Under the pieces are notes generated by a model that saw only the letters and a program-made list of their open reading frames with translations, was not told where the DNA came from and made no database searches. The translations under genes and the position numbers were made by a program. Positions 1 to 64,000 of a DNA stretch of 64,000 nucleotides are shown here, piece after piece. The stretch is from a virus (lineage: Duplodnaviria > Heunggongvirae > Uroviricota > Caudoviricetes). How positions within the stretch are numbered: the stretch's first letter is position 1; every line of letters starts with the position of its first letter. The stretch covers positions 1 through 64,000 of the IMG/VR virus record IMGVR_UViG_2936390555_000003, one strand, 5' to 3'.

Positions 1-993
1 CTATTTGTAGGTCGGTAGCACATTAATAGCTTCAATAAGTTGCTCTTTGGTCTTATGCGTGTATACTGAATCATCTACGTCACTCCCTGCATGACCGATT
101 ATTCTTTGAATGATAACCTTGTTCACGTTAGCGTTGTTCAGCATGGTCTCGCATGTATGTCTTCCGTCATGCGGTGTATGCTTTTGGAGACATGGTATTC
201 CGCTATTCTTCCAGCGGTGCTCCCTAAAATTTGACGTTGACATACTAACGAAAAGTTCCTTATCGCTCTGGTATCTCTGGATTATTGGCTTTATGGCATC
301 ATGAATAGGGATAACCCTGTCCTTCCCAGCTTTCGTTTTAATACCACCAATCATATAGTCCTCATGTATGTTAGAGTTTTTAAGGGTAAGCAATTCGCCA
401 ATTCTCATTCCGGTGAATATCAGTATCAGAGCCATGTCAGCTGTAAAGCCTCCTTCGTGTTGCCATAGTTCATGTATTTCTTCTGGAGAGAACGGGTAAT
501 GCAATGTTGACTTGTCTACAGCCTGGGGAGTTAAGGCATCCGCAAGGTTTGTTGAGGTATAGCTATTCATCATGGCAAACTTGTATAGCCCTTTGATTGC
601 TGCCTTTAAAACCTGGGATACCGATGGAGTAGTGCTATCCATTATCAATTGCAAATCATGTGCTGTCACATGTTTAAACTTGTGCCTGTGTAATGGAGTT
701 AGTTTTCTGAGCGATGCCTTATATGATGCTGAGATATCCTTTGAAGATGCCTTGTAATCCAGGAACTCCTGAACTACTTCGCCGAATGTCTTCTTGTTGC
801 CAGCAAGATACTGTGGTTCACGGTGGTATATAGCGAGGGCATCCAATCCTTCCTGGCGTGTCCTATAGTAGCCTATAGGTTCCCTGTCCACCTTGCCTTC
901 TGCGTTGATGCCATGCGATACCACAACTATCCACGGCTTCCTGCGCTTGCCTGAGAGCTTATAGACACTTCCGTATCCATTAGGTAATCTCAT
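1..993 (-). CDS. int: phage tyrosine integrase
   Basis: 330-aa ORF with catalytic-domain motifs (FTGMRIGELLTL Arg box; HDGRHTCET H-x-x-R; GHAGSDVDDSVYTH with the Tyr nucleophile). Sits beside the Xis-like and repressor genes. Its stop codon is TAG (cta at 1-3). Confidence 0.9.
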   Translation of the reverse strand: MRLPNGYGSVYKLSGKRRKPWIVVVSHGINAEGKVDREPIGYYRTRQEGLDALAIYHREPQYLAGNKKTFGEVVQEFLDYKASSKDISASYKASLRKLTPLHRHKFKHVTAHDLQLIMDSTTPSVSQVLKAAIKGLYKFAMMNSYTSTNLADALTPQAVDKSTLHYPFSPEEIHELWQHEGGFTADMALILIFTGMRIGELLTLKNSNIHEDYMIGGIKTKAGKDRVIPIHDAIKPIIQRYQSDKELFVSMSTSNFREHRWKNSGIPCLQKHTPHDGRHTCETMLNNANVNKVIIQRIIGHAGSDVDDSVYTHKTKEQLIEAINVLPTYK

Positions 994-1038
994 GATTAAT
1001 CGCCTCCCAAAAAATCTAAAAATTTTTCATGGTTATCC

Positions 1039-1067
1039 TTGACCATACATGTAATATAATGTATCAT
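1039..1067 (+). promoter_or_regulatory. sigma70-like promoter driving the xis-like gene: -35 TTGACC (1039-1044), 17-nt spacer, -10 TATCAT (1062-1067)
   Basis: Consensus-like hexamers with 17-nt spacing, about 35 nt upstream of the RBS of ORF 1102. Confidence 0.35.
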
Positions 1068-1080
1068 GTATATAGTCAAC
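1061..1080. promoter_or_regulatory. operator-like 20-mer GTATCATGTATATAGTCAAC (copy 1)
   Basis: Near-identical copy at 1569-1588 (TGTATCATATATGTAGTCAC). Both copies overlap the -10 elements of the two rightward promoters that flank the repressor gene. Confidence 0.35.
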
Positions 1081-1101
1081 AGGGCGAAAGGAGGTGTAAA
1101 T

Positions 1102-1287
1102 ATGAAGATTTCAATAGACTATGCCGCTCACCAAATGGGAGTGAGTCCATCGTTTCTCCGGGCAGGATTGCAACGAGGGGCTTTCCCATTTGGCACAGCG
1201 TACAAGAATGATAACCGGTGGAGCTACTATATTTTCCCAGCTAAGTTCCAGGAGTATATAGGCTCCGCATGTCCTCAAGGAATTTGA
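1102..1287 (+). CDS. small HTH DNA-binding protein, excisionase (Xis)-like
   Basis: RBS AAAGGAGGTG 7 nt before ATG 1102. 61 aa with an HTH-like MGVSPSFLRAGLQRG segment. Lies between int and the repressor. Its 3' end overlaps the repressor 3' end convergently by ~47 nt. Confidence 0.5.
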   Translation: MKISIDYAAHQMGVSPSFLRAGLQRGAFPFGTAYKNDNRWSYYIFPAKFQEYIGSACPQGI

Positions 1288-1528
1288 CCATGAGGTCAAG
1301 CTCTTCTTTGGAGAAACGTTTCGCTAAATGCAGGGACTCAACATTTCTTCCCATCATATGGTCAACGGAAACCTTGAGTTCATTTGCAGTCTTCTCGATA
1401 GTAGACCACTTTGGGTCACCTTCTCCATTTTCCAACCTCTGGATGGCTGGGAGAGACACGCCAACCCTGTAAGCAAGGTCTCTCTGGGACAGTCCCTGGG
1501 CTTCACGAAGTTCTCTAATTTTTCTCAT
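1241..1528 (-). CDS. XRE-family HTH repressor (cI-like)
   Basis: Canonical XRE HTH (QGLSQRDLAYRVGVSLPAIQRLENGE). RBS GGAAAGGAGTG upstream of ATG at 1528 (internal Met of listed ORF 1241..1588). Transcribed divergently from the early operon. Confidence 0.8.
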   Translation of the reverse strand: MRKIRELREAQGLSQRDLAYRVGVSLPAIQRLENGEGDPKWSTIEKTANELKVSVDHMMGRNVESLHLAKRFSKEELDLMVKFLEDMRSLYTPGT

Positions 1529-1547
1529 AAAAATTTCACTCCTTTCC

Positions 1548-1576
1548 TTGACTACACTTATGACATGTTGTATCAT
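1548..1576 (+). promoter_or_regulatory. early rightward promoter (PR-like): -35 TTGACT (1548-1553), 17-nt spacer, -10 TATCAT (1571-1576)
   Basis: Perfect spacing, immediately upstream of the early operon. Overlapped by operator-like repeat copy 2 (1569-1588). Confidence 0.45.
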
Positions 1577-1610
1577 ATATGTAGTCACTGAGGTAAACTT
1601 CTATAGATAC

Positions 1611-1619
1611 ATTATAGCA
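1611..1619 (-). promoter_or_regulatory. extended -10 (TGcTATAAT on minus strand) candidate promoter for the repressor gene
   Basis: Reverse complement of attatagca gives TGCTATAAT, about 85 nt upstream of the repressor start and divergent from PR. Confidence 0.3.
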
Positions 1620-1673
1620 CAGTTTGTCAAGGGTGAAAAGCAGTTTTTTAAAAATTTTTTAGGAGGTCATATC

Positions 1674-2270
1674 ATGGCAAAGATTATCAAGAAGTCGTTT
1701 GACAACAAGGTTACTCCGAAGGGATTAGCCAAGTGGGTAAAAGTAAACTCCAGGTACGATGAATACGAGGGTAAGAAGAAGTACACTGTAACCCTGCGGT
1801 TCCCGAACAAGGACGATGAGGCTCGCATGAAGAAGTTCTGTGATGATACCTTGGCAGAAGCAAAGAAACTGTCTGAGTTCGAGGGGCGTACATGGAGAAG
1901 CGGTGATGACCTGCGCAATGGCTATACCGTAAACGAGGATGGCTCTCTGGACTTCAAGTTCCAGACCGCAGCATTCTATACCGACAAGGATACCGGTGAG
2001 CTGGTTCAGAAGTTCATCCCTGTATTCAATGTAGCAACCCAGTCAAAACTGCCACACGATGTAAGCATTGGTGATAACTCTGAATTGCGCATTGCATTCA
2101 TGCCGATGGCATATTGGATGACCAAAGACTCAAACGGTGTGAATCTGTACATTAACAAGATTGTCGTTGATAAACTGATTGAGTTCGGCGGTAGTGATGA
2201 TTTCAGTGAGTTCGGTATTGAGATGCCGGTGAGAGAGCCTGGCCTCGATGAGGAGGACGTTCCAATCTGA
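1674..2270 (+). CDS. first early-operon protein; possible phage ssDNA-binding protein (DUF2815-like, tentative)
   Basis: RBS TTAGGAGGTCAT before ATG 1674 (internal Met of ORF 1548..2270). Acidic C-terminus. Followed by primase-helicase and a PD-(D/E)XK-like nuclease, as in DUF2815/DUF2800 replication modules. Confidence 0.55.
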   Translation: MAKIIKKSFDNKVTPKGLAKWVKVNSRYDEYEGKKKYTVTLRFPNKDDEARMKKFCDDTLAEAKKLSEFEGRTWRSGDDLRNGYTVNEDGSLDFKFQTAAFYTDKDTGELVQKFIPVFNVATQSKLPHDVSIGDNSELRIAFMPMAYWMTKDSNGVNLYINKIVVDKLIEFGGSDDFSEFGIEMPVREPGLDEEDVPI

Positions 2271-2563
2271 TGAAAAGCTGGGATGACTGCAATAAGCCTC
2301 ACAGGCTGGCAAAGAAGTTCCTTGGAATAACAGGTGACTTCTCCAAGAAGAACTTCTTTGCTGTCTACAGCTTCTTTAAGAAGCAACAGGAGACCACTCT
2401 GAATCTGCTATATGAGTACCTTTGCTCCCTTGACGGGAAGCGAAAGATTACTATGGCAGACCTGTTTAAACAGGCGGATGAGTGGAACACGAGAAGCAAA
2501 GTAAAACACATAACTCATAGTAATGTTACTGATTATCTTGAGTTATTAGGAGGTACACGATGA
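2270..2563 (+). CDS. hypothetical protein (97 aa)
   Basis: ATG overlaps the upstream stop (TGATG). Same-strand operon context. Confidence 0.55.
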   Translation: MKSWDDCNKPHRLAKKFLGITGDFSKKNFFAVYSFFKKQQETTLNLLYEYLCSLDGKRKITMADLFKQADEWNTRSKVKHITHSNVTDYLELLGGTR

Positions 2564-2757
2564 AAGATTTCATAGGGGTTCCAAGGGTGAAGTTGAAAGA
2601 CTTCTATAAGATGGTGAAGGCTAAGGCACAGGCTGAGGCTGAGGAGCACAGGAAAGCGAGGAAGGCAAGGCATGAAGCTCAGAACGCTGATGATGACGAT
2701 GGTTCTGGTTCTGAGCCAAAGCGTGAACGCATCCGCACCAGGGCACGTTTACAGTGA
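2560..2757 (+). CDS. hypothetical small charged protein (65 aa)
   Basis: RBS GGAGGTACACG before ATG 2560. Its 3' third overlaps the start of the 3D-domain gene in another frame, so its true extent is uncertain. Confidence 0.4.
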   Translation: MKDFIGVPRVKLKDFYKMVKAKAQAEAEEHRKARKARHEAQNADDDDGSGSEPKRERIRTRARLQ

Positions 2758-3085
2758 CCTTTCTTTTTGTCGCCCCAAAGACATTATAGAAGATGTAAAA
2801 CCAACTGTAAGATACATAGCAAATGTATCATGGTATACAGCTTCTGACGATGAATGTGGAAAGTCAGATGGAATCACTGCGAGCGGTGAGCAAGCGGTTG
2901 CCGGAATTACGGTGGCCGCTGATGACCTTCCGCTGGGTACAAGAGTCCGCATTAACGGTCATGAATACATCGTTCATGACAGGTTTGGCGGTGGGTATAA
3001 AGGGCGCATAGATATTTATTGTGAAAGTAAAGAGGAGGCATTTGCTAACGGTAGGCAAATGCTAGAAGTGGAGGTACTGGAATAA
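2672..3085 (+). CDS. secreted 3D-domain (MltA/YocH-like) protein
   Basis: N-terminal signal-peptide-like MKLRTLMMTMVLVLSQSVNASA. 3D-domain motifs WYTASDDECGKSDGITASG...GITVAADDLPLGTRVRINGHEYIVHDRFGGGYKGRIDIY. RBS GAGGAAGG upstream. Confidence 0.6.
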   Translation: MKLRTLMMTMVLVLSQSVNASAPGHVYSDLSFCRPKDIIEDVKPTVRYIANVSWYTASDDECGKSDGITASGEQAVAGITVAADDLPLGTRVRINGHEYIVHDRFGGGYKGRIDIYCESKEEAFANGRQMLEVEVLE

Positions 3086-3279
3086 TGGACAATATAAGAG
3101 CAAAGATATTTATTGAAGCAGATGAAGCAGGTACAAAGGTTGAAGTTAATGGTGCCCCATCTATTATCATGTTCTTCCTTGGTCAGGTCATAGTTGACAT
3201 ATCGAAAACATCTGATGTACCACTGGAGGACATACGTGAGATGCTTGCAAAGTCTATTCAAGTATGGTCTGAGGATTAA
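3085..3279 (+). CDS. hypothetical protein (64 aa)
   Basis: ATG overlaps the upstream stop (TAATG). Operon context. Confidence 0.5.
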   Translation: MDNIRAKIFIEADEAGTKVEVNGAPSIIMFFLGQVIVDISKTSDVPLEDIREMLAKSIQVWSED

Positions 3280-3298
3280 TTGTGAGAGGACATGACAC

Positions 3299-5284
3299 AT
3301 GAATGTTAATAGCTTACTAAGGAAAAGCCTGGTGGAATATATTCCGGAGGCGCAATTGCATAGCGATGGGACATATCGGTGCGCATGTCCTATTCATAAC
3401 GGTGATAACCCAACGTCATTCACTATCTTTCCACAGGAGAATACATTCCATTGCTTCTCCTGTGGAGCCCATGGCAACATCATTAACTTTGTCATGGAGC
3501 GTGACAGCGTATGCTTCGACACCGCAGTCAAAACCCTCTGTGATGATTTCGGTGTTGAGATTGATGATCCGAAGTACAAGGAGCAGCTTGATATTACCCA
3601 GCGTAATGCAAGGTGGGCAGTGGGTATGCAGAGACAGCTCCCACGCATCATTGATTACCTGCACAAGCGCGGGCTGACCGATGAATCCATCAAGACATTT
3701 GGTCTTGGGTACAGCGAAAAGCTACAGGCTCTTTCGATTCCCATGTACGACACCTGGGGCCGGTGTGTGGCATTTCTCTATAGATACTTTGACCAGATGC
3801 CTAAGTACAAGAACAGCAAGAATATAGATGGACTCTTTGTTAAGGGTAAGTTCTTGTATGGCCTTCCACAGGCACAGCGGTTCCTGCGCAAGACGAAGAC
3901 TCTCATGCTTTGCGAGGGAGCCATGGATGCCATCAGTGCAATCCAGCAGGAGAACTGCTGTGTAGCCTACTGTGGTATCAGTGTTGGCAAGGCTCACATC
4001 GAGCAGATAAAGGAAGTCATTAAGCCAATTGGTGCCAAGGTTGTCCTGTGTCCTGACAATGATGGCAAGGCTGGCAAGTTTGTTCTGAGAGCCCGTGACT
4101 TATTCATGAAGCAAGCACCGGACACGGTTGTCAAAGTAGCCGTGATACCTGATGGGGCAAAGGACTTCAACGACATGCTTGTCCAGGGCATGGATATAGC
4201 CAACGATTGCAAGTATGAATCCGTGGACTTGTACTGTGTAAAGCAGATTGTAGCCAATGAGCCCGACAGGGATATGCAGGAAAAGCAAGTGGTCGCTTTC
4301 ATGTGTACCGTGAGGAACCCTTTGACTCGTGCTGATATAGCTGAATATCTTGCTGACGTATGGGAGCGCGATGTAGCTCTGGTTCGTGAGTTATTCAATA
4401 TCAAGCAGGATACAGCCGAGGAACAAATCAAGGACATCATGACAGTGGACGTTGGGTATCAGAGGCTGGAACATAAGAAGGTCGAGGAAACCTTCGGAGT
4501 TGGCTTTGATAACATCGACAATACCATTCAGTTCACAAGGAAGAATGTGGTTATCCTTGGAGCGTACAGTGGTTCTGGCAAGACTACCATGTTAGCCGAG
4601 TGGATATTGCACTGGTGCATCAAGTGCCACAAGAAAGTCCTGTTCTTCTCACTGGAGATGCCAGTGGAAGACATAATGAAAATCCTCATATCCAAGATTG
4701 TGCAGATACAGCAGTTCAAGGTATACGAGTATATCAAGGAGCGTCCTGATACCTATGAGCTAATCATGGATGCCCTGAAGAAATACCTGTTCATCGTGGA
4801 CAAGAACTACTTATCCTTTGATGATATGGGAAACTACATCAAGCTCCTGGCCTCACGCGATATTATGGTTGACATAGTAGCCGTGGATTACTTCCAGTAC
4901 ATGCAGGGCACTGACACGCTGGAAGGGCAGGAGAATACAGCGAAGAACATGAAAGCCTTCGCAAAAGAGAATAACGTGACATTGTTCATGCTTTCACAGC
5001 TCAATAAGGGAAGTCAAAAGGATGGCAGCGGAAAATTCAGAGAGCCGGTGCAGACTGACCTCATGGGCTCAGGTGCTATAGGCAATTCAGGTGATTACGT
5101 GGTTGCTATATGGAGACCAGCGCAGGTTCCTGGCTTATCACCGATTGACCGTGAGCATGTGAAGTACGACACGATGTTCAAGATAATCAAGGCTCGCGAG
5201 GTAAGAAGTGGTGACATCATATTTAATCTGGTGTACAACCCTGATACCTCACGATTAATGGAAAAGATTGGAGAGACAGTATAA
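3299..5284 (+). CDS. bifunctional DNA primase / DnaB-family replicative helicase
   Basis: N-terminal zinc-binding CHC2 motif (CACPIHNGDNPTSFTIF...FHCFSCGAHGN). TOPRIM motifs (LMLCEGAMDAISA...VLCPDNDGKAGK). C-terminal Walker A GAYSGSGKTT and DnaB-like VDYFQYM. Confidence 0.9.
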   Translation: MNVNSLLRKSLVEYIPEAQLHSDGTYRCACPIHNGDNPTSFTIFPQENTFHCFSCGAHGNIINFVMERDSVCFDTAVKTLCDDFGVEIDDPKYKEQLDITQRNARWAVGMQRQLPRIIDYLHKRGLTDESIKTFGLGYSEKLQALSIPMYDTWGRCVAFLYRYFDQMPKYKNSKNIDGLFVKGKFLYGLPQAQRFLRKTKTLMLCEGAMDAISAIQQENCCVAYCGISVGKAHIEQIKEVIKPIGAKVVLCPDNDGKAGKFVLRARDLFMKQAPDTVVKVAVIPDGAKDFNDMLVQGMDIANDCKYESVDLYCVKQIVANEPDRDMQEKQVVAFMCTVRNPLTRADIAEYLADVWERDVALVRELFNIKQDTAEEQIKDIMTVDVGYQRLEHKKVEETFGVGFDNIDNTIQFTRKNVVILGAYSGSGKTTMLAEWILHWCIKCHKKVLFFSLEMPVEDIMKILISKIVQIQQFKVYEYIKERPDTYELIMDALKKYLFIVDKNYLSFDDMGNYIKLLASRDIMVDIVAVDYFQYMQGTDTLEGQENTAKNMKAFAKENNVTLFMLSQLNKGSQKDGSGKFREPVQTDLMGSGAIGNSGDYVVAIWRPAQVPGLSPIDREHVKYDTMFKIIKAREVRSGDIIFNLVYNPDTSRLMEKIGETV

Positions 5285-6129
5285 TGCCAGCGATAGGTTT
5301 TAAATGTCCTAATGGGGACAAGGTTACATTCGAGCAGTGCTTTGCAGGGTGTGACCATCAGTGCATGAGCTTACCTGCACTCAAGGCTACATCGCAACCA
5401 CATTGGTTCGGTAAGCCAAGTGTTACCCAGCTCTTAGCACCGACACGCATCATGTACCTACAGATTATGAATGACTTCTACCTGAATCCGCACGGTAGCA
5501 TAGCAGCCATGATTGGCACATCAATGCACGCCATCATGGAAGACAATTGTCCCGATGGATGGATAATGGAGAAGCGTTTGGAAGATGACATTACATCGGG
5601 AGCCTTCGATGCCTACGATGCGACAACGAAAACCCTGTATGACTTCAAGAACTATGGAGCCTACAAGGTATCGCAGGTACTTGGCTACAAGGCTCGCTGG
5701 GTAAAGCGTACAGTTACCAGGGGAAAGCACGCTGGCGAAGAACGCTGGGAGCAGAAGTTTGAACCTGGTGGCGTGAGGCATGTGCATGACGTAGCATTAC
5801 AGATGAATTACTACCGCATCCTCATGGGGAAGCATGGGTATCCGGTGGAGAAAATGATGGTTCAGGTGTTTGTCCGCGGTGGTCTGGATAAGACAGCGAA
5901 AAGCTATGGAGTTACCCAGCCGACATACCTTGTGCCCATCAATCCAATATCAGACCGATGGGTGCGGAGGTACTTCGAGATGAAGTATAAGAAGCTCATG
6001 GATGCCGTGGAGAGCGGTGTCGTGCCGGAGGTATGCAAGCCGGTGGAGCGATGGAATGACCGCAGATGCAAGGACTTCTGCGAGGTTAATGAGTTGTGTC
6101 CATATTACCAGAAGAACTACATGGTGTAA
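5284..6129 (+). CDS. Cas4/RecB-like PD-(D/E)XK nuclease with Cys clusters (DUF2800-like, tentative)
   Basis: N-terminal C-x10-C-x3-C-x3-C and C-terminal C-x10-C-x3-C-x5-C clusters around a central region with nuclease-like acidic/lysine motifs. Position after primase-helicase typical of phage replication modules. Confidence 0.5.
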   Translation: MPAIGFKCPNGDKVTFEQCFAGCDHQCMSLPALKATSQPHWFGKPSVTQLLAPTRIMYLQIMNDFYLNPHGSIAAMIGTSMHAIMEDNCPDGWIMEKRLEDDITSGAFDAYDATTKTLYDFKNYGAYKVSQVLGYKARWVKRTVTRGKHAGEERWEQKFEPGGVRHVHDVALQMNYYRILMGKHGYPVEKMMVQVFVRGGLDKTAKSYGVTQPTYLVPINPISDRWVRRYFEMKYKKLMDAVESGVVPEVCKPVERWNDRRCKDFCEVNELCPYYQKNYMV

Positions 6130-6142
6130 GGAGGAAGAACAA

Positions 6143-6442
6143 ATGACTAACGAGGAATTTCTGAGAAGATTTGATGCGCATGAAAAGTTCACCAAGAGAG
6201 AAATCAGGGAAATGTGCTGGGGGGAAGTCGGCGAGTTTATTGATGAGCGTGTAGTTGATGAATTACGTTGGTTTTTATCAAAGGAGACAATATTTCAGGT
6301 AGAAGATAGGTTCTTTAGTATAAGTTGGTTTCAGGGAGCCACTGAATGCCAGGAAAATGAATATGATGATAGTTATCCAGTGGAAGTACGCAGGGTTGAA
6401 AAGGTTGCATACGATTATGTGCCAATCGAGGAGGACAACTGA
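6143..6442 (+). CDS. hypothetical protein (99 aa)
   Basis: RBS TAAGGAGGAAG before ATG 6143 (internal Met of ORF 6002..6442). Confidence 0.6.
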   Translation: MTNEEFLRRFDAHEKFTKREIREMCWGEVGEFIDERVVDELRWFLSKETIFQVEDRFFSISWFQGATECQENEYDDSYPVEVRRVEKVAYDYVPIEEDN

Positions 6443-6678
6443 TGAACAAGATGTGTGAGGTGGCGCACTTGCTTGGCCTGGAGCTGGGGCAATTCTTCAT
6501 GATAGATGTGTTCGAGGGTGTATTTTGTATCACGGAGCATGGCCTCGTAAACGTAATCCTTAAAGGGAATGTAATTAACAATGAGCAGGGTGAGATATTA
6601 CAACGCTTGCTCTTGGGTGACTTCGAGATTACTCATGTTGCCAAGTGGACAAAGATTAAGGAGGGATATCATGGCTGA
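6442..6678 (+). CDS. hypothetical protein (78 aa)
   Basis: ATG overlaps the upstream stop (TGATG). Operon context. Confidence 0.5.
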   Translation: MNKMCEVAHLLGLELGQFFMIDVFEGVFCITEHGLVNVILKGNVINNEQGEILQRLLLGDFEITHVAKWTKIKEGYHG

Positions 6679-7174
6679 TTTGTTTGATAATGTATATACG
6701 CACTGTAAGTCATTCAATAGTTCTGAATGTATAAACAATGGCGAAAGGTGTAAGTTCAGAGAAGGTGATGATGGTTGTAAAATAGAGAACATCACTGGTG
6801 AGGTACCGATACTCTGGGATGATGAAGATAGAGAGAGTATCAATAAGGTTCTCGCGGAGCACCATATCAGCATCGAAAATGACAATGGTATTGAGAACGA
6901 CAACAATGGCTACAGTACATCTCAGAAGCACTATATAGCCAAGTCTCCTATTGAGTTCATGCAGACTCTCATGAGCAAGGAGATGTTTGTTGGCTTCTGT
7001 ATTGGTAATACCGTCAAGTACCTGATGCGTGCGCCGTTCAAGGGACAGCTCAGGAGTGACCTTGATAAGGCTAGGCAGTATTCGTGGTGGGCATCGCTTG
7101 CCAGGAAAGGTAAAGTGGTTGACCCATCGGAGCCTGTACCCAAGGATTTCAAGACGAGGGTGTTTATATGTTAA
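6671..7174 (+). CDS. DUF3310-like phage protein
   Basis: RBS AAGGAGGGA before ATG 6671. Motifs YIAKSPIEFMQ...GNTVKYLMRAPFKG...DLDKARQY resemble the DUF3310 family. Confidence 0.5.
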   Translation: MADLFDNVYTHCKSFNSSECINNGERCKFREGDDGCKIENITGEVPILWDDEDRESINKVLAEHHISIENDNGIENDNNGYSTSQKHYIAKSPIEFMQTLMSKEMFVGFCIGNTVKYLMRAPFKGQLRSDLDKARQYSWWASLARKGKVVDPSEPVPKDFKTRVFIC

Positions 7175-7356
7175 GAAGTTTTATCATATTTGCAGTAATG
7201 GTTATCGCTGGTACATTTGTTTACCTGGTTGTAAATTACGCCAAGGGGTTTGGCAGATGTATCATGGATATAAAGAAGCGTTTTATGGATTCCATCTCTG
7301 ATGATGGAGTGCCGGAGAACATCAAGGTGACAAAGTTAAGGAGGACGAGAACATGA
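7168..7356 (+). CDS. small single-TM membrane protein (possible NfeD-like partner of the SPFH protein)
   Basis: 62 aa with hydrophobic N-terminus IIFAVMVIAGTFVYLVV. Overlaps the SPFH gene start by 4 nt. Confidence 0.5.
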   Translation: MLRSFIIFAVMVIAGTFVYLVVNYAKGFGRCIMDIKKRFMDSISDDGVPENIKVTKLRRTRT

Positions 7357-8213
7357 GTAACAATGGAAAAATTGGAATGACAGGTATTGCAGTGGCGATG
7401 ATGTTAGCCATCGGTCTTGGGGCAACGGCTTCATATAAGGTGGATCCTGGGTACGCCGGTGTTGTCTACAATATGGATGGTGGCCTTGAGGAGGAAACCT
7501 TGGGGCAGGGCTTTCACATGGTATTGCCATGGAAGAAGGTTATTGAGTATCCTGTAAGCACCGAGACTGTGTACTATACTAAGTCTAACGATGACGGTGA
7601 GCAGGTTGACAACAGCATTAATGTGAATACCAAGGATGGCAAGCAGGTAAATGTATCCGTGACCTACGCTTATCACATGGATGAAGCAATGCTTCCTTCG
7701 GTATTCGAGAAGTTCAGAGGTCAGAAGGCTTCCGCGATTGAGGCTGGCTACATGAAGAACGAGATGTATCAGGCGATTAACGAGGTTACCTCTCAGTATT
7801 CTCTGATGGAGCTGGTTGGCAATAAGCGGCCTCAGATTAACGAGGAGATTCTCAGGAAGTTCCGTAGTTCCCTTGAGCAGTACGGCATTATCATTGAGAC
7901 CTTCAATTTGTCCGATGTAGTTCCTGATGAGCAGACCAAGACTGCAATTCAGGCTGTGGTAGATGCGCAGAACGCACTGGAAAAGGCAAAGGTTGAAAAG
8001 GAACAGGCTGAGGTTGAAGCTGAGAAGGCAAGGGTGGCAGCTAAGGGCAAGGCTGATGCTGAAATCATTGAAGCCGAAGGTACAGCCAATGCAAATGCAA
8101 AGCTCCAGCAGAGCCTGACACCGCTTATCGTTGAACAGCGTAAGCTCGAAAAGTGGGACGGTAAACTCCCTGGTATCGTTGCCGGTAATTCAAATCTTTT
8201 GATTCAGCCATAA
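7353..8213 (+). CDS. SPFH/band-7 (prohibitin/HflKC-like) membrane protein
   Basis: N-terminal TM segment. SPFH core VDPGYAGVVYNMDGG...GFHMVLPWKKVIEYPVSTETV. C-terminal Ala/Glu/Lys-rich coiled coil. Confidence 0.8.
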   Translation: MSNNGKIGMTGIAVAMMLAIGLGATASYKVDPGYAGVVYNMDGGLEEETLGQGFHMVLPWKKVIEYPVSTETVYYTKSNDDGEQVDNSINVNTKDGKQVNVSVTYAYHMDEAMLPSVFEKFRGQKASAIEAGYMKNEMYQAINEVTSQYSLMELVGNKRPQINEEILRKFRSSLEQYGIIIETFNLSDVVPDEQTKTAIQAVVDAQNALEKAKVEKEQAEVEAEKARVAAKGKADAEIIEAEGTANANAKLQQSLTPLIVEQRKLEKWDGKLPGIVAGNSNLLIQP

Positions 8214-8219
8214 GGAGGA

Positions 8220-8441
8220 ATGTACATGAGTAAGATTATTATCAGTGTTGACGATGATGAAAAAGTCTCGGTTGAGTACGATGGTTGCGAGGATAACCTG
8301 CGTACCCTGGGAACGTTGCACTTTGCGCTTGTCAAAGAGATTGCTAAGTTCTACAACGTTGACCTGGGCGAGGCAACGTTTATCATTGGCAAGATGTCAT
8401 TCAATATTATCCGTAGCTTAATTGAGGAGGAAAACGTATGA
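8220..8441 (+). CDS. hypothetical protein (73 aa)
   Basis: RBS TAAGGAGGAATG upstream. Operon context. Confidence 0.5.
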   Translation: MYMSKIIISVDDDEKVSVEYDGCEDNLRTLGTLHFALVKEIAKFYNVDLGEATFIIGKMSFNIIRSLIEEENV

Positions 8442-8617
8442 AGGCAACAACAAAGGCAGAGATTCACATGATAGTTGAACCGCTGGAGGCACTTGTAATC
8501 TACAAGGCGTTGTCCGGCAAGAAGATGGATTCCGAGGAAGATGGTGTCCGCAAGGAGCTCTTGGAGCAGCTGAATTCAACCGTATGCTTCGGCGTTGCAG
8601 AGGAAATCCTTGGCTGA
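8438..8617 (+). CDS. hypothetical protein (59 aa; absent from the ORF track because it is under 60 aa)
   Basis: RBS TTGAGGAGGAAAAC before ATG 8438. Translates to MKATTKAEIHMIVEPLEALVIYKALSGKKMDSEEDGVRKELLEQLNSTVCFGVAEEILG. Coordinates hand-derived. Confidence 0.45.
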   Translation: MKATTKAEIHMIVEPLEALVIYKALSGKKMDSEEDGVRKELLEQLNSTVCFGVAEEILG

Positions 8618-9020
8618 CAGGCTTCATCTTGTCTTACCGCTGGTTCCAAGTGTGAACAGTATGTACATGACCACCAAGTACGGTGGTCGTGTGCGTACTA
8701 AGAAGGCAAGGGACTGGTTCGATGAGGCAGAGAGGATTACCAAGCTGGCAATAGTTGAGCAGGGATGGCAGCCTACTATTGGTGAAAAGGTTGTTCTTGA
8801 AATCATGACATACTTTCCTGACCGCAGGAAGCGTGATGTGAACAATAGCTCCAAGGCCCTCTGTGATATGCTTGAGCACGCGAGGGTGTATGACAATGAT
8901 AGGTATGCGCTCCCACGGTATATTGATTATGCAATTGACCGCGAGCATCCGAGGACAGAAGTGGTTGTGCGTAGGTTCGGGGAGGGAGACGAATGGAAGA
9001 CGATGATTCCCCATGCGTGA
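8595..9020 (+). CDS. rusA: RusA-family Holliday-junction resolvase
   Basis: PLVPSVNSMY (RusA PPSVN motif). Acidic catalytic residues DMLEHARVYDNDRY. 141 aa. Confidence 0.8.
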   Translation: MQRKSLADRLHLVLPLVPSVNSMYMTTKYGGRVRTKKARDWFDEAERITKLAIVEQGWQPTIGEKVVLEIMTYFPDRRKRDVNNSSKALCDMLEHARVYDNDRYALPRYIDYAIDREHPRTEVVVRRFGEGDEWKTMIPHA

Positions 9021-9124
9021 ACTGTATCAATAAGTGTGATGCGTGGGAGGCAGAGTATTGTTGCTTGTTATGTGAGTATCTTGGTGGTGGCAATTGTGAT
9101 GATTGTGACCCGATGGAAATCTGA
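8993..9124 (+). CDS. 43-aa Cys-rich mini-protein (10 Cys; zinc-ribbon-like), tentative
   Basis: Strong RBS GGGGAGGGAGACGA before ATG 8993. Translates to MEDDDSPCVNCINKCDAWEAEYCCLLCEYLGGGNCDDCDPMEI. Overlaps the rusA 3' end by 28 nt. Followed directly by the RBS of the next gene. Confidence 0.35.
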   Translation: MEDDDSPCVNCINKCDAWEAEYCCLLCEYLGGGNCDDCDPMEI

Positions 9125-9135
9125 GGAGGAATTGT

Positions 9136-9333
9136 ATGTTCTATGAAAGCATGATAAAACTGAAAAAGAAGAACATCGAGGCCGTAATTAAAATCCCGTT
9201 TGATACCAGGGATGAAGCGTTGGTTGGGTTCAATAGGTTACTTGATATGCTTGATGAAAGCCACGATGATACCTTGAAGGTATTGAATAGCTTTGCTGGC
9301 AATGGTGTTAAGGAGGAGTCGCATGTTTTATGA
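9136..9333 (+). CDS. hypothetical protein (65 aa)
   Basis: RBS CTGAGGAGGAATTG before ATG 9136. Confidence 0.5.
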   Translation: MFYESMIKLKKKNIEAVIKIPFDTRDEALVGFNRLLDMLDESHDDTLKVLNSFAGNGVKEESHVL

Positions 9334-10100
9334 CAATGAAATCTCCATGGGTATAATGGAGAAGAAGTATTTACAGCCAGGGGAAACCCCAGAGCAGTGG
9401 CTGGACAGGGTGGTGTCCATATTCTCCCCTGATTTGCAGGATGATATAAGGTATGCCATTAGTCAGGCTGACTTCTTGCCAGCAGGGAGAACCTTGGCTG
9501 GCGCAGGACTCAAGGGAAAGCGTAAGATGAGTACGTCTAACTGCTATATTTGTCCTTCACCAAAGGATAACATCGAATCCATATTTGATACAGCGAAAAT
9601 GGTTGCTCGCATCAGTAGCTATGGTGGTGGCTGTGGGATAGCATTGGATAACTTGAGACCGAAGGATGCACTGGTAAACAATAGTGCAAGAACATCAACG
9701 GGTGCCGTGAGCTTCCTGAATCTCTTTGATACGACAGGCTCAATTATTGGCCAGGCTGGAAGACGTGCAGCTTTGATGGTTGGTTTACGCTGTGACCATC
9801 CTGACATTTATGAGTTCCTTCGTGTCAAGGAGAATAACGAAAAACTTGCTTCCATGAACATCAGTATTAAATTCACTAATGAATTTATGGAGGCGGTGCG
9901 TGACCATAAGAAATTCCATCTTCACTTTGAATCCGTGCATGAAAACATTGAGCGTGACATTGATGCCGCTGAATTTTTTGAGGAATTCTGCAAGGTCAAT
10001 GCTGACTGGGGAGACCCAGGGTGCATCTTCATCGACAGGGTAAGGAGCTACCACTTGCTCAGTGGTTATCCTGAGTATCAGATTGATATATCCAATCCGT
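9323..10100 (+). CDS. nrdJ: class II (adenosylcobalamin-type) ribonucleotide reductase NrdJ, exon 1
   Basis: RBS AAGGAGGAG before ATG 9323. RNR motifs SYGGGCGIALDNLRP and GQAGRRAALMVGL. Exon ends ...ISNP + T at 10100, where the listed ORF hits the first intron codon TAA. Confidence 0.8.
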
Positions 10101-10309
10101 AAAGTGTATGCGGCGTTGCATGGTAACATGCAAATGAAAATCCCCTCTGAATAACTTGGAAGCCCTAACGTAAAGCCGAGGGTGACAGGGAGCAAGGGTA
10201 ATGCCAGCTTGAGAGAAGTAAGCGAGGGGACATCCCATGTGGATGGTGCGGTACTCCAGACGACAAACACTGTTATACCAGGTGTGCTATGGAAACATAG
10301 TGTCGTAGG
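10101..10309 (+). ncRNA. ORF-less group I self-splicing intron interrupting nrdJ at the NPC(thiyl-Cys) codon
   Basis: Exon 1 ends ...AAUCCGU with U before the splice site. The internal guide GCGG (10110-10113) pairs with CCGU (G·U at the splice site). P2 hairpin TTGCATG-GTAA-CATGCAA. P3-like pairing CCCCTC(10143-48)/GAGGGG(10225-30). Terminal G at 10309. Splicing T|GT restores the Cys codon and the frame (NPCAEYYGIGGNSCNLGSINL). Confidence 0.6.
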
Positions 10310-11724
10310 GTGCAGAATATTATGGTATAGGTGGTAACAGCTGCAACCTTGGTTCCATCAATCTTTATAACATGATTGATGACAAGTTCACTCGCGAAGC
10401 GCATGTGAACTATGAACGCTTGGGAACTGTCGTAAACATTGCTGTTCAGGCACTCGATGAAATCCTTACTTATGGCTATGGTATGCAGCCATTAGATCTG
10501 AATCGCAAGGTCATTGATGACTGGCGCAGCATAGGACTTGGTATCTTCGGTCTTGCGGATGCACTGGTTGCTATGGGTATACGTTATGGCAGCAAGGAGT
10601 CAATTGAATTTGTCTCTGATGTCATGGAACACATCATGCTCTATGCCTTGGAAACATCATCAGACCTGGCTCATCACTATGGCTCATTCAGAAAGTATGA
10701 TTTCGAGAAGATTTGCGAGTCTCAGATAATCAAAGCTTTCCCTTACATGAGGGATAAAATAGAAATGGATGGGCTCCGTAATGGCTCACTGATTTCCATC
10801 GCTCCAACAGGCACTATTTCCCTGTTTGCCGGGCGGTTCACTGGTGGTGTGGAGCCTATGTATCAGGTGGCATACGAGAGAACCTCCCATTCCACTGAGG
10901 ACGAAGGAAAGACCTTCTTTGTCTATGCTCGTGGCGTGGAAGACCTCCTGAAATTCCATGGGATTGACCCTCAGAAAATCACGGTGGACGAGATTAAGGC
11001 ACGGTTCCCATTTGTTATTGAGTCTCATGAGGTGCCATGGAAAGAGCGTGTGGCTCTCCAGGGTGTAATGCAGGATTACGTTGACAACTCCATCAGCTCC
11101 ACGGTAAACCTGCCTAACAGTGCAACATGGGAAGATATTCGTGACATCTACATGTTTGCATGGGAGCAGGGGCTCAAGGGAATAACCGTGTTCCGTGATG
11201 GGTGCAAGCGTGGCAATATCCTTGGCGTATCTAAGGATGAGCCAGTTGAGTCAATGTATAACATGGTTGAACCGCTGAAGCGTGGCAGTACCTATCGCGT
11301 TGATGGCTCCACATTCAAACAGCGGACAGCCTGTGTTCCTTCCATGTATGTCACGGTGAACAAGTCAGACACAGGCGACCTCATGGAGGTATTCACTAAT
11401 GCCAGCGGTGGTTGTCAGGCCAACATTAATACCATTACTCGCCTGGTTTCCCTTTTACTACGCGCTGGTGTCAAGCGTGACATTGTAATCGAGGAGCTTC
11501 GTGAGAATCAGTGTCCTGCATGTCAGGCTCTTAGAAGGCAGGGAAAATCCCTTTCCCTGAGCTGCGGTAATGCCATTGCAGATGCCATGACAGCCATGCT
11601 GGACGATGAATCTACCGTGGAGCATGATGGCTACCTGGTATGCCCTGAGTGTGGCAAGCATACCCTTAGACCAGAGGGTAAATGCTTTACATGCAGTAAC
11701 TGTGGCTACAGCAAATGTGATTGA
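10310..11724 (+). CDS. nrdJ: NrdJ exon 2
   Basis: In-frame continuation CAEYYGIGGNSCNLGSINLYNM..., with the same C-x10-CNLGSINL spacing as NrdJ active-site loops. C-terminal zinc ribbon CPECGK...CFTCSNCGYSKC. Confidence 0.8.
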
Positions 11725-11734
11725 GGTGATTTGA

Positions 11735-11905
11735 TGGGACATGTTTATAACCTAGGATTAAATGTAGCATGTGACGTTTCCGTGTATGCGGAGAACGCCA
11801 GTGAAGCCAAGGAGCAGGCAGTGAGCCAGGTTGAAAGTGGCTTGGTAGACCTTGGGTTCGATAATCCCGATGCTGATGTGGTGAGCATTGAAGCAGACGA
11901 TTGAA
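11735..11905 (+). CDS. hypothetical small protein (56 aa), tentative
   Basis: ATG 11735 lies 8 nt after the nrdJ stop. Weak RBS (GAGGTGATTTG). Confidence 0.3.
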
Positions 11906-12178
11906 GAACGCATCAAAGCACTGCGACTACAAATCATGATTCATAGCATTATCTATTATGAAATGGATAACAATATAATCAGTGATGCTGAGTGGTCAAA
12001 GCGTGCTATGGAACTCGTGGAATTGCAGAGGAAATACCCCTCTGTATCCACGGTGTTCGATGAAGCGTTCAAAGATTTTGATGGTAGCACTGGTTTCCAT
12101 TTGCTGCGCTATGCAGACGATAGAGCCAGGGGCAAAGCGAAATATTTGTTAAGAATAGAAGGGAAGTTAAGAGAATGA
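11888..12178 (+). CDS. hypothetical protein; N-terminal helical pattern faintly resembles NAD-ligase domain Ia (tentative)
   Basis: Alternative (TTG) start in the ORF track. Pattern I..L...I..H...YY..D...ISDAEW..L..EL..L. Translationally coupled (ATGA overlap) to the ThyX-like gene. Confidence 0.4.
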   Translation: MKQTIEERIKALRLQIMIHSIIYYEMDNNIISDAEWSKRAMELVELQRKYPSVSTVFDEAFKDFDGSTGFHLLRYADDRARGKAKYLLRIEGKLRE

Positions 12179-12729
12179 TTAAGACATTAGGCGTATATAA
12201 TCTTGAGGAAGCACTCGCATCCGCTGGACTTCCGATGTGCTTGCATATTGATGCGTTAAAAGCATCGGAGGGCAGGGGAAAGAAGCTTGGTCATGCCCCT
12301 GTCGGCAGTGGTCACGATAAGTTCCTTCGCGGTATCATGGTGAGCTTCAGGATACAGGCTCCACGGTATTTCTACCAGCAGCTTGATACCTACCATTTTG
12401 TTGAGAGCGTAAGCAGTCAGTCCACCATGCATTGCGTTGATGAGTTCAATCTGAATACAATGCTTGCCCCGGCTACTGACCAGATAATTGCAACGAGATT
12501 CAAGCAGCTGGTTCAGATGTACAAGGATGGCAGGATTCCATTGTCCGTGGTAAAGGCATCGCTTCCGGAGGGGCTCATGCTTTACCGTGACTGCGTGACC
12601 AATTATCAGCAGTTGAAAACCATTTACAAGCAGCGCAGGAATCACAGGCTCACTGAGTGGCAGGAGTTCTGTGATTGGATTGAGACTTTACCTATGTTTA
12701 AGGAGTTGGTATTAGATGAAATTGGGTGA
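12175..12729 (+). CDS. divergent ThyX-like (flavin-dependent thymidylate synthase fold) protein lacking the canonical RHR / S-x-R-Y residues
   Basis: Aligns by eye to the ThyX core: VSFRIQAPRYFYQQLDTYHFVESVSSQSTMH versus [31 protein letters not shown]. The C-terminal block also aligns (GRIPLSVVKASLPEGLMLYRDCVTNYQQLKTIYKQRRNHRLTEWQ versus ThyX [43 protein letters not shown]). Nucleotide-metabolism context between nrdJ and dut. Confidence 0.5.
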   Translation: MIKTLGVYNLEEALASAGLPMCLHIDALKASEGRGKKLGHAPVGSGHDKFLRGIMVSFRIQAPRYFYQQLDTYHFVESVSSQSTMHCVDEFNLNTMLAPATDQIIATRFKQLVQMYKDGRIPLSVVKASLPEGLMLYRDCVTNYQQLKTIYKQRRNHRLTEWQEFCDWIETLPMFKELVLDEIG

Positions 12730-13273
12730 TTATGTAGAGGTTACTAATGGAGATTTCGCAGGGAAGCAGGGGTGTGTTACTGCTATCGAAAGCAATAACA
12801 TGGTCCGCATTGATGACAAGTATTGGTTCGTTGCTGAAGATGTGAAGCCAATTGCTCCCATTGTTGAAGTGAAATACTTCGATAAGCGTTGCAAGCTTGA
12901 GCAAAATGGTGATTGGATTGACCTCAAGGCAGCAAAGGATTTCCATTATCATGCAGGGGATGCCCTCATGATACCGCTGGGAGTGGCAATGAAACTTCCA
13001 AAGGGGTACGAAGCTCACATGCTTCCGCGTTCCAGCACATTCAAGAGATATGGTATTATCATGACCAACTCCATGGGTATTATTGATGAAGCATACTGTG
13101 GCGATGATGACCAGTGGCATTTCCCTGCGTGGGCATTGCGTGAAGGTCGCATCAAAGCCGGTTCCAGGATTGCACAGTTCCGCGTGGTAAAGCACCAGCC
13201 AGCATTGCATTTTGCTGAGACTTCAAGGCTTGGGTATAAGAACCGCGGTGGCTTTGGGAGCACTGGCAAATGA
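12716..13273 (+). CDS. dut: dUTP diphosphatase with ~55-aa N-terminal SH3/KOW-like extension
   Basis: Trimeric dUTPase motifs AGDAL (I), PRSSTFKRYG (II), GIIDEAYCGD (III), GSRIAQF (IV), NRGGFGSTGK (V). The N-terminal KLGDYVEVTNGDFAGKQGCVTAIE resembles the GD-V-L repeat of the minus-strand paralog family. RBS AAGGAG upstream. Confidence 0.85.
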   Translation: MKLGDYVEVTNGDFAGKQGCVTAIESNNMVRIDDKYWFVAEDVKPIAPIVEVKYFDKRCKLEQNGDWIDLKAAKDFHYHAGDALMIPLGVAMKLPKGYEAHMLPRSSTFKRYGIIMTNSMGIIDEAYCGDDDQWHFPAWALREGRIKAGSRIAQFRVVKHQPALHFAETSRLGYKNRGGFGSTGK

Positions 13274-13560
13274 TTGTCCGTGTTCTCGTGGATTTGAATG
13301 ATGAGGGGTGGCTATACCTCCTCACCATTCAAACAGAGGATAAAGACAGGCTCTTTGAGTTATTGAAAGAGCATAGCCATGATGTAAGATTCATCGAAGA
13401 AAAAGAGGAGCCTTCCAAGAGGGACACAGGTGACCGCAAACTAGACGATGGAAGCATTGTCCTGCGTTGCCAGTCCTTTGGAGACAAGGTTGGTGCAATG
13501 TACGCCTTTGGCAAGAGCCAGGGCAAAATGTGCACCATAGAAAAGGCGGTGGCAGTATGA
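13270..13560 (+). CDS. hypothetical protein (96 aa)
   Basis: ATG overlaps the dut stop (ATGA). Operon context. Confidence 0.55.
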   Translation: MIVRVLVDLNDEGWLYLLTIQTEDKDRLFELLKEHSHDVRFIEEKEEPSKRDTGDRKLDDGSIVLRCQSFGDKVGAMYAFGKSQGKMCTIEKAVAV

Positions 13561-13958
13561 AAGATACCATTGCCCAGTTCATGGATGACTATAATACCGG
13601 CAAGATTTCCTTGGTAGACCTGCAACGCAGATTGGCATTTGACCAGTGGAAGCAAGACAGTAAATATACTAGACTAATAGAGTACGTTCCTAACATGAGA
13701 TGCCCGGAAGACATCGTACTCGCCAAGTATGATTACTTGGAACTCTATAGCTGTCTTATGAAGCTAAGGCACCGCGTATCCAGTACCACTTGGAAAATCC
13801 TGTGCATGGTTGCATACGGATATACCCAGGAACATATCGGTCAACGGTTGAACTTAGGTCAGCCAGCGATAAGCAAACGAATAAGCAGGGTTCTTCCCAT
13901 AGCTGAAAGGTTAAACTTGAAAGCACTGCTTCACGCGGTAATTGCATGGAAGCAATAA
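13557..13958 (+). CDS. ArpU-family phage late transcriptional regulator (sigma-70 region-4-like HTH)
   Basis: Internal ATG 13557 overlapping the upstream stop. HTH TWKILCMVAYGYTQEHIGQRLNLGQPAISKRISRV. Last gene of the early operon, followed by terminators. Confidence 0.55.
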   Translation: MKDTIAQFMDDYNTGKISLVDLQRRLAFDQWKQDSKYTRLIEYVPNMRCPEDIVLAKYDYLELYSCLMKLRHRVSSTTWKILCMVAYGYTQEHIGQRLNLGQPAISKRISRVLPIAERLNLKALLHAVIAWKQ

Positions 13959-14035
13959 AAAAGGGGGAGCATTAAAACACTTGCTTTTAGTATAACTGTG
14001 TGATATTATATAGGCAAAGATAAGGTAAGAAATGT

Positions 14036-14125
14036 CGTAGAGCCACGACGTTATAAAGAAAGCTCACTGAGAAGATGGGTCGTAGAGCCACGACCGGCAC
14101 AAAAGAAAGCTCACTGAGAAGAACC
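14036..14125. repeat. imperfect tandem direct repeat, 2 x ~45 bp (CGTAGAGCCACGAC...AAAGAAAGCTCACTGAGAAGA)
   Basis: Unit 1 is 14036-14080, unit 2 is 14081-14125. Lies between the early operon and the terminators. Confidence 0.6.
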
Positions 14126-14152
14126 CTCTTTTGAGGGCTTTTCTTGTTTTTG
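14122..14152 (+). terminator. rho-independent terminator (CCCTC-TTTT-GAGGG + U-run)
   Basis: GC stem 14124-14137 followed by CTTTTCTTGTTTTT. Confidence 0.6.
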
Positions 14153-14172
14153 GGAGTAATTATGCATTAATC

Positions 14173-14218
14173 AACCCTCTCTAATCTCTGCAAAAGAGAA
14201 AAGGGAGGGTTGTTTTTT
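14173..14218 (+). terminator. second rho-independent terminator (AACCCTC...GAGGGTT + TTTTTT)
   Basis: Long imperfect hairpin 14173-14211 followed by GTTTTTT. Confidence 0.55.
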
Positions 14219-14233
14219 ATTATTGCATGTTGT

Positions 14234-14440
14234 CTATAACTCTGTCCCATCTAAACATACTTGCGGTTCGTTTTTGTAAGAACCGTCTATTCTTTTTCTG
14301 ATAATTCTTGCACTTCGTTCTTCGCCCGCTTCCTCATATGCCTCTGCTATGAAATTAGCATAGGATAAGAATTTAACTTCATCCCCTTCCATGTGAGCAG
14401 AGATAAGAATACCTATTGTTGTTGCATTTATTACCTTCAT
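14234..14440 (-). CDS. hypothetical protein (68 aa)
   Basis: Last gene of the minus-strand block. Confidence 0.45.
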   Translation of the reverse strand: MKVINATTIGILISAHMEGDEVKFLSYANFIAEAYEEAGEERSARIIRKRIDGSYKNEPQVCLDGTEL

Positions 14441-14461
14441 TTTGTCATATCCCCCCTTTTT

Positions 14462-15067
14462 TTATCTGCCTTCCATGAAATCCTCCATTTTCTGAAGGTC
14501 TCGCTCAAGCATACGCCTGTAATTCAAAAGCTCTTTCATTTCAAGTGCAGTAAAGCAATCTTCGTTATCTTTATATGGTTTTGTTGCGGCATCCTTTATG
14601 CCAACGAGCACATCGTACAGCAATTCTTCTTCACTGAGATACACTTGCCAGGCGCGATATATAGTAGCATTGGTTGAATCGAATGAGTCATAAACAATTC
14701 CATCAATACAGCACACTGTATGGTCAGTTATTTTGAGTTTATCATTATCTACTTTTACACCCAGCAAAAACCTTCCTTTAGGATGGTTTAATGCAAACTC
14801 CTTAACTGTTTCCTGTACATCAATCATTAATCTCACAGCCTTGTTGCTCAGATATACACCAATACATCTGGATTCATTAAACATTCTTGACATTTTTATA
14901 CCAAATTCACATAAGTTACGATATGCTTTATCATAAGATATATCAAATGCTAATGCTGTAGCGCGGATAGAACAATCCAGGGAAATGTTTTTCTTTGGAT
15001 TAACATTGAACTCGCAAAACACCTCGCCATCTTTTGGTTTCGGTAAATCATATAGCATAACAATCAC
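14462..15067 (-). CDS. hypothetical protein (201 aa)
   Basis: Long ORF, tightly packed in the minus-strand operon. Confidence 0.6.
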   Translation of the reverse strand: MIVMLYDLPKPKDGEVFCEFNVNPKKNISLDCSIRATALAFDISYDKAYRNLCEFGIKMSRMFNESRCIGVYLSNKAVRLMIDVQETVKEFALNHPKGRFLLGVKVDNDKLKITDHTVCCIDGIVYDSFDSTNATIYRAWQVYLSEEELLYDVLVGIKDAATKPYKDNEDCFTALEMKELLNYRRMLERDLQKMEDFMEGR

Positions 15068-15148
15068 TCCATTGTATCGTATTTCCAGTTTTCATTTTGT
15101 CATATTTACCATTTTATCACATTAGAAAAGCGTGGGGAATACCCACGC

Positions 15149-15613
15149 TTAAACAACTTTCAATGTACGGAATATCACGGAAGAATCATCGAACCTAATT
15201 GTGTCATCGAAGCTATCAGTAACCTTGTAGCACGTCATGATAAACATAATGTTGTCAACCATATCATTGTCATCAACGTCTTTGCTGACTCCATCTTTAA
15301 CAAAGCTAAGTAAGGTTTGCAGGTACACTCTTATAGCCTCTATATACTCATCTTTAACTTGCATACAAATAGATAAATCATCGCTATTATCAATTGTTGT
15401 TATTGCATACAACGTCTTGCACTCTTTATCCTCGCATGGAAGGTTGTACAGTCTAACACTCTTGTTTCCAAGCCTTGCCATTTTACCATCTGGAAAAACA
15501 TGCATATTCCATTTCTCAGCCCATTCGGTAAAAAGTTTCCTTGCAGTTTCCAGGCTGCACGTGACAGCCTGGTCTTCCATGTACAATCCATCTAAAGCAG
15601 TGACAATATACAT
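15149..15613 (-). CDS. hypothetical protein (154 aa)
   Basis: Operon context. Confidence 0.6.
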   Translation of the reverse strand: MYIVTALDGLYMEDQAVTCSLETARKLFTEWAEKWNMHVFPDGKMARLGNKSVRLYNLPCEDKECKTLYAITTIDNSDDLSICMQVKDEYIEAIRVYLQTLLSFVKDGVSKDVDDNDMVDNIMFIMTCYKVTDSFDDTIRFDDSSVIFRTLKVV

Positions 15614-15615
15614 GA

Positions 15616-16314
15616 TTACTCAGCCCCCTTCATGAAATCTGCGATAACCTTAATTTCCTCTGGCATCCGCTCATACGGTGGTAACTTTCCAGTCTCAGCA
15701 CAGTTGTCATACAGACTGATGATTTCTTTGACTGTCTTTTTGATGAGTGCATGGTACTTATTCGTGCCGAGCAAATCCAGGAGCTTGTCGCCATACTCAA
15801 CGATACCATCATGCACCCAGTAGAAATCCGTGAAATTATCCAATGGCTTACTATTGGAACCCATCTGCAGGATTTCCAGGGCTGACAGGTTATCAACCGC
15901 ACTATCGAAATGCTTGGCGGTGCAAATGAATCCATCGAACCCATGCCTATCAAGGTCAACCACTTCCAAGTCCAGGTACTTATCGATGACATCGAACTGA
16001 GCACTTGGTTTTGAGAACTCAATGCAAGTACACAGGATGTCAAACAGCTTATCCTGCTTATCGCCGGCCAGCTCAAATACAAGCGTGTGTCTCTCGAATA
16101 CGCATTTATATTCATGGAAGCCATCGAACCTCATGACCTTAGTAATGTCATATTCACCGAATGTTCTGTGATTCAGTGTATCATCATAATAATCATGAGA
16201 AAAATCATTGAGGCTAATGCCTATCTGCCTATCACAGGACACAACAGTATCACTTGCAACCACACAGGTGTCTCCATTTTTCAGCGTAATAATATCAGCA
16301 TTCTTGAATTCCAT
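15616..16314 (-). CDS. hypothetical acidic protein, GD-V-L repeat paralog family (one repeat)
   Basis: N-terminal MEFKNADIITLKNGDTCVVASDT...ISLNDF is paralogous to ORFs 16318..16752 and 17161..17646. Confidence 0.6.
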   Translation of the reverse strand: MEFKNADIITLKNGDTCVVASDTVVSCDRQIGISLNDFSHDYYDDTLNHRTFGEYDITKVMRFDGFHEYKCVFERHTLVFELAGDKQDKLFDILCTCIEFSKPSAQFDVIDKYLDLEVVDLDRHGFDGFICTAKHFDSAVDNLSALEILQMGSNSKPLDNFTDFYWVHDGIVEYGDKLLDLLGTNKYHALIKKTVKEIISLYDNCAETGKLPPYERMPEEIKVIADFMKGAE

Positions 16315-16317
16315 AGC

Positions 16318-16752
16318 TTATTCCTCCCCACCAAGCAATTCCATTTTCCCATCAATGAGCCTATAGTGCTCACATATATCCAGGTCTTCATCCCATGTGT
16401 TCATGTACCCCTCATACTCAGTGAGCTCAATCCACTGGCAGTCCTTGGGAAATATAATGCGATTACCGGCAATTACACCCCTGTCACCATCTTTGAGTAC
16501 AACAATGTCACCGCACTCAAGGGGCTCACCACGCTTGAACACAGTGGTGTAGCACTGCTCATAGCTTTCCTTTCTCTTGATTTCCATGATGTCCCACTCG
16601 ATGCAAATCTTGCATGTGCCATTATCCCTGAAATCCTCCAGGGAAATCCAGTCCCAGTCACCGCGCTCATCGATTCTTACGATGGCATCATCAGATACCA
16701 CGCCCTCAGTCTTGTCCCTGAATACAACTATGTCTTTCTGTAAGAATTCCAT
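16318..16752 (-). CDS. hypothetical acidic protein, GD-V-L repeat paralog family (two repeats)
   Basis: Repeats KDIVVFRDKTEGVVSDDAIV and CGDIVVLKDGDRGVIAGNRII. Begins MEF...ISLEDF like ORF 15616..16314. Confidence 0.6.
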   Translation of the reverse strand: MEFLQKDIVVFRDKTEGVVSDDAIVRIDERGDWDWISLEDFRDNGTCKICIEWDIMEIKRKESYEQCYTTVFKRGEPLECGDIVVLKDGDRGVIAGNRIIFPKDCQWIELTEYEGYMNTWDEDLDICEHYRLIDGKMELLGGEE

Positions 16753-16859
16753 GATTTTTACCTCCTAAAACTATAGATTAATCCCCATTTTTGAGGGGTA
16801 TTAATTGCCTGTCCATATAATTATATAGGCAAGCAATTTTACCCCTCGAAAAACAGGCT

Positions 16860-17189
16860 TTAAACGGCTTCTATGATGCGAATATCCACGTCAATGAGAC
16901 CAATGCTCTTCTGACAGACAATGTTATCATCTATATCCACGCTGATATAGTCGCCAAATGCTTTCTCACAAAATTCCCTGAGAATTTCACGGGCACCGCT
17001 GAGGCAATACTCCCATGTCATAATCAGGTAAAAATTATGCTTATACAGTTTGGTCTTGGTGTGTGCAGAACTCATGAACTGTATGAATTTTTCATCGCGC
17101 TCATGTAACTTCATGAGCTGGGCATAGTCCTCCACAAGTAACGCAGCTTTTATCATCATATTAATCGCGCCTCCATATTTCCCTGCCAT
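16860..17189 (-). CDS. hypothetical protein (109 aa)
   Basis: Operon context. Confidence 0.5.
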   Translation of the reverse strand: MAGKYGGAINMMIKAALLVEDYAQLMKLHERDEKFIQFMSSAHTKTKLYKHNFYLIMTWEYCLSGAREILREFCEKAFGDYISVDIDDNIVCQKSIGLIDVDIRIIEAV

Positions 17190-17646
17190 CCCTTATGATA
17201 ACCATTACATCAATGTCGGAGTTTCTCTCACCGTGCTGAAGGTCATCTGTGAAATAATCCCAGTAAACAACTTCGTATGTAGCCCTGTGAACAAAGTATG
17301 GACCGGACACAATGTAATCTTTTTCATTCCTCAGCGTTACAATGTCGCCATTTTTCAACATGTAGCGTGGATCAACACGTCTCCAGATGCGCTCATATTC
17401 CCTGCTGCCCTCATGTTCATCGTCGCCCCAGTCGATACGATACACTTCCATGATGTCCAGCCCGTCATCCTGTATGTGCCTATAGTCATCAGTGTAATCT
17501 TCAAAGAGCACATAGTCATATGCATCATCATCTATATCGCTGGGAACAAATGCAATAATGTCACCAGCAATTGTGCCACGCCTGTAATCCCTCAGCACAA
17601 CGACATCTCCGTTAAACAGTTTCATGATTACATACCTCCATTTCAT
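17161..17646 (-). CDS. hypothetical acidic protein, GD-V-L repeat paralog family (two repeats)
   Basis: Repeats KLFNGDVVVLRDYRRGTIAGDII and LKNGDIVTLRNEKDYIVSG. Confidence 0.6.
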   Translation of the reverse strand: MKWRYVIMKLFNGDVVVLRDYRRGTIAGDIIAFVPSDIDDDAYDYVLFEDYTDDYRHIQDDGLDIMEVYRIDWGDDEHEGSREYERIWRRVDPRYMLKNGDIVTLRNEKDYIVSGPYFVHRATYEVVYWDYFTDDLQHGERNSDIDVMVIIRDGREIWRRD

Positions 17647-17872
17647 TTTTCGTATGCTTAACCCTCGGAATACTTGGAATTTCCGTGTATTCCTTTATCC
17701 TGAGCTGCTCACATGAATTAAATTCATACAAGAGCCTGTAGAATTTCCCTTTTTTAGCATCGTTAGCCTGCCCATCCTTGGCAACGAGGATATTTCCCAC
17801 GCAATGGCCAAGAGCCTCGAAGGTTACCGAGCGTTTTTCCTTGTGTACGCATTGGACATAGTCTATGTACAT
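17612..17872 (-). CDS. hypothetical protein (86 aa)
   Basis: Operon context. Overlaps its neighbour by 35 nt. Confidence 0.45.
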   Translation of the reverse strand: MYIDYVQCVHKEKRSVTFEALGHCVGNILVAKDGQANDAKKGKFYRLLYEFNSCEQLRIKEYTEIPSIPRVKHTKNEMEVCNHETV

Positions 17873-17876
17873 TGGT

Positions 17877-18128
17877 TCACTCCCTTATCTTATAGAATTT
17901 CACTCGCTTAAATATCTTTCCCACATGATGCTCGCATGTGAACACGAGATACCGTTCCCTCAATTGCTCAGTGGAAAAAATAGGGGAGACGGTGATACCA
18001 ATCTCCCTCAAGCCCTCAATAATGTCCTTCCGCTTCCATTTCTTCCATGGCTTTTCGCCTCTAGCATAGGCTGATATAGCATTGTTGCTCATCATCTTGT
18101 CTTTAGAGTACCCAGCCATGACAATCAC
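17877..18128 (-). CDS. hypothetical protein (83 aa)
   Basis: Operon context. Confidence 0.5.
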   Translation of the reverse strand: MIVMAGYSKDKMMSNNAISAYARGEKPWKKWKRKDIIEGLREIGITVSPIFSTEQLRERYLVFTCEHHVGKIFKRVKFYKIRE

Positions 18129-18167
18129 TCCTTTGTTTCACAATTATACGCTTTGAATTTACGTTTG

Positions 18168-19073
18168 TCAAGCTAATGTACGCTTGATATTGCAAAGACT
18201 TCTTCCATAGAAGCACCCTGCGGAGCCATGCAGGTCGCAGTCAGGACAACGCCATTCACCTGCACGCTTGATTACTCCTTTCTGTATCGTCTTTTTTCCT
18301 GAGTCAATAGGGCACATGTATTTCTCAGCCCACGCTGGGACAACTGGAATCTCCTTGCTCCCCTTGATGGGCAATACTACACCACCATACTCAAGGAACC
18401 TATCCTTAAGCTTGTCCAGCATTGGATAATCCTTGTTCTTGTATACGAAAGCCAATGGAAGGGTAGGGTAGATGTGGAGATTTTTTGCTGATGCATCGAC
18501 AGACCACATGATTACATTCATATCCCTGTCCAGCTTCTGGATAAGCTCAGGATACTTGGAAAATATCTGTGTTCTTATACCCCTTTCATTGAGGAGCTCA
18601 ATTACCTTCAGCCAATCATCGTTGATGTCACCTTTATCAAACATACGCAACGCTTCTCCGTGGCGGTGCGTTGGAGCGACATTGTACTCACAGCTAATCA
18701 TGTGAGCAACCCTGTAGGGGTCAAGGTGTGCAGCGAGAGCAATTAATTCACCCTTGATAGCCACTTTTCTCATGATGTAATGCCCAAAGCAGGCATAACA
18801 ATACTTAGCACATGCTTCCGTGGGATTGCAGTCAAGATAGCTGCCGTTCACGCAAAGCCCTGGCTTGCTTGCGTGACCGCAAATGCCCACGGAATACAGC
18901 CAATCAAAAAGCCCATCAACTCCACGCTCTTTCATGGGCTGATAGGCCGAATGTGTTTCATCGAATACGCTTTTATGCACATTTTCTTTTCCTTGCAGCA
19001 AATCGTTGGCTGTATGCCTTATTTCTGAGGCATATCCTGCCATGCGATGCCACGCTGTTCCCTTCAGGCTCAT
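18168..19073 (-). CDS. hypothetical Cys/His-rich protein (301 aa)
   Basis: Contains ICGHASKPGLCVNGSYLDCNPTEACAKYCYAC (including a C-x3-C-x2-C) and C-terminal CPDCDLHGSAGC. No radical-SAM glycine-rich motif was recognised. Confidence 0.6.
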   Translation of the reverse strand: MSLKGTAWHRMAGYASEIRHTANDLLQGKENVHKSVFDETHSAYQPMKERGVDGLFDWLYSVGICGHASKPGLCVNGSYLDCNPTEACAKYCYACFGHYIMRKVAIKGELIALAAHLDPYRVAHMISCEYNVAPTHRHGEALRMFDKGDINDDWLKVIELLNERGIRTQIFSKYPELIQKLDRDMNVIMWSVDASAKNLHIYPTLPLAFVYKNKDYPMLDKLKDRFLEYGGVVLPIKGSKEIPVVPAWAEKYMCPIDSGKKTIQKGVIKRAGEWRCPDCDLHGSAGCFYGRSLCNIKRTLA

Positions 19074-19589
19074 TTATTTCACTCCTTTTCTTGGTAAATC
19101 GTGTAATCCTACGGCATTATTGATGGATTCCACTTCTTCATCCGTGAGAATACGCTTTATCTTAATAGCTCCGCAGATATACCACTGAACCACCGCCTGA
19201 GCATTGGTTTTGTATCTGTAGAAGCCATTTTTTGGCACGTATCTCAGCATTTTATCCCGAGCACACTTCCCAGCAAGCTCAGCCTGTACCTGGTAGTCAA
19301 TTTCATCACTGAATTCTATCAGTGCCCACACCTGGTTGTCCGGGCGGTAGCTTGGGCGTGCATCCGTGGGATTTTCCTTGCTTCCAATGTGTGTAGCCAC
19401 GGGATACTCGCATACATGCCATCCAGGACGGAAGCAAAGTTCTCCAGAGGATGCCTTGACTCTCCCTGATGGCATACGCTTTCCTTCGGATGCCTCCAGC
19501 CATACCCCGATGGGGCGTGGTTCCTTTGCATCCACATAGAGGGTAAAGAGCTCTCCATGCTTTACATTGAATAACTTGTAGCCTTCCAT
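19074..19589 (-). CDS. hypothetical protein (171 aa)
   Basis: Operon context. Confidence 0.55.
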   Translation of the reverse strand: MEGYKLFNVKHGELFTLYVDAKEPRPIGVWLEASEGKRMPSGRVKASSGELCFRPGWHVCEYPVATHIGSKENPTDARPSYRPDNQVWALIEFSDEIDYQVQAELAGKCARDKMLRYVPKNGFYRYKTNAQAVVQWYICGAIKIKRILTDEEVESINNAVGLHDLPRKGVK

Positions 19590-19600
19590 AATACCCTCCC

Positions 19601-20044
19601 TTACACTGCAATATTGTTGTCAACAAGGTAATGGGCCAGCTTATTGGCAGCCTGGTATCTTGCTTCCGTGTTCCAATCATATGCTGGCATACCGTGGATT
19701 AATACGTTCCTTCCAGTGCGACTGGTGTTAGTTACATAGAACACAGTACAGTATTTTGGCGTGCTCCATGCAATAGAGCGCATTACATCGGTTACGCTTA
19801 ACCCCTTGAACACCTCATTCAACGTCCTGTCATTAAAGAACACAGGTACATCAAGGTCAATCTTCCTGTTATATACGTCCCTCAACAGGTCAAAGAAAAT
19901 CTCCTGATTTTCCATGAGCTTGTGCAACATGAACTCATACTGTCTCTCGCTTGCTTCACGCTCTGCAATCATATCCATGAGCTCATCGTACTCACGCTTC
20001 ATAATGTCTGCCCGTGCCTTCATGTCTTCAATGTTGTTCATCAT
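19601..20044 (-). CDS. hypothetical protein (147 aa)
   Basis: Operon context. Confidence 0.55.
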   Translation of the reverse strand: MMNNIEDMKARADIMKREYDELMDMIAEREASERQYEFMLHKLMENQEIFFDLLRDVYNRKIDLDVPVFFNDRTLNEVFKGLSVTDVMRSIAWSTPKYCTVFYVTNTSRTGRNVLIHGMPAYDWNTEARYQAANKLAHYLVDNNIAV

Positions 20045-20045
20045 T

Positions 20046-20831
20046 TTACTTTTCCTCCTTGTAAATCCTTTTCATGATTGCTGCTACGTCATCCTGGTCA
20101 ATATTAAGATACCTCATTGTAGTTCCAGGATTTTTATGTCTCATTGCAGTCTGAATGTACTGCAATTCAACGCCATGTTTTGACAGTGTGTTCGCAAAGT
20201 ATCTGCGGAAAGAATGTGGGTGATAGGGGAGACCACATTCCCTGCAAACCTTACTGACCATGAATTTCATACCCTCCAAGGTCATCGCTGCCTTCTGCTG
20301 GGTAACAAATAATTCATCCAGGTCATACTTGCGTGTGTCCAGGTATTCATCAAGTGACTCACGCACCCTATTATGGATAATGGGAACCACGGCATCCCGT
20401 TTCCCTTTTGTATTCCTGAGCAGGATTTTATTCCCAGATAAAATATCTCCGAGATGCAAGTTAGCAACCTCGGAGATACGGAGACCATTATATGCCATGA
20501 GGGCAAAGATTAATTTGTCTCTTGGGCGTTTCAATACACCCCATATTTTCTCAACCTCCTCATCGGTGGGGCAGGGCTCAATAGGATTATTACAACGATA
20601 ACCCTTGATTATCCTTGCCTTGTCCTTGGATAATTCACCGTAATAATCAAGCGCACTTTTGAGTACCGTGAGGTACATCTTTTTCGATGTGCCCTTGATG
20701 CTGTCGTCTGCAATGAACTCAATAATTTCCTCTTTGCTGCCTGTCTTGAATTTCTTCAAGGCATTACAGTAGTTCTCGTAAGTGTTCGGTGAACGTGTCC
20801 TCCGGATTTCCTCAAGATATTCTTTAAACAT
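20046..20831 (-). CDS. second tyrosine recombinase (short, XerC/D-like, 261 aa)
   Basis: Catalytic motifs AYNGLRISEVANL (Arg), HPHSFRRYFANTL (H-x-x-R), AMRHKNPGTTMRYL (His...Tyr). Confidence 0.85.
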   Translation of the reverse strand: MFKEYLEEIRRTRSPNTYENYCNALKKFKTGSKEEIIEFIADDSIKGTSKKMYLTVLKSALDYYGELSKDKARIIKGYRCNNPIEPCPTDEEVEKIWGVLKRPRDKLIFALMAYNGLRISEVANLHLGDILSGNKILLRNTKGKRDAVVPIIHNRVRESLDEYLDTRKYDLDELFVTQQKAAMTLEGMKFMVSKVCRECGLPYHPHSFRRYFANTLSKHGVELQYIQTAMRHKNPGTTMRYLNIDQDDVAAIMKRIYKEEK

Positions 20832-20833
20832 GC

Positions 20834-21841
20834 TTACATCTCCTCCCAGAGCATTTTCAAGGCGGTATCAAGGAGCTTGTTGCCTTCCAGGGCATCTACC
20901 ATAGGGCGTTCTGCAGAAGACTTCGTTCTCCTTACCGGTTCAGTATGATAAGCAAAGTCACTCGCTGCTGAAATAAATCCCCAGCCATCAACGAGGTTAC
21001 CATTCCAATGGTCAGCAAGGTCAGGAGCCTTGAGGCACCTCATGAACCTCACCCTATTTTCTGAGGCTCTCTGCGTTGCAATATCTCCCATGTCAGCATT
21101 GATAGGGAAGAGCCTATTGACCATCTGACATCCACGCTCAGTACCAATCTTTACATGGGCAAGAGCCTCGGCTGTATCGTTGAGAGCCTTGTTGTATTTG
21201 GTCTGCATGGCAAGAATGTTCTGACATTCTCTTACCTTGCTGGCAATGTCTCCCTTGTGAGCAAAACTCCACTTGCGAGCAGCCTTTTTCAGTGCCAGGT
21301 TCATGGTATTCTGGCAAAATACACGGACATTCGTGAAGCATACGCTCACCGCACGGGTTCCGTCGAAGCTATTGGCGAACAAGAGATAATTCTCGAACTC
21401 ATCTCCGAGAACCATGCTGTCGGGCGTTCTTGCGAGCATCCATATCACCTTGGAACCCTTGACATGACCAGCAGTTTCCAGTTGTATATCATGTTCAAGA
21501 AGCTCGTCAATAAAATCAAATGCTTCCCAGTTCTGGACAATGCGATACTTCTTTCCCACAGTTCCGAGGATTTCTCCATTGTCAGTACGATAGTTTGCCA
21601 CTGCACCCGTAGGGACCTGCACCCCATCGATGTAGCAGAACTGGTCTGCCTGGGACACGGTAAAGTCCAAGTCTGCAAGATGCAATGCATCCCGCATTTT
21701 CGTGGAGCCAGGGAAGGTGATACTTCCAAGGCTATCCCACGGATTCTTACGGGTATCATACATGCTCTTTGGTACGATATTCCTCTGATTGATTACGGTA
21801 TTCCTCTGATTCACTACTGCTAACATTTTTATTACCTCCAA
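20834..21841 (-). CDS. DUF932-family (phage/plasmid-like protein) protein
   Basis: 335 aa. Motif ANSFDGTRAVSVCFTNVRVFCQNTM matches the DUF932 NSxDGSxA...C.N core. RBS GGAGG upstream. Confidence 0.55.
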   Translation of the reverse strand: MEVIKMLAVVNQRNTVINQRNIVPKSMYDTRKNPWDSLGSITFPGSTKMRDALHLADLDFTVSQADQFCYIDGVQVPTGAVANYRTDNGEILGTVGKKYRIVQNWEAFDFIDELLEHDIQLETAGHVKGSKVIWMLARTPDSMVLGDEFENYLLFANSFDGTRAVSVCFTNVRVFCQNTMNLALKKAARKWSFAHKGDIASKVRECQNILAMQTKYNKALNDTAEALAHVKIGTERGCQMVNRLFPINADMGDIATQRASENRVRFMRCLKAPDLADHWNGNLVDGWGFISAASDFAYHTEPVRRTKSSAERPMVDALEGNKLLDTALKMLWEEM

Positions 21842-21978
21842 TTCTCTAACGTGTCCCTAAGCTGTTTTGCAAGGTTATCATAGAGCTCACCCTTGATGTG
21901 CACTCTACTGTCACCTGTGTACTCGTCAAGGAAATCCTCGATGATGTCGATGAGGCATCCAATCAGCTCTTCATCCAT
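21832..21978 (-). CDS. small acidic protein (48 aa; not in the ORF track), tentative
   Basis: Strong RBS GGAAGGAGTGACACGC before ATG (21978). Translates to MDEELIGCLIDIIEDFLDEYTGDSRVHIKGELYDNLAKQLRDTLENWR. Its stop overlaps the DUF932 RBS/start. Coordinates hand-derived. Confidence 0.4.
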   Translation of the reverse strand: MDEELIGCLIDIIEDFLDEYTGDSRVHIKGELYDNLAKQLRDTLENWR

Positions 21979-21983
21979 GCGTG

Positions 21984-22451
21984 TCACTCCTTCCATCCAT
22001 ACACTTTCTTCACTGCATCCGCGAGGCTCTCCGTGTACTTGCTAACAAACTCATCCAGCGGCATCTCATGGAGCCTATCCATATCCTTTACCTTCCTGTA
22101 CACGATGTTGTGGTGTCCGTCATGGTGATACAGGGTAGACCTCAGCTCGCCATCCTCAATAAAAAAGGTTGCATCATCGCAACCATGGAAATTGAATATG
22201 TCACTCAGTATTCCAGATGTGATTAAGTGATACCCCTGCGTTCTCCCATTCCAGAACCCAAGGTCTGCCACCTCAATAATTGGAGAACCAACGTCAATCC
22301 TGAGATTCATCCTCTCGTCATCAAGGTATTCTTTATTCAGCTCGCTGACGATATTGTACTTCTCATCATCATCGGTAACACCTGGAAAACATTCCTCCAA
22401 ATAGTCCTTGTAATCATCAATGTCGACTTCGCTGCTCCAAATTTTAATCAT
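21984..22451 (-). CDS. hypothetical protein (155 aa)
   Basis: Operon context. Confidence 0.55.
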   Translation of the reverse strand: MIKIWSSEVDIDDYKDYLEECFPGVTDDDEKYNIVSELNKEYLDDERMNLRIDVGSPIIEVADLGFWNGRTQGYHLITSGILSDIFNFHGCDDATFFIEDGELRSTLYHHDGHHNIVYRKVKDMDRLHEMPLDEFVSKYTESLADAVKKVYGWKE

Positions 22452-22827
22452 GTGTATTACCTCCTTTTAACATTGGTACTGGCTGGGCATTATCAATTGC
22501 TATCATGATTTCGGTATTGGCTTCACCGAAGCCTTCACCGAATTCCCTGTCAACAATTTCCCAATCACGGATAATATATGTACCATTGTCTCCGTTATCC
22601 GTATCCAGCCTGTCATACCGGTCAATACCGATAGACAGTGCACCGCCAAAATAGTTTGCTGCCACTTGACACAAGCGTGCCCACCCATAGCAATCACTTT
22701 CTGGCCTCCTGAAGCCAGCACGCTTACAATACTTAAGCAGGGAAGCTACGAAATCAGGATTTCCATTCCAGTGCATGTATACACCGACTTCCCTTGTCTC
22801 GGTCGTTATTACACACCTGTTTCCCAT
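22444..22827 (-). CDS. hypothetical protein (127 aa)
   Basis: Operon context. Confidence 0.55.
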   Translation of the reverse strand: MGNRCVITTETREVGVYMHWNGNPDFVASLLKYCKRAGFRRPESDCYGWARLCQVAANYFGGALSIGIDRYDRLDTDNGDNGTYIIRDWEIVDREFGEGFGEANTEIMIAIDNAQPVPMLKGGNTHD

Positions 22828-23678
22828 GATTCTTCCTCCTTTACCTCTTCGTACAATTCCTGTATAATCTCACGCCCATAGTAGGCTACGTACTCCATCA
22901 GTATATCTTTACCCATGTAGACGGAGAGCTCATCCAGCATTTCCTGTTCTTCCTGTGTGGGGATAAAGCAATCCTGCGTTTCATCGAGCCTCCAATCTTC
23001 TTTATAGGGAAAACTGGGAAGCTCATCTGATTCATTTACAATCTCAGTCACCACCTTTATCGTGTGCTCTAATTCAGGTAACACGATGTACTCATGTTCC
23101 GTGTGAGCATTGTAGTATCCACAGGACAGGTTCACAGCGGCAATTCCAAGGACAGGGGCGATGTCCACAATATCACTGTACGAACCTATGTCCGTATGGA
23201 ACCCCTTGGAAGTAATGTAATCCTCCAGTTCGGGGCAATAGCAATCGTAATACACGGCATCATTCTTGCCCTTACGGTCAAGCTCAATAATGAACTTTAT
23301 GGAACTCATTCTTTTCCTGAGCCCCTCGTTCTTGAGATATTCATTAACAAACCTGCTTGCCCCGATTCCACCGCTTTCCTCACCGCATGTAAAGAGGAGC
23401 CACGGCTTTTTCTTTGCCTTTTCACGGATGCTCACGAGAGCATACACACCACAACGGTCATCACCTCCGATACCCTGCGGAGACATCCAGATTTTACTGG
23501 ACCGACAAATGGTTTCCACTTTTTCCTTGTGAACCGTGTCCAGGTGGGCAACGAGAAGCACAGGAGCTTCACCTGGAACCAGGATATACTTGATGGCTTC
23601 GTGGATTGCATTTTCATACCTGCGAGTGAGCCGGTTGAACAACTGCAATTCGGTTTTCCTTATGATTTTACTCAGCAT
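22809..23678 (-). CDS. co-catalytic zinc peptidase-like protein (M28/M42/M20 fold)
   Basis: Metal-ligand motifs LLVAHLDTVH (H-x-D), GIGGDDRCG (Asp), FTCGEESGGIGA (Glu-Glu), and a later NAHTEHE (His). Confidence 0.5.
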   Translation of the reverse strand: MLSKIIRKTELQLFNRLTRRYENAIHEAIKYILVPGEAPVLLVAHLDTVHKEKVETICRSSKIWMSPQGIGGDDRCGVYALVSIREKAKKKPWLLFTCGEESGGIGASRFVNEYLKNEGLRKRMSSIKFIIELDRKGKNDAVYYDCYCPELEDYITSKGFHTDIGSYSDIVDIAPVLGIAAVNLSCGYYNAHTEHEYIVLPELEHTIKVVTEIVNESDELPSFPYKEDWRLDETQDCFIPTQEEQEMLDELSVYMGKDILMEYVAYYGREIIQELYEEVKEEESWETGV

Positions 23679-23680
23679 AC

Positions 23681-25255
23681 TTATGCCCTCCCTAAAGTTT
23701 CACGGCTTACCCGTGGGAAACACTCAGGACAAAGACCATCCCTAAGAGTGCTCAACGGATAGGCATCGTCACATTCTTTGCATTCCGAGAATCTGCTGTT
23801 ATAACAGTATTCACATACTGTTATACTGCTACCATCATGGTCGATTGCATCATGTGTCTCTTCCTTGTTACCATAGTTACTGCACCAGTCGCATTTTTCA
23901 TAGTTCTCGGCGCACTCATCGCATACCCTGCCAATTCCGGATAGGCATTGCGTCTGAGAACTGAATACATCTCTTTCACAGCAATTACATTCGACAACCT
24001 CTGAATCATAGCAAGCATCGCAAACTACCACCGATTCACCTGTTTCCAGGTCGTGGACTTCATTTCCATTTCCATGGTGGACAGCATCGCCACAGCAAAA
24101 GCAAATGTCATAACCCATATCTTCCAGGCAATCGTTGCAGTAGAGGTACTTATCGATTTCCTCGCCACACTTGAGACAAAGCCCTGCCTCGCCAGCAATG
24201 AAAGGACTTGCTGTTTCCATGTGAGATTTGAGTACAGATACTGTTGCTAAATTACTGAAATGCCACCAGTCAGCATATCCGCCGAATAATCCGTGCTCAT
24301 GTACCCAAGTTCTCCCCCATTGGCTTACTGTTTTCTTGGTCCAGAGATTTACCTCGCCCTCAAGGAGAGCAATTTCCCTCTGGACAAGGTCACGGTAAAG
24401 CCTGTACTCTTCCACCTCTGTATCAGTGCCTCCGTTGGTGGTATAGAGGCGAGACTGACACAAAACGCCATTCCCAGGCTCATACATGAAGAGCTGTCTT
24501 GTTGTCTTGCGGTTATTCAGCGTTTCCTTGTCGCTAGGGTCCGCCACGGTAAATGCGATGAATGTCACCGGGTCACGGGCATACCCAGTACATCCGTTGT
24601 TATACTGATATTCAGTGCATGTCAGGGAGTGGCATGAGGTGAGCATCTGTCCACGGTCATCTCCATGGGGGTTGCTCATAGTAAGAAAATGGGCTGGGTT
24701 CAAGCTGAGGAACAGCTTGTAGCTCAGCTTTCTGCTATTCATTTCATCTGCCACTTCTGCGAACTTCTTCTGGAACCATGAGCCTTTAGACTCATTGACG
24801 ATTCCAAGGCTCTTACATACTCCATGGAGTACGCGGGATAATTTCTTTCCTGGCCTCCATGCGTTTGGAGCGACCCTCTGTAATACTGGCAAGTGCTCGT
24901 TTTCATGACATGCAAAGAATCTTGCAATTTCAGCTATCTCACTAAGGCGAATGTCTTCTCCCACCTTTGCCTTCACAAGAAGGTCAACGACTCCCGAATA
25001 TACCATCCCAACAACTGGCTCATGGGTACGATTGCCATTCAATACAATCGCATCGAGTTCCTCGTCCCACGATGGGGACTTACGGAAGAGCTCACGGAGT
25101 CCCTGCTTTGCCATGGTACTGTCCTCCGCGAGCCGTTCGTAAAAAGGCTCGTCTGTGAGAATATGGTCATCAACATCGATATGTTCGTTGTAATCTATCA
25201 TGGCAAGGCGAATGTTCTGCTCTGCCATAGCAATTTTCTCTTCCATGCTAATCAT
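23681..25255 (-). CDS. large hypothetical protein (524 aa) with a C-terminal ~170-aa tail carrying more than 30 Cys in C-x-x-C / C-x-C pairs
   Basis: Single long ORF. The C-terminus is dense in CxxC (CLKCGEE...CNDCLED...CFCCGD...CDACYD...CNCCERD...CDECAEN...CDWCSNY...CEYCYN...CKECDD...CPEC). The N-terminal ~350 aa were not assigned to a family. Confidence 0.65.
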   Translation of the reverse strand: MISMEEKIAMAEQNIRLAMIDYNEHIDVDDHILTDEPFYERLAEDSTMAKQGLRELFRKSPSWDEELDAIVLNGNRTHEPVVGMVYSGVVDLLVKAKVGEDIRLSEIAEIARFFACHENEHLPVLQRVAPNAWRPGKKLSRVLHGVCKSLGIVNESKGSWFQKKFAEVADEMNSRKLSYKLFLSLNPAHFLTMSNPHGDDRGQMLTSCHSLTCTEYQYNNGCTGYARDPVTFIAFTVADPSDKETLNNRKTTRQLFMYEPGNGVLCQSRLYTTNGGTDTEVEEYRLYRDLVQREIALLEGEVNLWTKKTVSQWGRTWVHEHGLFGGYADWWHFSNLATVSVLKSHMETASPFIAGEAGLCLKCGEEIDKYLYCNDCLEDMGYDICFCCGDAVHHGNGNEVHDLETGESVVVCDACYDSEVVECNCCERDVFSSQTQCLSGIGRVCDECAENYEKCDWCSNYGNKEETHDAIDHDGSSITVCEYCYNSRFSECKECDDAYPLSTLRDGLCPECFPRVSRETLGRA

Positions 25256-25923
25256 TTTATTGCTCCTTTCTCCTTCATGGAGACAAAGCTGTCTCCACCG
25301 ATGATAATGTGGTCGAGCACGGAAATATTCATGATTTTTCCTACCTGAACCATGCGAGCGGTAACCTCAAGGTCCTCTTTGCTAGGCGTTGGGTCACCAC
25401 TTGGGTGATTGTGAACCAGGATAATCGAGGCTGCTCCTTTGATTATCGCTGGCCTAAAGACTTCCCGTGGGTGTACCACGGAAGCATCCAGGGAACCTAT
25501 TGAGATAGTTTCCCATGACAAGATATGATTCTTTACATTGAGCAGGATGATACAAAAATGCTCCCTGTTTTCATATTTCAGCCGTGAAGCTGCGTAATCC
25601 GCAGCATCCTCTGGACAGGTGATAATTTTGATATTCCTATTTTGTTGCCCCAGTCTCTTGGCGAGCTCCAGGAGAGCAAGTAGCTCCAGTGATTTCCCTT
25701 TCCCTATGCCAGGAAAGGATTCAAGATTAATATCCCTGAGCCCTGCGAGCCCATTTGCTTCCCTGAGTAATTCCTGAGCTACCTCGTAACCTGAAGTGGT
25801 GCTGGTATCTTTGATAAGCAGAGACAGGAGCTCTGCATTACTCAGAAACCCTGCCCCCAAATGCTTGAGCCTTGTGGATGGGCGTTCATCCACAGGCATT
25901 TCACGAACAAATATAGTCGCCAT
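25252..25923 (-). CDS. radC: RadC-like JAB/MPN-domain protein (UPF0758)
   Basis: JAMM motif VHNHPSGDPTPSKEDLEVT. Helix-hairpin-helix-like N-terminus. 223 aa. Confidence 0.85.
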   Translation of the reverse strand: MATIFVREMPVDERPSTRLKHLGAGFLSNAELLSLLIKDTSTTSGYEVAQELLREANGLAGLRDINLESFPGIGKGKSLELLALLELAKRLGQQNRNIKIITCPEDAADYAASRLKYENREHFCIILLNVKNHILSWETISIGSLDASVVHPREVFRPAIIKGAASIILVHNHPSGDPTPSKEDLEVTARMVQVGKIMNISVLDHIIIGGDSFVSMKEKGAIK

Positions 25924-26033
25924 TTTTCTCTCTCCTTTACCAAATTTTTCCTTTTTCCTAAGTAAAAACCAATAAAACTTTGAAACTCCAAAAATTTTCC
26001 TTTTTTTGTACAGGCTTTTAACCCAGGAAAGTC

Positions 26034-26258
26034 TTAGAATACGTCAACGATTAATACCGCTGACATAAACAAGAGCCCCATGATAAGCAACGCACTCGTT
26101 GCTATCCCAGTGTGTAACCCTAGAAGGATAACGCACCCCATGACCCCTAGAGCTATGTACTCCGCGAAATCATCGGGGTACTCTTCATATGCTGCACAGT
26201 AGGCAGCATAGAACGCAAGGGCAAGAATTGATATTATGAGAGTCCAGTCAATAAACAT
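26034..26258 (-). CDS. small membrane protein (74 aa, 2-3 TM)
   Basis: Hydrophobic segments IISILALAFYAAYCAAY, GVMGCVILLGLHTGIATSALLIMGLLFMSAVLIV. Confidence 0.5.
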   Translation of the reverse strand: MFIDWTLIISILALAFYAAYCAAYEEYPDDFAEYIALGVMGCVILLGLHTGIATSALLIMGLLFMSAVLIVDVF

Positions 26259-26584
26259 TAGAAATCCTCCTTTACAATGTCAACGCGGAGCACACGCTCC
26301 CATTTCTCAAACGGCATTTCCACAGAGCCATCGGGGAGAATAGTTCTCCCCATTTTCGCGGTAATCACAGGCTTATCCCCAGCAATCCGAAGGATGCCTG
26401 CAAGCAAATTCGGGGGAGCCACCACGGCAATAATGTCATGCGCCTCAATTTCCTGGGCTATATCCTGGGCGGACTGGATAGACTTGTTCACCTGGGTAAT
26501 ATCAACGTCACCCAGCTTATCCATGAGAGCCTGCATCTGTGCCACCTGCATGAGGTGGCGCGAAAACCATAATACTTTTGTCAT
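26258..26584 (-). CDS. hypothetical protein (108 aa; Rossmann-like pattern)
   Basis: Internal ATG (26584) with RBS GGGGAGAAAGTTGAGG. Confidence 0.5.
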   Translation of the reverse strand: MTKVLWFSRHLMQVAQMQALMDKLGDVDITQVNKSIQSAQDIAQEIEAHDIIAVVAPPNLLAGILRIAGDKPVITAKMGRTILPDGSVEMPFEKWERVLRVDIVKEDF

Positions 26585-26760
26585 AATGAACCTCAACTTT
26601 CTCCCCGTAACAAGTCGTACAAGTGTACTAAATCGAGCACACCGACATACCTTAAGCCGATAGGACAGCACAAAACTTATACTTGCTCATGCCAATTCAT
26701 GGGCAAAATAAAAGAGCCATACAAGTAAATCGCATGACTCCTCTGTTTGCCCATGACATA

Positions 26761-26964
26761 CTATAACCCCATCGCAAACTCTGTCAGCATGGCAATAATG
26801 GTAGCCTTGCTTGCACGGAATGGCAGGTGATACACAGGGAGCTGCCCTGCAACCGTGCCTCTACGATAGAATACATAGGTGGCTTGTGCCCCGCAACCGC
26901 GAAGCTCCACCTGATACCTCTTTATCTTAAGTATACTAGGCATAACTATTCCACTCCTTTGCAA
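26761..26964 (-). CDS. hypothetical small protein (67 aa), weak
   Basis: Only ORF in the minus-strand block that ends in TAG. No clear RBS. Confidence 0.3.
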   Translation of the reverse strand: MQRSGIVMPSILKIKRYQVELRGCGAQATYVFYRRGTVAGQLPVYHLPFRASKATIIAMLTEFAMGL

Positions 26965-26966
26965 TA

Positions 26967-27239
26967 TTAATTACCATACCTGGCTTCAAGCTGAAGACTG
27001 AGAAAAAGACGGATACGCCTTGGTACAGTAGGGTTGAGTATGGTTTCAACGAAATCAAGAATTACCTCGGCTTCCTTACGCTCCTTGCGATACAGTGGAC
27101 GCCGGTGCCCTTTGGTGCGCCCCTTAGTAAACCTACGTGGCTCAGTGAGCTTCCTGAGCAAACTAATGGCTTCCTGTGACTCAGGGCCACTAAAATGGTA
27201 CTCAACGAGAGTGCTTATGAGTAACTTTGTTTTGAGCAT
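26967..27239 (-). CDS. hypothetical basic protein (90 aa)
   Basis: Operon context. Arg/Lys-rich. Confidence 0.45.
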   Translation of the reverse strand: MLKTKLLISTLVEYHFSGPESQEAISLLRKLTEPRRFTKGRTKGHRRPLYRKERKEAEVILDFVETILNPTVPRRIRLFLSLQLEARYGN

Positions 27240-27245
27240 TGTTTT

Positions 27246-27629
27246 TCACCTCCTCCAGTAATTACGGTTCCAGGTGATGGCACCCCTGGCAACCTCGCCT
27301 ACACACAACTCGCCATAGGATGGCGTTTGCCCACCGCCTATGTAGTGCCTCTTATGGCTACGGTGGAGAAGCTTGTTTGTGTCGTATACCGCGACACCAT
27401 CGCTCCCCTTGTATTCCGGTGTACTCTTGATGGTAGCAGGGATAGGCGGCAACTCAAGGTTAATTCGCCCCTGAGTATCAATGAGCCACGATATATGCCG
27501 TTTGCCCCCACATGTAAACACGGCTATAGAGACGTTTTTCTCGTGGTCCCTATAGTGCTTGACGAACACGAGTGTGAACATGCCTTTTACAGTGAGCTTT
27601 TGCCCTGGCGTTAGGTCTTTGATATTCAT
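27246..27629 (-). CDS. hypothetical protein (127 aa)
   Basis: Internal ATG with RBS TGGAGGGCTACC (GGAGGG). Confidence 0.5.
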   Translation of the reverse strand: MNIKDLTPGQKLTVKGMFTLVFVKHYRDHEKNVSIAVFTCGGKRHISWLIDTQGRINLELPPIPATIKSTPEYKGSDGVAVYDTNKLLHRSHKRHYIGGGQTPSYGELCVGEVARGAITWNRNYWRR

Positions 27630-27715
27630 GGTAGCCCTCCAATTGCATAGTAAAAAAGCATAGTGTATAGTCACCATGCTTGTGAGACATAGTTTTGTGC
27701 GACACTATTTGCACG

Positions 27716-27750
27716 CATAAAAAAAGAGGCTAGGGAAAAATCCCTAGCAC
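27716..27750 (-). terminator. rho-independent terminator on the minus strand (CTAGGGA-TTTTT-TCCCTAG + U-rich tract)
   Basis: Hairpin 27731-27748. On the minus strand it is followed by CCTCTTTTTTTAT. Lies between the first and second genes of the minus-strand block. Confidence 0.45.
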
Positions 27751-27761
27751 TCTTGCAGGTA

Positions 27762-28201
27762 TCACAGACACAATTTATAAAAATAGCCGTCCTTGTCGTA
27801 CATAAAATTAGCACATGTGATAATATCTGCTTTCATAGTGTCGCCGTCAAACGTTGTAAAATCAACGGCATAACCACCAACCCCACTGCCTAGCGGATTA
27901 TGGGATATGGAAGCCCCATTTTTCGAGGCTTTCACATAAATTTTTTTAGCCGTATCACTATAAGCAATTTGTGTTTTAGTGATATAGCCTTGCATGGTGT
28001 ACGCTCTTACAATGTCAATATAAGTATTGGCAATAGTATTTTCTGTATACTCATTATCTTTAACAAGTATGCTGTCCTCGGGTATCTCGCCAAATTCCAT
28101 AGTCAACGCTGTTTTTGGAGCCCCCTGCATCTCATAGATACTATCTGTCAGCCTTGCCAACAATGCCTGTACATCTGCCACACTTGCCTTGCCTTTTGCC
28201 A
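27762..28201 (-). CDS. hypothetical protein (146 aa), first gene of the minus-strand block
   Basis: ATG (28201) with RBS GAAAGGTGG. Confidence 0.55.
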
Positions 28202-28708
28202 TGGTAAAGACCACCTTTCATTATATATAATTGTAAATGTGCTATCGCCCCTTGGCTTTTGCCTCAAGGCTTGCATATAAGGTATCATGAAATCCTATTT
28301 TCGCCTATGTATACATTAAAATATCGCTTTATAACCATAAAGCCAGGTATCAAGGATAGACCCCGGACCCCGTGCCACACAAGGGCTCCCAGGGTGCAAA
28401 AATTTTCACCAATGATAGCAAAAAAATTTATCTTCGCGCGGTATGACCCTCATATCCCGTGGCCACCAATTTTTCAAATGAAATCCCCCTCAAGCCCAGT
28501 AATATCAACGCTTCTCACTGTCATTCACCCACCGAAACACTATGTAATTCCCAGGCATCAAATGAAAAAACTCTGCTAACCCCAGTAATACCAAGGGGTG
28601 CAAGGCTCTGTACCAAAGCGAAACAATATTTTTATGGGACTAAAGTTTCATTTTTAAAAATTTGAAAATTTTTTTGGGAAACATGGAATATTATTGTGGG
28701 CTAAATAC

Positions 28709-29020
28709 ATTATATGTAGAACAGGTTTTTACGTTCTATCCTTTTCTCTTCTTTGTAAAGGAGCTGAGAAGGACATGGACTCATGAGGAAAACTTTGCGA
28801 ATCGTTAGTGTTGCATTTCCCAGTCTTTGACTTGCGACTCTTACTCATGTTGTTCATGGCTTTTTCAGAACTCGCCCATGAAGTACAGTGCAGCTTATGC
28901 TGTGAGATAGTAGTGGGAGCAACCCTATTAATCCGTCATTGGCATGGAGTGCTTCTTTAAAAGAGAAGAAAGTAGGGAATGAGGATACGACCGTCTGTGG
29001 GGGACTACAGGGGGTCAATG
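28709..29020 (+). ncRNA. candidate structured RNA / late-operon leader element, copy 1
   Basis: Shares with copy 2 (52813-53090) an ATTATATGTAGAAC box, a covarying closing helix (TTCTCTTCTTTG...AAAGAGAAGAAAG here; TTCTCTTTCTTTG...AAAGAGAAAGAAAG in copy 2), an exact 48-nt core (28871-28918) and a GGGGG-N5-GGGGG motif. Confidence 0.4.
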
Positions 29021-29500
29021 TTTAAACCATAGTTCTTATCATAGATATACATTGTATTACTATGATATATATGTATACTATGTATACAGTGTATTCGAGG
29101 GTAACTCATAACCTATGGTTCTTAACCATGGGACATCACCCCCTTGGGATAACGTTATTGTCCGATAGGACAATAAGTCACGAAGTGACTTTACCTTCTA
29201 TGGGATATATCGTACTAAGAATACGATAGTATTCCATGTAGCTCTATATGAACTATGGAGTTCCATAGAACATGAGTATATGATATACCATGAATAACTA
29301 TGACATACATGTATACTATGAATACCTTACTTACCTATAGATACTACATTGTATCTTTATGGAACTATATATTCTTTATAGTTCTATAGAAATGCAATGT
29401 ATATCATACATACAAATGTTTACAATTAATTACATTAAATTACAAACAATGTCATTAATTGTTTACATTGTTTACTATGTATTACATTGAATAACAATGT
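29021..29500. repeat. A+T-rich array of short palindromic/direct repeats (CATAG/CTATG, TTCTATAGAA, CTATGGAgTTCCATAG, TTACATTG)
   Basis: About 480 bp with dozens of CATAG-type motifs and several perfect palindromes. Directly upstream of the terS RBS. Confidence 0.6.
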
Positions 29501-29514
29501 AAAGGAGGTACATC

Positions 29515-30159
29515 ATGGCAAGAGGAAATCCAAATCCAAAACCATTAGCTCCAAGGAGGGGCAGTGCGACAAGTCCTCACATGGAAGCTCCAGGCAAGAG
29601 CATGATTCAGATATACAATCTGACTGGCATGGTAAGGGAAATGAGACTCAAAGGAAAAAGCTATAGAGCCATTGCTGATTACATTAATAGCAATAAGCTC
29701 ATACCAAATGGCTATGTCCTTTCTTATAACAGCGTGGTTCGCTGGTGTGCCAATAATGGCCTGGGCGGAACCATAGAAGCAACTTCTGATACTGAGGCCG
29801 TCAATACATACAATATCAATTGCAAGCTGTTAGCCATGTACCGCGAGGCACTTGATGGGTTGCAGCTCAGGCTCGATGAAGCCAATAGCAATCCTGGCGG
29901 TACAAAGATTTCTGAGTACAACAAGATTGTTGATGGCATAGCCAAGATGGGCTTTCAGATCCAGCAGCTCACAGCGAAAATCGGTGAGATGCAGGAGCAG
30001 GTCTATAGATATGAAACTGCTTCCAAGGTAATCGAAATCATCATGGCTAAAATAAGTGTCCTGCTTCCTCAAGAGGATTATGAGGAAATCAAGGCCAAGC
30101 TGAGGGACGACCCGATTCTCTGCGAGGCACTGAAGACAATCGCACCGAGCAACGTATGA
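29515..30159 (+). CDS. terS: terminase small subunit (HTH-containing), putative
   Basis: Strong RBS AAAGGAGGTACATC. HTH-like LKGKSYRAIADYINSN. Position immediately upstream of the terL region. No in-frame TAG. Confidence 0.55.
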   Translation: MARGNPNPKPLAPRRGSATSPHMEAPGKSMIQIYNLTGMVREMRLKGKSYRAIADYINSNKLIPNGYVLSYNSVVRWCANNGLGGTIEATSDTEAVNTYNINCKLLAMYREALDGLQLRLDEANSNPGGTKISEYNKIVDGIAKMGFQIQQLTAKIGEMQEQVYRYETASKVIEIIMAKISVLLPQEDYEEIKAKLRDDPILCEALKTIAPSNV

Positions 30160-30165
30160 GGAGGA

Positions 30166-30756
30166 ATGTGTATGCTATGGTTCATATTTTATCCGATGAA
30201 CCTGATGCTTTCCATATTGTGCTATCTCACAAATTGGTTGGCAGCGCTGTTCGCTGATGAGCGTGGTGAGCTTCATGGCTCATGGCTCTACTGGCAGACA
30301 TGGGATGATTCATTGGATGTGGAGTGGTTCGTGAAGGAAACTGTTCCCAAGATTTTCAGGTACGACTTTGACAAGCACTATGTCAGTACCAGGGAGGCTC
30401 CTGAGTACCTCAAGCACCTGGGCAGGGATAAAGGCGCTGTCAAATGCATTAATAATGAATTCACATTGAAGGAACGCATCCAGCGGTATTTCTGTCGAGT
30501 GCTTTGGCTGTACCGTAATAACGGTTATGGCTTTGCCTTCTACTGGTTTGGCAATGGGTGTGTTGGCAACCTGCTTGCAACCAGGAAATTCAAGTATGGT
30601 ACGCTGGTATACGATAGGTTCAATCCTATCTGGGGGCCATGGAAGCTGTCTGGCAAGATTGGCTGGTTTGAATTCCTTGCTGGCTGGAAACTTGCCACGG
30701 AATCCGGTGCCTTCAAATGGGCAATGATAACAGGAAGAATTTTGATTAGAAAGTAA
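30166..30756 (+). CDS. hypothetical Trp-rich membrane protein (196 aa)
   Basis: RBS GAGGAGGAATG. N-terminal hydrophobic segments. No in-frame TAG. Confidence 0.55.
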   Translation: MCMLWFIFYPMNLMLSILCYLTNWLAALFADERGELHGSWLYWQTWDDSLDVEWFVKETVPKIFRYDFDKHYVSTREAPEYLKHLGRDKGAVKCINNEFTLKERIQRYFCRVLWLYRNNGYGFAFYWFGNGCVGNLLATRKFKYGTLVYDRFNPIWGPWKLSGKIGWFEFLAGWKLATESGAFKWAMITGRILIRK

Positions 30757-30759
30757 GCT

Positions 30760-30781
30760 CTGCAAATGCAGGGCTTTTTCT
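30760..30781 (+). terminator. weak stem-loop (CTCTGCA-AAT-TGCAGGG) + CTTTTTC, possible attenuator before the tRNAs
   Basis: Short GC stem followed by a T-run. Immediately precedes the suppressor tRNA. Confidence 0.3.
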
Positions 30782-30783
30782 AT

Positions 30784-30871
30784 GGAGCCATGGCAGAGTG
30801 GTTTATTGCAGCGGTCTCTAAAACCGATGATGTTCACGCATCCGTAGGTTCAAATCCTACTGGCTCCGCCA
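30784..30871 (+). tRNA. amber-suppressor tRNA, serine type: tRNA-Ser(CUA), class II with 16-nt variable arm
   Basis: Cloverleaf: acceptor GGAGCCA/UGGCUCC; U8; D-stem GCAG/UUGC with G18G19; anticodon stem CGGU/ACCG; loop CUCUAAA (anticodon CUA at 30818-30820); variable arm UGAUGUUCACGCAUCC (GAUG/CAUC stem); T-arm GUAGG-UUCAAAU-CCUAC; discriminator G73; CCA encoded. SerRS identity elements present (G1-C72, G2-C71, A3-U70, C11-G24, long arm, G73). Anticodon loop equals bacterial tRNA-Ser(CGA) with G35 changed to U. Confidence 0.8.
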
Positions 30872-31032
30872 TAAGAACAATAAGCTGCCATGCATCCCCA
30901 TTGTCCGGGGAACCGCAAGCGCAGTACTAAAGCATAAGAGGGCATGTGAGTCATGAATCACGAATGGTAATCCATTCAGAGTATGGGTTGCAAAACGGCT
31001 ACATGAGGTTCGCCCTTACTCATGTATCACAT

Positions 31033-31107
31033 GGTTCGTTAGCTTAGTTGGTAGAGCATCTGACTTTTAATCAGAAGACCTGGGTTCAAATCCTAGACGA
31101 GCCACCA
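31033..31107 (+). tRNA. tRNA-Lys(UUU)
   Basis: Acceptor GGUUCGU/ACGAGCC; D-arm GCUU-AGUUGGUA-GAGC; anticodon stem UCUGA/UCAGA with loop CUUUUAA (anticodon UUU); T-arm CUGGG-UUCAAAU-CCUAG; discriminator A; CCA encoded. Confidence 0.8.
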
Positions 31108-31131
31108 TAAACATGCAAAAGGAGAATGACT

Positions 31132-31428
31132 ATGATTAATGCAAATGATTCTGTAAAACTCACTGGTTCTGTTGCCAGCACTGGCACCGGCTCCTTTACC
31201 GTGTCCGTAACCGAGTTTTTCGTTGATGGGGCATGGCACAAGCTGGAAACCCCTCGTGAGCTTGAGATTAACACGAGTGACTACACGAATGACTTTACAT
31301 CCCTGGAGCTCAAGTACATCAAGGAGAAGGCTGAGGCTGACAGCAAGTCTTCCACGCTCTGCGAAGATGACCTTGAGATTGTGAATTCCATTGTGAAGAA
31401 GTTTTCTTCCGCGGCTACTGACGCATGA
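31132..31428 (+). CDS. hypothetical protein (~98 aa)
   Basis: RBS AAAAGGAGAATGACT before ATG 31132 (second ATG of ORF 31126..31428). Confidence 0.55.
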   Translation: MINANDSVKLTGSVASTGTGSFTVSVTEFFVDGAWHKLETPRELEINTSDYTNDFTSLELKYIKEKAEADSKSSTLCEDDLEIVNSIVKKFSSAATDA

Positions 31429-31430
31429 GC

Positions 31431-31553
31431 ATGGAAGAAAAGAATCGCAGACCTCGCCATGTGAAAAAGGGCAAGGATCTGCGCAGACATGTGAAGGACA
31501 GGGATGACTACAGGGCAGCCAAGAAAGAAATATTTGAGCATAGAGCACGATGA
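31431..31553 (+). CDS. small basic protein (40 aa; MEEKNRRPRHVKKGKDLRRHVKDRDDYRAAKKEIFEHRAR), tentative
   Basis: ATG 3 nt after the upstream stop. Overlaps the next start (ATGAATG). Coordinates hand-derived. Confidence 0.3.
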   Translation: MEEKNRRPRHVKKGKDLRRHVKDRDDYRAAKKEIFEHRAR

Positions 31554-32506
31554 ATGACTTGGTTACAACGATAGACGATAGAGAAGCCGTGACATCCAGC
31601 CGTGTCGTGGCAACAGCCTTTGAAAAAAGGCATGACAATGTTTTGCGAGACATAAGGGGTCTCCTCAAAATTGAGGATACCCAAGGAATGTTCTACAAGA
31701 CTACATATATCAATAAGCAGAATGGACAGAAGTACACGGAGTACCTCATGAACCGCGATGGGTTTGCCATACTGGTCATGGGGTTCACGGGAGCTAAAGC
31801 CCTTGAGTGGAAAATGAAATTCCTGAATCAGTTCAACGCCATGGAATCCGTCATCAGACAGCACGGTCTCGAAGGGAAGGTGCAGAAGTCTCTTGATGCC
31901 ATATCTGACCTGCGAAAGCAATTGAAGGACTCAGGCATACTGAGGGAGTACATAGCTCCCCATCATTTCTTTGACCACCTGGCAGCTCGATGGAAGGAAG
32001 CAACGCACCGTGAGCGCATAAGGGACTTCTATGATGATATTGGTTCTTACGCTGGCGTGAATGTTCCTTATAGCAACATGATAAACATTACAGTCAAGGA
32101 TTGGCTGTTGAATCATGTTGGACTCAGTACCATTGAGGAGCTTGTGATTGGGCTGGAAACACATACGATTACATATTCTAACCGAGGCAAGCCAGTGTCA
32201 AAGCATGGTGTCTTCGGGAACAAAACTGAATGGACAAAGATTGTTAATGAGTTCGGCGGTCGATGTGCTTATTGCGGAGCTGAGGGAACGCCATTGATTG
32301 CCGAACATATCATTTCACAATCCGCGCTGTCCAAAGACCACCCTGAGAAAGTTGACTTGATAGGAAACATTATTCCTGCCTGTCAGCAATGCAACCGATA
32401 GAAATACACGACCGACTTTGAGAAATGGTTCCCAAAGCAGCCATTCTACTCAAAGGCACGGCACAAGAAGATAATAGAACACATGGAGAAGTATGAGGTG
32501 AAGTGA
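31550..32506 (+). CDS. Rha-family regulatory domain fused to HNH endonuclease; contains 1 in-frame TAG (32399-32401)
   Basis: N-terminal Rha motif TSSRVVATAFEKRHDNVLRDIRGLL. C-terminal HNH motif CAYCGAEGTPLIAEHIISQ...NIIPACQQCNR. The frame continues through TAG for 34 more codons to TGA 32504-32506. HNH next to terL is typical. Confidence 0.6.
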
Positions 32507-32507
32507 A

Positions 32508-34130
32508 TTGGCAGAGAACATCATGAGAGAAATCTTTGGCAACAAGCTTCGCAGGGATGCAGAAGTCGGCTCCATGAAAGACAAGTGCGCCCATGACTTC
32601 AAGCTGTTCTGCGAGTATTATCTGGCGGATAGCTTTGGATAGCCCTGGAGCCACAAGTTCCATGACTGGCTGATTGACAAGCTGGTGAGCATAACCTTTG
32701 ACCATAGGGATGATGAAACGAGAACAGTGGTAGCATCGCCTCGTGGTCATGCAAAGTCAACACTCATATCCTTTGGGTATGTACTTTGGCTGATAGTGTA
32801 TAACTACAAGAAGTTCATCGTTATTGTCTCGGCTACTGGCACGGTATCAAAGCAGTTCCTACTGAATATCAGGACAGCCCTTGAGACAAACCAGCGATTG
32901 CGACAGGATTTCGGTGACCTAACCAGCGATGACCTATGGAATAACACGGAGCTTCTTACGCAGAACAAAGTGTTTGTCACTGGTCGTTCGGCAGGACAGC
33001 AGATGCGAGGACTGAACTTTAATGGAACACGACCGGACATCGTTATCCTTGATGACTTGGAAACTCCTGAGCAGGTGGCAAGTCCTGCGCAAACACGTGA
33101 CCTTGAGAAATGGTTTAACTCAGATGTTCTTCCTATGGGCAGCATCAGTGCTGACTTCATTTACATTGGCACAGTGCTTTCATATGAAAGCCTTTTGTAC
33201 CACATGCTGACCAATGCTGGCTACAGCTCATGGACACGCAAGAGGTTTCAGGCGGTAATTGAATTTTCCAGGAGCCCATTGTGGGACGAATGGGAAACCA
33301 TCATTACAGACCTGGAGCGTGGCGACCATGCGTATGACGATGCGGTGGCATTTTACAATGAGCACAAGGAAGAAATGCTTGAGGGCACGGAAGTCCTCTG
33401 GCCAGACCAGCGACCTGATATGTACAGGTATCTCATGGAACGCAGGATAGCCGATGAGGAAAGCTTTGCCAGCGAGTACATGAATGACCCACAGACCGAG
33501 AACACAAGAGTCTTTAAGACCAAGTGGCTTGAGGATAACTATTATGTCGATGCGCCTGACATTCGGGAGATGTGCATTGCCATTGACCCGGCGGTATCAG
33601 CGAAGCGCAAGAATGACTATAGTGCCATTGTTGCTGTGGGGCGTGGCATGGATAACTACTTCTATGTACTGGAAGCCGATGTACAGAAGCGCACCCCTGA
33701 TAAGATTATTGAAGATGCCAAGGAGATAATCGCTAGGTACTACAAGTACAAGCCTAGCATTGTCGTGGAGACCAATCAGATGCAAGCATTCTTTAGCAGT
33801 ACCTTGAAGCGAGATATGGTTAATGCTGGAATATACCTTGACTGGATAGAAGTCTATCGTAAGTCAGGGGACAGCAAGAGCAGTCGTATAGAGAGTCTGG
33901 TACCGCACATAAAGAATGGTTACATAAAATTCAAGGCAAGTCAGAAGATATTGCTTTCACAGCTAAGGAATTATCCAAAGGGACATGATGATGCTCCCGA
34001 CTGCTTGGAGTCAGCGTTGGCTCCGATGCTGAGTACAAACAAAACATCGTTTGGCTTCAGTAGTGCAGGGGCATCTCCGAAGCACGGTGGAACTTTTGAC
34101 TTCCTCAAGAAAGCGATAGGAATGAGGTGA
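32508..34130 (+). CDS. terL: terminase large subunit; 1 in-frame TAG (32640-32642)
   Basis: RBS GAGGTGA before TTG 32508 (alternative ATG 32523). N-terminal segment MREIFGNKLRRDAEV...YYLADSFG-TAG-PWSHKFHDWLIDKL is continuous with ORF 32685..34130. Walker A ASPRGHAKST, Walker B DIVILDDLE. Nuclease domain in the C-terminus. Confidence 0.85.
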
Positions 34131-34134
34131 GAAA

Positions 34135-35427
34135 TTGTTTAACAGTGTAAGAAAGTATTTGGCAAGTGTAATCACGCCACCGTTGATGAAACTGCTTCCA
34201 ACGGACAGGTATGGGACACGGCTGCCACAGAATGTCAAAACGAAATCTGTTTTGCCAAAGAACCCTACCGTGAGGCAGCTACGGAATTTCTCACGAGAGC
34301 CTATTGTGCGCAAGGCAATCATGATTGTACAGGATGCCCTTGCCAGACAGGATTACCGCATTGATGTAATCGGTGGGCGAGGGAAATGCACAAGGCAGAT
34401 TGCAGTGCTAAAGAATATCATCGAACATCCAAACGTGATTGACAGTAAAGACTCGTTCATCAAGAGAATACTTGATGATGCGCTGGTACTCGATGCCATG
34501 ACTGTGGAAATCGCGAGGTCAGAGGATGCGAGCCATCCATTGTTCCTTTATCCGATTGATGGGAGCACCATTCAGCATCTAACTCCGTGTTGCTATTCAG
34601 ATCCGGATGCTGCAAGGTATTGCCAGCAGCAAGCGGATGGTATGAAATACTTTACAGCCAAGGAGGTTGCGTATCTTCAGCGTGAGTATTTCACTTATCA
34701 GCCTTATGGACTGAGCCCTGTCATGACCGCCTACAGGTACATTGATTACTATCTGTCAGCAGTTGACCAGAGCAATTCCAAAGCCACAAACGGCACAGCG
34801 GATTATCTGATTGACCTGAAGGATGTGTCCAATGATGAGCGTGAGAGATTCATCCAGTATTTCAATGAAGAAATTGAAGGTACTGGCAAGATACCGATTA
34901 TCAACGGTACAGAAATTGAAACCAAGCAGATACGGTCGAGCTTCGGTGAATCCAGTTATCTCAACTGGCAGGACAAGCTGACTGCGATTATCGGTGTGGC
35001 TTTTGGACTGCCACCTGAAAAACTTGGGTTGATGATTGCTAATGACAGAAGCACCGGTGAAGACCAGGAGAATACAGTGATGCAGGAATTGATTAAGCCT
35101 TATGCTTCCATGTATGAGGACTTGATTAACACGTATGTCATTGGCGCACTTGGCTGGGGAGGCATCCTTAAATTCCGATTGGTATACGAGGAATCCGAAC
35201 AGCAGAAGACCATAAAGTCCAAACGATTGATTGATGAATACTATCGCGGTGCCATTACTGAGAACGAGTTCCGTGACAATATGGGCTATCCTCAGAGCGA
35301 CAGTCCTTATGCTTCCTTGACCTATCCGGAGAAAACCGTGAAGATTAATGTGGACAACGGATTAGCTGGGGGATTCAATGGGGTTGGCAATGTAAAAGAC
35401 ACCAGCGATACCAAAAAGGATACATGA
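34135..35427 (+). CDS. portal protein
   Basis: 430 aa, immediately after terL. RBS GAGGTGAGAAA before TTG start. Portal-like size and position. Confidence 0.7.
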   Translation: MFNSVRKYLASVITPPLMKLLPTDRYGTRLPQNVKTKSVLPKNPTVRQLRNFSREPIVRKAIMIVQDALARQDYRIDVIGGRGKCTRQIAVLKNIIEHPNVIDSKDSFIKRILDDALVLDAMTVEIARSEDASHPLFLYPIDGSTIQHLTPCCYSDPDAARYCQQQADGMKYFTAKEVAYLQREYFTYQPYGLSPVMTAYRYIDYYLSAVDQSNSKATNGTADYLIDLKDVSNDERERFIQYFNEEIEGTGKIPIINGTEIETKQIRSSFGESSYLNWQDKLTAIIGVAFGLPPEKLGLMIANDRSTGEDQENTVMQELIKPYASMYEDLINTYVIGALGWGGILKFRLVYEESEQQKTIKSKRLIDEYYRGAITENEFRDNMGYPQSDSPYASLTYPEKTVKINVDNGLAGGFNGVGNVKDTSDTKKDT

Positions 35428-35442
35428 AAGGTGGTGAGATAA

Positions 35443-36462
35443 ATGGAGAAAATCAAGGCATCACTTAGTAATGTAACCCTATCCAAAGAAAAGAACCTGA
35501 TGATTATCAATGGATGCATCGCCAAAATCGGTGAGCCAAGCACTGGCGCGCCGTGCGGTTCAGGTGGCTACAACGTATGCTTCACACAGGAATCTGTTGA
35601 TGCATGTGGTAAGAGCTTCGTTGGTATGCCTGTCAACTGCGTGCTCCCTGCTGGCATATGGGGCGATGGTGCTGACGAATGTTACGCGCCAGAGGAAGTC
35701 CTGTCCGGGCATGGAGATACCATCATTGGCTTTGTTCGCAAATGCAAAGCACAGGATGACAACATCATGGCAGAGATTGTCATGTGGAAAGAAAAGTACC
35801 CGTGGCTGGCAGAGCTTACCGTCAATACGATGGACTCATTAGGTTTTAGCGTTGAGATGTACCCGACCAAGGTACACAACGATGACAAGAATAATATCCA
35901 ATACATTGATGAATTTGAGGGCGTTGGCTGTGCAATGCTATGGAGCAATGTGGCAGCGTTTTCCCAGACGTTCATCGATAAGATTGCAGCGATGAGGAGT
36001 GATAATAATATGGATGAAAAGATGAAGAATGAGATTGCGGAGCAGGTAAAGGCTTCCGTAGCAGAGACCGCAGAACAGATTCGGGTTTCCCTTGAGGAGA
36101 CTGTTAATGGCTTGGTAGAATCTGTGGCTGCCATTAGCGAGACTGTGAATAACCTGACGAAAGCACAGGCTGAACCAGAGGAGCCGGAGGTACCAGCTGA
36201 TGAGCCGGAGGAACCGGTGAAGGCTTCCGATGAGACTGAGCAGACTATTGCTGACCTGAAGGCTACCGTTGAGGCACTGAAGGCTTCCATCGAAAAGCCA
36301 AGCATCCCTGAGCCAAAGGCTGGTCAGAAGGCACAGGCAAATCCTAACCTGGATGCACCGAGCGACAAGGCTGAGAGGATTAAACAGATTAATGCATCTT
36401 CCATGTCAGCCATGGAGAAGCTGCGTGCCATTGCCCGTCTGAACATTAAGAAAGAAGGTTGA
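35443..36462 (+). CDS. prohead protease (HK97/S78-like) fused to a C-terminal coiled-coil scaffold-like region
   Basis: Protease-like segments LSGHGDTIIGFV...DSLGFSVEMY. C-terminal Ala/Glu-rich helical region. Between portal and the major capsid protein. Confidence 0.55.
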   Translation: MEKIKASLSNVTLSKEKNLMIINGCIAKIGEPSTGAPCGSGGYNVCFTQESVDACGKSFVGMPVNCVLPAGIWGDGADECYAPEEVLSGHGDTIIGFVRKCKAQDDNIMAEIVMWKEKYPWLAELTVNTMDSLGFSVEMYPTKVHNDDKNNIQYIDEFEGVGCAMLWSNVAAFSQTFIDKIAAMRSDNNMDEKMKNEIAEQVKASVAETAEQIRVSLEETVNGLVESVAAISETVNNLTKAQAEPEEPEVPADEPEEPVKASDETEQTIADLKATVEALKASIEKPSIPEPKAGQKAQANPNLDAPSDKAERIKQINASSMSAMEKLRAIARLNIKKEG

Positions 36463-36468
36463 TAAACT

Positions 36469-37494
36469 ATGTACAATAGAAAGCTTTATAGAGCATCTGA
36501 GAGCCCGATTAACTACGTAAACCAGGGGCACGTAATGATTATTGGTGATTACGACCACGTGCTGAAGGATTACCTGAAGCGTGATTTTGCGATTGACTTC
36601 AAGGTGAACCATGTCCAGGCACTTGGCTATCCGCATGTATGGAATGAGCAGAAGGCAATTCCTGAGAATACTAAGGCCGTTGACCCGCGCGCTGGCTTTG
36701 GCACTAAGGAGACCCCTTCTTATCGTCCGACTACCCTGAACGCCAACTACGACCGTGATAACTGGAAGCAGGCATTTGCCCGTTGCTATATCACTGGTAT
36801 CCGTTATGACTTCTTCGACAAGAAGTTGGAGGAGACCTATGGCGTTATGGAAGACCTGATTGCGAAGGACTACAACGATATGTTCGTTGACTTCTCCCGT
36901 AAGACTGCAAATGATTTTTGGAATGGCACTGGCACCCTCGCTGGTACCACTGAGAACGACCTTGTGTACTGCGGTGTACTGAGCCAGATTACTGACAAGA
37001 CTGCCATCGTTTCCGGCGCAAACATTGCAGATGCCCTGACCACCAAGATTACTTCCTTGATGACTCGCCTGGATTACACCAACTACCCTGATGTTATCTG
37101 CATGAACCCTGCAACCTATGACATCATCATGAAGCAGGAGCAGAACAGGGACATCTATTCCAAGCCGGTTGACATGGAGATTATCCCTGGTATTTCCGTG
37201 CCAGCGTTCTACACTCCGATGGGCAAGCTGCCAATCGTATTGACTCCGTTCATCAAGCCGGTTACCGGTAGTGGCAAGACCACTCACTCCATTGTTGCTC
37301 TGAACACTTCCATGATTGATAAGCTGTACATGTTCAATGATGGTCCTCAGACCTACGAGATTGCCAACCCTGACAATCCGCTGGCCAATGACCGTCTGCT
37401 GACTGACAAGTTTGTCATGGACTTTGCGAACTACATTGTTCACGGCGCACACACCGGTGCACACTTCATCATGACCTATGAGGTAACTGCATAA
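36469..37494 (+). CDS. major capsid protein (HK97-fold), putative
   Basis: 341 aa directly after the protease/scaffold gene. RBS upstream. Abundant-protein codon usage. The long antisense ORF 36406..37464 was rejected. Confidence 0.65.
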   Translation: MYNRKLYRASESPINYVNQGHVMIIGDYDHVLKDYLKRDFAIDFKVNHVQALGYPHVWNEQKAIPENTKAVDPRAGFGTKETPSYRPTTLNANYDRDNWKQAFARCYITGIRYDFFDKKLEETYGVMEDLIAKDYNDMFVDFSRKTANDFWNGTGTLAGTTENDLVYCGVLSQITDKTAIVSGANIADALTTKITSLMTRLDYTNYPDVICMNPATYDIIMKQEQNRDIYSKPVDMEIIPGISVPAFYTPMGKLPIVLTPFIKPVTGSGKTTHSIVALNTSMIDKLYMFNDGPQTYEIANPDNPLANDRLLTDKFVMDFANYIVHGAHTGAHFIMTYEVTA

Positions 37495-37541
37495 GCAGGG
37501 GGCTACTAAGCCTCCTGTTTATCTTATGAAGGAGAATTGAT

Positions 37542-37727
37542 ATGGCAAGAACTACTAAGGCAACCACTAAGGTTGCAGAAAAGGAAAACATCGTTACTCA
37601 GGAGTATGAACTGCTTGAGCAGTACAAGGACTTCACGCACATCATGGTGAATGGTACACTTGTCCCTGTCCATGGTGGCAAGGTTATCCTGGGTAATCCT
37701 GATATGGCAAAAGGATTATTGAAATGA
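37542..37727 (+). CDS. hypothetical small head-associated protein (61 aa)
   Basis: RBS GAAGGAGAATTGAT. Confidence 0.5.
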   Translation: MARTTKATTKVAEKENIVTQEYELLEQYKDFTHIMVNGTLVPVHGGKVILGNPDMAKGLLK

Positions 37728-38284
37728 GTTACATAAAGGAAAGCGAGATACCAATCTACTGCGGTCTTGTCCGTGGCGTGACCATGGAGCATGTGGAAGC
37801 AGCGACAACTTTGATTGATGCGTACAAAGGTACTAGCTTTCTCCCGGTTCAGCATGTGGAGCGTGTGGAGCTGAAGCAACGCCGTGGGGAATACCGTGGC
37901 AAGCTTAATCATTTCCCTCGCATCTGCATTGATAAAATCACAGCCAAGGCTCGCAGTATTTTCGGTGAACAGAAATTGGAACTCCCGGTGGATTGCATCG
38001 ACTTTGACGATGACCTTTCGTTGTACTTCACGTTTACCATGCCTCGTGAGCTGATGTTCAGGCAGGTTCCATAGAACATAAACATTGTTTATCACAGTGG
38101 CTACAATGTAATCCCTGAACAGCTCAAGAGGGCGTGTGGCATCCTTGCTTGCAATATCAAGCAGATGGGCGGTGTCATGCGGTGGAAGCAACGTGATGAC
38201 TACGACATAAAGGTTACTCTGTCAGACGAAGGCGTGTTCACAGAAGAAATAAAGGTTATGCTTAGAGGAGTTGAGATACGATGA
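37724..38284 (+). CDS. head-tail connector (gp6-like); 1 in-frame TAG (38072-38074)
   Basis: ORF 37724..38074 continues in frame after TAG: ...FRQVP-TAG-NINIVYHSGYNVIPEQLKRACGILACNIKQMGGV..., which matches the gp6-like C-terminal motif (ipe.lk.A.lll...). Ends at TGA 38282-38284, overlapping the next ATG. Confidence 0.55.
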
Positions 38285-38856
38285 GCAGTGTACTTGAATT
38301 TTACTCAGATAGACTTGAGCGATTACAGTGTGAGCGTGGCTTCATCGAGGAAGGGCTCATGCTGCGCAGAGGTAAAACTCAGAACCCATACACAATCTCT
38401 GACCACAAGAACGTCATTGTTCCTCTTGGGACGAAGATTGCAAATGGCGACCTCATAAAACGCATCGACCATGAGTTGCAAGACCAGTTTATCATCGTTG
38501 CAAAGCAGATTGGAGCTGACTGCGTATCCATGCAGGGCAAGCGTATCAATTCCTTTATTGATATTTACCAGATTAGCAACAAGCTGGATGACCATCATCG
38601 CAAGGTTGGCTTGAAGGAAGAGCTTGTTCTCAAGAATGTTCCTTCGTACTGCGAAGACCAATCAGCATACAATCAGTTCTATGATGCCGGTTATCTTCCA
38701 AAGGTTGTAAAGAAATTCTTTGTGCAGCCTGACGACAGAATAAAGGATATGCAGCGCATCAAGAGTGAAGATGGTGTATTCCAAATTGACGGTATCACCA
38801 AAGAAAAATACCGTGATGTTTGGGTAATACAGGTTTCGGAGGATGCCAGGAAATGA
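38281..38856 (+). CDS. hypothetical head/neck protein (191 aa)
   Basis: Operon context. No TAG. Confidence 0.55.
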   Translation: MSSVLEFYSDRLERLQCERGFIEEGLMLRRGKTQNPYTISDHKNVIVPLGTKIANGDLIKRIDHELQDQFIIVAKQIGADCVSMQGKRINSFIDIYQISNKLDDHHRKVGLKEELVLKNVPSYCEDQSAYNQFYDAGYLPKVVKKFFVQPDDRIKDMQRIKSEDGVFQIDGITKEKYRDVWVIQVSEDARK

Positions 38857-39722
38857 ATGAGAGGCTTTAGAAAAGAATGGAGAGATGCCTTCGCAAGTTT
38901 GCCCGTGCAAAGAAGAAGGAATTTTACCATAAGATGAACAAGACCGCAAAGCAGTACAAGAAAGATCGTGGTGAAATTCATTTTGAATCAGAGGTTTCTT
39001 CCACTATGGGTAAGGCAAAGTTATCATTAGCTGCCTATGGTCAGAGAGTATGGACATTCGAGTATGGCAAGGGTAAAGGCACTGGCACATTCGAGAAAAC
39101 GAATTATACTTTACCAACATCGTTCCATAAGACAAAAATATTCAGGCAATACACTGGTAATCCTGCGAGAAACCCAATGCGAAAAGTTTACCAGCTATAT
39201 GCCAATAGGCCTTCTAAGCGTAAAAACAAAATCACTGTTAGACGCAAGAGGGGGGATGTTGTTCAGGAATACGAAATGAGCTATCCAAAGCTTATCAGTA
39301 CACCGATTAAGAGCAATCGTGTAATGGATAAGAATGGGCTCATGAGGCTCATGACGAAGAAAGAACAACTTGCCGAAAGCAACATTGGCTGGAGACAGCA
39401 AATCATAGGATTGTTTACGATTTACTCTCGACCGGGTACTTACACCGACCTCGATGGTAAATAGCATACATCCGATGCTAAAGCTGTGTTCGACTTAGAA
39501 AAACCTAATAAGCATGGGGTACTAAAGAGGCCCAAGCTCTCTCATCCAGGTAGAGCCTATGTTACCAACTTGTTTGAATATGACTTTGTGCGAGAGAAGC
39601 CTCGGATATTCCCCGACAGGTCTAAAGCTCCTGATTGGACATTGCATGGCTTCTGCAAGCAAGCTAACGAGGAGATAAAGGAATACGCTGAAAACGTGTT
39701 TGAGGAATTAGGATTTAAATGA
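38853..39722 (+). CDS. hypothetical basic neck/tail protein; 2 in-frame TAG (38868, 39462) if started at 38853 (alternative start 38877)
   Basis: ORFs 38877..39464 and 39486..39722 share a frame and are separated only by TAG 39462-39464 plus 7 codons. RBS GGAGGATGCCAGGAA before ATG 38853. Confidence 0.45.
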
Positions 39723-40114
39723 ATGCATTTGAGTATGTAGACACACTTTGGTTCCTGTGTGCAGAAAATGAAGAACTAAGGGACCTGCTTAACATAAGCG
39801 AAGATGAGGATTACTCATTGAAGATAAGGCAAGAGGATGTATCAGCGGAGGGTTATGATGCAGACAAGCTTCCATTTATCGCAATGTATTTTTATGAAGC
39901 TTGGACGACTTATAATGACTTTGCTAATCTTGGCTACTTGTACATTGACATATATGCGCCGACACGCGAGGCTGTCCCTGCGATACGAAAGATAATCGTA
40001 GACACAATGCATGAGCATTTTAATGAGAGGGTTCGCAACGAAGGACAACAGCAAAGCGGTGTACATGCAGTGTATAAATACAGATTAGAATTTACTCCTC
40101 TGATTTCCACATAA
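39719..40114 (+). CDS. hypothetical tail-completion-like protein (131 aa)
   Basis: Operon context. ATGA overlap with the upstream stop. Confidence 0.5.
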   Translation: MNAFEYVDTLWFLCAENEELRDLLNISEDEDYSLKIRQEDVSAEGYDADKLPFIAMYFYEAWTTYNDFANLGYLYIDIYAPTREAVPAIRKIIVDTMHEHFNERVRNEGQQQSGVHAVYKYRLEFTPLIST

Positions 40115-40131
40115 GAAAGGATGATGTATAT

Positions 40132-40902
40132 ATGGCTAACGTAGCAAACATTTTGAACACCCCAGTATTGCTCCATGGTATCGGTAAGGGCGTACTCAAG
40201 ACCGTATAGGGCAAGATTCTTGAGTTCACCACTGCTCAGTCCATGAAGCTGAATGTTACCACCTCCTCCGAGGATGTATACGGTGGTGACTCCCTGTTCC
40301 CTCTGTACACCTACCTGACTCAGAAGGAAGGCACCGTTGAGATTACCAACGCTGACTTCAAGCTTTCCCAGGTTGATATTGCACAGGGTACCAAGACCAG
40401 CACTACTGGCAACAAGCGCAACTACATGGTAAAGATTACCAAGGACAGCTCCAAGCTGACCGATGATTCCGTTCCTGTAACTGGTGTTGAGGTTATTGCG
40501 ATGGTAGGTCCTGATGGTAAGAGCGTACCTGTAGCAACCGATGCTGGCGATGATGTTGTTGCAATTTCCGCTACCGGTGCGATTACCGTTGGCACTAACG
40601 TAACTCTGGATGAGGGCGAGTACAACGTATGGTTCCGTGCTGACAGCTCCGCATCCGTGGCAGCTGAGATGCTGAAGAACGCTATGCCAGAGGTATCCGA
40701 GTTCACTTGGATGTTCACCACCGAGGATGCAGATGGCAACAAGTATCAGATTGACATCTATGCCCGTCGTGTCCGTGCAAACGGTGAGCTGGCTATTGAG
40801 ACCGCACGTGATTCCGCAAGCACTCCTACCTTGACTGTCAAGATTCTTGACCCAGGCGATGGCAGGGATGACTTTGCAACCATTACTATCACTAAGCTGT
40901 GA
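40132..40902 (+). CDS. major tail protein, putative; 1 in-frame TAG (40207-40209)
   Basis: MANVANILNTPVLLHGIGKGVLKTV-TAG-GKILEFTT... runs in frame into ORF 40243..40902. Followed by a strong terminator (high-expression gene architecture). Precedes the G/GT chaperones. Confidence 0.55.
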
Positions 40903-40908
40903 GAATGA

Positions 40909-40946
40909 AAGGGGAGGGCTGACTGCTCTCCCCGTTATTTTTTTAT
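40909..40946 (+). terminator. rho-independent terminator (GGGGAGGGCTGACTGCTCTCCCC + TTATTTTTTT)
   Basis: GC-rich hairpin 40911-40933 followed by a T-run. Confidence 0.7.
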
Positions 40947-41189
40947 AGCTACTGTATTACAGCTATGAGTAATTATTATGGTGAACTATAACACAGGAGA
41001 AAGTTGCGCTGATGATGGAACAGGGTAAATCCATCCTATATTTACAGTTTCATGGAAGCTGTAGTCCACATGGGGGACTTAATGATACCCATGCCACAAG
41101 GCAGATACCGAGGCTGACAACCAGCATAAAACTCCTGTGAACATAAATAACCGAGCAGTAATTGCTGCTTTTTTATTGGAGGGATTTAT

Positions 41190-41468
41190 ATGAAGAAAAT
41201 ATTATTGATGGTAATAATGTTACTGAGCTTTAATGGCGTATGCAGTGCAAGCGATGGGAATAACATTGGCGTGGACAGGTTTGCCCACTTTGGCATTTAG
41301 TATGTCATTTGCGACCAGTTGCATCGCAATGCTGGCATGAATAAGTTCTGGGCTGGCGTGACCACGCTGGCTATCGGCGCAGCTAAGGAAGCCTTTGTGG
41401 ATGACCACTGGGATGGCGGTGACTTTGCAGCTGATTGCGCCGGTACATTTCTTTGCGTAACATTTTAA
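41190..41468 (+). CDS. small secreted/lipoprotein-like protein (92 aa); 1 in-frame TAG (41298-41300)
   Basis: Strong RBS TTGGAGGGATTTAT. Signal peptide MKKILLMVIMLLSFNGVCSA. The frame continues through TAG to TAA 41466-41468. Antisense ORFs in the track were rejected. Confidence 0.45.
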
Positions 41469-41482
41469 TCGGAGGGATTACT

Positions 41483-41848
41483 ATGGAAACAAACACTATT
41501 TCTATGTATGAAACTGTTATTGACAGGAACAACAAGAAGCACAAGGTATTTTCCGTGCGCTTCAAGGACTTACAGATTGTAACCTCTTTTACAGAGAAAT
41601 ACAATCCTGACTTTTTGACCATGTACCTTCTGGCTCCTGTAAGCGAGGATGGCGAGGTAGTCAAGGATAAGGATGGTAACATTGACTATAACAACGGCTT
41701 CAAGGATGACCTGCTGGAGATTATTGAATGCGCCTTGGATTATCGCGAGAGCCGTGAGCAGATAGAGGAATGGTTGGACATGGCAATCGCTAAGGAGATT
41801 ATCAATACTTTCCTTGGGCTTTCCCAGTTCAAAAAAAAAGCGATGTAA
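41483..41848 (+). CDS. tail assembly chaperone (gpG-like)
   Basis: RBS TCGGAGGGATTACT. Located between the major tail protein and tape measure. Ends ...QFKKKAM with an A9 slippery run in its last codons. Confidence 0.6.
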   Translation: METNTISMYETVIDRNNKKHKVFSVRFKDLQIVTSFTEKYNPDFLTMYLLAPVSEDGEVVKDKDGNIDYNNGFKDDLLEIIECALDYRESREQIEEWLDMAIAKEIINTFLGLSQFKKKAM

Positions 41849-42060
41849 AGGAAAAGACTGAATGGAGAAACCTATTTGCCTCCATTGTCCAGAACACTAG
41901 CATGACAATGGAGGATATAGGCAATCTCCGAATCAATCAGATGGAAGATTTATTGGAAGGTATGAATGAGAATGCGGAAGCATTGGAACGCGAGATGAAG
42001 GGCGAGGTAAAGCCACTGGAAGGCGATGCTGCCATTAGAAAACTTATGGGAGGGATGTAA
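41483..42060 (+). CDS. tail assembly chaperone G-T frameshift fusion product (-1 frameshift at 41831-41840)
   Basis: -1 frame reads ...KSDVKEKTEWRNLFASIVQNTSMTMEDIGNLRINQMEDLLEGMNENAEALEREMKGEVKPLEGDAAIRKLMGGM, ending just before the tape-measure ATG. Confidence 0.45.
41831..41840 (+). promoter_or_regulatory. programmed -1 ribosomal frameshift slippery site (A AAA AAA AAG)
   Basis: A9G run at the 3' end of the chaperone gene. The -1 frame is open for ~73 further codons (to TAA 42058-42060), encoding a plausible gpT-like extension. Confidence 0.5.
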
Positions 42061-42061
42061 T

Positions 42062-45000
42062 ATGGCCACAGAAAACGATAAGCCAAAACTTGGATTGGAT
42101 ATATCCATAAGCACAACGAGCGCATTTAACTAGGTTAGGCATCTGAAAGAAGAAATCCAGAAGCTCAAGAATTTAGCCGATAAAGGAATTGACTTCTCCG
42201 TAAACATTGGCAGTGTTATTAAGCAGGCGAACAGCGCACTCAAAGAGGCACGTAAATCTATTGATGACATCAAGAAGTCAGCAATGGAGGGTGGCAAACT
42301 CAAGCTTGAACTTTCAGAGACTGATATAGCAAAGATTAACCAGGGCATGACTGAGTTGCAGACTGCCATGACCAAGGCATCTACGCTGGGTATGGAGGCG
42401 TGGGCTAGAGTTGACCGCGGTATAACTAGGGCTCGCAAGAACCAGAGTGAATTTATGAGGGAAAGCTATCACACGAATTTCCAGAATTTCGCCGGTCAAT
42501 CTGAAGATCTCGTTCTGAAGACATAGAACGAAAATGTGAAGAATGCAATTGCCCATCAGATGAATAAGAAGTATTCTGAGTATGACTGGTCTGACCCGGC
42601 CAAGCTGGAAGAGGTGAGAAAAAAATTCTTTTAGCTTGTAGATTCATACAAAGATACTGCCGACCTCATGAATCCAGAGAGATTTGCAAGGTTTATTTCT
42701 GAGTATAGAGCTATAGTAGACCACGCACCTGCATCCGCGGATATAGGAGACTCCCTTAGAATATTAAAGGAGCGCAACATGGATAAAGTGTTCCAAAAGT
42801 ATTTCAAAGATACTCATATTGCAGGGATGGAAAACATTTTCAAACAGGTTGCTACGCTTGACGATAAGAACTTTGAGTCTATTAAACCGACAATAAAAGA
42901 GGCAATAGGTAATATACGTGAAGCAGGGGGTAACAGCTCTTTGTTCGCTCCACTGGCAAAGCAATACAAGGATAATCCTAGAATGCTTGATCTTTTACCA
43001 ATCTATCCTAATAAAATTATTGACTGGGACAAGATGTTATATGGCGAGGGCGCAACTAAGACCTCAGTAAATCTCGATGCACTGCATAAGGTAAGCGAGG
43101 CTTTGCGCCAGGCTATTATGGAAGTCGTTAAAAGCGTAGAGCAGATAAAGAACGCTGCTGCTACGACTGCTGTTTCAATGAATACGATAGCACCTTCATC
43201 GGCTTCTCCTGTACCGCCTGAGAAGAGCAATCTTGTAGTGCAGGTGAAGCAGGAGAACGATGAAATCCAGAAAGCCCTGAAGCAGCGTGAAGCTCTCTTG
43301 AAGCAGCTTAACGATATGAATAACCTTGTAGCTAAAAGGCCATACGAGCATCGCCTGGAAAAATTGGATAAACTGAATGCAACCCTGTCAACTAATGGCT
43401 ATGGCATACAGCTTCCAAGGTTCTATGCAAAAAGCGGTGACAAGGAAGCTACAAATGCAGCTTATGACAATTATCTCCGCGAGGCATCCGGTTACAATTC
43501 CATGCGCAAAGAGCTTACTTCCATGATGGAACGTGGTATCACGCCTACCAAGGAGCATTGGAATGAAATCAGGAATAACTATTTGTCCATGCTTGACTCC
43601 CTGAGGGAAAAGCGTTACAAGATTTCTCCGGTATCAGATGATTTTACTGGCGGAACCTATGAAAAGTTCCTTGCAAAAATGAGGGAGTTCCAGCAGACCG
43701 CAAAAGCAAATGGTATCGTACCTGTTACCGCTGATGCCCGTCAGGTCAACGAGAAAATTGCTGAGTTACGTAAAGCCTTGGCATCCCTGGAAGCATTTAG
43801 CATTAGGATTACAGCGAACACTGAGCCTATCATTAAGGCAGTTGACTCCGTGATTGCCAGATTGCAGTCTATGAAGGACGTGGCTATCACCGTAAATGCG
43901 AACACAAAGCCGTTCATAGAGGCGATAGATGCTTGCATGGCAAAGTGCAAAGAGCTCAAGCCAAATATAGAGTTCGATGCAGCAAAACTTAACACAGAGC
44001 TTGCAAAGATAAAAACTGTTCTCCCTATTGCTATTGACTTTGAGAAATATCGTGAGGAGCTTCAGAAAATCCAGAAGTACACCAATAGCTTACCACATAT
44101 GATACTCAAGGCTGGACTTGACACAAGCGAGTTCATTAAATCCGTTGAGGCTGCTAAAATTAAAGCCAAAGAAATAAAGGATATTCGTTTGAATATTGAT
44201 GCGAGCGGTGTTGAACCTGGCTATAACAAGTTCAAGGATTTCGTTGATTATGCATACAGGCACAATCCTATTGCAATTGGTGTTACAGTGAATGAAACTA
44301 GTCTCAGTGTTATTGACTTGTTGCTCAATAGGGTCCAGGCATTACAGTAGGCATCTAGGTTGCAGATTGATTTTAAGAAACTCTATGATGATATAAAGGT
44401 TCTTGAGCAGAACTGTCCTACCATTAAATTGCCTATCTCAATTGATAAAAATATGTTCAAGGAGCAGGTGGGTAAAATCGCTTCTCCAAAGATTTCCACT
44501 CAGCTCAAGATTGAACGACAGAAATTCCGTGATGAAATCAAAGATGTTGGCGAGAAACTTCCTAAGATAAAGGTGGGTATCGGAGTTGATGCAAAGGGGT
44601 TCCATGACGAAGTTAAGAACGTTGGCTCACAGCTTCCTACGGTAAAGGTTCCTGTTACAGTTGACTCGAAGTTCTTTAAGGACGAAACCGCACGCATACA
44701 GGAAATACTTGATACCATAAAACCCGTATCCATAAAGGTCAATGCTGACACACAGCAGTTCATTTCTACTATAAAGGAGTGCGTTGATGAGCTCCACAAG
44801 CTCAAGGACATAACCGTTACAGTAAAAGGTAAGAAGCCTAAAGAAAAAACAGCTGCTGTTACAGAGGATACTCCAAAGAAGGCTAAGGGGAAAGCCAAGA
44901 AGGAGATGGACTACGATGAGCTCCTTACTATGCTCAAGATAAATCAGTTTTCTGATGGTATATCGCAGAGTAAATCCACTGTAGGCGCAAGGCTCAAGAG

Positions 45001-48000
45001 CGTAAGGAACCTCCAGAGTGCAGCGATGCAAGGCGGATGGCAACCGAGCGCCGAGGATTTGGCATGGCTGGCAAATGAGCGCAATGCACTTGAACGGAAA
45101 AACGAAGCGGTCAAGCTGAACAGTACCAGACCTGGGACAAACCTTATTGACGAGTATATTCGCTTGAGAGAACAGGAGTCTAAAAGATTCTCTGAATAGC
45201 TCCGCAATCAGATGAACGAGCGTGTTAAGCAGGAAAACAAGATTACTGATGAGGAACTTGCTGCAACCAAAAGACAGCTTCGTAGAAATCTCAAGGAATG
45301 GCAAAAGAATAATACTGCAATTGCGAAGGCAAAAGAAGAAGCTCGTAAGAGAGAGTTAGCCAAGGAAGCTCAGGCTGCCAAAGAGCAGAAGGAATACAGC
45401 GACCGCACGGCAAAACTTCTTGTTCAGGAAAGATTCGCTCAAACAAAGGAACAGGAAAAGGCAGAGGAAAAAGCTCGCAAGCGTAGATTAGCTCAGGAAG
45501 CTCAGGCTACCAAAGAGCAGAAGGAGTACAGTGACCGCACGGCAAAGCTTATGACCCAGGAAACCAATAGGCTCCAGGCATTGAAGGATAAACTTGCAAA
45601 GCTTCAGAATGACATTACCATCTCCCAGCTTTCCGGCAAGAAGATTGCCATGGATTCCTGGCTGAGGAAGAGTGACAGGGAGGCCGAGCTTATCAATAGC
45701 ATCATGTCCATGGGTGGCACGGCAAGCGCGAAGTACAATGGCATCGCAGGATTCAAGGAATACGTTAAGCCTTGGAACCAGCAGGATAAACTCAAGACTG
45801 ACAATAAGGAATTGAAGGAAGCCCTTAAAACATACGAGCGTATCGAAGCCATCCTTGTACGCATCAGGAAAACAGGAATTATCCCTGATAATATCGACAA
45901 GTTGAAGCAGAAAGAATTGGAAGCAAGGTCAATCATTCAGAAGAGCTTTGGCGGAGCACTTGGTTCTCCTGCACAGCAAGCTGCCTTCAATGCAAATTAT
46001 CCGCAGGTATTGACACAGCAGAATATCGATGCTGCAAAGTCCGGCGCTGAGATAAGCAAGAGGCTCAAGGGTGAAATGCGGAGTGCCATGAGCGAGTTCA
46101 AGAGCCTCATAAAAGAGGTAAGGCGCGATGCGATAAATGGCACTGGTCGCTCTGAATACTACTTGGCAAACCGCAGTAGCAGGATTGCTGAGATACTCCA
46201 GGGAGTTGATAAGAATACCAGGAACGCTCTTTTGATGAGGTATGAGAATGATATTCATAGGGCATACGCAAACCCTGCTGACATTAACGCCAAGGCAATA
46301 GCCGAGGTAGAAAAGAGACTTGCAGAGCGTTGGCAGAAGTTTGATATGCTTGACAACGTCACTCCAAAGGCATATACAAATATGTATCAGTATCTCGTGA
46401 GAGCCGTAGAAAAAATTGGCTCCATGGGCGGCATGTACGATGGTCGCGTGCTGACCAAGACTCCGGAGGAGTACAAGGCAAGCTATGTGAGACCTTCGAC
46501 TGGTATAGATGAAGCTGCACGGAAGCAGCAGAATTTAAATGCTATTCAGGAAAGATACAACGCTGAACTTGAGAAGCAGAATGCCCTGATGACCTACGGC
46601 ACACTTCTTTCCCAGAAGCAGATTGATACTGCAATCAGGAAACTCGAAGCATTGCGCAAGAAATACGAGGAACTGGGCGGTGAGCGTAGCAAGCTTCAGC
46701 TGTCTGACATTGAAGCTGCTGGAACTACTGCTCGCGATGTGAACTCTGCAATCGTTGACCGCAATGTGAAAGCATGGAGCACGGATAATGTGGCAACCGT
46801 GTCCCAGGGCTTATCGCATCTCAGCGGAATGCAACAGGCCCAGTACAATGCATGGCTCCAGGACCCAAGCAAGAATAACCTGAAGAACCTTACGCTTACC
46901 ACAGCAGAGATGAGGAAGCTTAACAGGGAGGCCCAGCGTTATCAGCGTGTTGTCAACGACACCAATAAGACGATGGAAAGCCTTAATAATAAGATTCACA
47001 ATCATCTTTCCTGGATGACAAGCGGACTGTTCATTGGAACTATCTTTGCTATTCCTGCTGAGGTAATGAATCAGTGGAAAGAACTGGAGTATAGCCTCGC
47101 TGGTATCAGGCAGGTTATCACGGAAATCGAAAAGAACGAGGGAGGCAATGCGTTTAAAGAAGCATTTGATCTTATGGAGATTGCCAAAAAGAACGGCGTT
47201 GGCGTTGAGGAGACCATGGATGCAGCCAAGTCTATCGGTCGTATGTATGGCAAGAACCCTATCGACTCAAACGGTGTCGAAGAAAAGGGCGTTGGTATTC
47301 GCAATACAAACCTGATTACTTCACAGGCAGCGAAGATGGCAGTAGCCGATGCCTTCGATATGGAGAATGCATTCAAGGGATTGGAGGCAGCATTATCCCA
47401 GTGGAACTTGCAGACAGAGGACACAAACCAGCTTCTCATCAATACCAATCGTATACTGGAAGCATGGACTATCACAGCTCATGCCGGTGCTGCATCGGCT
47501 CAGGACATTGGGCAGGCAATTGAAATTGCTGGTACTGCCGCTGCAAATGCAGGCGTGTCATTCGAGTTCTTCAATGCCCTTGTTGCTACAGGTGTACGGC
47601 AGACTGCACGAAGCGGTAATGAAATCGGTCAGGCAATCAAGTCCATGATGGTTTCCATGCAGTCAAATAAATCCCTGAAAGCCTTGAAGGAATGGGGAAT
47701 AGAGTTGTATAATGTAAGCGAGGATGGCACGAAATCCATGCGCTCCATGGAGGACATTATTCTCGATGTATCCCTGCTCATGAACAATACGGCAAAAGAT
47801 ACCAGAGGACTGCTGACTACGCTGTCTGGTGGTAAATACCAGTATTCAAAAGTATCAGCAATGCTGGGCAATTATAAAGAATTGCTCCGCATGATGAAAC
47901 TCATTAACAACCCTAATGATAATCTCATGGAAGGCAAGCCTGGCTTATTCATCGACCAGCAGGTTGAAGTGCAGATGGACACCTTACAGAGAAAAATCAA

Positions 48001-51000
48001 TTCCATCAAAGCGGATGCACAAAACATCATATTTGACATTGGTGTAAACGCAGGTGGCTTGGATGCCCTCAAGTGGCTCGCTGACAAGATAGATGACATC
48101 ATTGTAGGTACACAGAAAATAGGGGATAAATGGGGAGAGACCGGTACTAAGATAGCTGGGGTAACAGTAGCAGTCTTGGCTTTCTATAAGGCTGTTGAAA
48201 AAATATAGGTAGCCATGAAGACATACGAGATGTACAAGGCTGCCTACAATGCTACTGGCAACACGTAGTTTTTCCAGTCACTTCTTGACAATAGAAAGAA
48301 GGAAATAGAGCTCAAGGCTTCTCAGAAAGTGGCGAGTGCCATGAGCGACAATGCTATTGTAGGTGGGAGAGCCGCTAGTACCGAAGCTAATACAATAGCA
48401 ACCAATGCTAATACAGCTGCGAGAACTGCTAATACCGCAAGCAATACTGCGAACACGGCAGCTACAGCGGAAAATACCGTGGCCAGCGCAGCGAATACAG
48501 CTAGGAGGGCAGCGAACACAGCTGCTACCGAAGCTAATACTGTAGCAACAGTTGCTAATGTCACGGCTCAAAGGTCTGCCGCTGGTGCAGCAACGGGAGC
48601 AGCCACTTCAATGGGTGTAATGGCTACCGCTGGCATGACTGCTCGTGCTGGCCTTGCTGCCCTGGGCGGCCCGCTTGGTGTTGCAATTACAGCTTTGACA
48701 ATCCTTATTCCTCTTGGAATAGAATATGCATCAACTCTGGGCGAAGAAGCAAACGCTGCAAAGAAAGCTGCGGATGCACTTGCCGAGAAGAATAATGCAG
48801 TAGACCAGGAAATTTCCAAGGCTAACCAGCGTGAGCACGCAGCTATAAGCCTGGCAAACGCTTACAATAATCTAAGTGTGCAGATAGCTAATGGCACCCT
48901 GCGCACCGAGGAGGCTCAGAAGGCCGAAGCAGAAATGGCTGACCTCAAGCATACGCTGATTGGTATAGTTGGTCAGGAAGCAGTGGCAATAGACGAAAAC
49001 GGCAGGATTAACATTGACACCATCAAGCGAATGAGTAAAGCTGAGAAACAGGCAGCTATTGATAAGCTCAGGGCTGACCGTGATAAGCTTGAGTCAGAAA
49101 AGGCTGAGACTCAGAATACTATTGAGCTGACAAAACAGCGCATTGAAGCTATCAAATCTGAGATTGAAGCCATGAGGGAGCGTGCTGGTGCCAGCAGTAC
49201 ATGGGATAAGATAGCTGCCTCCGTATACCGTGGAGCAGCTTGGTTTGCACATGCTACAGGTCAGACCACGGACGAAGAGTATGAAACCAATTTGGAAAAA
49301 GCAAACCTCCGTGAACAGGGCGTTCCCGCCGAAAAACTCGCTGAACTTGATATGGCAACCAAAAGGGTATCTGAGTTACAAGGTAATCTTGATAAGCTTA
49401 ACCCAAACATTGATACTCTGAATAATGCAATAGGAAACCTTACATCCCTTGCAGAAGAGGGAAGTCAGACGTACAACCATGGCGAAATAGAAGAGCCGGA
49501 GGAAAAAGCCTCCGCTGGTAAATCCGCTGGCTCAGACTCTCGCCAGAACAACATGCAGGACCCTCGCATCCTTGCGCATGTCAGTCGTATTGATGAAATC
49601 GCAAGCAATACCAGCAACCAGGTATCTCTGCTTAATGACATTAAGTCCCAGCAGGGTAACTCCAAGGAGCTTTCCATACAGACCTTCGATACATACCAGA
49701 GGGGCATCGACGAGCTCAAGGCTGAACGCCAGAGGCTCAACGATTACCTGTATACCAAGAACGTAAATGCGTTCAATGGTCAGTTCTCTGTAACCATTAG
49801 CGATACCGCTGCATCCGATGCGGTGGTCGAGGCTGCCATGCCGTATCTTGAGAAGACCATGGAAAATGGTACCGAGGGCTGTGTCGAGGCTGTTACCAAG
49901 ATTGGCGAAAAAACCAGCAGCTTCCTTGCGCAAGAACTCAAGAACGGTGTAGTCCGTGTGCCTGTTCTTGTATCCGATGCTGAGAACGCTGGCATACCTG
50001 TAGTTCCTTACGATGCCAATAATGTAGGTGCCGGGGATGTTATCGTGTACGACAATAATGACCATGTGGTTATGGCTGATGGCAAGGGAGGGTATGTAGG
50101 CAATAGCTCCGGACTGAATCGTGTTGTACATAGACCTGACTACACAGCTATGGGCGGTCAGGTTCCTACCCAGATTATCAAGACTGGCACCATTGCTGGC
50201 GAAAGAAAAGTCCAGTGGAGCGACAGTCTTGCCAATTATGCAATTGATAATGATGGAACCATGCTTGATGCTGGTACCTGGGATAAGGCAGGGCTCTCTG
50301 GGCAAATTAAACTCATTGAGCAGGCATTGCAGGTCAAGGGCCAGGAGAATAACGAGTTCCTCATGCAGTTCTCCAAGGTGCTACTTGTCGACCTCAAGGC
50401 TCTCAATGATGCCGATGCTAAAACCAGAAGCCTTATTACCCAACAGGCTAATCAGTGGTTCACCGACATGAACGCTGAGGTATCACAGGCAGGAACCACG
50501 GCATCCCAGAAGGGGAACCGTGAGCTGTTCATGCTTGGCTCAGGAGCTACCGAATATGACAAGGCTCGCATCGAGCTCCAGAAGAACACGGCTGAACTCA
50601 GTGCTATGAGTGAAATCGTGGAACGTAAGCAGACACAGGATCTGAAGAATACCGTTGCTGGCAAAGCGTTCCTTGACAGCTACCTGCAGAAGCAGATGAC
50701 TCAGCGCGACCTCCAGTTTAAAACCGTTGTGGCCATGTATAACGATGCAAAAGCAACCACTGACCATAATGTCAAGATGCGTGATTATGGGAACAATAAT
50801 ACCGATGACCGCATGGGTGTCAAGCGAGCCACGGATACCCTGGCAGATGCGATGGTACAGGTTGAGCTTCAGCGGAAACAGTTGGAGCTTGCGAGAGATA
50901 CGGACGAAAAGAATTACCAGGAAATCCGCAAGATGGAAGAGTCTTACAAGGATGCCCTGGAAGCACTTCGTACCGCACAGAGACAGTACAACCAGCAGGT

Positions 51001-52204
51001 GCTCGATGGATTCGAGCAGATAGCCGAGGACTTCATGTTCAACGGCAAGTCCTTCAGGGATATTATTGATAATCTCTGGCAGGACCTGGGCAAGGATGCA
51101 TTGAGGGCATTGTTCGGGCAGGATATTAGCGGTAATCATTCCTTCCTTGCAACCCTGCTTGGTATTGGAAAGCCTGATGAGGAAATGGCGAAGGCACAGG
51201 CACAGGAGGAGCTCAAGAATGTTCCGCTTATCAATAACACCAGTGCTACTGACAGGAACACCTTGGCAGTAAACCAGCTTACTCAGGCTATGCTTGGTCA
51301 GGCACTTACCCCGTTGGCTACTTCCAAGTATACGTTTGATGCTACACGAAATGCGTATGAATCCGCGAGACCATTCAGCTTGCAGGAGAACGCATGGAAC
51401 AATGCGGTAGCAACGACAGGCTTTGGCTCACAGCCTACCTACGATTTCGAGGCTGACATGAAGCAGTGGAAGCAGAGCAACGATTACCTGAACCGCACGA
51501 TGGCACAGTCGAATCGCTTGAACGCCACCGGGAACACCGAACAGAAGAAGAGCAATGATGCTCTTGGCAAGAACACCAATGCTAATCTTCAGGTGGCAAC
51601 CGGGCTCATGGGCATCGGCAATGCCTTTGCAAACGGTGACTGGCTGGGCGGTCTCCTTGGCATAGCTCAGGTGGGCATGGGCTTCGGTTGGTTCAAGGCT
51701 GACGGTGGCAAGTTTGCTGACGGTGGTGCACCAGCTGGCAAGGTCACCGGTGCTGGCACTGGTCGCAGTGATAGCATCCTTGCTTATCTTGCCAACAAGA
51801 ACAAGTTCGTATGGCTGTCCAATGGCGAATATGTCATCAACGAGAAATCAGCGAAGGCACTTGGATACGATACTCTCGATGCCCTCAATGGATATGCCAC
51901 TGGAGGCAGTCTGGATTCATCGCCTGTCAATCCAACACCGTACATTCCTACGATTAATCCGCAGGTAGCCAAGAAGGCTACAAGGATTTCCGGGAACAGT
52001 GCCACGGAAGCCCTGCTGAGAAAGCAGAATAAATACATGGCCGAGCAGAACTCCATGCTCAGGAACATGGGCGAGTCCGGGAACGGTCAGGTGGTTGTAC
52101 TGAATACCCAGGCATCCAGTGCAGATGTTATGAAAGCACTTCAGGAAAATCCTAGAGCTGTTCAGGCTATCCTTGGTCGACAGCAGAGAATGGGCTTTAG
52201 ATAA
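42062..52204 (+). CDS. tail tape measure protein, single ~3,380-codon reading frame with 7 in-frame TAG (42131, 42524, 42632, 44348, 45197, 48206, 48266)
   Basis: RBS GGAGGGATGTAAT before ATG 42062. ORF-track pieces 42284.., 42668.., 44360.., 45212.., 48329.. are all in one frame, separated only by TAG, with no RBS or credible starts. TMP features: coiled-coil repeats, ...LSWMTSGLFIGTIFAIPAEVMNQW...AGIRQV, hydrophobic GGPLGVAITALTILIPLGI, low-complexity ANTA repeats. Ends TAA 52202-52204. Confidence 0.7.
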
Positions 52205-52343
52205 GGTTTTCAGAGTATATAATGTCGCTCTAGGTATAAACTATAGGGCGACATGATTATACCCTGAAAAATGGGGCATAATGGGTACTTTTGGGTACCC
52301 AGAATTGATTGTAGATGGTATAATGATACCGAGGTGATAGCGA

Positions 52344-52732
52344 TGGAACCAAACGATATTAAAATGATCAATGCCATGGTGGAGGCACTCAAAGATCAGG
52401 TCGATGCATTTATGTTTAAACACAATCACGAATCGTTATTTGAAGATGAAGACGATAAGACCGATGCTGATTTCTTGAGGCACATGAATCAACCGCCGAC
52501 AGGGGGTGGCAAGAAAAAGAAGAAGCCCCAAGAAGTCCATTCAGACCGATATTATTCCCGTGAGCCTGATGTGGTGGGCATAGGTGACAGTATTACCTTC
52601 ATGAAGGATGGGCTCGTGCGCACCAAGGTTCTTGATGAAGACGAGAACTATCCAAGCTATCTCAAGAAGCTCCTCGGACACAGGCTGAACGAAGTTGTCG
52701 ATGGAATGAAAATAATTTCTATAGAAAAATAA
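52344..52732 (+). CDS. hypothetical protein (129 aa) with a GDSIT-like motif
   Basis: RBS CCGAGGTGATAGCG before ATG 52344. Contains VVGIGDSITFM (SGNH block-I-like) but is too short for a complete hydrolase. Confidence 0.45.
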
Positions 52733-52742
52733 TGAAATTCCC

Positions 52743-52771
52743 TTGAAGCCGTACATAGCGTATGGTATAAT
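52743..52771 (+). promoter_or_regulatory. sigma70-like promoter with extended -10: -35 TTGAAG (52743-48), 17-nt spacer, TGgTATAAT (52763-71)
   Basis: Near-consensus elements. About 40 nt upstream of structured element copy 2. Confidence 0.45.
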
Positions 52772-52812
52772 ATACTCGAAGGTCGAATGGAATATTTTTG
52801 AGCTTCAAATGT

Positions 52813-53090
52813 ATTATATGTAGAACCCCTTTTTTCTCTTTCTTTGCTAAAGGAGATAGGGTGTAGCGTGGTCAAAGAGGACACCATGGCAACATGGTAG
52901 CATCGCATAAGGATGTGACTCCTGCGTGCTCACTGGATGGCAACGTTAATTCCTAATCTCGCCCATGAAGTACAGTGCAGCTTATGCTGTGAGATAGTAG
53001 TGGGAACCTGGCTTACCTTTCTCTAAAAAAGAGAAAGAAAGTAACGCCAGGGGAGAACTCTGCCCATGAGGGGGTTTGGGGGAGTAACCA
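52813..53090 (+). ncRNA. candidate structured RNA / late-operon leader element, copy 2
   Basis: See copy 1. Exact 48-nt core at 52958-53005. Covarying closing helix 52831-52847 / 53018-53041. GGGGG-N-GGGGG motif at 53071-53083. Confidence 0.4.
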
Positions 53091-53520
53091 TGGATTTCAA
53101 TGATAAACACAGTTGTCCTAAGATACTACATAGTATCCTTGGTATATCATAGTTATACATAGTATATCAGTATATCATGGATTACATGTATACCATAGGA
53201 TAACATAGTTCTCCTTGGAACTCTATATCGTTTATACATAGAAATTCAAGGTATTCTATAGAGTTCTATAGATATTCATGTATACCATGGATAAATATAT
53301 ATTCTATAGAATAAACCTTCCTTCGGAAGGTTAATCCACTGACGTGGATTGACGTATAACAAGGCAAGGTATCTTGCATGGTATTCACTTAGATATTCCA
53401 TGGAATACTAAGTACCATAGAATCCATGTACCATAGATACCATAGTTATACATAGATACCATAGTATAACATATATATCATAGTAATCAACAAGACAAGT
53501 GATACCCTCGCTTGTCTTAT
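53091..53520. repeat. A+T-rich array of short CATAG/CTATG-type palindromic repeats (second copy of the array type at 29021-29500)
   Basis: More than 20 CATAG motifs. Palindromes TTCTATAGA, TTCCATGGAA. Embedded perfect hairpin AACCTTCC-TTCG-GAAGGTT (about 53310-53328). Confidence 0.6.
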
Positions 53521-53536
53521 TTTATTGGAGGAAAAT

Positions 53537-53965
53537 ATGCAGTACGAAGAATACATAGGCTTGCCATACAAGTTCAATGGCTCAGATGAGAATGGCGTGG
53601 ACTGCCTTGGGCTCGTAAAGATGTTCTATCGTAAGCATGGTTGGATTGATATTGACGATGGCTTACCGATAGACAAGGACACATGGATGAAATAGGCTCC
53701 CCGGCGCATCATGCGCTTCTTTGGCAAGCACTTTGACAAGACAAGGGAGCCGAAGGACATGCGACCGTCAGCAGTATGCATCATGCTCATCAATGGAGAA
53801 ATCCATTTTGGCATCTATCTTGGCTATGGTCGCATGTTATAGACACAGCTCACGACTGAGGGCTATGAGGACAGTTATACCACGATATACAGAAGGGACT
53901 TCTGGGAACCGTGGTTCAAGATTGCATTCAATAGAAGGGAGTGTGATTCTCATGGTACAGACTAA
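53537..53965 (+). CDS. NlpC/P60 (C40) peptidoglycan hydrolase; 2 in-frame TAG (53693, 53840)
   Basis: RBS TTGGAGGAAAAT. Cys motif GSDENGVDCLGLVKMFY, His motif EIHFGIYLGYGRML-TAG-TH. The frame continues through both TAGs to TAA 53963-53965. Confidence 0.55.
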
Positions 53966-54035
53966 GAAACGCCGTGGTGGCTGCAAGTGATTCGGGGGAG
54001 CTTCCATGCTCCCTCAGTAAGGAGGCATGAAAAAT

Positions 54036-54395
54036 ATGGAAACACTAAAGTTAATCCCAAGAGGTGATGTGACCAAGGCATACGACTATGGGAACAATGT
54101 TGTATAGTTTGAGAATGGCTTGCAACAGGTTCAGAGGAAATATGTGACTCCTCGCCTTACCTTGTCCATCCACGTCGAGGGTGACAAAGATATGAAGGAA
54201 TACCTGGAGGAATTCATCAATGCCAGGCATGGCAACTATGAAGCTTTCTATTGGACATACGAAGGGCACACCGATGTTTACCGTTTTGGCGAGAGTTCCA
54301 TACAGTTCACGGAAATACGTGGCTACGAGGGCGAGGGGACTGTGGGCTACAAGGCTGACATAAGCCTCCAGAGATGCAAGGAGCGTGAGTATTAA
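54036..54395 (+). CDS. hypothetical tail protein (119 aa); 1 in-frame TAG (54105-54107)
   Basis: RBS AGTAAGGAGGCATGAAAAAT before ATG 54036. In frame with ORF 54120..54395. Confidence 0.5.
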
Positions 54396-55189
54396 TGGTA
54401 CAGCTACCGGTATGCATGAATGAAATGAAGGACAAGGGCAATACCTTTTTTATTGAATTGTATACAATTGCACTTCGCACTGGTACAATTCATCTCGCTG
54501 CTTGCGATGAGGACATCGTATTCGATGGAGTGCGTTATATCGCAGTTCCTATCCAGCGAGAGTCCGTGACACGCTCCATGGACAACATTACAGACAGCTG
54601 CCAGCTCACGATAAGCGATGTTGACTATTAGCTCCTCGCTTATGTGGTGAATGGCTTTGACTTCCGCGGTGCCATGGCTACCGTGGTACGCATACAGTAT
54701 CCTGAGAGCCTCAATGACCCGAAGATATATGAATGGATATACGCTGGGACAATTGACGAGCCATCATTTGCCGAGGGAACCTTCAGCTGTAAATTGCAGA
54801 CCGTGTTCCCACAGGTGCAGTGTCCTAACCGTGGATACCAATTGGCTTGCAATAGCGAGTTCGGTGATGCCGAGTGTGGTTACAGACCAGCAACTGTGTC
54901 CGCTGTGGTCACGGGTGTCAATGGAAACATATTGTATGTGAACATGAATTTCAATAGCAACTATTGGAAGAACGGAGTAATCACGATTGCGGGGGAGTCC
55001 AGGATAATCGAAACGAATGCAGGGAACTCCCTTTAGATAAACGTGAATTTTCTTCAGGATAACATTGTAGGCAAGGTTGCAACGCTAAAACAGGGATGCG
55101 ATAAATCCCATGAGCGTTGCGCATATTATGGGAACACCATTCATTACGGTGGCTTCCCTGCGATACCGTTTGAATCAGTATGGAGGTGA
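54395..55189 (+). CDS. tail protein with C-terminal Cys/His cluster (distal-tail/gpL-like, tentative); 2 in-frame TAG (54629, 55034)
   Basis: ORFs 54395..54631 and 54644..55036, plus the downstream segment to TGA 55187-55189, share one frame. C-terminus CDKSHERCAYYGNTIHYGGFPAIP. Confidence 0.45.
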
Positions 55190-55193
55190 TTGG

Positions 55194-58100
55194 ATGCAAG
55201 GATATAACGTATTAAGCGATGAGAAGCATCGTGAAGTAATGTTTAACTTTGACCTCCAGTTGTTCGGCGGTGGAGGCGGAGGCAAGGGCGGAGGAAAACT
55301 CTTTGGTGTACTTGCTTTCGCTGCACTTGGATGGTTTTGCCCGGCAGCATTTGGGTTTGCTGCGTAGGCTCACTTTGGCGCAGCAGTCATGGGCGCAGCA
55401 TTGTTTTCCAGCGTATGGACTGCAACCCATCGCCAGGACAGCTATAACTATGACGGCGCATCTGACATACAGAGGTTCGAGCGTTCCCAGGAAACCATGA
55501 CCTCCGACGGAGACCTGCCTGTTGTCTACGGTCGCCGACAGATTTCAGGCAACCAGACATATCACAAGACCAATTCTGATTCTACGACCTTATGGAAGCA
55601 CGTTGTATTGTGCGAGGGTGGAATTGAGGGTATCGAGTCCGTGACAGCAAATGACCTGCTGATACCTACGGGCTCCCAGACTGGCAACACTGTATTCACC
55701 ATTCAGAACGTGAAGTACCCTGATGCGTGGGTAAAAAAGGAAGGGCATACGCTTACCCTGTATGCTAATGGAAATACCAAGTAGATTTACCTGTGCACCA
55801 AGGACGACTTGCAGAATCCAAATGCAAGTTTTTGGGAATATCAGGTATCTATGGGCTCGCTGATTTCCTATATCAACCGCATGGGCGAAGGCTGGCAAGC
55901 GTTTCCTATATAGAGTACCAATAAATATCCTGGGGAATTATGGGATGCATGGGGAGAGCAGGATGGTTAGTATGGATATGCGTGGTGGTTTTGGGTAGGG
56001 CCCAACGGCATACAAGTTAACAATGACCCAATCCTAAATGGTTTAAACTACCAACAGATTATGACGCTGATGAAGCTGGGGACTGGGCACACAATGGAAG
56101 CAAATGGCTGGATATATCGTTGTGTTGGCCAGGAGATAATAAAGGTCCTTACAGGGTATAAGAAAGGCTATGCTTATGTAAATGGTAAATATCAACGAGT
56201 AGATATTCCTATATACAAAGACAGGCTTGTAAATAAAATCTATCGCTATCACAAAGGTGGAGCTAGTTGTTACAGAAGTCCTGCAAACTTCCAATGCTCC
56301 ACGGTAACAGGCGGCACATCGTATACATTCCATGACTGCACGCCTCCGTAGAATTACAACGAGGTCGGTGGCTATCCTAATATGGCATGGCTGGACATGA
56401 CCTTCACGATTTCAAATGAGCTGAATGGTAATCCAAGCGTATCCTGCCTGGTCAAGGGGCGCAAGGTATACGACATAAGAACAGGCATAACCGCGTACTC
56501 CACGAATCCTGCATTGTGCCTCCGTGATTTCCTGTTGTCCAAGCGGTATGGCTTAGGCAAATGGTTCACTGCGGACATGCTCGACACGGACTCATGGATA
56601 GAAGCAGCGGACTACTGTGACGAGCAGATAACATTCCTTGATGGACAGGGAGCCAAGGTCACAGCAAAGCGTTATGAGCTGAACATGGTTATCGACAGCA
56701 AGCGCACGGGACTGGAATGGGTACAGGAGATTCTTGCGAACTTCTGTGGCTACCTCGTATACAGCGGTGGCAAGCTGAAGCTCAAGATTGAAAAGCAGAC
56801 ACCTGTATCATATAAGTTTACCGACGATAACTGCTTTGACCTGAAGATTTCACCGCTTGCTCTGTCGGAGACACCGAACCGCTATGAGGTGACGATAATT
56901 GACCCGTTGAATAACTGGGCAGCAGTGAAATGTATATGTGATGACTACGCAGACCAGAAGGAAAGACAGCGGATAGTAACGAAAGCTGTGAGCCTCGAAG
57001 GCGTAACATCGCAAAACCAGGCATTACGTTTGGCAAGGTTCTATCGTGATTATAACCTTGTGTGCCCTATTCAGCTATCGTTCACTACAGGCATGCAGGG
57101 AATGCATCTGGAACCGGGCGATGTCGTAACTGTATCATACCATGGTGTGTTCAAGGATATGCCGATACGCATCAATGAGATAAAGGAAACAAACAAGGGC
57201 ACTTTTGAGATAAGTGGTAGGCAGTACAACGATACGATTTATGGAGACATCCTGGGCGGTGGCATCCACTGGTATAACTATAGCACCATGCAGACACCGT
57301 TGGTCGGTGAAATCCCGGAGGTAATCAATCTGCAAGCGGTAGATGATACCTATGTACTAAAAGATGGGACGAAGAATTCCACCATAAAGCTCACATGGGA
57401 AAAGCCATCTGGTTACCAGTTTACCAGCAGTTATACGATAGATTATTCACTGGACGATGGAGCAACATGGATAGCAGCTGGAAGCACGAGGGAAACCAAT
57501 TTCTCTTTCCCTGCTCGCATGTACTGGACACATCTCATCAGGGTTCGCGTTGAGAATACCGTGGGACGATTGTCAGCCGGTGAGAAAACATCTGTGTATG
57601 TAAGCGGAAAGAACAATCCTCCATAGGATGTAGTGAATCTCAAGGCAGAACTTTTGAATCAGAGCATCCATCTTACCTGGGATGCCAACGCTGATCCTGA
57701 CCTTAAAGGGTACAACGTGTACATGGGGATTAACGGATGCGAGAAATCCAGTTGTGAGCTTGTAGCCAAGGCACATTCATCGAATACCATTATTATTCCG
57801 ATTGAGTCCGCGGAGGACTACATATTCTACGTTGAAGCTGTGGACACTGCCGGGAATATATCTGAGCATGCAGCGTATGTAAATGTTCACCTGGATCCAC
57901 TACCTGCGGTTACAGGGTTTTACGCTGTAAAGAATGGCGATAACATAAATTTCTATTGGGACAAGGCTGGCGATTGCAACTATGAAATCCGCTGGGGAAA
58001 TTCATGGAAGACAGGGCAGCTTGTGGCTAAAGTGAATTCAAATGTGTATACGCATTTCTTTCCGCTGATAGGCACGTATTCATTTTTCATCAAGGCATAT

Positions 58101-59006
58101 GATGGGCTTGGCTTGTACAGTCGTGATGCTTCGTATGTAAGGATTACCCTGACTCCGGCGGTAACACGCAATATCATAGCTGAGTTCGATGAAAGAGCCA
58201 ATGGATGGCGAGGGGCAAAAAACCTTACATACGTTGGAGATAACTGCTTAATCAAAGGAAGCAGTGCAGTGAGCGGAGAATACTATACGAATATAAGGCT
58301 GGACAAGGAAGTAGAGGCACGCAACTGGGTAGAGTTTGACATCATCAGCCTTGCCAGTGATTATACGTGGGTGACAGCGAATACCGATTGGCAGGACGGT
58401 GATTATGCATGGCTACAGACCGAAGGCAATTACCGCTGGTGCGATGCCGAGAAAGCGTGGACGGACTATGAATTTTCATGGAAGGAAAATGCTGACGAGT
58501 ATCCGGTGGAAGTAAGCAATTACATTGCCCAGTACAAAGGAGTCGACGATTACCTGTACACATTCGACCTGAATGAGAATACAGATGGGGCAAAGGTGGC
58601 TACTGGCATAACCTATGCTGATGGCAAGTTCAGGCAGGGGGCCGTGATAAACAATGGCGTAACCTTGGATTATGCCGTGAATATACCAGCGGAGTTCAAC
58701 CTGTCTTTCAATGCAAAGCATCATGAGATAATAGACAAGCATATTGTCTACATGACACTGGAAGGCTCTAACGGCTGGATGCGCGTAGAATACAAGGATG
58801 GCATAGTGAGTCTGCTGGATTCGGCACAGAACCGCATCGAGATACCGATGAGGAATTACGGTGAGGATGCATTGAATTTCTATATACAGCAGAAGGCTGA
58901 CGAGAGAATCCTCACGGTCAACAGCATAGCAAATGGCAAAACCATGTCAGCAAGCTTACCGCTGGGACCTATGGGGACATTTACAGAAATGAGGTTGAGA
59001 CCATGA
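55194..59006 (+). CDS. host-specificity/central tail fibre protein (gpJ-like) with FN3 domains; single 1,270-codon frame with 6 in-frame TAG (55365, 55782, 55911, 55968, 56349, 57624)
   Basis: ORF-track pieces 55110.., 55389.., 56061.., 56382.., 57633.. are contiguous in one frame, separated only by TAG. FN3-like TWEKPSGYQFTSSYTIDYSLDDGATW and LTWDANADPDLKGYNVYMG. Gly-rich N-terminal segment. Confidence 0.6.
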
Positions 59007-59066
59007 ATGAGCAGATGGATATAAAGGAAGAAGTGGAGATACATGTTATCAGAGGAGGTAATGCAA

Positions 59067-59486
59067 ATGAAGATTGATGGAGTCATGACAGTATAGGTTT
59101 ATCACAAGGATGGCAGTGTGCGCACTGTTATTCAGCATAATATGATTGTAGCCAGCGGATACGATGCTATGTGCGATGTTATTGGTAATGGTGTAATGGC
59201 ACACATGAGCAAGATTATGGTTGGTAGTGGCACCACTGATACGAATGCTTCCATGACAGCACTTGAATCCAAGGTAGCAGAGAAGGCTGCTGTGTATGCT
59301 CACGAGCAGGGCACTCGCAGCTTTTCCTTGAGCACGGATTTCTTGGAAGGCGAGGCTGTCGGCGCACTCACTGAGGCTGGCGTGTTCAACAGTGATGATG
59401 TAATGCTTGACCGTGTAACCTTCAAGCCATTGAACATTGATGCCGATGACCGCGTGAGCATGAAGTTTGACTTCACGTTCTCTTAA
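59067..59486 (+). CDS. hypothetical tail protein; 1 in-frame TAG (59094-59096)
   Basis: RBS CAGAGGAGGTAATGCAA before ATG 59067. MKIDGVMTV-TAG-VYHKDGS... continues in ORF 59118..59486. Confidence 0.45.
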
Positions 59487-59498
59487 TGGGTGGCAATC

Positions 59499-60053
59499 AT
59501 GGCTACGACACATAACTCTTATGAAGCCCAGTGGAAGAACGTAGGATTTACATGGGCAGAAAATGCGAGGGCGTGGGAACAGTGCCAGACGATTGACCAG
59601 TACGATGTTGTTACCGCTGAATAGATATAGGCTGATGATGGAAAACGTATTGCTATTCATAAGCATAGCCACGAAGACATGTCGGTTAGCTCGGAATTTG
59701 AAAAGAAAACTTTGTTTGCAAGAAGCCCTGCGGAGAAAATCGGATTCTACGATAAGCCTTCGTATTCATGGCTGAACAGCCCATTCAAATGGGGCGATGA
59801 TACCTGGGCAGAAGCCGTGATGTACCATGACAGGGACGTGGTTTTCGATGTAAGCAAGGCTCAGAGCACGGACATAAGCGTGGATGTCGTGAATAGCAAT
59901 GTGCCATCGCTACTCAAGAAGGAAGCAGTGGTAGTGCAGGAGGACGCTCGTGGCACCGTGACGTTTGTAAGGAACTTCAGCGAGAGCATAAGCATAGCCG
60001 ATGAAGCATCTAAGGATATAGCTGTGAATAATCATGAGCCGATTGTTCTTTAG
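59499..60053 (+). CDS. hypothetical tail protein; 2 in-frame TAG (59622, 59628)
   Basis: ATG 59499 is in frame with ORF 59679..60053 through ...VVTAE-TAG-I-TAG-ADDGKRIAIHKHSHED. Weak RBS (TGGGTGG). Confidence 0.4.
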
Positions 60054-60059
60054 GAGGAC

Positions 60060-60500
60060 ATGCTTAACAATAGCGGGGCCGTGGTGAGCGATATTATCGT
60101 GTCCGCCACGGAAATTCCAACGATGCTCCCAGCTGGCTATGGAGACTGGCAGCCATTCGTTAGCGGTGACTACAAGTATAGAGAGGCACTGTTGAAGTGT
60201 GTAATGAAAATAGAAGGAAACACGAATACAATTGTTCTTCCAAAGTATACCGTGTTCGTAGACCTGCCTGACATTCAGGACCATGCGGTGACAAGGATTG
60301 AGTCGGCTGAAAACACATACATTCCATTCAACCTTGATTTCTATCGTGTGCCGGAGGTGACCATTACTACCGTCGGTGGCATGGAAGTAGTGATACCGAT
60401 TATTACGAAGGTTACTGAGGACGGTTTCTGGGTTGAGCTAAGAAACCTGGATAAGGAATTGTCTACAGGTACTATTTCATGGTCGGCTTTGGGATGCTAA
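60060..60500 (+). CDS. hypothetical protein (146 aa)
   Basis: RBS TTTAGGAGGACATG. No TAG. Confidence 0.55.
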   Translation: MLNNSGAVVSDIIVSATEIPTMLPAGYGDWQPFVSGDYKYREALLKCVMKIEGNTNTIVLPKYTVFVDLPDIQDHAVTRIESAENTYIPFNLDFYRVPEVTITTVGGMEVVIPIITKVTEDGFWVELRNLDKELSTGTISWSALGC

Positions 60501-60513
60501 GGAGGAGTATTGA

Positions 60514-60882
60514 ATGACAGACTATCAAATGTTTTAGCTTGTAACCAATTGGATAAACCTGATTATCATACCGTTTGCCATTTGGCTTTACCGGTATCTC
60601 TCCAATTGGAAAAAGGAAAATGCAAAGTAGGAAAACGAAAAGGAAAAGAGGCGCAGGGCACAGCAAATGGCTATCATGGCGTTGCTGAGAGACCGCATCC
60701 TGCAGAGCGGAAGGTACTTTGTAAAACTTGGGGCTATCCCATAGGATATAAAGGTATCGTTGCTCCGCATGGGCGAGGCATATGCTGACCTTGGAGGTAA
60801 CGGTGAGGGGCATAGGATGGTAGAGCAAATCAGGGCTTTGCCAGTAGATGACCTGGTGATTGAGCATAGGAGGGATAAGTAA
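60514..60882 (+). CDS. holin-like small membrane protein; 3 in-frame TAG (60535, 60628, 60742), tentative
   Basis: RBS CTAAGGAGGAGTATTGA before ATG 60514. One TM helix LVTNWINLIIIPFAIWLYRYL followed by a charged tail. Stop TAA overlaps the next ATG (TAATG). A different frame from track ORF 60510..60788. Confidence 0.4.
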
Positions 60883-62327
60883 TGCAGAATTATACAGAGA
60901 TTTCAGAGAATCAGACATTGAGGGATTCGAGGAGCTTGCTTCTGAATAACGATAAGACTGCAATGAGCAACAGCAGTGGCGAGAGTTTTCCAACGCAGAA
61001 CCTTCAGATTGGCATGTTCTGCTATAGGACTGACGAAAAGAAACTGTATCAGCTCATGGACAACATGCCTACATGGAAGCTCGTAGTTGACATGAGTGGC
61101 GATGGGGCCAAGGTTGCTTAGGTTGATAAAGATGGCGTGAACGAGGATGCGTTGCAGGACGAGGCTGTCACTGAAAACAAAATTTTAAACAAGGCTGTTT
61201 CCACGGAAAAGCTTGCGGACGAGGCTGTCACCGGCAAAAAGGTGGACATCCTGAGCCTCAGGAGCTATATTGTTGCAGCTACTCCGCGGTACTATGCGCG
61301 CGCCGAGGTTCCGGCTGCATCAGCAAGGACTATCATTAGTATCCCGTCTGACATTTGGATAAATATCAACAATAATGGTTACGTTATTAATGGTGGAACG
61401 GATATTGACATTAACGTGAGTGACAATTGGGACAATGCAACCTATGCTACCGCATAGAATCGTAAGGGCAAGGATTTCTATATGTATGCTTGCATTGGCG
61501 ACAATGGGATAAAGCTTGTGCTTTCCGCTAATAGCACTGTTCCAACTGGGTACAATGCCAACACATCTCGTAAGATTGGCGGTTTCCATTGCCTCTGCGC
61601 TAATGTTGGCTCCATCACTGGACATACACTGTCTGGCTACGTTGCTGGTGACATTATCCCTGGCTCCGTGTGGGACCTGCTTCACAGGGCAAAGAGTGAT
61701 AACGTTGGTATGGTTTATCATGAAGGACTTGGCATATGGGCTGACATCTATGGGGCATCATGGGATGGCTCCAAGCTTACGAGCGTATACGGCGGAATCT
61801 TTGCCGACGGAGAGAGCGCAAAGAGGTTCCATGGAGAGTTGTTCGTTGAGGAGTTTGGCAAGATTGGTAAGCGTTTGATTAGCCGTGCAGAGTTCCAGGT
61901 GCTGGCAAAGGGAAGTAATGAATGTACCAATATATCTGGTTCTGCTGACCCAGGTACTACAGGTGGGCATGTTGATACCGCTGGTCGGCGCATGATTTCT
62001 AATTTTGGTCTTGAGGATTGCTGCGGAGCAATGTGGTCATGGACAAGTGATTTGCTTGAGAATTATCCTGGGAGCGTATGGAACTCCGCGAACTACTACT
62101 TGGATAGCTATGCTTGGCAAGAGAGGTCTGTGTATAATCCGGATATTGATTCCCAGAAGTATGGTTCCTGCTTTGGCTTGCTTCGTCGGTGTCTAGTCGG
62201 TGGCGATTGGAGCGTTGGTTCGTATTGCGGTTCCCGTGCGGCGGATTGTGACAATTTCTCGTCTGACCGCTTTGCCGCTTTCGGTGGGCGTGCGGTGTCG
62301 GAGCCGAGGGTTGTTCATCTCGGCTAA
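60882..62327 (+). CDS. tail fibre / receptor-binding protein, DGR target (C-terminal C-type-lectin/FGE-like variable region); 2 in-frame TAG (61119, 61455)
   Basis: ORFs 60882.., 61137.. and 61482..62327 share one frame. N-terminal tail-fibre repeats (AVTENKILNKAVSTEKLADEAVTGKKVD). C-terminal ...WSWTSD...CLVGGDWSVGSYCGSRAADCDNFSSDRFAAFGGRAV contains the variable region. Confidence 0.7.
62175..62302 (+). repeat. DGR variable region (VR)
   Basis: 128 bp aligned to the TR with 17 mismatches. Every mismatch falls at a TR adenine (G or T in VR). Confidence 0.85.
62301..62327 (+). promoter_or_regulatory. GC-rich hairpin immediately 3' of VR (GAGCCGAG-ggttgttcat-CTCGGCT), DGR IMH/hairpin-like element
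   Basis: Perfect 7-bp inverted repeat at the VR 3' boundary, as found downstream of VRs in characterised DGRs. Confidence 0.5.
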
Positions 62328-62464
62328 TCGGCTAAAAGAGTAAAACGGGACGGACGAATGGACGACGGTACTTCTGGTCGGCGGTTCGTCAAGACGATTA
62401 AAAACCGTCGCGTGAGCGACGGGCGATATATATTTTTTCTAGGTTCATAAGTCGTTCCTGCAAT

Positions 62465-62592
62465 GGCTTGCTTCGTCGGTGTCTAGTCGGTGGCAATTGG
62501 AGCAATGGTTCGTATTGCAGTTCCCGTGCAGCGAATTGTAACAATTTCTCGTCTAACCGCAATGCCACTATCAGTGGGCGTGCAGTGTCGGA
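62465..62592 (+). repeat. DGR template repeat (TR)
   Basis: Non-coding copy of the VR between the target gene and the RT. Adenines at all variable positions. Confidence 0.85.
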
Positions 62593-62715
62593 TATGGGGG
62601 TACAATGGTGTCGAGCAACCCTCAGCTGGGCTTATGAACCTTCCTGCAAAGGAAAATACACAACAGGGGAAGGAGTGTGGCTAGTAATGAAAATGAACGT
62701 CATAGAGCCTCCGTT

Positions 62716-63738
62716 ATGAAACGTCATGGCAATCTTTTTGACCTTATTGCCAGCAAGGAAAACTTATTGGTAGCATTTAATAAGGCTAAGAAGGGAAAGT
62801 CACGGCAAAGGAAGGTTAATGTGGTTGCCAGGAACTTGGATAGAATGCTTAGTGATTTGCATGAGAGCTTGGTTTCTGGTAACTACCATACCTCTCCATA
62901 TAAAACGAGGACTATATATGAGCCAAAGGAAAGGCTTATATACATATTACCATTTTATCCAGATAGAATAGTACATCATGCAATTATGAATGTACTTGAG
63001 CCGGTCTGGAATAACTTAATGTATTACCATAGCTACGCTTGTCGTAAGGGCAAGGGGATGCACCGTGGCAGTACCTTATGTATGGCGTATGTAAAGCGAT
63101 ATAAATATGTGTTGAAATGCGATGTGTCTAAATTTTATCCGAGCATTAATCATGAAGTGCTAAAGAAAATCATTAGGAAGAAAATTAAAGACGGTAGATT
63201 ACTTATGCTTCTTGACGAGATTATTGATAGCACTGGCACACCAACAAATGTACCTATAGGAAACTATCTTAGTCAGTGGTTTGGCAATCTTTATCTTAAT
63301 GAGCTCGATGAAATGGTCAAGCATAAGCTTGGTGTTAAATCGTATATTCGTTATAGCGATGATTTCGTATTGTTTAGCAACAACAAGTAGGAGCTGCATG
63401 AATGGGCGAGGAGAATAAGGGAGTTCCTTGCATCAAAGCTTTGCTTGCGCATGAGTAAGTGCGATGTATTTCCGGTGAGTAGAGGGGTTGACTTCCTTGG
63501 ATATAGGCATTTTCCAAATAAAATCCTGTGTCGCAAAAGGACGGTGAAGTCGTCCAAGAGGCATGTGAAGGAAACCATGCATCTTCTTAGAAGCGGACGT
63601 ATATCAAAGGAGCAAGCATTAAGCAAGTTGGCAAGTGTAGTCGGATGGATTAAGCACGCCCAGTGTCACAACCTGTATAATGCTATGGAGATAGACAGGA
63701 TAAAAAAGGAAGTGTTAGAATATGAAGAAATTCAGTGA
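62716..63738 (+). CDS. DGR reverse transcriptase; 1 in-frame TAG (63388-63390)
   Basis: Start MKRHGNLFDLIASKENLLVAFNKAKKGK (alternative GTG 62677). RT motifs incl. YSDDFVLF (YxDD). The frame continues after TAG (...FSNNK-TAG-ELHEWARRI...GVDFLGYRHF...) to TGA 63736-63738. Confidence 0.8.
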
Positions 63739-64000
63739 TTTTGCAAAGACGGAAGCCGGGCTTGTCGGCGATAAGCTAAAGATAAGCGAGGTTATGAATA
63801 AGAAAATCGTGGTCACAGGCTATCGTATGCTTACATAGAAGCATAATAGCAGACCATTGCTGCATCTGCAGTTTGAGCTTGAGGGCAAAACGCATACCAC
63901 GTTTACCAATAGCGTAGTGTTAATCCGTCAGTGCGAGACATATCAGGAGGAAATTCCATTTGAGACGATGATTGTCAAGCAGTCCAATTATTACACGTTT
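63722..64000 (+). CDS. hypothetical protein, partial (runs off the window); at least 1 in-frame TAG (~63836)
   Basis: RBS AAAAAGGAAGTGTTAGAAT before ATG 63722. Overlaps the RT 3' end. Confidence 0.35.

Follow-up and report, generated by a model that had tools for sequence, protein, structure and literature searches.

Genetic code 15, in which TAG is read as glutamine, has been described for several gut phages, namely crAss-like, Lak, Garnet and Topaz phages (bioRxiv 10.1101/2021.08.26.457843; Peters et al. PMC9523058; Yutin et al. PMC7886860). Such recoding has temperate, Firmicutes-infecting examples in Garnet and Topaz, prophages whose integrases are free of TAG (Borges et al., bioRxiv 10.1101/2021.08.26.457843). 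In E. coli, amber variants of allo-tRNAs insert Ser at UAG (Mukai et al., PMC5389517).

The window, as we call the whole stretch of DNA analysed here, comprises 64 kb of a roughly 76-kb phage, which is temperate, tailed and siphovirus-like. Its host probably belongs to the Selenomonadaceae (Anaerovibrio / Mitsuokella) of the gut or rumen, the clues being a MAG assigned to Anaerovibrio sp. and the presence of a related prophage in the genome of Mitsuokella multacida DSM 20544. We consider it likely that the late TAG codons of this phage are read as serine through its own tRNA-Ser(CUA), with the early genes free of TAG. The new element is the serine identity of TAG, since late-gene stop recoding is already known, prophages included; the temperate setting, which the original prediction had presented as a novelty, was already known from Garnet and Topaz (Borges et al., bioRxiv 10.1101/2021.08.26.457843).

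Late genes are interrupted by TAG codons only

Once TAG is read as sense, the + strand between positions 31550 and 64000 forms a normal late operon with the following features:

31550-32506, + strand, Rha / HNH endonuclease (Pfam Phage_pRha, HNH), TAG 32399
32508-34130, + strand, large terminase, TerL (Pfam Terminase_6C), TAG 32640
34135-35427, + strand, portal, no TAG
35443-36462, + strand, scaffold/protease-like gene, no TAG
36469-37494, + strand, major capsid gene, no TAG
37724-38284, + strand, connector-like gene, TAG 38072
38281-38856 and 39719-40114, + strand, TAG-free ORFs among the head-tail/tail genes
38853-39722, + strand, neck-like gene, TAGs 38868 and 39462
40132-40902, + strand, major-tail-like gene, TAG 40207
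41190-41468, + strand, small secreted protein gene, TAG 41298
42062-52204, + strand, tape measure of about 3,380 codons in a single frame (Pfam PhageMin_Tail), seven TAGs: 42131, 42524, 42632, 44348, 45197, 48206 and 48266
53537-53965, + strand, NlpC/P60 gene (Pfam), TAGs 53693 and 53840
54027-54395, + strand, minor tail gene (Pfam), TAG 54105
54395-55189, + strand, gp84/BR0599-like hub gene (Pfam), TAGs 54629 and 55034
55110-59006, + strand, J-like central tail fibre of 1,298 codons (Pfam Phage-tail_3), six TAGs: 55365, 55782, 55911, 55968, 56349 and 57624
59043-59486, + strand, gene of unknown function (no Pfam match), TAG 59094
59499-60500, + strand, gene of unknown function (no Pfam match), TAGs 59622, 59628 and 60051
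60514-60882, + strand, holin-like by position (no Pfam match), TAGs 60535, 60628 and 60742
60882-64000, + strand, diversity-generating retroelement (DGR) region
60882-62327, + strand, Mtd-like DGR target gene, TAGs 61119 and 61455
62164-62311, DGR VR
62454-62601, DGR TR
62716-63738, + strand, DGR reverse transcriptase, TAG 63388
63722-64000, + strand, partial gene at the window end, TAG 63836

The pervasive in-frame TAGs of the original prediction are real, but number 36 rather than about 34, with three instead of two in the gene starting at 59499. They are spread over 17 of the 26 late ORFs, so that their attribution to essentially all late genes was too strong: nine ORFs, including the portal, the 35443-36462 gene and the major capsid gene, have none. 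Neither internal TAA or TGA codons nor frameshifts are found in the late ORFs. With TAG as sense, the longest ORF within 32000-64000 grows from 3,936 to 10,194 nt, an effect of TAG only, as it is not lengthened when TGA or TAA is taken as sense (3,936 and 3,978 nt). The tape measure frame extends over 3,381 codons free of TAA and TGA, which excludes a chance origin.

About 90 standard-code relatives align across the TAGs in tblastn searches, and homologues from tblastn and blastp together span 24 TAG columns, with every TAG that has a homologue being crossed; the Pfam HNH match likewise runs across TAG 32399. Between the window and its sister genome, dN/dS is 0.09 over the 6,371 codons downstream of each gene's first TAG, compared with 0.098 for the codons preceding it and 0.05 for TAG-free genes. 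Purifying selection acts on the stretches that follow the TAGs just as on those before them. In addition, 27 TAG positions are shared with an independent assembly, and more with a third. The late-operon TAGs are sense codons, as foreseen for late-gene stop recoding, and the TAG-only interruptions, their recurrence in other assemblies and the length of the tape measure frame agree with the earlier judgement that chance is negligible. Apart from the way code 11 breaks up the ORF track, nothing speaks for nonsense mutations that built up in a prophage in decay or stem from faulty assembly, a reading with practically no chance of being correct; it is refuted by the confinement of the interruptions to TAG, by the low dN/dS downstream of TAGs and by TAG positions common to independent assemblies.

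A class-II tRNA with a CUA anticodon

Three features lie upstream of the late protein-coding genes:

30755-30776, + strand, candidate terminator-like hairpin followed by a T run (consensus scan only)
30784-30871, + strand, amber suppressor tRNA (ARAGORN; Rfam tRNA model, 56.6 bits)
31033-31107, + strand, tRNA-Lys(UUU), an ordinary tRNA sharing the islet with the suppressor (ARAGORN, Rfam model)

The hairpin separates the stop codon that closes ORF 30166-30756 from the suppressor tRNA. The latter has the anticodon CUA and is 88 nt long, with a 7-bp acceptor stem, a variable arm of ~17 nt with a 5-bp stem, discriminator G73 and an encoded CCA, and the ARAGORN structure and Rfam alignment both describe a canonical 7/5 acceptor/T class-II cloverleaf. 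It therefore differs from the tRNA type associated with code 15 (class I, short variable loop). Its identity to phage tRNA-Ser genes (UGA/GCU) is 57-58%, compared with 40-49% for Tyr and Leu tRNAs in the same comparison (40-53% over all comparisons), and rises to 69% with both the phage tRNA-Ser(UGA) of locus L208 and a serU-like CUA tRNA at IMG/VR locus L191, and to 74-79% with other phage class-II tRNA(CUA) genes. In related loci, the tRNAs for Tyr and Leu all have A73. The sister genome retains the CUA tRNA, its copy differing from that of the window by a compensatory T-stem change (A:T to G:C), within an islet where Phe, Met and Cys tRNAs replace tRNA-Lys(UUU); the sister copy has U73, not the canonical G73, as does the phage tRNA-Ser(UGA) in locus L029. 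From these comparisons we infer that the suppressor is a tRNA-Ser(CUA) derived from a tRNA-Ser, consistent with the Ser-type suppressor originally proposed, which the TAG-aligned columns also favour (see below).

The label 'Pyl' that ARAGORN assigns to this tRNA follows the anticodon alone. Hallmarks of tRNA-Pyl are a 3-nt variable loop and a short D loop, and the system includes pylS and pylBCD; a pyrrolysine system was rejected on the basis of the long variable arm, and no Pyl-related Pfam families were found in any scanned ORF. Pfam searches also revealed no release factor, RF1 inhibitor or aminoacyl-tRNA synthetase (aaRS) genes in the window or in the extra 12 kb of the sister genome. Seven UAGs in one tape measure mRNA face RF1, and these searches found no countermeasure gene.

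Homologues favour serine at the TAG columns

The identity of the inserted residue was assessed with a self-calibrated likelihood over the 24 TAG columns of the homologue alignments. Ser ranks best, followed by Ala (-4.0 log units), Thr (-4.7) and Gln (-11.7), and in controls the true residue was recovered in at least 97.5% of 24-column sets. Ser accounts for 20.5% of residues at TAG columns versus 6.8% in the background, and Gln for 2.2% versus 3.9%. The Ser codons of relatives at these columns are AGY or TCY, which are not one-step neighbours of TAG, and the match to Ser thus reflects function, not mutation. In five cases within the clade, TAG is exchanged for a Ser codon (TCA, TCC or TCG). 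Ser occupies the HNH column in 10 of 12 distinct homologue contexts and the TerL column in 21 of 37 (Thr in five), and among 120 database homologues of the J-like gene it predominates at codons 225, 414 and 839, where no other residue is as common, with Ala in that position at codon 268. TAG columns are, however, less conserved than ordinary Ser columns, with a margin of Ser over Ala of 2.5-4 log units versus about 8 for true Ser columns, and several of them align to K, E, P or Y. Judged from these alignments and the tRNA, TAG most likely denotes serine here, not Gln.

A second lineage, L200 and L214, is unrelated to the phage of the window and has a Ser-like tRNA(CUA) adjoining a portal gene with in-frame TAGs, where Ser is found in 98 of 98 and 80 of 99 distinct homologue contexts. 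These columns also bear on the possibility that TAG encodes another small residue, Ala or Thr, or is ambiguous through a mischarged suppressor. In the window, both residues lie only 4-5 log units behind Ser, and seven of the 24 columns have Thr or Ala as their most frequent residue. Nevertheless, bacterial tRNA-Ala and tRNA-Thr are without a long variable arm, the suppressor carries A3:U70 and not the G3:U70 needed by AlaRS, and the anticodon is read by ThrRS; together with the Ser-dominated columns of the second lineage, this makes such a decoding very unlikely.

Reading TAG as glutamine (code 15), as in crAss-like, Lak, Garnet and Topaz phages, would agree with the sole meaning of TAG reported for phages. 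Four TAG positions of the window are CAG or CAA in the sister genome, which alone would fit Gln, and the closest relative of the L214 portal has Gln at the TAG column. Yet TAG to CAG is a single transition and the commonest route of gain or loss whatever TAG means, and true Gln sets were called Gln in 99% of the controls, while here Gln trails Ser by 11.7 log units. Moreover, Gln is never seen at the conserved TAG columns of the HNH, TerL and major tail genes and occurs at most twice per TAG column of the J-like gene (in no more than one homologue at codons 225, 414 and 839), and a class-II suppressor with a long variable arm is unlike any tRNA-Gln. We thus regard glutamine as very unlikely.

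As to ancestry, the phage tRNA-Ser(UGA) of L208 has near-paralogues in the CUA tRNAs of L200 and L185. Class-II Ser-like tRNA(CUA) genes are carried by ~14 IMG/VR contigs. A literature search found no report of such a code and, to our knowledge, it is absent from every NCBI code table; with recoded TAG rendered as Gln by every pipeline, it would have been overlooked. It seems more probable than not that TAG for Ser is a natural phage code variant that has arisen at least twice, in the clade of the window and in L200/L214, has escaped notice and is caught early here.

Early genes are free of TAG

The remainder of the window is organized as follows:

1-28214, both strands, early and middle region, no in-frame TAG (stop-codon table, Pfam)
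1-993, minus strand, integrase, the sole gene ending in TAG
1548-13958, + strand, replication and nucleotide-metabolism genes (Pfam)
14462-28214, minus strand, block of mostly unknown genes (Pfam)
28259-30756, + strand, pre-tRNA genes, none with TAG (28259-28579; 29515-30159; 30166-30756, DUF7338)

No in-frame TAG occurs in the 9,149 codons of the 47 early, middle and pre-tRNA genes, compared with 35 in 10,202 late codons; had they the TAG rate of late genes, they should contain 31 (P about 2e-14). The 29515-30159 and 30166-30756 genes lack TAG, as stated in the original prediction, which took the former for terS; it has no Pfam match. Whereas the integrase ends in TAG, the other 71 genes end in TAA or TGA.

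Within the phage family, recoding is limited to three closely related genomes, 85-95% identical, among more than 90 standard-code relatives. In 90 related phage loci, the Mitsuokella prophage included, no in-frame TAG was found in 201,079 aligned residues, and TAG terminates 7% of genes in the standard-code relatives. From the TAG-free early genes and the standard-code relatives, including the M. multacida prophage, it may be presumed that the host uses the standard code. That the host itself reads TAG as sense, with the phage following the host code, has some room because the host is known only through the MAG assignment and the M. multacida prophage; it would, however, place TAGs in early genes, the related loci have none in frame and use TAG as a stop, and the phage brings its own suppressor. 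We consider this highly improbable.

A model for late TAG decoding

In the proposed mechanism, the TAG-free early, replication and lysogeny genes would be translatable by the unmodified host machinery. The late operon would start with the small tRNA islet, its first gene being the class-II tRNA(CUA), presumably derived from a tRNA-Ser. The identity elements of SerRS exclude the anticodon. The host SerRS is predicted to ignore the anticodon and to recognise the long variable arm and acceptor end, so that the CUA tRNA would be charged with Ser, which would then be inserted at UAG in competition with host RF1. In this way, 36 UAGs in 17 late genes, encoding packaging, tail, tape measure, fibre, putative lysis and DGR functions, would be read through, presumably with the tRNA expressed in time for late translation. 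We see roughly even odds that the purpose of this dependence on a phage tRNA is to block late and lytic proteins from leaky transcription in lysogens or early infection. The value of the tRNA as a temporal lock is in doubt if it is co-transcribed with the late genes.

With the same decoding of TAG as Ser by the phage tRNA, the TAGs may instead have no regulatory role and reflect codon capture and drift, an alternative to which we give substantial weight, short of an even chance. Once a suppressor exists, TAGs would arise from CAG, AAG, GAG, TCG or TAY at tolerant sites, and early genes would be TAG-free only since they are translated before the tRNA accumulates. Consistent with drift, TAGs lie at poorly conserved columns, there are 13 TAG / non-TAG differences among the three genomes of 85-95% identity, TAG is about as frequent (3.4 per 1,000 codons) as TCG, the least used of the Ser codons (3.9 per 1,000), the outgroup codon at some TAG sites is one step away (AAG, GAG or TAC), and the nucleotide 3' of TAG shows no context bias. 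In L096, a relative from an Anaerovibrio MAG, TAG is also present in the portal and major capsid genes, where the window has TCG and GAG. Drift alone does not predict the skew of TAGs to the first quarter of genes (17/35, binomial p = 0.003, KS p = 0.005), which N-terminal variability might explain. It also counts against mere drift that late and lysis genes are where recoded phages of unrelated clades converge (Borges et al., bioRxiv 10.1101/2021.08.26.457843).

TAGs are sparse, are gained and lost between sister genomes and sit at variable positions, which suggests that the reassignment to serine is young and still spreading. If so, the birth of a codon reassignment would be directly observable, with three genomes, more than 90 standard-code relatives and ongoing TAG gain and loss.

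Comparison with known systems

The code-15 phages and the phage of the window both carry a phage tRNA(CUA), and both concentrate TAGs in structural, late and lysis genes while keeping early genes and the integrase TAG-free, although the integrase may end in TAG. Both deplete TAG as a terminator, have hosts presumed to use the standard code and occur in shallow clades beside standard-code relatives. In code-15 phages, however, TAG is predicted to be Gln, as shown by proteomics for two crAss-like phages, whereas alignments favour Ser in the window. Here, the tRNA is of class II and apparently Ser-derived, TAGs are sparse (3.4 per 1,000 codons), the tRNA comes without an RF2 or aaRS gene, and the host families described for code-15 phages do not include the Selenomonadaceae (Negativicutes). 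Phages with TGA reassigned to Trp (code 4) similarly make one stop sense in late genes via a phage suppressor tRNA, but differ in the codon, the amino acid and the competing release factor.

The serine amber suppressors supD of E. coli, a Ser-inserting form of serU whose anticodon CGA has become CUA, and psu1+ of phage T4 are laboratory mutants. Like the tRNA predicted here, they are tRNA-Ser with a CUA anticodon, are SerRS substrates and place Ser at UAG against RF1. They suppress accidental nonsense, whereas 36 UAGs are built into essential late genes in the window, where the suppressor would be an obligatory part of the phage's genetic code. In the yeast CUG-Ser clade, a tRNA of Ser identity bears a non-Ser anticodon, and there, as with allo-tRNAs and probably in the window, the anticodon-blindness of SerRS is exploited to attach Ser to a new codon. 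Allo-tRNAs have an 8/4 or 9/3 acceptor/T arrangement rather than the canonical 7/5 of the window tRNA and, unlike the latter, are not tied to any recoded genome.

A phage code with TAG as a sense codon in the late genes only

Phage DNA extends across the entire 64 kb (Pfam) and is arranged in four blocks.

1–993, minus strand: tyrosine integrase (Pfam)
1548–13958, plus strand: replication and nucleotide-metabolism genes (T7-like SSB, primase-helicase, RusA, ribonucleotide reductase, dUTPase)
14462–28214, minus strand: genes mostly without known function, with a second integrase-family recombinase, DUF932 and RadC
28259–64000, plus strand: long operon with a 5′ part (terS candidate, DUF7338 gene, two tRNAs, Rha/HNH, TerL, portal, scaffold-like gene), a middle part (SU10-type major capsid protein, head-tail genes, 3,380-codon tape measure, NlpC/P60) and a 3′ part (minor tail and hub proteins, J-like fibre, three unknown genes, diversity-generating retroelement)

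For the integrase at 1–993, no database record matched the exact protein sequence. The second recombinase, of the Phage_integrase family and 261 aa long, is located in the middle of the early block (20046–20831, minus strand).

Under the standard code the late operon appears as fragmented ORFs. The original prediction held that in-frame TAG codons pervade the late genes, and reading TAG as sense bears this out: the longest ORF in the right half increases from 3,936 to 10,194 nt, while taking TGA or TAA as sense leaves it unlengthened (3,936 and 3,978 nt). We counted 36 in-frame TAGs, spread over 17 of the 26 late ORFs (31550 onward), which contain no internal TAA, no internal TGA and no frameshift. 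The predicted gene-by-gene distribution was correct except for the gene at 59499, which has three TAGs rather than two; the claim that essentially all late genes are affected was too broad, as nine late ORFs, including the portal, the scaffold-like gene and the major capsid protein, are free of TAG. Late genes terminate with TAA (12) or TGA (13) and never with TAG, which has thus been given up as a terminator. The base preceding TAG is A in 19/36 cases; the nucleotide after TAG displays no bias relative to background, and no context-dependent read-through signal is claimed.

As predicted for the genes upstream of the suppressor tRNA, the 47 early, middle and pre-tRNA genes lack in-frame TAG altogether (0 in 9,149 codons, where 31 would be expected at the late-gene rate; P ~2e-14), which makes a TAG-sense code native to the host very unlikely. 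The integrase is the only one of these 47 genes to end in TAG, and this TAG is a genuine stop, since in the sister contig read-through would enter the convergent polymerase gene. TAG is therefore a sense codon in the late genes only.

Relatives and translation through TAG

A close relative is the sister contig IMGVR_UViG_3300045988_145964 (76,576 nt), which shares 85–95% identity with the window, is circularly permuted with respect to it and encodes in its additional 12 kb an amidase, a Bro-N/ANT antirepressor and an intein-containing DnaE-like polymerase. A third recoded genome, L096, is a 13-kb contig of ~86% identity binned into the Anaerovibrio sp. MAG NZ_JBJDWZ01, and a relative with 59% TerL identity (L097) is integrated in the chromosome of Mitsuokella multacida DSM 20544. 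These two placements show the phage family to be temperate and make a Selenomonadaceae host probable. No known relative of the region 30000–54000 was detected by megablast among INPHARED phages, where only short tRNA-like matches were obtained.

Homologues were predicted to span the TAG positions, and standard-code relatives indeed align unbroken over 24 TAG columns (tblastn, blastp). When the window and the sister are compared with each gene split at its first TAG, dN/dS is 0.098 upstream (1,104 codons) and 0.090 downstream (6,371 codons), with 0.051 for TAG-free genes (1,718 codons); the sequence past the apparent stops is thus constrained as protein in the same frame. Moreover, 27 TAGs occupy identical positions in the sister and others are shared with L096, and these common positions rule out both assembly error and pseudogene decay. 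We conclude that the late TAGs are very probably read through by the phage tRNA.

A Ser-derived suppressor tRNA heads the late operon

The late operon is headed by a Ser-derived CUA tRNA (30784–30871, plus strand). The anticodon is presented within a CU-CUA-AA loop, and the tRNA has a 7-bp acceptor stem, discriminator G73, an encoded CCA end and a variable arm of ~17 nt with a 5-bp stem. ARAGORN labels it Pyl, an assignment that is driven by the anticodon only and that we reject, given the ~17-nt variable arm versus the 3-nt variable loop of tRNA-Pyl. Among the class-II tRNAs of related phages, it is 57–58% identical to tRNA-Ser, whereas identity to the tRNA-Tyr and tRNA-Leu genes, which without exception bear A73, is 40–49%. 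This identity, together with the class-II anatomy and G73, supports the Ser-type assignment of the original prediction. Recognition by SerRS depends on the long variable arm and on the acceptor end and takes no account of the anticodon; hence supD, a serU whose anticodon went from CGA to CUA, inserts Ser.

The copy in the sister differs at four positions, one of which is a compensatory change from an A:T to a G:C pair in the T stem; another is G73 to U73, and U73 is likewise found in the phage tRNA-Ser(UGA) of locus L029. With the 5′ half of the tRNA as a search pattern, only the sister contig was retrieved from IMG/VR and no match from JGI metagenomes. HDV-like and theta ribozymes have been reported beside phage suppressor tRNAs (PMC10879173); an Rfam search around the tRNAs for such ribozymes matched only the two tRNAs. 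A terminator-like hairpin (30755–30776; consensus match only) lies 8 nt before the suppressor tRNA, an arrangement in which expression of this tRNA and of the late genes may need either read-through or a promoter of their own. The tRNA islet 3′ of the suppressor varies (30872–31032 in the window, 8072–8465 in L001 of the sister), with tRNA-Lys(UUU) in the window and tRNA-Phe, tRNA-Met and tRNA-Cys in the sister; standard-code relatives carry up to 8 tRNAs at this site, including Ser(GCU), Ser(UGA), Leu and Tyr.

Serine is the favored residue at TAG columns

The residues aligned with TAG were scored under 20 hypotheses using an empirical substitution table derived from the same alignments (~95,000 residue pairs). 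Ser scored best, with Ala at −4.0, Thr at −4.7, Asn at −7.6 and Gln at −11.7 log units when each column has one vote, so that the comparison of TAG-aligned columns suggested in the original prediction comes out in favor of Ser over Gln. In control sets of 24 columns with a known residue, at least 97.5% of trials were correct for every amino acid (99% for Gln). The TAG columns are Ser-biased: the mean Ser share is 20.5% against a background of 6.8%, that of Gln 2.2% against 3.9%, and Ser is the commonest residue in 8/24 columns.

TAG columns in which Ser is the commonest residue
HNH, codon 284: Ser 10/12
TerL, codon 45: Ser 21/37
J-like fibre, codon 414: Ser 29/58
J-like fibre, codon 225: Ser 17/57
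J-like fibre, codon 839: Ser 15/50
Major tail gene, codon 26: Ser 6/24, tied with Asn
NlpC/P60, codon 155 of the 53378–53965 ORF: Ser 2/5
41190 gene, codon 37: Ser 1/1

The Ser codons of the relatives at these columns are AGY or TCY, which are not one-step neighbors of TAG, and the agreement on Ser is therefore functional rather than mutational. The Ser margin is smaller than that at ordinary Ser columns (~8 log units); TAGs occupy variable positions, and some columns hold K(AAG), E(GAG) or Y(TAC), which we read as the mutational origin of young TAG codons. Across the three recoded genomes, a Ser codon stands in for TAG five times (TCA three times, TCC, TCG), a Gln codon four times (CAG three times, CAA), a Gly codon twice, and a Glu and a Lys codon once each. 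TAG to CAG, being a single transition, is the commonest route of gain or loss whatever TAG means. From TAG, TCA or TCC can be reached only by way of TCG, as the alternative intermediate, TAA, is a stop codon. Taken together, the residue inserted at TAG is likely to be Ser.

Ser-like tRNA(CUA) genes in a second phage lineage

The probable Ser-type recoding is not confined to the window. Two phage loci, L200 and L214, which are unrelated to it (weak matches from unrelated window proteins only), combine a TAG-containing gene with a neighboring Ser-like tRNA(CUA).

L200, 2114–3742: portal gene with in-frame TAGs
L200, 3799–3886: Ser-like tRNA(CUA), directly downstream
L214, 619–2247: portal gene with in-frame TAGs
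L214, 2350–2433: Ser-like tRNA(CUA), directly downstream

Across 120 database homologues, the portal TAG columns contain Ser in 98/98 and 80/99 distinct contexts; in P0121, a relative with 98.5% identity, one of the two is Gln. These columns provide the cleanest evidence that this type of tRNA means Ser. A scan of IMG/VR with the pattern GGTCT-CTA-AAACC, 12–32 nt, GGTTCRAATCC matched 55 contigs, ~14 of which contain class-II, Ser-like tRNA(CUA) genes, several with D and anticodon arms identical to those of the window. The tRNA(CUA) of L200 is a near-paralogue of tRNA-Ser(UGA) in the related phage L208, and that of L191 amounts to E. coli serU carrying a CUA anticodon.

A separate observation concerns ~35 large phage contigs (IMG/VR, 80–415 kb) with tRNA(CUA) genes of roughly 90 nt (L180, L186, L189, L192, L198, L204, L206, L212, L216–L229 and others), in which the acceptor and D arms appear Gln-like (type I) and an inserted hairpin of ~20 nt, roughly TTCCCTYTGAAGGRG, separates the anticodon stem from the T arm. 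Such genes often adjoin an ordinary 75-nt Gln-like tRNA(CUA).

A young reassignment and its possible role

Across 90 related viral loci (201,079 aligned residues) there is no in-frame TAG. In that comparison the sister alone has such codons; L096 also has in-frame TAGs, including in the portal and capsid genes, where the window counterparts are TCG and GAG. With thirteen TAG gains or losses among the three recoded genomes, relatives free of in-frame TAG and a late-gene TAG frequency (3.4 per 1,000 codons) that matches the rarest Ser codon, TCG (3.9 per 1,000), the reassignment looks young and still in flux. TAG terminates only 7% of genes in the relatives (19/267) and was thus already rare as a stop.

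We suggest that host SerRS would charge the suppressor tRNA, which would build up together with, or shortly before, the late mRNAs, and that UAG decoding would compete with host RF1. Against RF1, the tape measure mRNA with its seven UAGs and the fibre mRNA with six would have to be read efficiently. Neither the window nor the additional 12 kb of the sister encodes a release factor, RF1 antagonist, synthetase or other code-switch gene detectable with Pfam. The first quarter of genes holds a surplus of TAGs (17/35; 31550–63738; binomial p = 0.003, KS p = 0.005), a pattern that would be consistent with translation being aborted early without the tRNA and that could equally reflect variable N-termini. 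That the TAGs act as a regulatory lock on late and lytic genes, the gating proposed by Borges et al., is a tentative reading with close to even odds, and neutral codon capture, with TAGs that have no gating role, is about as likely.

Retroelement, split genes and a non-coding stretch

The diversity-generating retroelement (60882–64000) looks complete, with an Mtd-like target gene and an RT that resembles Bordetella phage bRT (PDB 8ub7, E = 8e-56).

62164–62311: variable repeat (VR)
62454–62601: template repeat (TR)

Of the TR/VR mismatches, 17/20 are at TR adenines. Because target and RT genes both hold TAG codons, the retroelement is also suppressor-dependent.

The ribonucleotide reductase large subunit (9293–11724) is present as two ORFs in different frames (9293–10102 and 10372–11724), both covered by one Pfam Ribonuc_red_lgC match; the gap of ~270 nt may be a small intron or other intervening element, and gave no Rfam match even at a permissive threshold. 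In the sister, the DnaE-like DNA polymerase III alpha gene (~4570–9120, L176) is likewise divided into ORFs of 414 and 974 codons, the second of which holds a Hint/LAGLIDADG intein. The split, intein-bearing polymerase and the split reductase suggest a genome rich in intervening elements. In addition, ~800 nt between the 52271–52732 ORF and the NlpC/P60 gene (52732–53537) have stops in all six frames and are ~90% conserved in the sister; the stretch resembles no other locus at the coding level and matches nothing in Rfam, and may be a non-coding RNA or regulatory region within the tail module.

Relation to known recoding systems

In crAss-like and Lak phages, late-gene TAG recoding by means of phage suppressor tRNAs is established, and the parallel drawn with these in the original prediction stands. 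The temperate, Firmicutes-type setting is not new: Garnet and Topaz, which are prophages in Prevotella and Oscillospiraceae, already display late-gene TAG recoding, and their integrases are TAG-free inside and may end in TAG (Borges et al., bioRxiv 10.1101/2021.08.26.457843). Overall, the interpretation in the original prediction is supported with two corrections.

The published sources examined treat recoded TAG as Gln (code 15) and nowhere mention Ser; we found no report of TAG = Ser in phages in the literature searched, although there may be an earlier mention. TAG = Ser would thus be new within known late-gene TAG recoding, with good computational support. Tools for TAG recoding that use code 15 (prodigal-gv, Pharokka-gv and similar) would put Gln at every site. 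To our knowledge, no NCBI translation table assigns TAG to Ser, and such genomes would therefore be systematically mistranslated. Since SerRS ignores the anticodon, serine tRNAs offer the easiest route to reassignment. A natural phage case with standard-code sisters and measurable TAG turnover would be a tractable system for stop-codon capture. It also puts to the test the proposed gating of late and lytic genes by recoding, here in a temperate phage that carries no helper genes for a release factor or synthetase. Amber suppressors of the Ser type that arose in nature and function against RF1 in Firmicutes-like hosts could, in addition, serve as useful parts. Unlike the crAss-like phages, where TAG = Gln has been verified by proteomics in two cases, the phage described here most likely reads TAG as Ser.

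Follow-up and report, generated by a model that had tools for sequence, protein, structure and literature searches.

The giant open reading frame of the window, by which we mean the whole 64,000-nucleotide stretch of DNA that was analysed, is one tail tape-measure gene, long but otherwise typical of its class. With a probability of about 0.85, it belongs to an uncultured gut siphophage whose late genes use TAG as a sense codon by means of a phage tRNA(CUA), the inserted residue most likely being serine. Once this tRNA is made, the seven TAG codons of the frame would be decoded by the ribosome as amino acids, and a single chain of 3,380 residues would result; the host seryl-tRNA synthetase, blind to the anticodon, would charge the tRNA, and the seven TAGs would become serines. 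The protein would comprise, in this order, a helical extension of about 1,490 residues, a PF10145 core, a low-complexity stretch with a hydrophobic segment, an NlpC/P60 fold and a C-terminal end that may dock on the M/L/J tip complex. In lambda, each tape-measure residue accounts for about 0.15 nm of tail, and by this rule the predicted tail length is about 0.45-0.5 um. The phage is lambda-like, with a genome of about 77-92 kb, lives in the animal gut and probably infects Selenomonadaceae; the host assignment is based on one Anaerovibrio MAG contig and a Selenomonas homologue.

Table 1. Coordinates of the features discussed in the text
Feature	Coordinates	Strand	Evidence
Suppressor tRNA, anticodon CUA	30784..30871	+	ARAGORN; Rfam tRNA 56.6 bits; just upstream of late operon
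Tail tube protein gene	40132..40902	+	phrog_2729, 2.3e-31; 1 in-frame TAG
Tail assembly chaperone G, 121 aa	41483..41848	+	Position, frame analysis; weak match to phrog_25072
A9 slippery run (41831-41839) plus -1-frame 'T' extension	41831..42059	+	Three-frame translation, slippery-motif search
Tape-measure gene	42062..52204	+	3,380 codons, 7 in-frame TAG, stop TAA
Lineage-specific N-terminal extension, residues 1 to ~1490	42062..46531	+	Homologues in close relatives only
PF10145 PhageMin_Tail core, residues 1752-1915	47315..47806	+	Pfam 54.4 bits, cut-off 33.2, E 2e-14
Two empty insertion sites, codons 1852 (47615-47617) and 1925 (47834-47836)	47615..47836	+	Interrupted in relatives
Ala/Thr/Asn-rich low-complexity stretch, then hydrophobic segment (residues 2196-2223)	48359..48730	+	Composition, hydropathy
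Divergent NlpC/P60-fold domain, residues ~2585-2710	49814..50191	+	Fold comparison; putative triad C2607, H2668, N2681
Conserved C-terminal domain, residues ~3201-3380	51662..52201	+	51% identity to P0031 C-terminus
K-like minor tail protein	53537..53965	+	Lambda-like tail-tip module
M-like tail-tip gene	54027..54395	+	Lambda-like tail-tip module
L-like tail-tip gene	54395..55189	+	Lambda-like tail-tip module
J-like central fibre, 6 TAG	55110..59006	+	Lambda-like tail-tip module

A single frame interrupted only by TAG

From ATG 42062, preceded by GGAGGG, to TAA 52202-52204, the frame spans 10,143 nt and 3,380 sense positions. It contains TAG at codons 24, 155, 191, 763, 1046, 2049 and 2069 (nucleotides 42131, 42524, 42632, 44348, 45197, 48206 and 48266), one TAA, which is the terminal one, and no TGA; the other two frames of the same region contain 49 and 30 TAG, 36 and 114 TAA, and 75 and 155 TGA, respectively. 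The run free of TAA and TGA at this frame amounts to 3,397 codons. In 500 shuffles, such runs averaged 165 codons and never exceeded 280. Clearly, these statistics exclude a chance open frame. Coordinates, stop counts and shuffles agree with the initial annotation in describing a single tape-measure frame with TAG-only interruptions; of its wording 'exceptionally long', the 3,380 codons stand, but the epithet is relative, since the matching PHROG tape-measure profile already has 2,625 positions. Self-BLAST revealed no large internal repeats in the tape measure, and the only repeat reported in the gene by Tandem Repeats Finder was a 132-nt tandem duplication at 45326-45563.

Gene neighbourhood

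The gene directly follows a canonical, frameshifted G/GT chaperone and precedes the genes of the tail tip. The 121-aa chaperone G gene is conserved in relatives, and the -1-frame T extension stops at TAA 42057-42059, 2 nt short of the tape-measure ATG. A chaperone pair directly upstream had been proposed, and the tape measure does directly follow it, but ORF 41190-41468, which has a signal-peptide-like N-terminus, lies outside the pair, G being 41483-41848. Further upstream, the tube orthologue of relatives carries PF27173 (YomU_Tube), and a terminator scan located a terminator-like hairpin (40911-40933) 3' of the tube gene. On the other side, the tail-tip module (53537..59006) matched PHROGs 329, 38152, 778 and 31.

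Architecture of the tape-measure protein

The N-terminal extension is mostly predicted helix and holds the TAG codons 24, 155, 191, 763 and 1046 together with the tandem duplication. An AlphaFold model of residues 192-762 showed about 75% helix at a mean pLDDT of 38.8, too poor for a claim on the fold; the proposed coiled coil gains from this helix-rich model weak support at most. The TP901-core-like segment noticed earlier was borne out by a PF10145 match above the curated cut-off, and residues 1484-2989 matched phrog_4211 (E 3.7e-9). The hydrophobic segment and low-complexity repeats were likewise recovered, the former by hydropathy at residues 2196-2223 and the latter at 2100-2250.

The initial annotation recognised no peptidase or lysozyme domain. 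This part did not hold: residues ~2585-2710 adopt a papain-like alpha+beta fold in which the putative triad is invariant among relatives (C2607 in 147/147, H2668 in 152/152, N2681 in 152/152). Searches with residues 2560-2745 brought up no family in Pfam, NLPC_P60 and CHAP included, at E values up to 10, and no relevant match to PDB sequences; the domain emerged from fold comparison, by which membership in the NlpC/P60 superfamily is assigned. The domain, cysteine-peptidase-like, may help the phage to cross peptidoglycan. The C-terminal domain is presumed to be the tip-binding end.

Relatives, gene continuity and insertion elements

Employing TAG-free segments of the tape measure as queries, we collected relatives of the gene. 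P0022 (1,127 aa, no TAG) covers residues 340-1852 and joins the extension to the PF10145 core. P0031 (2,280 aa), from a plasmid of Selenomonas ruminantium TAM6421, is collinear with residues 1492-3380; this protein, named phage-related protein at NCBI, was presumably called under the standard code. P0024 (1,363 aa) is collinear with residues 1595-3380. Jointly, relatives that lack TAG or use the standard code cover residues 340-3380, and the relatives covering the first ~340 residues, where three TAGs lie, all contain TAG. A sister genome, IMG/VR 3300045988_145964, has an unbroken tape-measure ORF of 3,219 codons with 4 TAG, and the tape measure of L144 has none. In the closest relative, L002, codons 191, 1046 and 2049 are sense. 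Cultured phages yielded no DNA match and two weak protein matches, with no cultured relative found, and a scan of genome contigs for the C-terminal domain gave weak, unrelated soil MAG matches only. In public databases, the tape-measure gene exists only in pieces, each 800-1,600 residues long.

Insertions at codons 1852 and 1925 are variably present or absent among relatives. At site 1925, L002 carries a 460-nt element with 91-98% identity to the window on either side; excision at a U/G junction restores exactly the window sequence LLTTLSGGKYQYSKVS. The element shows a U.G P1 pairing, and its copy in L003 carries a GIY-YIG gene. In a local search, Rfam matched the L002 element to group I introns (RF00028) at 36.4 bits (E 1e-7), below the gathering score of 50, and we regard the site-1925 element as a putative group I intron. 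The site-1852 element has motifs in common with it; Rfam gave no match for the site-1852 element or for the L001 and L003 copies of the site-1925 element. This putative intron family is absent throughout the 64-kb window. Between the two parts of the split ribonucleotide reductase gene, Rfam detected no intron either.

TAG as a sense codon in late genes

In-frame TAG was present in 16 of 24 late genes, with 35 TAG among 10,104 late codons, whereas some 35 early genes checked had no internal TAG. Every gene in the window terminates at TAA or TGA. In the genes for TerL, tube, adaptor, tape measure, L and J, the family match continues across TAG, and the same TAG-only pattern recurs in independent assemblies from several samples. 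By codon usage, the late module uses TAG as an amino-acid codon. The seven TAGs that had been singled out in the tape measure are therefore present but not peculiar to this gene, since they occur module-wide. The window thus presents the marks of a stop-codon-recoded phage, namely TAG in late genes, a tRNA(CUA) and early genes that can be read in the standard code. Inspection of the ten largest early proteins revealed neither a release factor nor a seryl-tRNA synthetase.

The suppressor tRNA and the residue at TAG

The tRNA(CUA) is of class II and serine-type architecture, with a long variable arm (17 nt) and an encoded CCA end. Its serine elements comprise a 7-bp acceptor stem with G1-C72, G2-C71 and A3-U70, C11-G24 and G73. 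L007 has a near-identical copy with a compensatory T-stem change; its U73 in place of G73 speaks against serine. Seryl-tRNA synthetase charges its tRNA irrespective of the anticodon; given the serine-type architecture, the inserted residue is therefore likely to be serine. Serine-inserting amber suppressors with a tRNA-Ser body and anticodon CUA are familiar from E. coli supD (serU) and phage T4 psu1+. Those are laboratory mutants, whereas the tRNA of the window would occur naturally, as a fixed element of the late-gene code.

To the tRNA we added the columns at which relatives without in-frame TAG (L008-L017) agree by at least 80%. TAG fell on three conserved serines (HNH 284, TerL 45 and portal 107), coded by AGY or TCN, and on one lysine, while conserved-Gln columns had no TAG in 185 residue observations. 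Serine makes up about 3.7% of columns, and by our arithmetic three of four would be hit by chance with a probability of about 2e-4. The older, shared TAGs align with Ser, Thr or Ala. Over all columns, a plain substitution-matrix tally would favour glutamine: of the 32 informative columns, 10 pair TAG with Gln (CAG or CAA), among them those of codons 1046 and 2049 in the tape measure, and 8 of these 10 lie in the tape-measure gene. This gene has 165 CAG and 8 TCG codons, its TAGs opposite Gln are, with few exceptions, young and confined to 1-2 genomes, and TAG-to-CAG matches are limited to recent changes among close relatives. We infer that the pairing reflects mutational input, with many CAG codons, frequent C-to-T transitions, weak constraint and young TAGs. 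The plain residue count, which pointed to glutamine, ceased to be decisive when young and old TAGs were separated and outgroups free of in-frame TAG were compared.

Taken together, tRNA and columns make it quite likely that TAG inserts serine rather than glutamine, and the former is likelier here than the published TAG-to-Gln assignment. We also think it probable that the lineage comprising the window, IMG/VR 3300045988_145964 and L001-L006 has a late-gene code undescribed in phages, in which TAG would mean serine by way of a phage serine-type tRNA(CUA) and the host seryl-tRNA synthetase. A few further class II tRNA(CUA) genes of serine-like type in IMG/VR suggest that serine-type TAG recoding is not unique to this lineage.

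Alternative explanations

The same single protein might instead be made with glutamine at TAG (code 15), through a host or phage tRNA outside the window or through mischarging. The 10 TAG/Gln columns agree with this, as does the fact that glutamine is the assignment of all published TAG-recoded phages we found; moreover, the window covers 64 kb of a 77-92 kb genome, and another tRNA may sit outside. The sole tRNA(CUA) present is nevertheless of serine type, and where code 15 would bring a Gln-type tRNA and TAG at conserved glutamines, no conserved Gln column and three conserved Ser columns carried TAG. TCG is also the rarest Ser codon, AAG and GAG being common, and the excess of serine in columns other than Gln would be hard to explain. 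We consider glutamine unlikely.

The remaining alternatives question the single full-length product, and all are less probable still. The initial annotation had raised the idea that some TAGs terminate usefully, so that C-terminally truncated isoforms would form a ladder and play a part in regulation or structure. In a standard-code host, release factor 1 is expected to compete with the suppressor tRNA, and seven TAGs read through at 90% each would leave about 48% full-length protein; published work also proposes that recoding delays late-gene translation. Yet TAG is never a terminator in the window, and its density in the tape measure (2.1 per 1,000 codons) shows no enrichment over other late genes (4.2 per 1,000). 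The positions are poorly conserved, as seen in L002, the sister genome and L144, and TerL, tube and J need read-through as well. If tails assemble as in lambda, a fragment that lacks the tip-binding C-terminus would be unable to nucleate tails or set their length. The ladder is thus unsupported and quite improbable. That the frame is divided among at least two separate proteins, such as an N-terminal protein of about 1,490 residues and an ordinary tape measure, is more improbable again: P0024, P0025 (1,749 aa) and P0031 do exist without the N-terminal extension, and several relatives are split at codons 1852 and/or 1925 with an ATG opening the downstream part, but the frame has no internal TAA or TGA, the terminator scan detected no strong plus-strand terminator inside the gene, and TAG-free P0022 fuses extension and core. 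The splits correspond to the variable insertions, group I-like at 1925 and sharing motifs with it at 1852. Least credible is a decaying pseudogene or an assembly artefact. In-frame stops are the usual mark of a pseudogene, but here they are TAG only, and the pattern extends over 16 late genes and the independent assemblies.

Comparison with known systems

One tape-measure gene with TAG as sense codon, our preferred reading, can be set beside several known systems. The protein resembles the PF10145/TP901-1-type tape measure, a functional analogue of lambda gpH, in position, core, hydrophobic segment, helix prediction and C-terminal end. The tape measure of TP901-1 has 937 aa. That of the window is about 3.5 times longer, owing to the lineage-specific N-terminal extension, and has seven TAG codons. 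P0031 is a single stop-free ORF that is 36% identical in the core and 51% identical in the last 180 residues; it differs in the missing extension and in having an SLT lytic transglycosylase (PF01464) between core and C-terminus, where the window has the NlpC/P60 fold.

The tape measure of Thermus phage P74-26 has about 5,000 residues; the protein of the window is shorter and so not a record. P74-26 / P23-45 has the longest known tail, of nearly 1 um (PMC10034513). It is likewise a siphophage with a multi-thousand-residue tape measure, but uses the standard code and has no detectable sequence relationship to the window. The mycobacteriophage TM4 tape measure contains an embedded peptidoglycan-hydrolase motif (PMC1796659). 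A cell-wall hydrolase-type module inside the tape measure is thus common to both, but the TM4 motif belongs to another family, and the domain of the window is a divergent NlpC/P60 fold unrecognised by Pfam.

TAG-recoded gut phages of code 15 (crAss-like, Lak, Garnet/Topaz and phAss-1) read TAG as Gln (bioRxiv 10.1101/2021.08.26.457843, PMC9523058, PMC10607447). As in the window, their early genes are free of TAG, their structural and late genes, the tape measure among them, contain it in frame, and the phage encodes a tRNA(CUA); in the window, however, the tRNA is of serine type and the conserved columns point to serine. According to a published survey, phages with a code unlike their host's show only TAG to Gln and TGA to Trp.

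The possible serine assignment is the valuable part of these results, as the tape measure itself joins kinds already known. If TAG means serine, stop-codon capture by phages extends beyond the Gln and Trp routes, and capture would have proceeded through a synthetase that ignores the anticodon, in principle the easiest route. Code 15 pipelines would then mistranslate every late protein of such phages, and their annotation would change. Standard-code gene callers, for their part, shatter giant genes that bear TAG. The gene also predicts an animal-gut phage whose tail would measure about half a micrometre, and the variable putative introns in the tape-measure gene of relatives offer natural intron-plus and intron-minus alleles for homing studies.

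A single long tape-measure gene

The tape-measure ORF contains in-frame TAG at codons 24, 155, 191, 763, 1046, 2049 and 2069, no TGA and a single TAA, the terminal one, while TAA and TGA each occur 36-155 times in either of the other two frames. The TAA/TGA-free run around it spans 3,397 codons, far above that in 500 shuffles (mean 165, maximum 280). Therefore, the entire region 42062-52204 is coding, with TAG as the sole tolerated 'stop', as the initial annotation had stated. Its position directly downstream of the tail assembly chaperone also held: from the A9 run of gene G, the -1 frame extends to TAA 42057-42059, and ATG 42062 starts 2 nt later. The region 41483-42059 is a textbook G/GT chaperone. 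Between the hairpin of the tube gene and the chaperone lies a small ORF (41190-41468, + strand) with one TAG and a signal-peptide-like N-terminus, which looks like a moron-type insertion outside the G/GT pair.

Coordinates of features in the window and in related genomes (L-numbered loci)
Feature	Position	Strand	Details
tRNA, anticodon CUA	30784-30871	+	immediately upstream of late operon; sole tRNA(CUA) in window
Late operon	about 31,550 to window end	+	HNH/Rha-like, TerL, portal, capsid, adaptor, tube, chaperone, tape measure, K/M/L/J-like tip proteins, fibres
Terminator-like hairpin of tube gene	40911-40933
Chaperone G gene	41483-41848	+	121 codons; A9 run 41831-41839 at end
Tape-measure ORF	ATG 42062 to TAA 52202-52204	+	10,143 nt, 3,380 sense positions
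Tandem duplication	45326-45563	+	132 nt (44 residues), 1.8 copies, 83% identity; in N-terminal extension
NlpC/P60-fold domain	49814-50191	+	residues ~2585-2710
Insertion, codon 1852	L001 13358-14003; L003 13016-13661; L005 5377-5910		534-646 nt
Insertion, codon 1852	L144/L145 (L144 ~5284-6300)		about 900-1,000 nt, boundaries approximate
Insertion, codon 1925	L001 14223-14473		251 nt
Insertion, codon 1925	L002 13334-13793		~460 nt
Insertion, codon 1925	L003 13881-15145		1,265 nt

Pfam PF10145 matched residues 1752-1915 (54.4 bits), and PHROG 4211 ('tail length tape measure protein') matched residues 1484-2989. Cultured phages gave almost no match to the protein. Metagenomic relatives are plentiful, held in databases as pieces of 794-1,627 residues that are the product of standard-code gene callers cutting them; together, the homologous pieces tile the frame. 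P0022, a homologue of 1,127 residues from an Anaerovibrio MAG contig, has no TAG and covers residues 340-1852, so the N-terminal extension is joined to the core in one protein. P0031 (Selenomonas ruminantium plasmid; 2,280 residues) is collinear with residues 1492-3380, and its NCBI name, phage-related protein, leads us to presume a standard-code call; P0024 (1,363 residues) aligns collinearly along residues 1595-3380. The sister genome IMG/VR 3300045988_145964, with a 99% identical TerL, has a continuous tape-measure ORF in which only 4 of the 3,219 codons are TAG. These homologues and the sister ORF speak against several independent proteins, and no strong + strand terminator was found within the gene. 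Domain matches, chaperone position and tiling homologues thus agree with the earlier call of a single gene, and support one tape-measure protein, a very long family member in a TAG-recoded phage. Joined lengths across the family are approximately 2,680 to 3,380 residues; therefore, great length is a family trait.

TAG as a sense codon in the late genes

In-frame TAG occurs in 16 of 24 late genes (35 in 10,104 codons), and TAA or TGA terminates every gene in the window. The bodies of the early and middle ORFs (1-31,000, ~35 ORFs, including primase-helicase, ribonucleotide reductase and integrase) are TAG-free; therefore, early genes are readable under either code. TAG reading is a trait of the phage and its late genes in general, not peculiar to the tape-measure gene. 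The same layout of TAG-free early genes, TAG in late genes and a tRNA(CUA) has been reported from gut phages with recoded stop codons (bioRxiv 10.1101/2021.08.26.457843; PMC10607447).

The gene directly before TerL (31550-32506, + strand) fuses a Rha/anti-repressor-like N-terminal domain to an HNH endonuclease; the one TAG it contains is located in the HNH motif (CNRxK), at a position that is Ser in eight relatives. The ribonucleotide reductase gene is split between two frames (9287-10102 and 10222-11724, + strand), with Pfam barrel positions 1-211 and 226-522 about 210 nt apart. An Rfam search at the gap gave no match; a small intron or a frameshift may account for the split. With a tyrosine-recombinase (phage integrase) gene (20049-20867, - strand), the phage may be temperate.

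The initial annotation had also raised a ladder of functional truncated tape-measure isoforms from TAGs that still terminate. This is not supported: TAG is less frequent in the tape-measure gene than in other late genes (2.1 vs 4.2 per 1,000 codons) and never serves as a terminator in the window, and its positions are poorly conserved, 3 of the 7 being sense codons in the closest relative, with 4 TAGs in the sister genome's gene and none in that of the related locus L144. By analogy with lambda, C-terminally truncated fragments should not assemble. A tail of ~500 nm is a plausible extrapolation, and no record, since the P74-26 tail is nearly 1 um (PMC10034513).

The suppressor tRNA and the meaning of TAG

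The tRNA(CUA) is an 88-nt class II tRNA with a 17-nt variable arm and an encoded CCA. It carries G1-C72, G2-C71, A3-U70, C11-G24 and G73, which with the long variable arm make up the bacterial serine identity set; the anticodon is not read by SerRS. The sister-genome copy (L007 7984-8071) has U73 and a compensatory T-stem change, which argues for a functional tRNA. The 15-mer CGGTCTCTAAAACCG (anticodon arm with CUA) matched at least 120 IMG/VR viral contigs (L022-L139), in which ARAGORN found 114 tRNA(CUA) genes, 45 of them at least 84 nt long; a handful resemble tRNA-Ser (L022, L025, L072, L084, L088 and L090).

More distant relatives served as outgroups (L008-L017; TerL identity 58-71%, or 30-40% in two of them), and none carries an in-frame TAG at the positions aligned in the genes compared. 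At columns conserved among them (at least 80% agreement), TAG of the recoded clade falls on three Ser (HNH 284, TerL 45 and portal 107, where outgroup codons are AGY or TCN) and one Lys, and on conserved Gln in 0 of 185 residue observations. With Ser columns at ~3.7% of all, three of four by chance has a probability of about 2e-4 by our own arithmetic. Among 32 informative columns, TAGs common to 3-6 genomes stand opposite Ser, Thr, Ala or Glu. TAG is nevertheless often opposite CAG among close relatives, including tape-measure codons 1046 and 2049, as expected if it were read as Gln, the published meaning; nearly all Gln-facing TAGs among the informative columns are singletons. Late genes have 330 CAG and only 40 TCG; therefore, C-to-T transitions turn many Gln codons into young TAGs even under a Ser meaning of TAG. 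With a serine-type tRNA as the sole tRNA(CUA) in the window, Gln appears less likely, and we favour TAG as Ser in the recoded clade with a probability of roughly 0.7-0.75. Phage reassignments in the searchable literature are TAG to Gln and TGA to Trp or Gly only, and the probable serine meaning is the part worth pursuing.

Domain architecture of the tape-measure protein

Residues 1 to ~1490 form an extension specific to the lineage, with homologues in close relatives only, predicted with low confidence to be mostly helix; its tandem duplication is a likely source of tape-measure length variation. The PF10145 core is followed by a stretch rich in Ala, Thr and Asn and then by a hydrophobic segment (residues 2196-2223), the latter two as previously noted. 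A domain of peptidase fold had been missed: residues ~2585-2710 carry a divergent NlpC/P60-fold domain. Sequence searches of this domain against Pfam and PDB gave no match; its AlphaFold core has a pLDDT of about 85, and C2607, H2668 and N2681 are invariant across 147-152 homologues. With 196 cluster representatives from a profile-free search, it is a sizeable family lacking a Pfam model. It also adjoins glucosaminidase or SLT domains in large polyvalent proteins, and P0031 carries an SLT domain at the equivalent place, between core and C-terminus; thus, a putative peptidoglycan-cutting role is a reasonable inference. The embedded domain parallels the hydrolase motif of the TM4 tape measure (PMC1796659). 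Other carriers of the domain (P0036-P0182) include proteins 4,000-5,800 residues long and polyvalent proteins with LPD3, LPD38 and ddrB-ParB domains. Conservation is highest in the final ~180 residues (51% identity to P0031), which by analogy with lambda would be the end that docks on the tip complex.

Insertions in the tape-measure genes of relatives

In several relatives, even with TAG as sense, the tape measure lies in two or three ORFs. The breaks are clean insertions at codons 1852 and 1925, inside the PF10145 core; both are absent from the window and the sister genome, and the window has no intron of that family elsewhere. The site-1925 element of the closest relative (L002) scored 36.4 bits against Rfam group I (local E 1e-7), short of the gathering score of 50. 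The last base of its 5' exon is a U that pairs with a G of a guide sequence, and excision at the U/G junction gives the window's exact LLTTLSGGKYQYSKVS. The L001 and L003 elements at this site are homologous to it, and the L003 copy holds a GIY-YIG homing endonuclease gene. At least one of the two insertion types, that at codon 1925, is thus a predicted group I intron. The site-1852 element had no Rfam match and has three core motifs in common with the site-1925 elements; its junctions by P1-pairing prediction disagree with the best homology-restoring position. Small ORFs within two of the insertions (L005 ~5487-5756, L002 ~13545-13755) encode very hydrophobic proteins of 70-90 residues, not homing endonucleases.

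Follow-up and report, generated by a model that had tools for sequence, protein, structure and literature searches.

The window, a stretch of 64,000 nucleotides, comes from a temperate phage of about 76 kb with an integrase, which is a prophage of Anaerovibrio slackiae WCA-693-APC-5D-A, a cultured and publicly deposited pig-gut strain of a Negativicute. Near the end of the window lies a diversity-generating retroelement (DGR), whose features are as follows:

60882-62327, + strand: gene of an Mtd-like receptor-binding tail protein, the DGR target, of 481 codons, with in-frame TAG codons at 61119-61121 and 61455-61457
62164-62302, + strand: VR, codons 428-474 of the target's 481, a 139-nt repeat of TR with 16 mismatches
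62302-62325, + strand: VR-specific IMH-like end and hairpin (AGCCGAG / 10-nt loop GGTTGTTCAT / CTCGGCT), overlapping the target stop codon
62405-62422, strand not assigned: GC-rich hairpin CCGTCGCGTGAGCGACGG between VR and TR, from a terminator scan
62454-62592, + strand: TR, the 139-nt repeat, with an IMH*-like segment (62593-62601) directly 3'
62593-62715, + strand: structured spacer RNA from TR to the RT gene, with stem P1 (62619-62622 with 62666-62669) and hairpin P2 (62641-62645 with 62650-62654)
62716-63738, + strand: DGR reverse transcriptase (RT), 340 codons from ATG, with an in-frame TAG at 63388-63390, after YSDD and before the thumb
63722-64000, + strand: orf94, a candidate OB-fold accessory protein starting 17 nt inside the RT end, with an in-frame TAG at 63836-63838

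The two repeats reported in the earlier note are real, but they extend over 139 nt rather than 128 bp, both starting earlier than claimed, and they keep a constant offset of 290 nt. The 17 differences given for them came down to 16, of which 14 are inside the 128-nt range. Alignment of VR and TR upheld the A-only rule, as each of the 16 mismatches occurs where TR has an A (10 A>G and 6 A>T); 16 of the 26 TR adenines are altered in VR, and the hypergeometric probability of all 16 falling on A is 1.4e-14. Codon positions 1 and 2 hold 14 of these mismatches, mostly in AAY codons. No further VRs were found in the window, and an exact-pattern scan for VR/IMH in JGI metagenome contigs gave no match.

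The target matched the Pfam family PF21916 (mtd_2nd, E = 2e-18), which is present in 989 target homologues, and the tail protein family phrog_11262 (E = 2e-55). Its residues 169-475 matched the PDB structure of Mtd (1yu1, E = 1e-15), and the Mtd-structure alignment reaches the C-terminus. The VR is in the 3' end of a tail-fibre gene with a lectin-like C-terminus, as had been claimed, and this part of the protein is homologous to Mtd.

Homology between the repeats stops at VR ..GGA|GCCGAGGGT versus TR ..GGA|TATGGGGGT, an IMH/IMH*-like boundary, and the same GA|GCC versus GA|TAC transition was found again in related cassettes. The GC hairpin said to abut the VR 3' end was indeed predicted at 62302-62325, on the VR side only; its DNA fold has -9 kcal/mol (z = -2.76, equalled by 1 of 200 shuffles). 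It is kept in L001, a relative with 91% nucleotide identity to the window, and is not found at the TR copy; across related cassettes, hairpins downstream of the VR are inconsistent. The second hairpin, at 62405-62422, resembles a terminator, at which the target transcript may stop; the terminator scan scored it on the - strand only, and on the + strand the T-run begins 11 nt past the stem.

Downstream of TR, as the earlier note stated, there is an RT with its catalytic motif. It carries YSDD (63352-63363) and IGNYLSQ (63256-63276), of the [I/L]GxxxSQ type, and it resembles the Bordetella phage bRT over its whole length, since residues 2-325 aligned to 3-320 of PDB 8ub7 (E = 9e-56), spanning the TAG codon. 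It also matched phrog_1423 (E = 3e-121) and Pfam RVT_1. The spacer that separates the RT gene from TR has a core conserved over 15 DGR loci, where an invariant, single-stranded, A-rich AAAAUACACAAC (62653-62664) is flanked by covarying stems. P1 and P2 covary in 9 loci, and all four P2 pairs examined with RNAalifold are compensatory (4/4). A 3' stem encloses UAGUAA...GAA (62679-62699), and independent MFE folds place it equivalently in most loci. Because MAFFT shifted the register of P1, the stems were tabulated per sequence and not by column. Scanning 60500-64000 against Rfam, with E up to 1, gave no match, nor did a megablast of the locus against the INPHARED phages.

Comparison with related phages suggested that this DGR is active. 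L001 also has 16 A-only mismatches between its repeats, although the substitutions are different, and of the 9 differences that separate the TR of the window from that of L001, 7 recur between the two VRs, the other two being compatible with A-mutagenesis. Twelve near-identical natural proteins represent 12 distinct VR alleles, in which variation is found almost solely at TR-adenine codons while the flanks are invariant; the survey of related genomes therefore yielded VRs that differ, rather than identical ones, among near-identical phages. One variant, P0255, carries a single R>Y change unexplained by adenine mutagenesis.

Altogether, the locus has a TR/VR pair whose differences are confined to A, a DGR-type RT, a VR in the 3' end of an Mtd-like target, IMH/IMH*-like ends with a hairpin, and signs of diversification. 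This agrees with the earlier description of a complete DGR acting on the lectin-like C-terminal domain of a tail fibre.

The TAG codon within the RT gene had been taken to require read-through. The codon is present at 63388, and elsewhere in the window we identified one further feature:

30784-30871, + strand: phage suppressor tRNA(CUA), an ARAGORN cloverleaf of class II with G73 and a 5-bp variable-arm stem, tRNA-Ser-like

This tRNA gene opens the late, + strand block of genes with TAG codons. The late ORFs contain 39 in-frame TAGs and the long early ORFs none; the integrase and repressor genes are free of in-frame TAG and terminate with TAG. As the codon lies within TerL and most of the other essential late genes, TAG is better described as a sense codon across the late module, decoded by the phage tRNA(CUA), than as a stop that is read through.

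These data bear on the state of the DGR itself. Under the standard code the RT stops prematurely, and a sense codon takes this place in the close relative, as would be seen if the RT TAG were an inactivating nonsense mutation in a decayed relic. We find this scarcely credible: a codon that is also in TerL and most essential late genes must be decoded, the RT is otherwise intact, the 16 mismatches all remain confined to A and the other bases show no drift, VRs vary among near-identical phages, and TR changes have been copied into VR.

The earlier note went on to predict that the RT TAG couples mutagenic retrohoming to late-phase expression of the suppressor. A purposeful device of this sort would fit several observations. 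If translation ended at codon 225 the thumb would be lost, so that full-length RT needs tRNA(CUA), whose gene heads the late block; suppression is likewise required for the target and for orf94, whose respective TAGs at 61455 and 63836 are kept in L001; and NCBI annotates the RT, with a GTG start at 62677, as a truncated product of 237 aa. Yet the RT codon is CAG in the 91%-identical L001, the RT cluster mixes truncated and full-length forms, and the residue at position 225 varies among homologues (E, K, Q, S, A or T). Moreover, nearly all late genes hold TAGs, and there is nothing specific to the DGR in this. We consequently did not retain the prediction, since the late module is recoded as a whole and no dedicated device is apparent, and regard a purposeful TAG as unlikely, though not far-fetched. 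Plausibly, the dependence of the RT on the suppressor is a consequence of its lying in a recoded module. In public annotation the RT and target genes are both broken at TAG codons, and for this reason the genome record of the isolate does not label the locus as a DGR.

Which amino acid is inserted at TAG can be approached from the tRNA and from the conserved sites. The suppressor belongs to the class II tRNAs and has G73, and conserved Ser columns coincide with TAG; from both it seems most likely that TAG is read as Ser. A Ser is opposite TAG in 53 of 56 orf94 homologues, in all 8 HNH relatives and in 8 of 10 TerL relatives, and the TAG at target position 192 aligns with A/S. Between the window and a close relative there are four TAG<->TCN swaps; swaps with TCA or TCC require changes at two nucleotides, and synonymous replacement is the best explanation for them. 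A reading as Gln (genetic code 15), with the Ser-like features being coincidental, could draw on the three TAG<->CAG differences seen in the same comparison, on the fact that Gln is the sole TAG reassignment reported for phages with a code unlike that of their host (10.1101/2021.08.26.457843), and on the public gene callers, which put Q in these genes. Some TAGs do face Q, K or E in relatives, namely RT position 225 and position 117 of ORF 37724. The Q at TAG in the 481-aa database proteins, however, mirrors the code-15 translation convention and was discounted as evidence, and the 5-bp variable-arm stem and G73 are of the Ser type and not of the Gln type. Together with the Ser columns and the two-step swaps, this makes Gln clearly improbable.

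The recoding of TAG looks like a recent acquisition of this phage lineage. The tRNA(CUA) is also present in the close relative L017 and was not found in the fetched parts of standard-code relatives; TerL relatives with 59-71% identity have no in-frame TAG at any of the aligned TAG positions, and the regions of their genomes that were fetched contain no tRNA(CUA). A scan of GTDB genomes for the suppressor tRNA, with the anticodon left free, gave no match, and neither did a BLAST of the tRNA against E. coli genomes.

With respect to accessory factors, the earlier note was right that no avd lies between VR and TR: the gap from the VR end to the TR start is 151 nt, which is too small. A Pfam search for bAvd (PF05635) in 33 small ORFs, drawn from the window and the 9 kb beyond it in the ~76-kb genome, had as its sole match the positive control, the Avd of locus L014 (E = 1.6e-33). 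A phmmer search of the window ORFs with that single Avd as query, a weak test, gave no match either. A strongly diverged Avd could have been missed, or its gene could be in the remaining ~3 kb.

What is present instead is the gene 3' of the RT, which had been pointed out as the only candidate accessory factor. orf94 runs past the window end and has 94 codons in L001. It is one of a family of proteins of roughly 95 aa that comprises about 1,087 clusters, and its predicted fold is a five-stranded closed barrel with OB topology. The family conserves an N-terminal KFSDF motif, lacks an acidic tail and has a median pI of 7.8. Sequence searches of orf94 against Pfam, PHROGs and PDB returned nothing significant, while its best structural matches in BFVD are RT-domain proteins. 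All the family members that we read are located just 3' of RT genes: an RT gene was found 0 to ~500 nt upstream in 10 of 10 sampled members, in 5 IMG/VR loci, in L008 and in INPHARED vir525, a count that combines the 10 family-member look-ups with other fetched loci. These loci span unrelated phage backbones (T7-like, Mu-like and siphovirus), and A-specific TR/VR repeats were found at all but one of those checked. Three natural RVT_1 proteins (P0322, P0383 and P0437) have the OB domain as an in-frame C-terminal fusion, although in principle an assembly error of 1 nt could produce the same by joining ORFs that overlap.

Two other candidates for membership in this family, which had resembled orf94 on inspection, were rejected: the 119-aa ORF between VR and TR of L010/L011 (hhalign probability 15%, hmmsearch blank) and the C-terminal extension of the L012 RT (E = 0.7 only).

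It could be argued that orf94 is just a common phage gene, with a structural role or one in the lysis module for instance, which happens to lie beside a DGR that needs no accessory, as in architecture A of Wu et al. The gene is at the border with lysis genes, linkage alone does not prove function, and 29% of DGRs have been classed as without accessory genes (PMC5758913). Nevertheless, the gene adjoins the RT across unrelated backbones while the other neighbours change, start/stop overlap with the RT is common in the family, in-frame RT-OB fusions exist, and the predicted fold is of a nucleic-acid-binding type, all of which make a mere passenger very unlikely. We favor the view that the orf94 family is a strong and apparently undescribed OB-fold candidate for a DGR helper; judging from its predicted fold, the protein is probably a partner binding single-stranded nucleic acid, either cDNA or the TR/spacer RNA.

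A mechanism for this locus can be proposed. A transcript containing TR (62454-62592) and the conserved structured spacer would be bound by the bRT-like RT, which would copy TR to cDNA while misincorporating opposite template adenines; the cDNA would then replace VR (62164-62302), with the 3' boundary and hairpin that are specific to VR serving as guides. As an outcome, about 15 codons of the ligand-binding face of the C-terminal lectin-like domain would be re-randomised. The 94-aa OB-fold protein may take over the role of Avd, the BPP-1 helper. The TAGs of the target, RT and OB genes would be decoded by the phage's own tRNA(CUA), most likely as Ser, and the full-length DGR proteins would be made solely when this tRNA is available, with its timing of expression presumed. 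Such a dependence follows from the division of the whole genome into a lysogeny/early module in the standard code and a late module with TAGs, and is no switch peculiar to the DGR.

In our estimation there is a probability of about 80% that this locus is an active, Avd-less DGR in the late module of a temperate, TAG-recoded A. slackiae prophage. As a DGR it is of a known kind, and what appear to be new are the candidate OB-fold helper and the probable reading of TAG as Ser. We give about even odds to the broader proposal that a large class of phage DGRs of the Mtd type that lack Avd has its missing accessory subunit in the OB protein, which would bind the RT and the cDNA or template RNA and thereby do the work of Avd with a different structure, and that the prophage is the first natural TAG-to-Ser phage, with a supD-like tRNA.

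Avd-less DGRs make up about one quarter of all DGRs, even though Avd is essential in the only well-studied system. orf94 offers a concrete candidate partner that is conserved, linked and sometimes fused to the RT, and available in the prophage of a culturable host; the locus could be a guide for reconstituting such systems and for building more compact DGR mutagenesis tools. If TAG is Ser, code-15 pipelines mistranslate these proteins and the view of a Gln-only phage TAG reassignment needs widening, and the apparently recent recoding would be a snapshot of the beginning of a code change.

A system that compares closely with ours is the mtd-avd-TR-brt DGR of Bordetella BPP-1/BMP-1, to whose Mtd and bRT the target and RT are homologous. 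Both share a VR at the 3' end of the target, adenine specificity, an IMH/IMH*-like boundary, a hairpin after the VR and a TR-RT spacer of ~120-140 nt; a resemblance of the spacer RNAs (CUACGGCU.GG, GGCAAAAC and GAAAAUGGAA) was noted by eye only. In contrast to BPP-1, avd was not found here, the VR-TR gap is 151 nt, an OB-fold gene follows the RT, and the genes have in-frame TAGs, in line with the earlier remark that the accessory structure differs from that of BPP-1. Judged by cassette order, the locus is like architecture A (Wu et al. 2018), that is, target-TR-RT without avd, HRDC, MSL or CH1, for which those authors put forward an Avd-independent mechanism; compared by description, orf94 (94 aa, family median pI 7.8) is unlike CH1, which is acidic and has 160-169 aa. 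Nor does it have detectable sequence similarity to the bacterial OB-fold proteins SSB and PriB, and it is a single domain of ~95 aa tied to a DGR RT.

Avd-less target-TR-RT cassettes are also known from crAssphage LMMB and lineage 3 (PMC7290462, PMC5758913), and in zeta crAss-like phages amber codons lie inside seven DGR RT genes and are accompanied by suppressor tRNAs (PMC12386605). With both already published, the claim in the earlier note that a DGR combined with codon recoding is noteworthy is weak and was not sustained. The crAss-like RTs are 40-43% identical to ours (40% for crAss LMMB, reported as lineage 3). Unlike those phages, ours is an unrelated temperate phage of ~76 kb in which TAG is probably Ser and not Gln, and crAss-sized contigs (L006, L010-L013) have after the RT a different family of ORFs, of ~110-128 aa, rather than that of orf94.

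The E. coli supD/serU and T4 psu1+ suppressors are tRNA-Ser species with a CUA anticodon that were obtained as laboratory mutants; since SerRS does not read the anticodon, a change in it gives a Ser-inserting amber suppressor. In contrast to these mutants, the phage tRNA described here is natural and fixed, and the late genes depend on it. The genome organization agrees with that of the TAG-recoded gut phages of Borges et al., including a standard-code lysogeny/early module, a late module with TAG, a tRNA(CUA), and an integrase and repressor ended by TAG. Among phages with a code unlike that of their host, Borges et al. described only TAG>Gln and TGA>Trp (10.1101/2021.08.26.457843), whereas in the A. 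slackiae prophage both the tRNA and the conserved sites point to Ser.

The earlier note proposed a complete diversity-generating retroelement (DGR) diversifying the C-terminus of a tail protein, and this DGR is indeed real and complete; the repeats, an Mtd-like target gene and an intact reverse transcriptase (RT) were all found. The cassette consists of:

60882-62327, + strand: target gene, 481 codons with TAG as sense; in-frame TAGs at 61119 and 61455
62164-62302, + strand: variable repeat (VR), direct repeat of TR, 139 nt
62454-62592, + strand: template repeat (TR), direct repeat of VR, 139 nt
62716-63738, + strand: RT gene; the NCBI start is GTG at 62677
63722 onward, + strand: orf94, overlapping the RT stop codon; 94 aa in the close relative L001

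The two repeats, at a constant offset of 290 nt, had been described as 128 bp long with 17 differences; the repeats stand, but their length is 139 nt and the mismatches number 16. When VR was aligned with TR, all 16 fell at TR adenines, as had been claimed (hypergeometric P = 1.4e-14), comprising ten A>G and six A>T substitutions. Thus 16 of the 26 TR adenines are altered in VR, with 14 of the 16 mismatches at codon positions 1-2 and a predominance of AAY codons. The homology ends after GGA, which is followed by GCCGAGGGT in VR and by TATGGGGGT in TR, a sequence arrangement that resembles an IMH/IMH*-like boundary. The hairpin noticed at the VR 3' end was located at 62302-62325 (7-bp stem, 10-nt loop; DNA fold of -9 kcal/mol, z = -2.8); it overlaps the target stop codon and is confined to the VR side, TR having none. 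No additional VR was found within the 64-kb window.

The target matched the Pfam family 'Mtd second domain' (E = 2e-18) and a PHROG tail protein, and the crystal structures of the Bordetella phage Mtd aligned with it up to the C-terminus (E = 1e-15). The RT aligned over its whole length (residues 2-325) with bRT from the BPP-1 DGR (PDB 8ub7; E = 9e-56), and the motifs IGNYLSQ and YSDD were present. Since this alignment continues unbroken beyond the in-frame TAG at 63388, which falls after the catalytic motif and before the thumb, both elements are intact once the codon is read through.

The cassette is also present in L001 (IMG/VR UViG_3300045988_145964, 91% nucleotide identity), where the mismatches again number 16 and are A-only, but involve other substitutions. 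The TRs of the window and L001 differ at nine positions, seven of which are mirrored in their own VRs, implying TR-to-VR copying since the two diverged; the remaining two are compatible with A-mutagenesis. Furthermore, database clusters of the target protein held at least 12 near-identical sequences whose C-termini vary almost only at TR-adenine codons, with invariant flanks, the exception being an R>Y change in the variant P0255. The VRs of L001 and of these variants differ, which refutes the possibility of an identical VR across related genomes. Together, these sequence comparisons indicate that the DGR is active, or was so until very recently.

The gap between VR and TR is just 151 nt, confirming that no avd-like ORF lies there, and a Pfam scan for bAvd/PF05635 of 33 small ORFs (window plus 9 kb beyond, from L001) matched only the spiked positive control. 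The ORF at 63722, previously named as the only candidate accessory factor, gained support. Although orf94 had no sequence match in Pfam, PHROG or PDB, its family comprised 204 proteins in a word-indexed search and 1,087 cluster representatives (598 at E <= 1e-10) in an exhaustive one. It follows the RT in six RT-related IMG/VR loci (L001, L003, L004, L005, L008 and L015), where the flanking structural genes are unrelated to those of the window. On long contigs, an RVT_1 gene, itself after a tail-fibre gene, lay 0-500 nt upstream of each of the ten sampled members, on backbones ranging from T7-like through Mu-like to siphoviruses; the INPHARED phage vir525 is organised in this way too. TR/VR pairs with A-only mismatches occurred in all orf94-family loci checked but one, with VR-to-TR gaps of 44-190 nt and TR-to-RT spacers of 113-158 nt. 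The top Foldseek matches of orf94 among viral models were RT-domain proteins, and in three family representatives (507, 414 and 324 aa) the orf94 domain is fused in frame to the C-terminus of an RVT_1 protein. This linkage, the start/stop overlap and the fusions point to the orf94 protein as a physical partner of the RT, and its predicted OB fold suggests that it may bind single-stranded nucleic acid. With its median pI of 7.8, the family is more than just a basic stand-in for Avd. A limited literature search found no paper linking a DGR to an OB-fold accessory protein.

Other small ORF families were observed in these loci. One, orf105 (~100 aa), follows orf94 in several cassettes, lies directly after the RT in L002, is missing from some cassettes, and may also travel with the DGR module as a component; ORFs in L027 and L037 after orf94 resemble it in size alone. 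A different conserved family of ~110-128 aa, directly after the DGR RT in some related loci, may be a further alternative accessory gene. Their positions are:

L001 11305-11622 (just past the window end), L002 1234-1539, L003 11309-11605, L004 11300-11590, L005 11340-11606: orf105 family
L006 (176-kb contig) 3719-4081, L010/L011 11038-11424, L012 7331-7693, L013 1540-1869: ~110-128-aa family

L010/L011 also contain a 119-aa ORF between VR and TR, i.e. in the Avd position. In L008 (3081-4393), VR-like sequences occur in several copies and a near-identical duplication of 493 nt lies upstream of the RT, which suggests multiple or duplicated targets.

The window belongs to a temperate prophage of ~76 kb. 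Exact protein look-ups identified its major capsid protein, primase and truncated RT as MSU08209.1, MSU08161.1 and MSU08232.1 from a 171-kb contig of 'Veillonellaceae bacterium WCA-693-APC-5D-A', now Anaerovibrio slackiae (Negativicutes), a strain belonging to a pig-gut culture collection (PMC7738495). Identity to the prophage of this strain at the protein level covers MSU08161.1, MSU08209.1, MSU08229.1, MSU08231.1 and MSU08232.1, and the 150-aa target fragment of the isolate has exactly the VR of the window. Both the RT and the target are cut at TAG in the public annotation, which lists a 237-aa 'hypothetical protein' for the former and fragments of 79 and 150 aa for the latter; metagenome gene callers placed Q at these same TAGs. 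The features relevant to lysogeny and recoding are:

1-993, - strand: tyrosine integrase of the lysogeny module, cut by the window start
1241-1588, - strand: Cro/CI-type HTH repressor of the lysogeny module
30784-30871, + strand: tRNA(CUA), at the head of the late block

No in-frame TAG occurs in the long early ORFs, which lie on both strands at about 1.6-31 kb. TAG terminates the genes for the integrase and the repressor, so that one genome uses it as a stop there and as a sense codon in its late genes. The late block (+ strand, 31.5-64 kb; TerL, portal, capsid and tail) holds 39 in-frame TAGs. This early/late split with a tRNA(CUA) is the architecture already described for recoded phages (10.1101/2021.08.26.457843). 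The RT does contain an in-frame TAG to be read through, a phenomenon already published, but as a mechanism it had been over-read: the proposed coupling of retrohoming to the suppressor is not supported as a dedicated device, as the RT TAG is one of many, is CAG in L001 and varies among homologues. The dependence of the DGR on the suppressor is real, yet a by-product. Nor is the combination with recoding as notable as was thought, since zeta crAss-like phages are already known to have Avd-less cassettes and DGR RT genes with amber codons (PMC12386605); Avd-less cassettes were also reported for crAss LMMB / lineage 3 (PMC7290462, PMC5758913).

Three further ORFs of the window are worth describing. 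The stretch 42026-52204 (+) is a single 3,392-codon ORF only with TAG as sense (seven in-frame TAGs); its product is presumably a giant virion protein of the tail or tape-measure-like type. An RNR barrel domain is spread over two consecutive ORFs ~200 nt apart, 9293-10102 and 10309-11724 (+; profile 1-211 and 226-522), which could reflect an intron, an intein remnant or a split gene. The ORF directly before TerL, 31550-32506 (+), joins an anti-repressor/Rha-like N-terminal domain to a C-terminal HNH endonuclease domain.

In the tRNA(CUA), the acceptor stem is 7 bp and the variable-arm stem 5 bp long; G73, G2-C71, A3-U70 and C11-G24 are present, and the CCA is encoded. Bacterial tRNA-Ser is marked by a long variable arm plus G73, those for Leu and Tyr having A73, and SerRS ignores the anticodon. 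By its sequence features, this tRNA is thus class II and tRNA-Ser-like. The residues opposite TAG in related proteins were:

orf94, TAG 63836: Ser in 53/56 homologues; the single Q is a code-15 (TAG>Gln) translation of the same TAG
HNH-domain ORF, its only TAG: Ser in 8/8 relatives
TerL TAG: Ser in 8/10 relatives
Target TAG, position 192: A (11) or S (2) in homologues

Between the window and L001, the final 11 kb show swaps of TAG with TCA (twice), TCC, CAG and TGG, and two more swaps with CAG occur upstream. Given this tRNA and the TAGs at conserved Ser positions in several families, TAG probably encodes Ser, and not the Gln of code 15, with a probability of roughly 0.8. A survey of recoded phages gives TAG>Gln and TGA>Trp as the sole reassignments (10.1101/2021.08.26.457843), and we found no report of TAG as serine in phages, serine being unmentioned in the phage-recoding literature searched. 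At all TAG positions that aligned, the closest phage relatives by TerL (L016, L018-L024; 59-71% identity) lack an in-frame TAG; they carry TCN Ser codons opposite the TAGs of this phage, and no tRNA(CUA) was present in their fetched regions; the recoding therefore looks recent, which suggests a code change within one phage lineage.

This locus is noteworthy for an RT-linked OB-fold family as a candidate accessory protein of Avd-less DGRs, and also for a probable TAG>Ser code and a host that is a deposited isolate. The TR-RT spacer (113-158 nt across loci) has a conserved core common to 15 loci. A helix, P1, covaries (CCCU/AGGG vs CUCC/GGAG) and encloses a small hairpin, P2, with compensatory changes in 4/4 pairs, followed by the invariant single-stranded AAAAYACAMRAC and by a second stem around UAGUAR...GAA. 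In BPP-1, a structured Sp region recruits bRT-Avd. The spacer described here would be its parallel by analogy, and sequence look-alikes to it were seen, by eye only, in the spacer of BMP-1.
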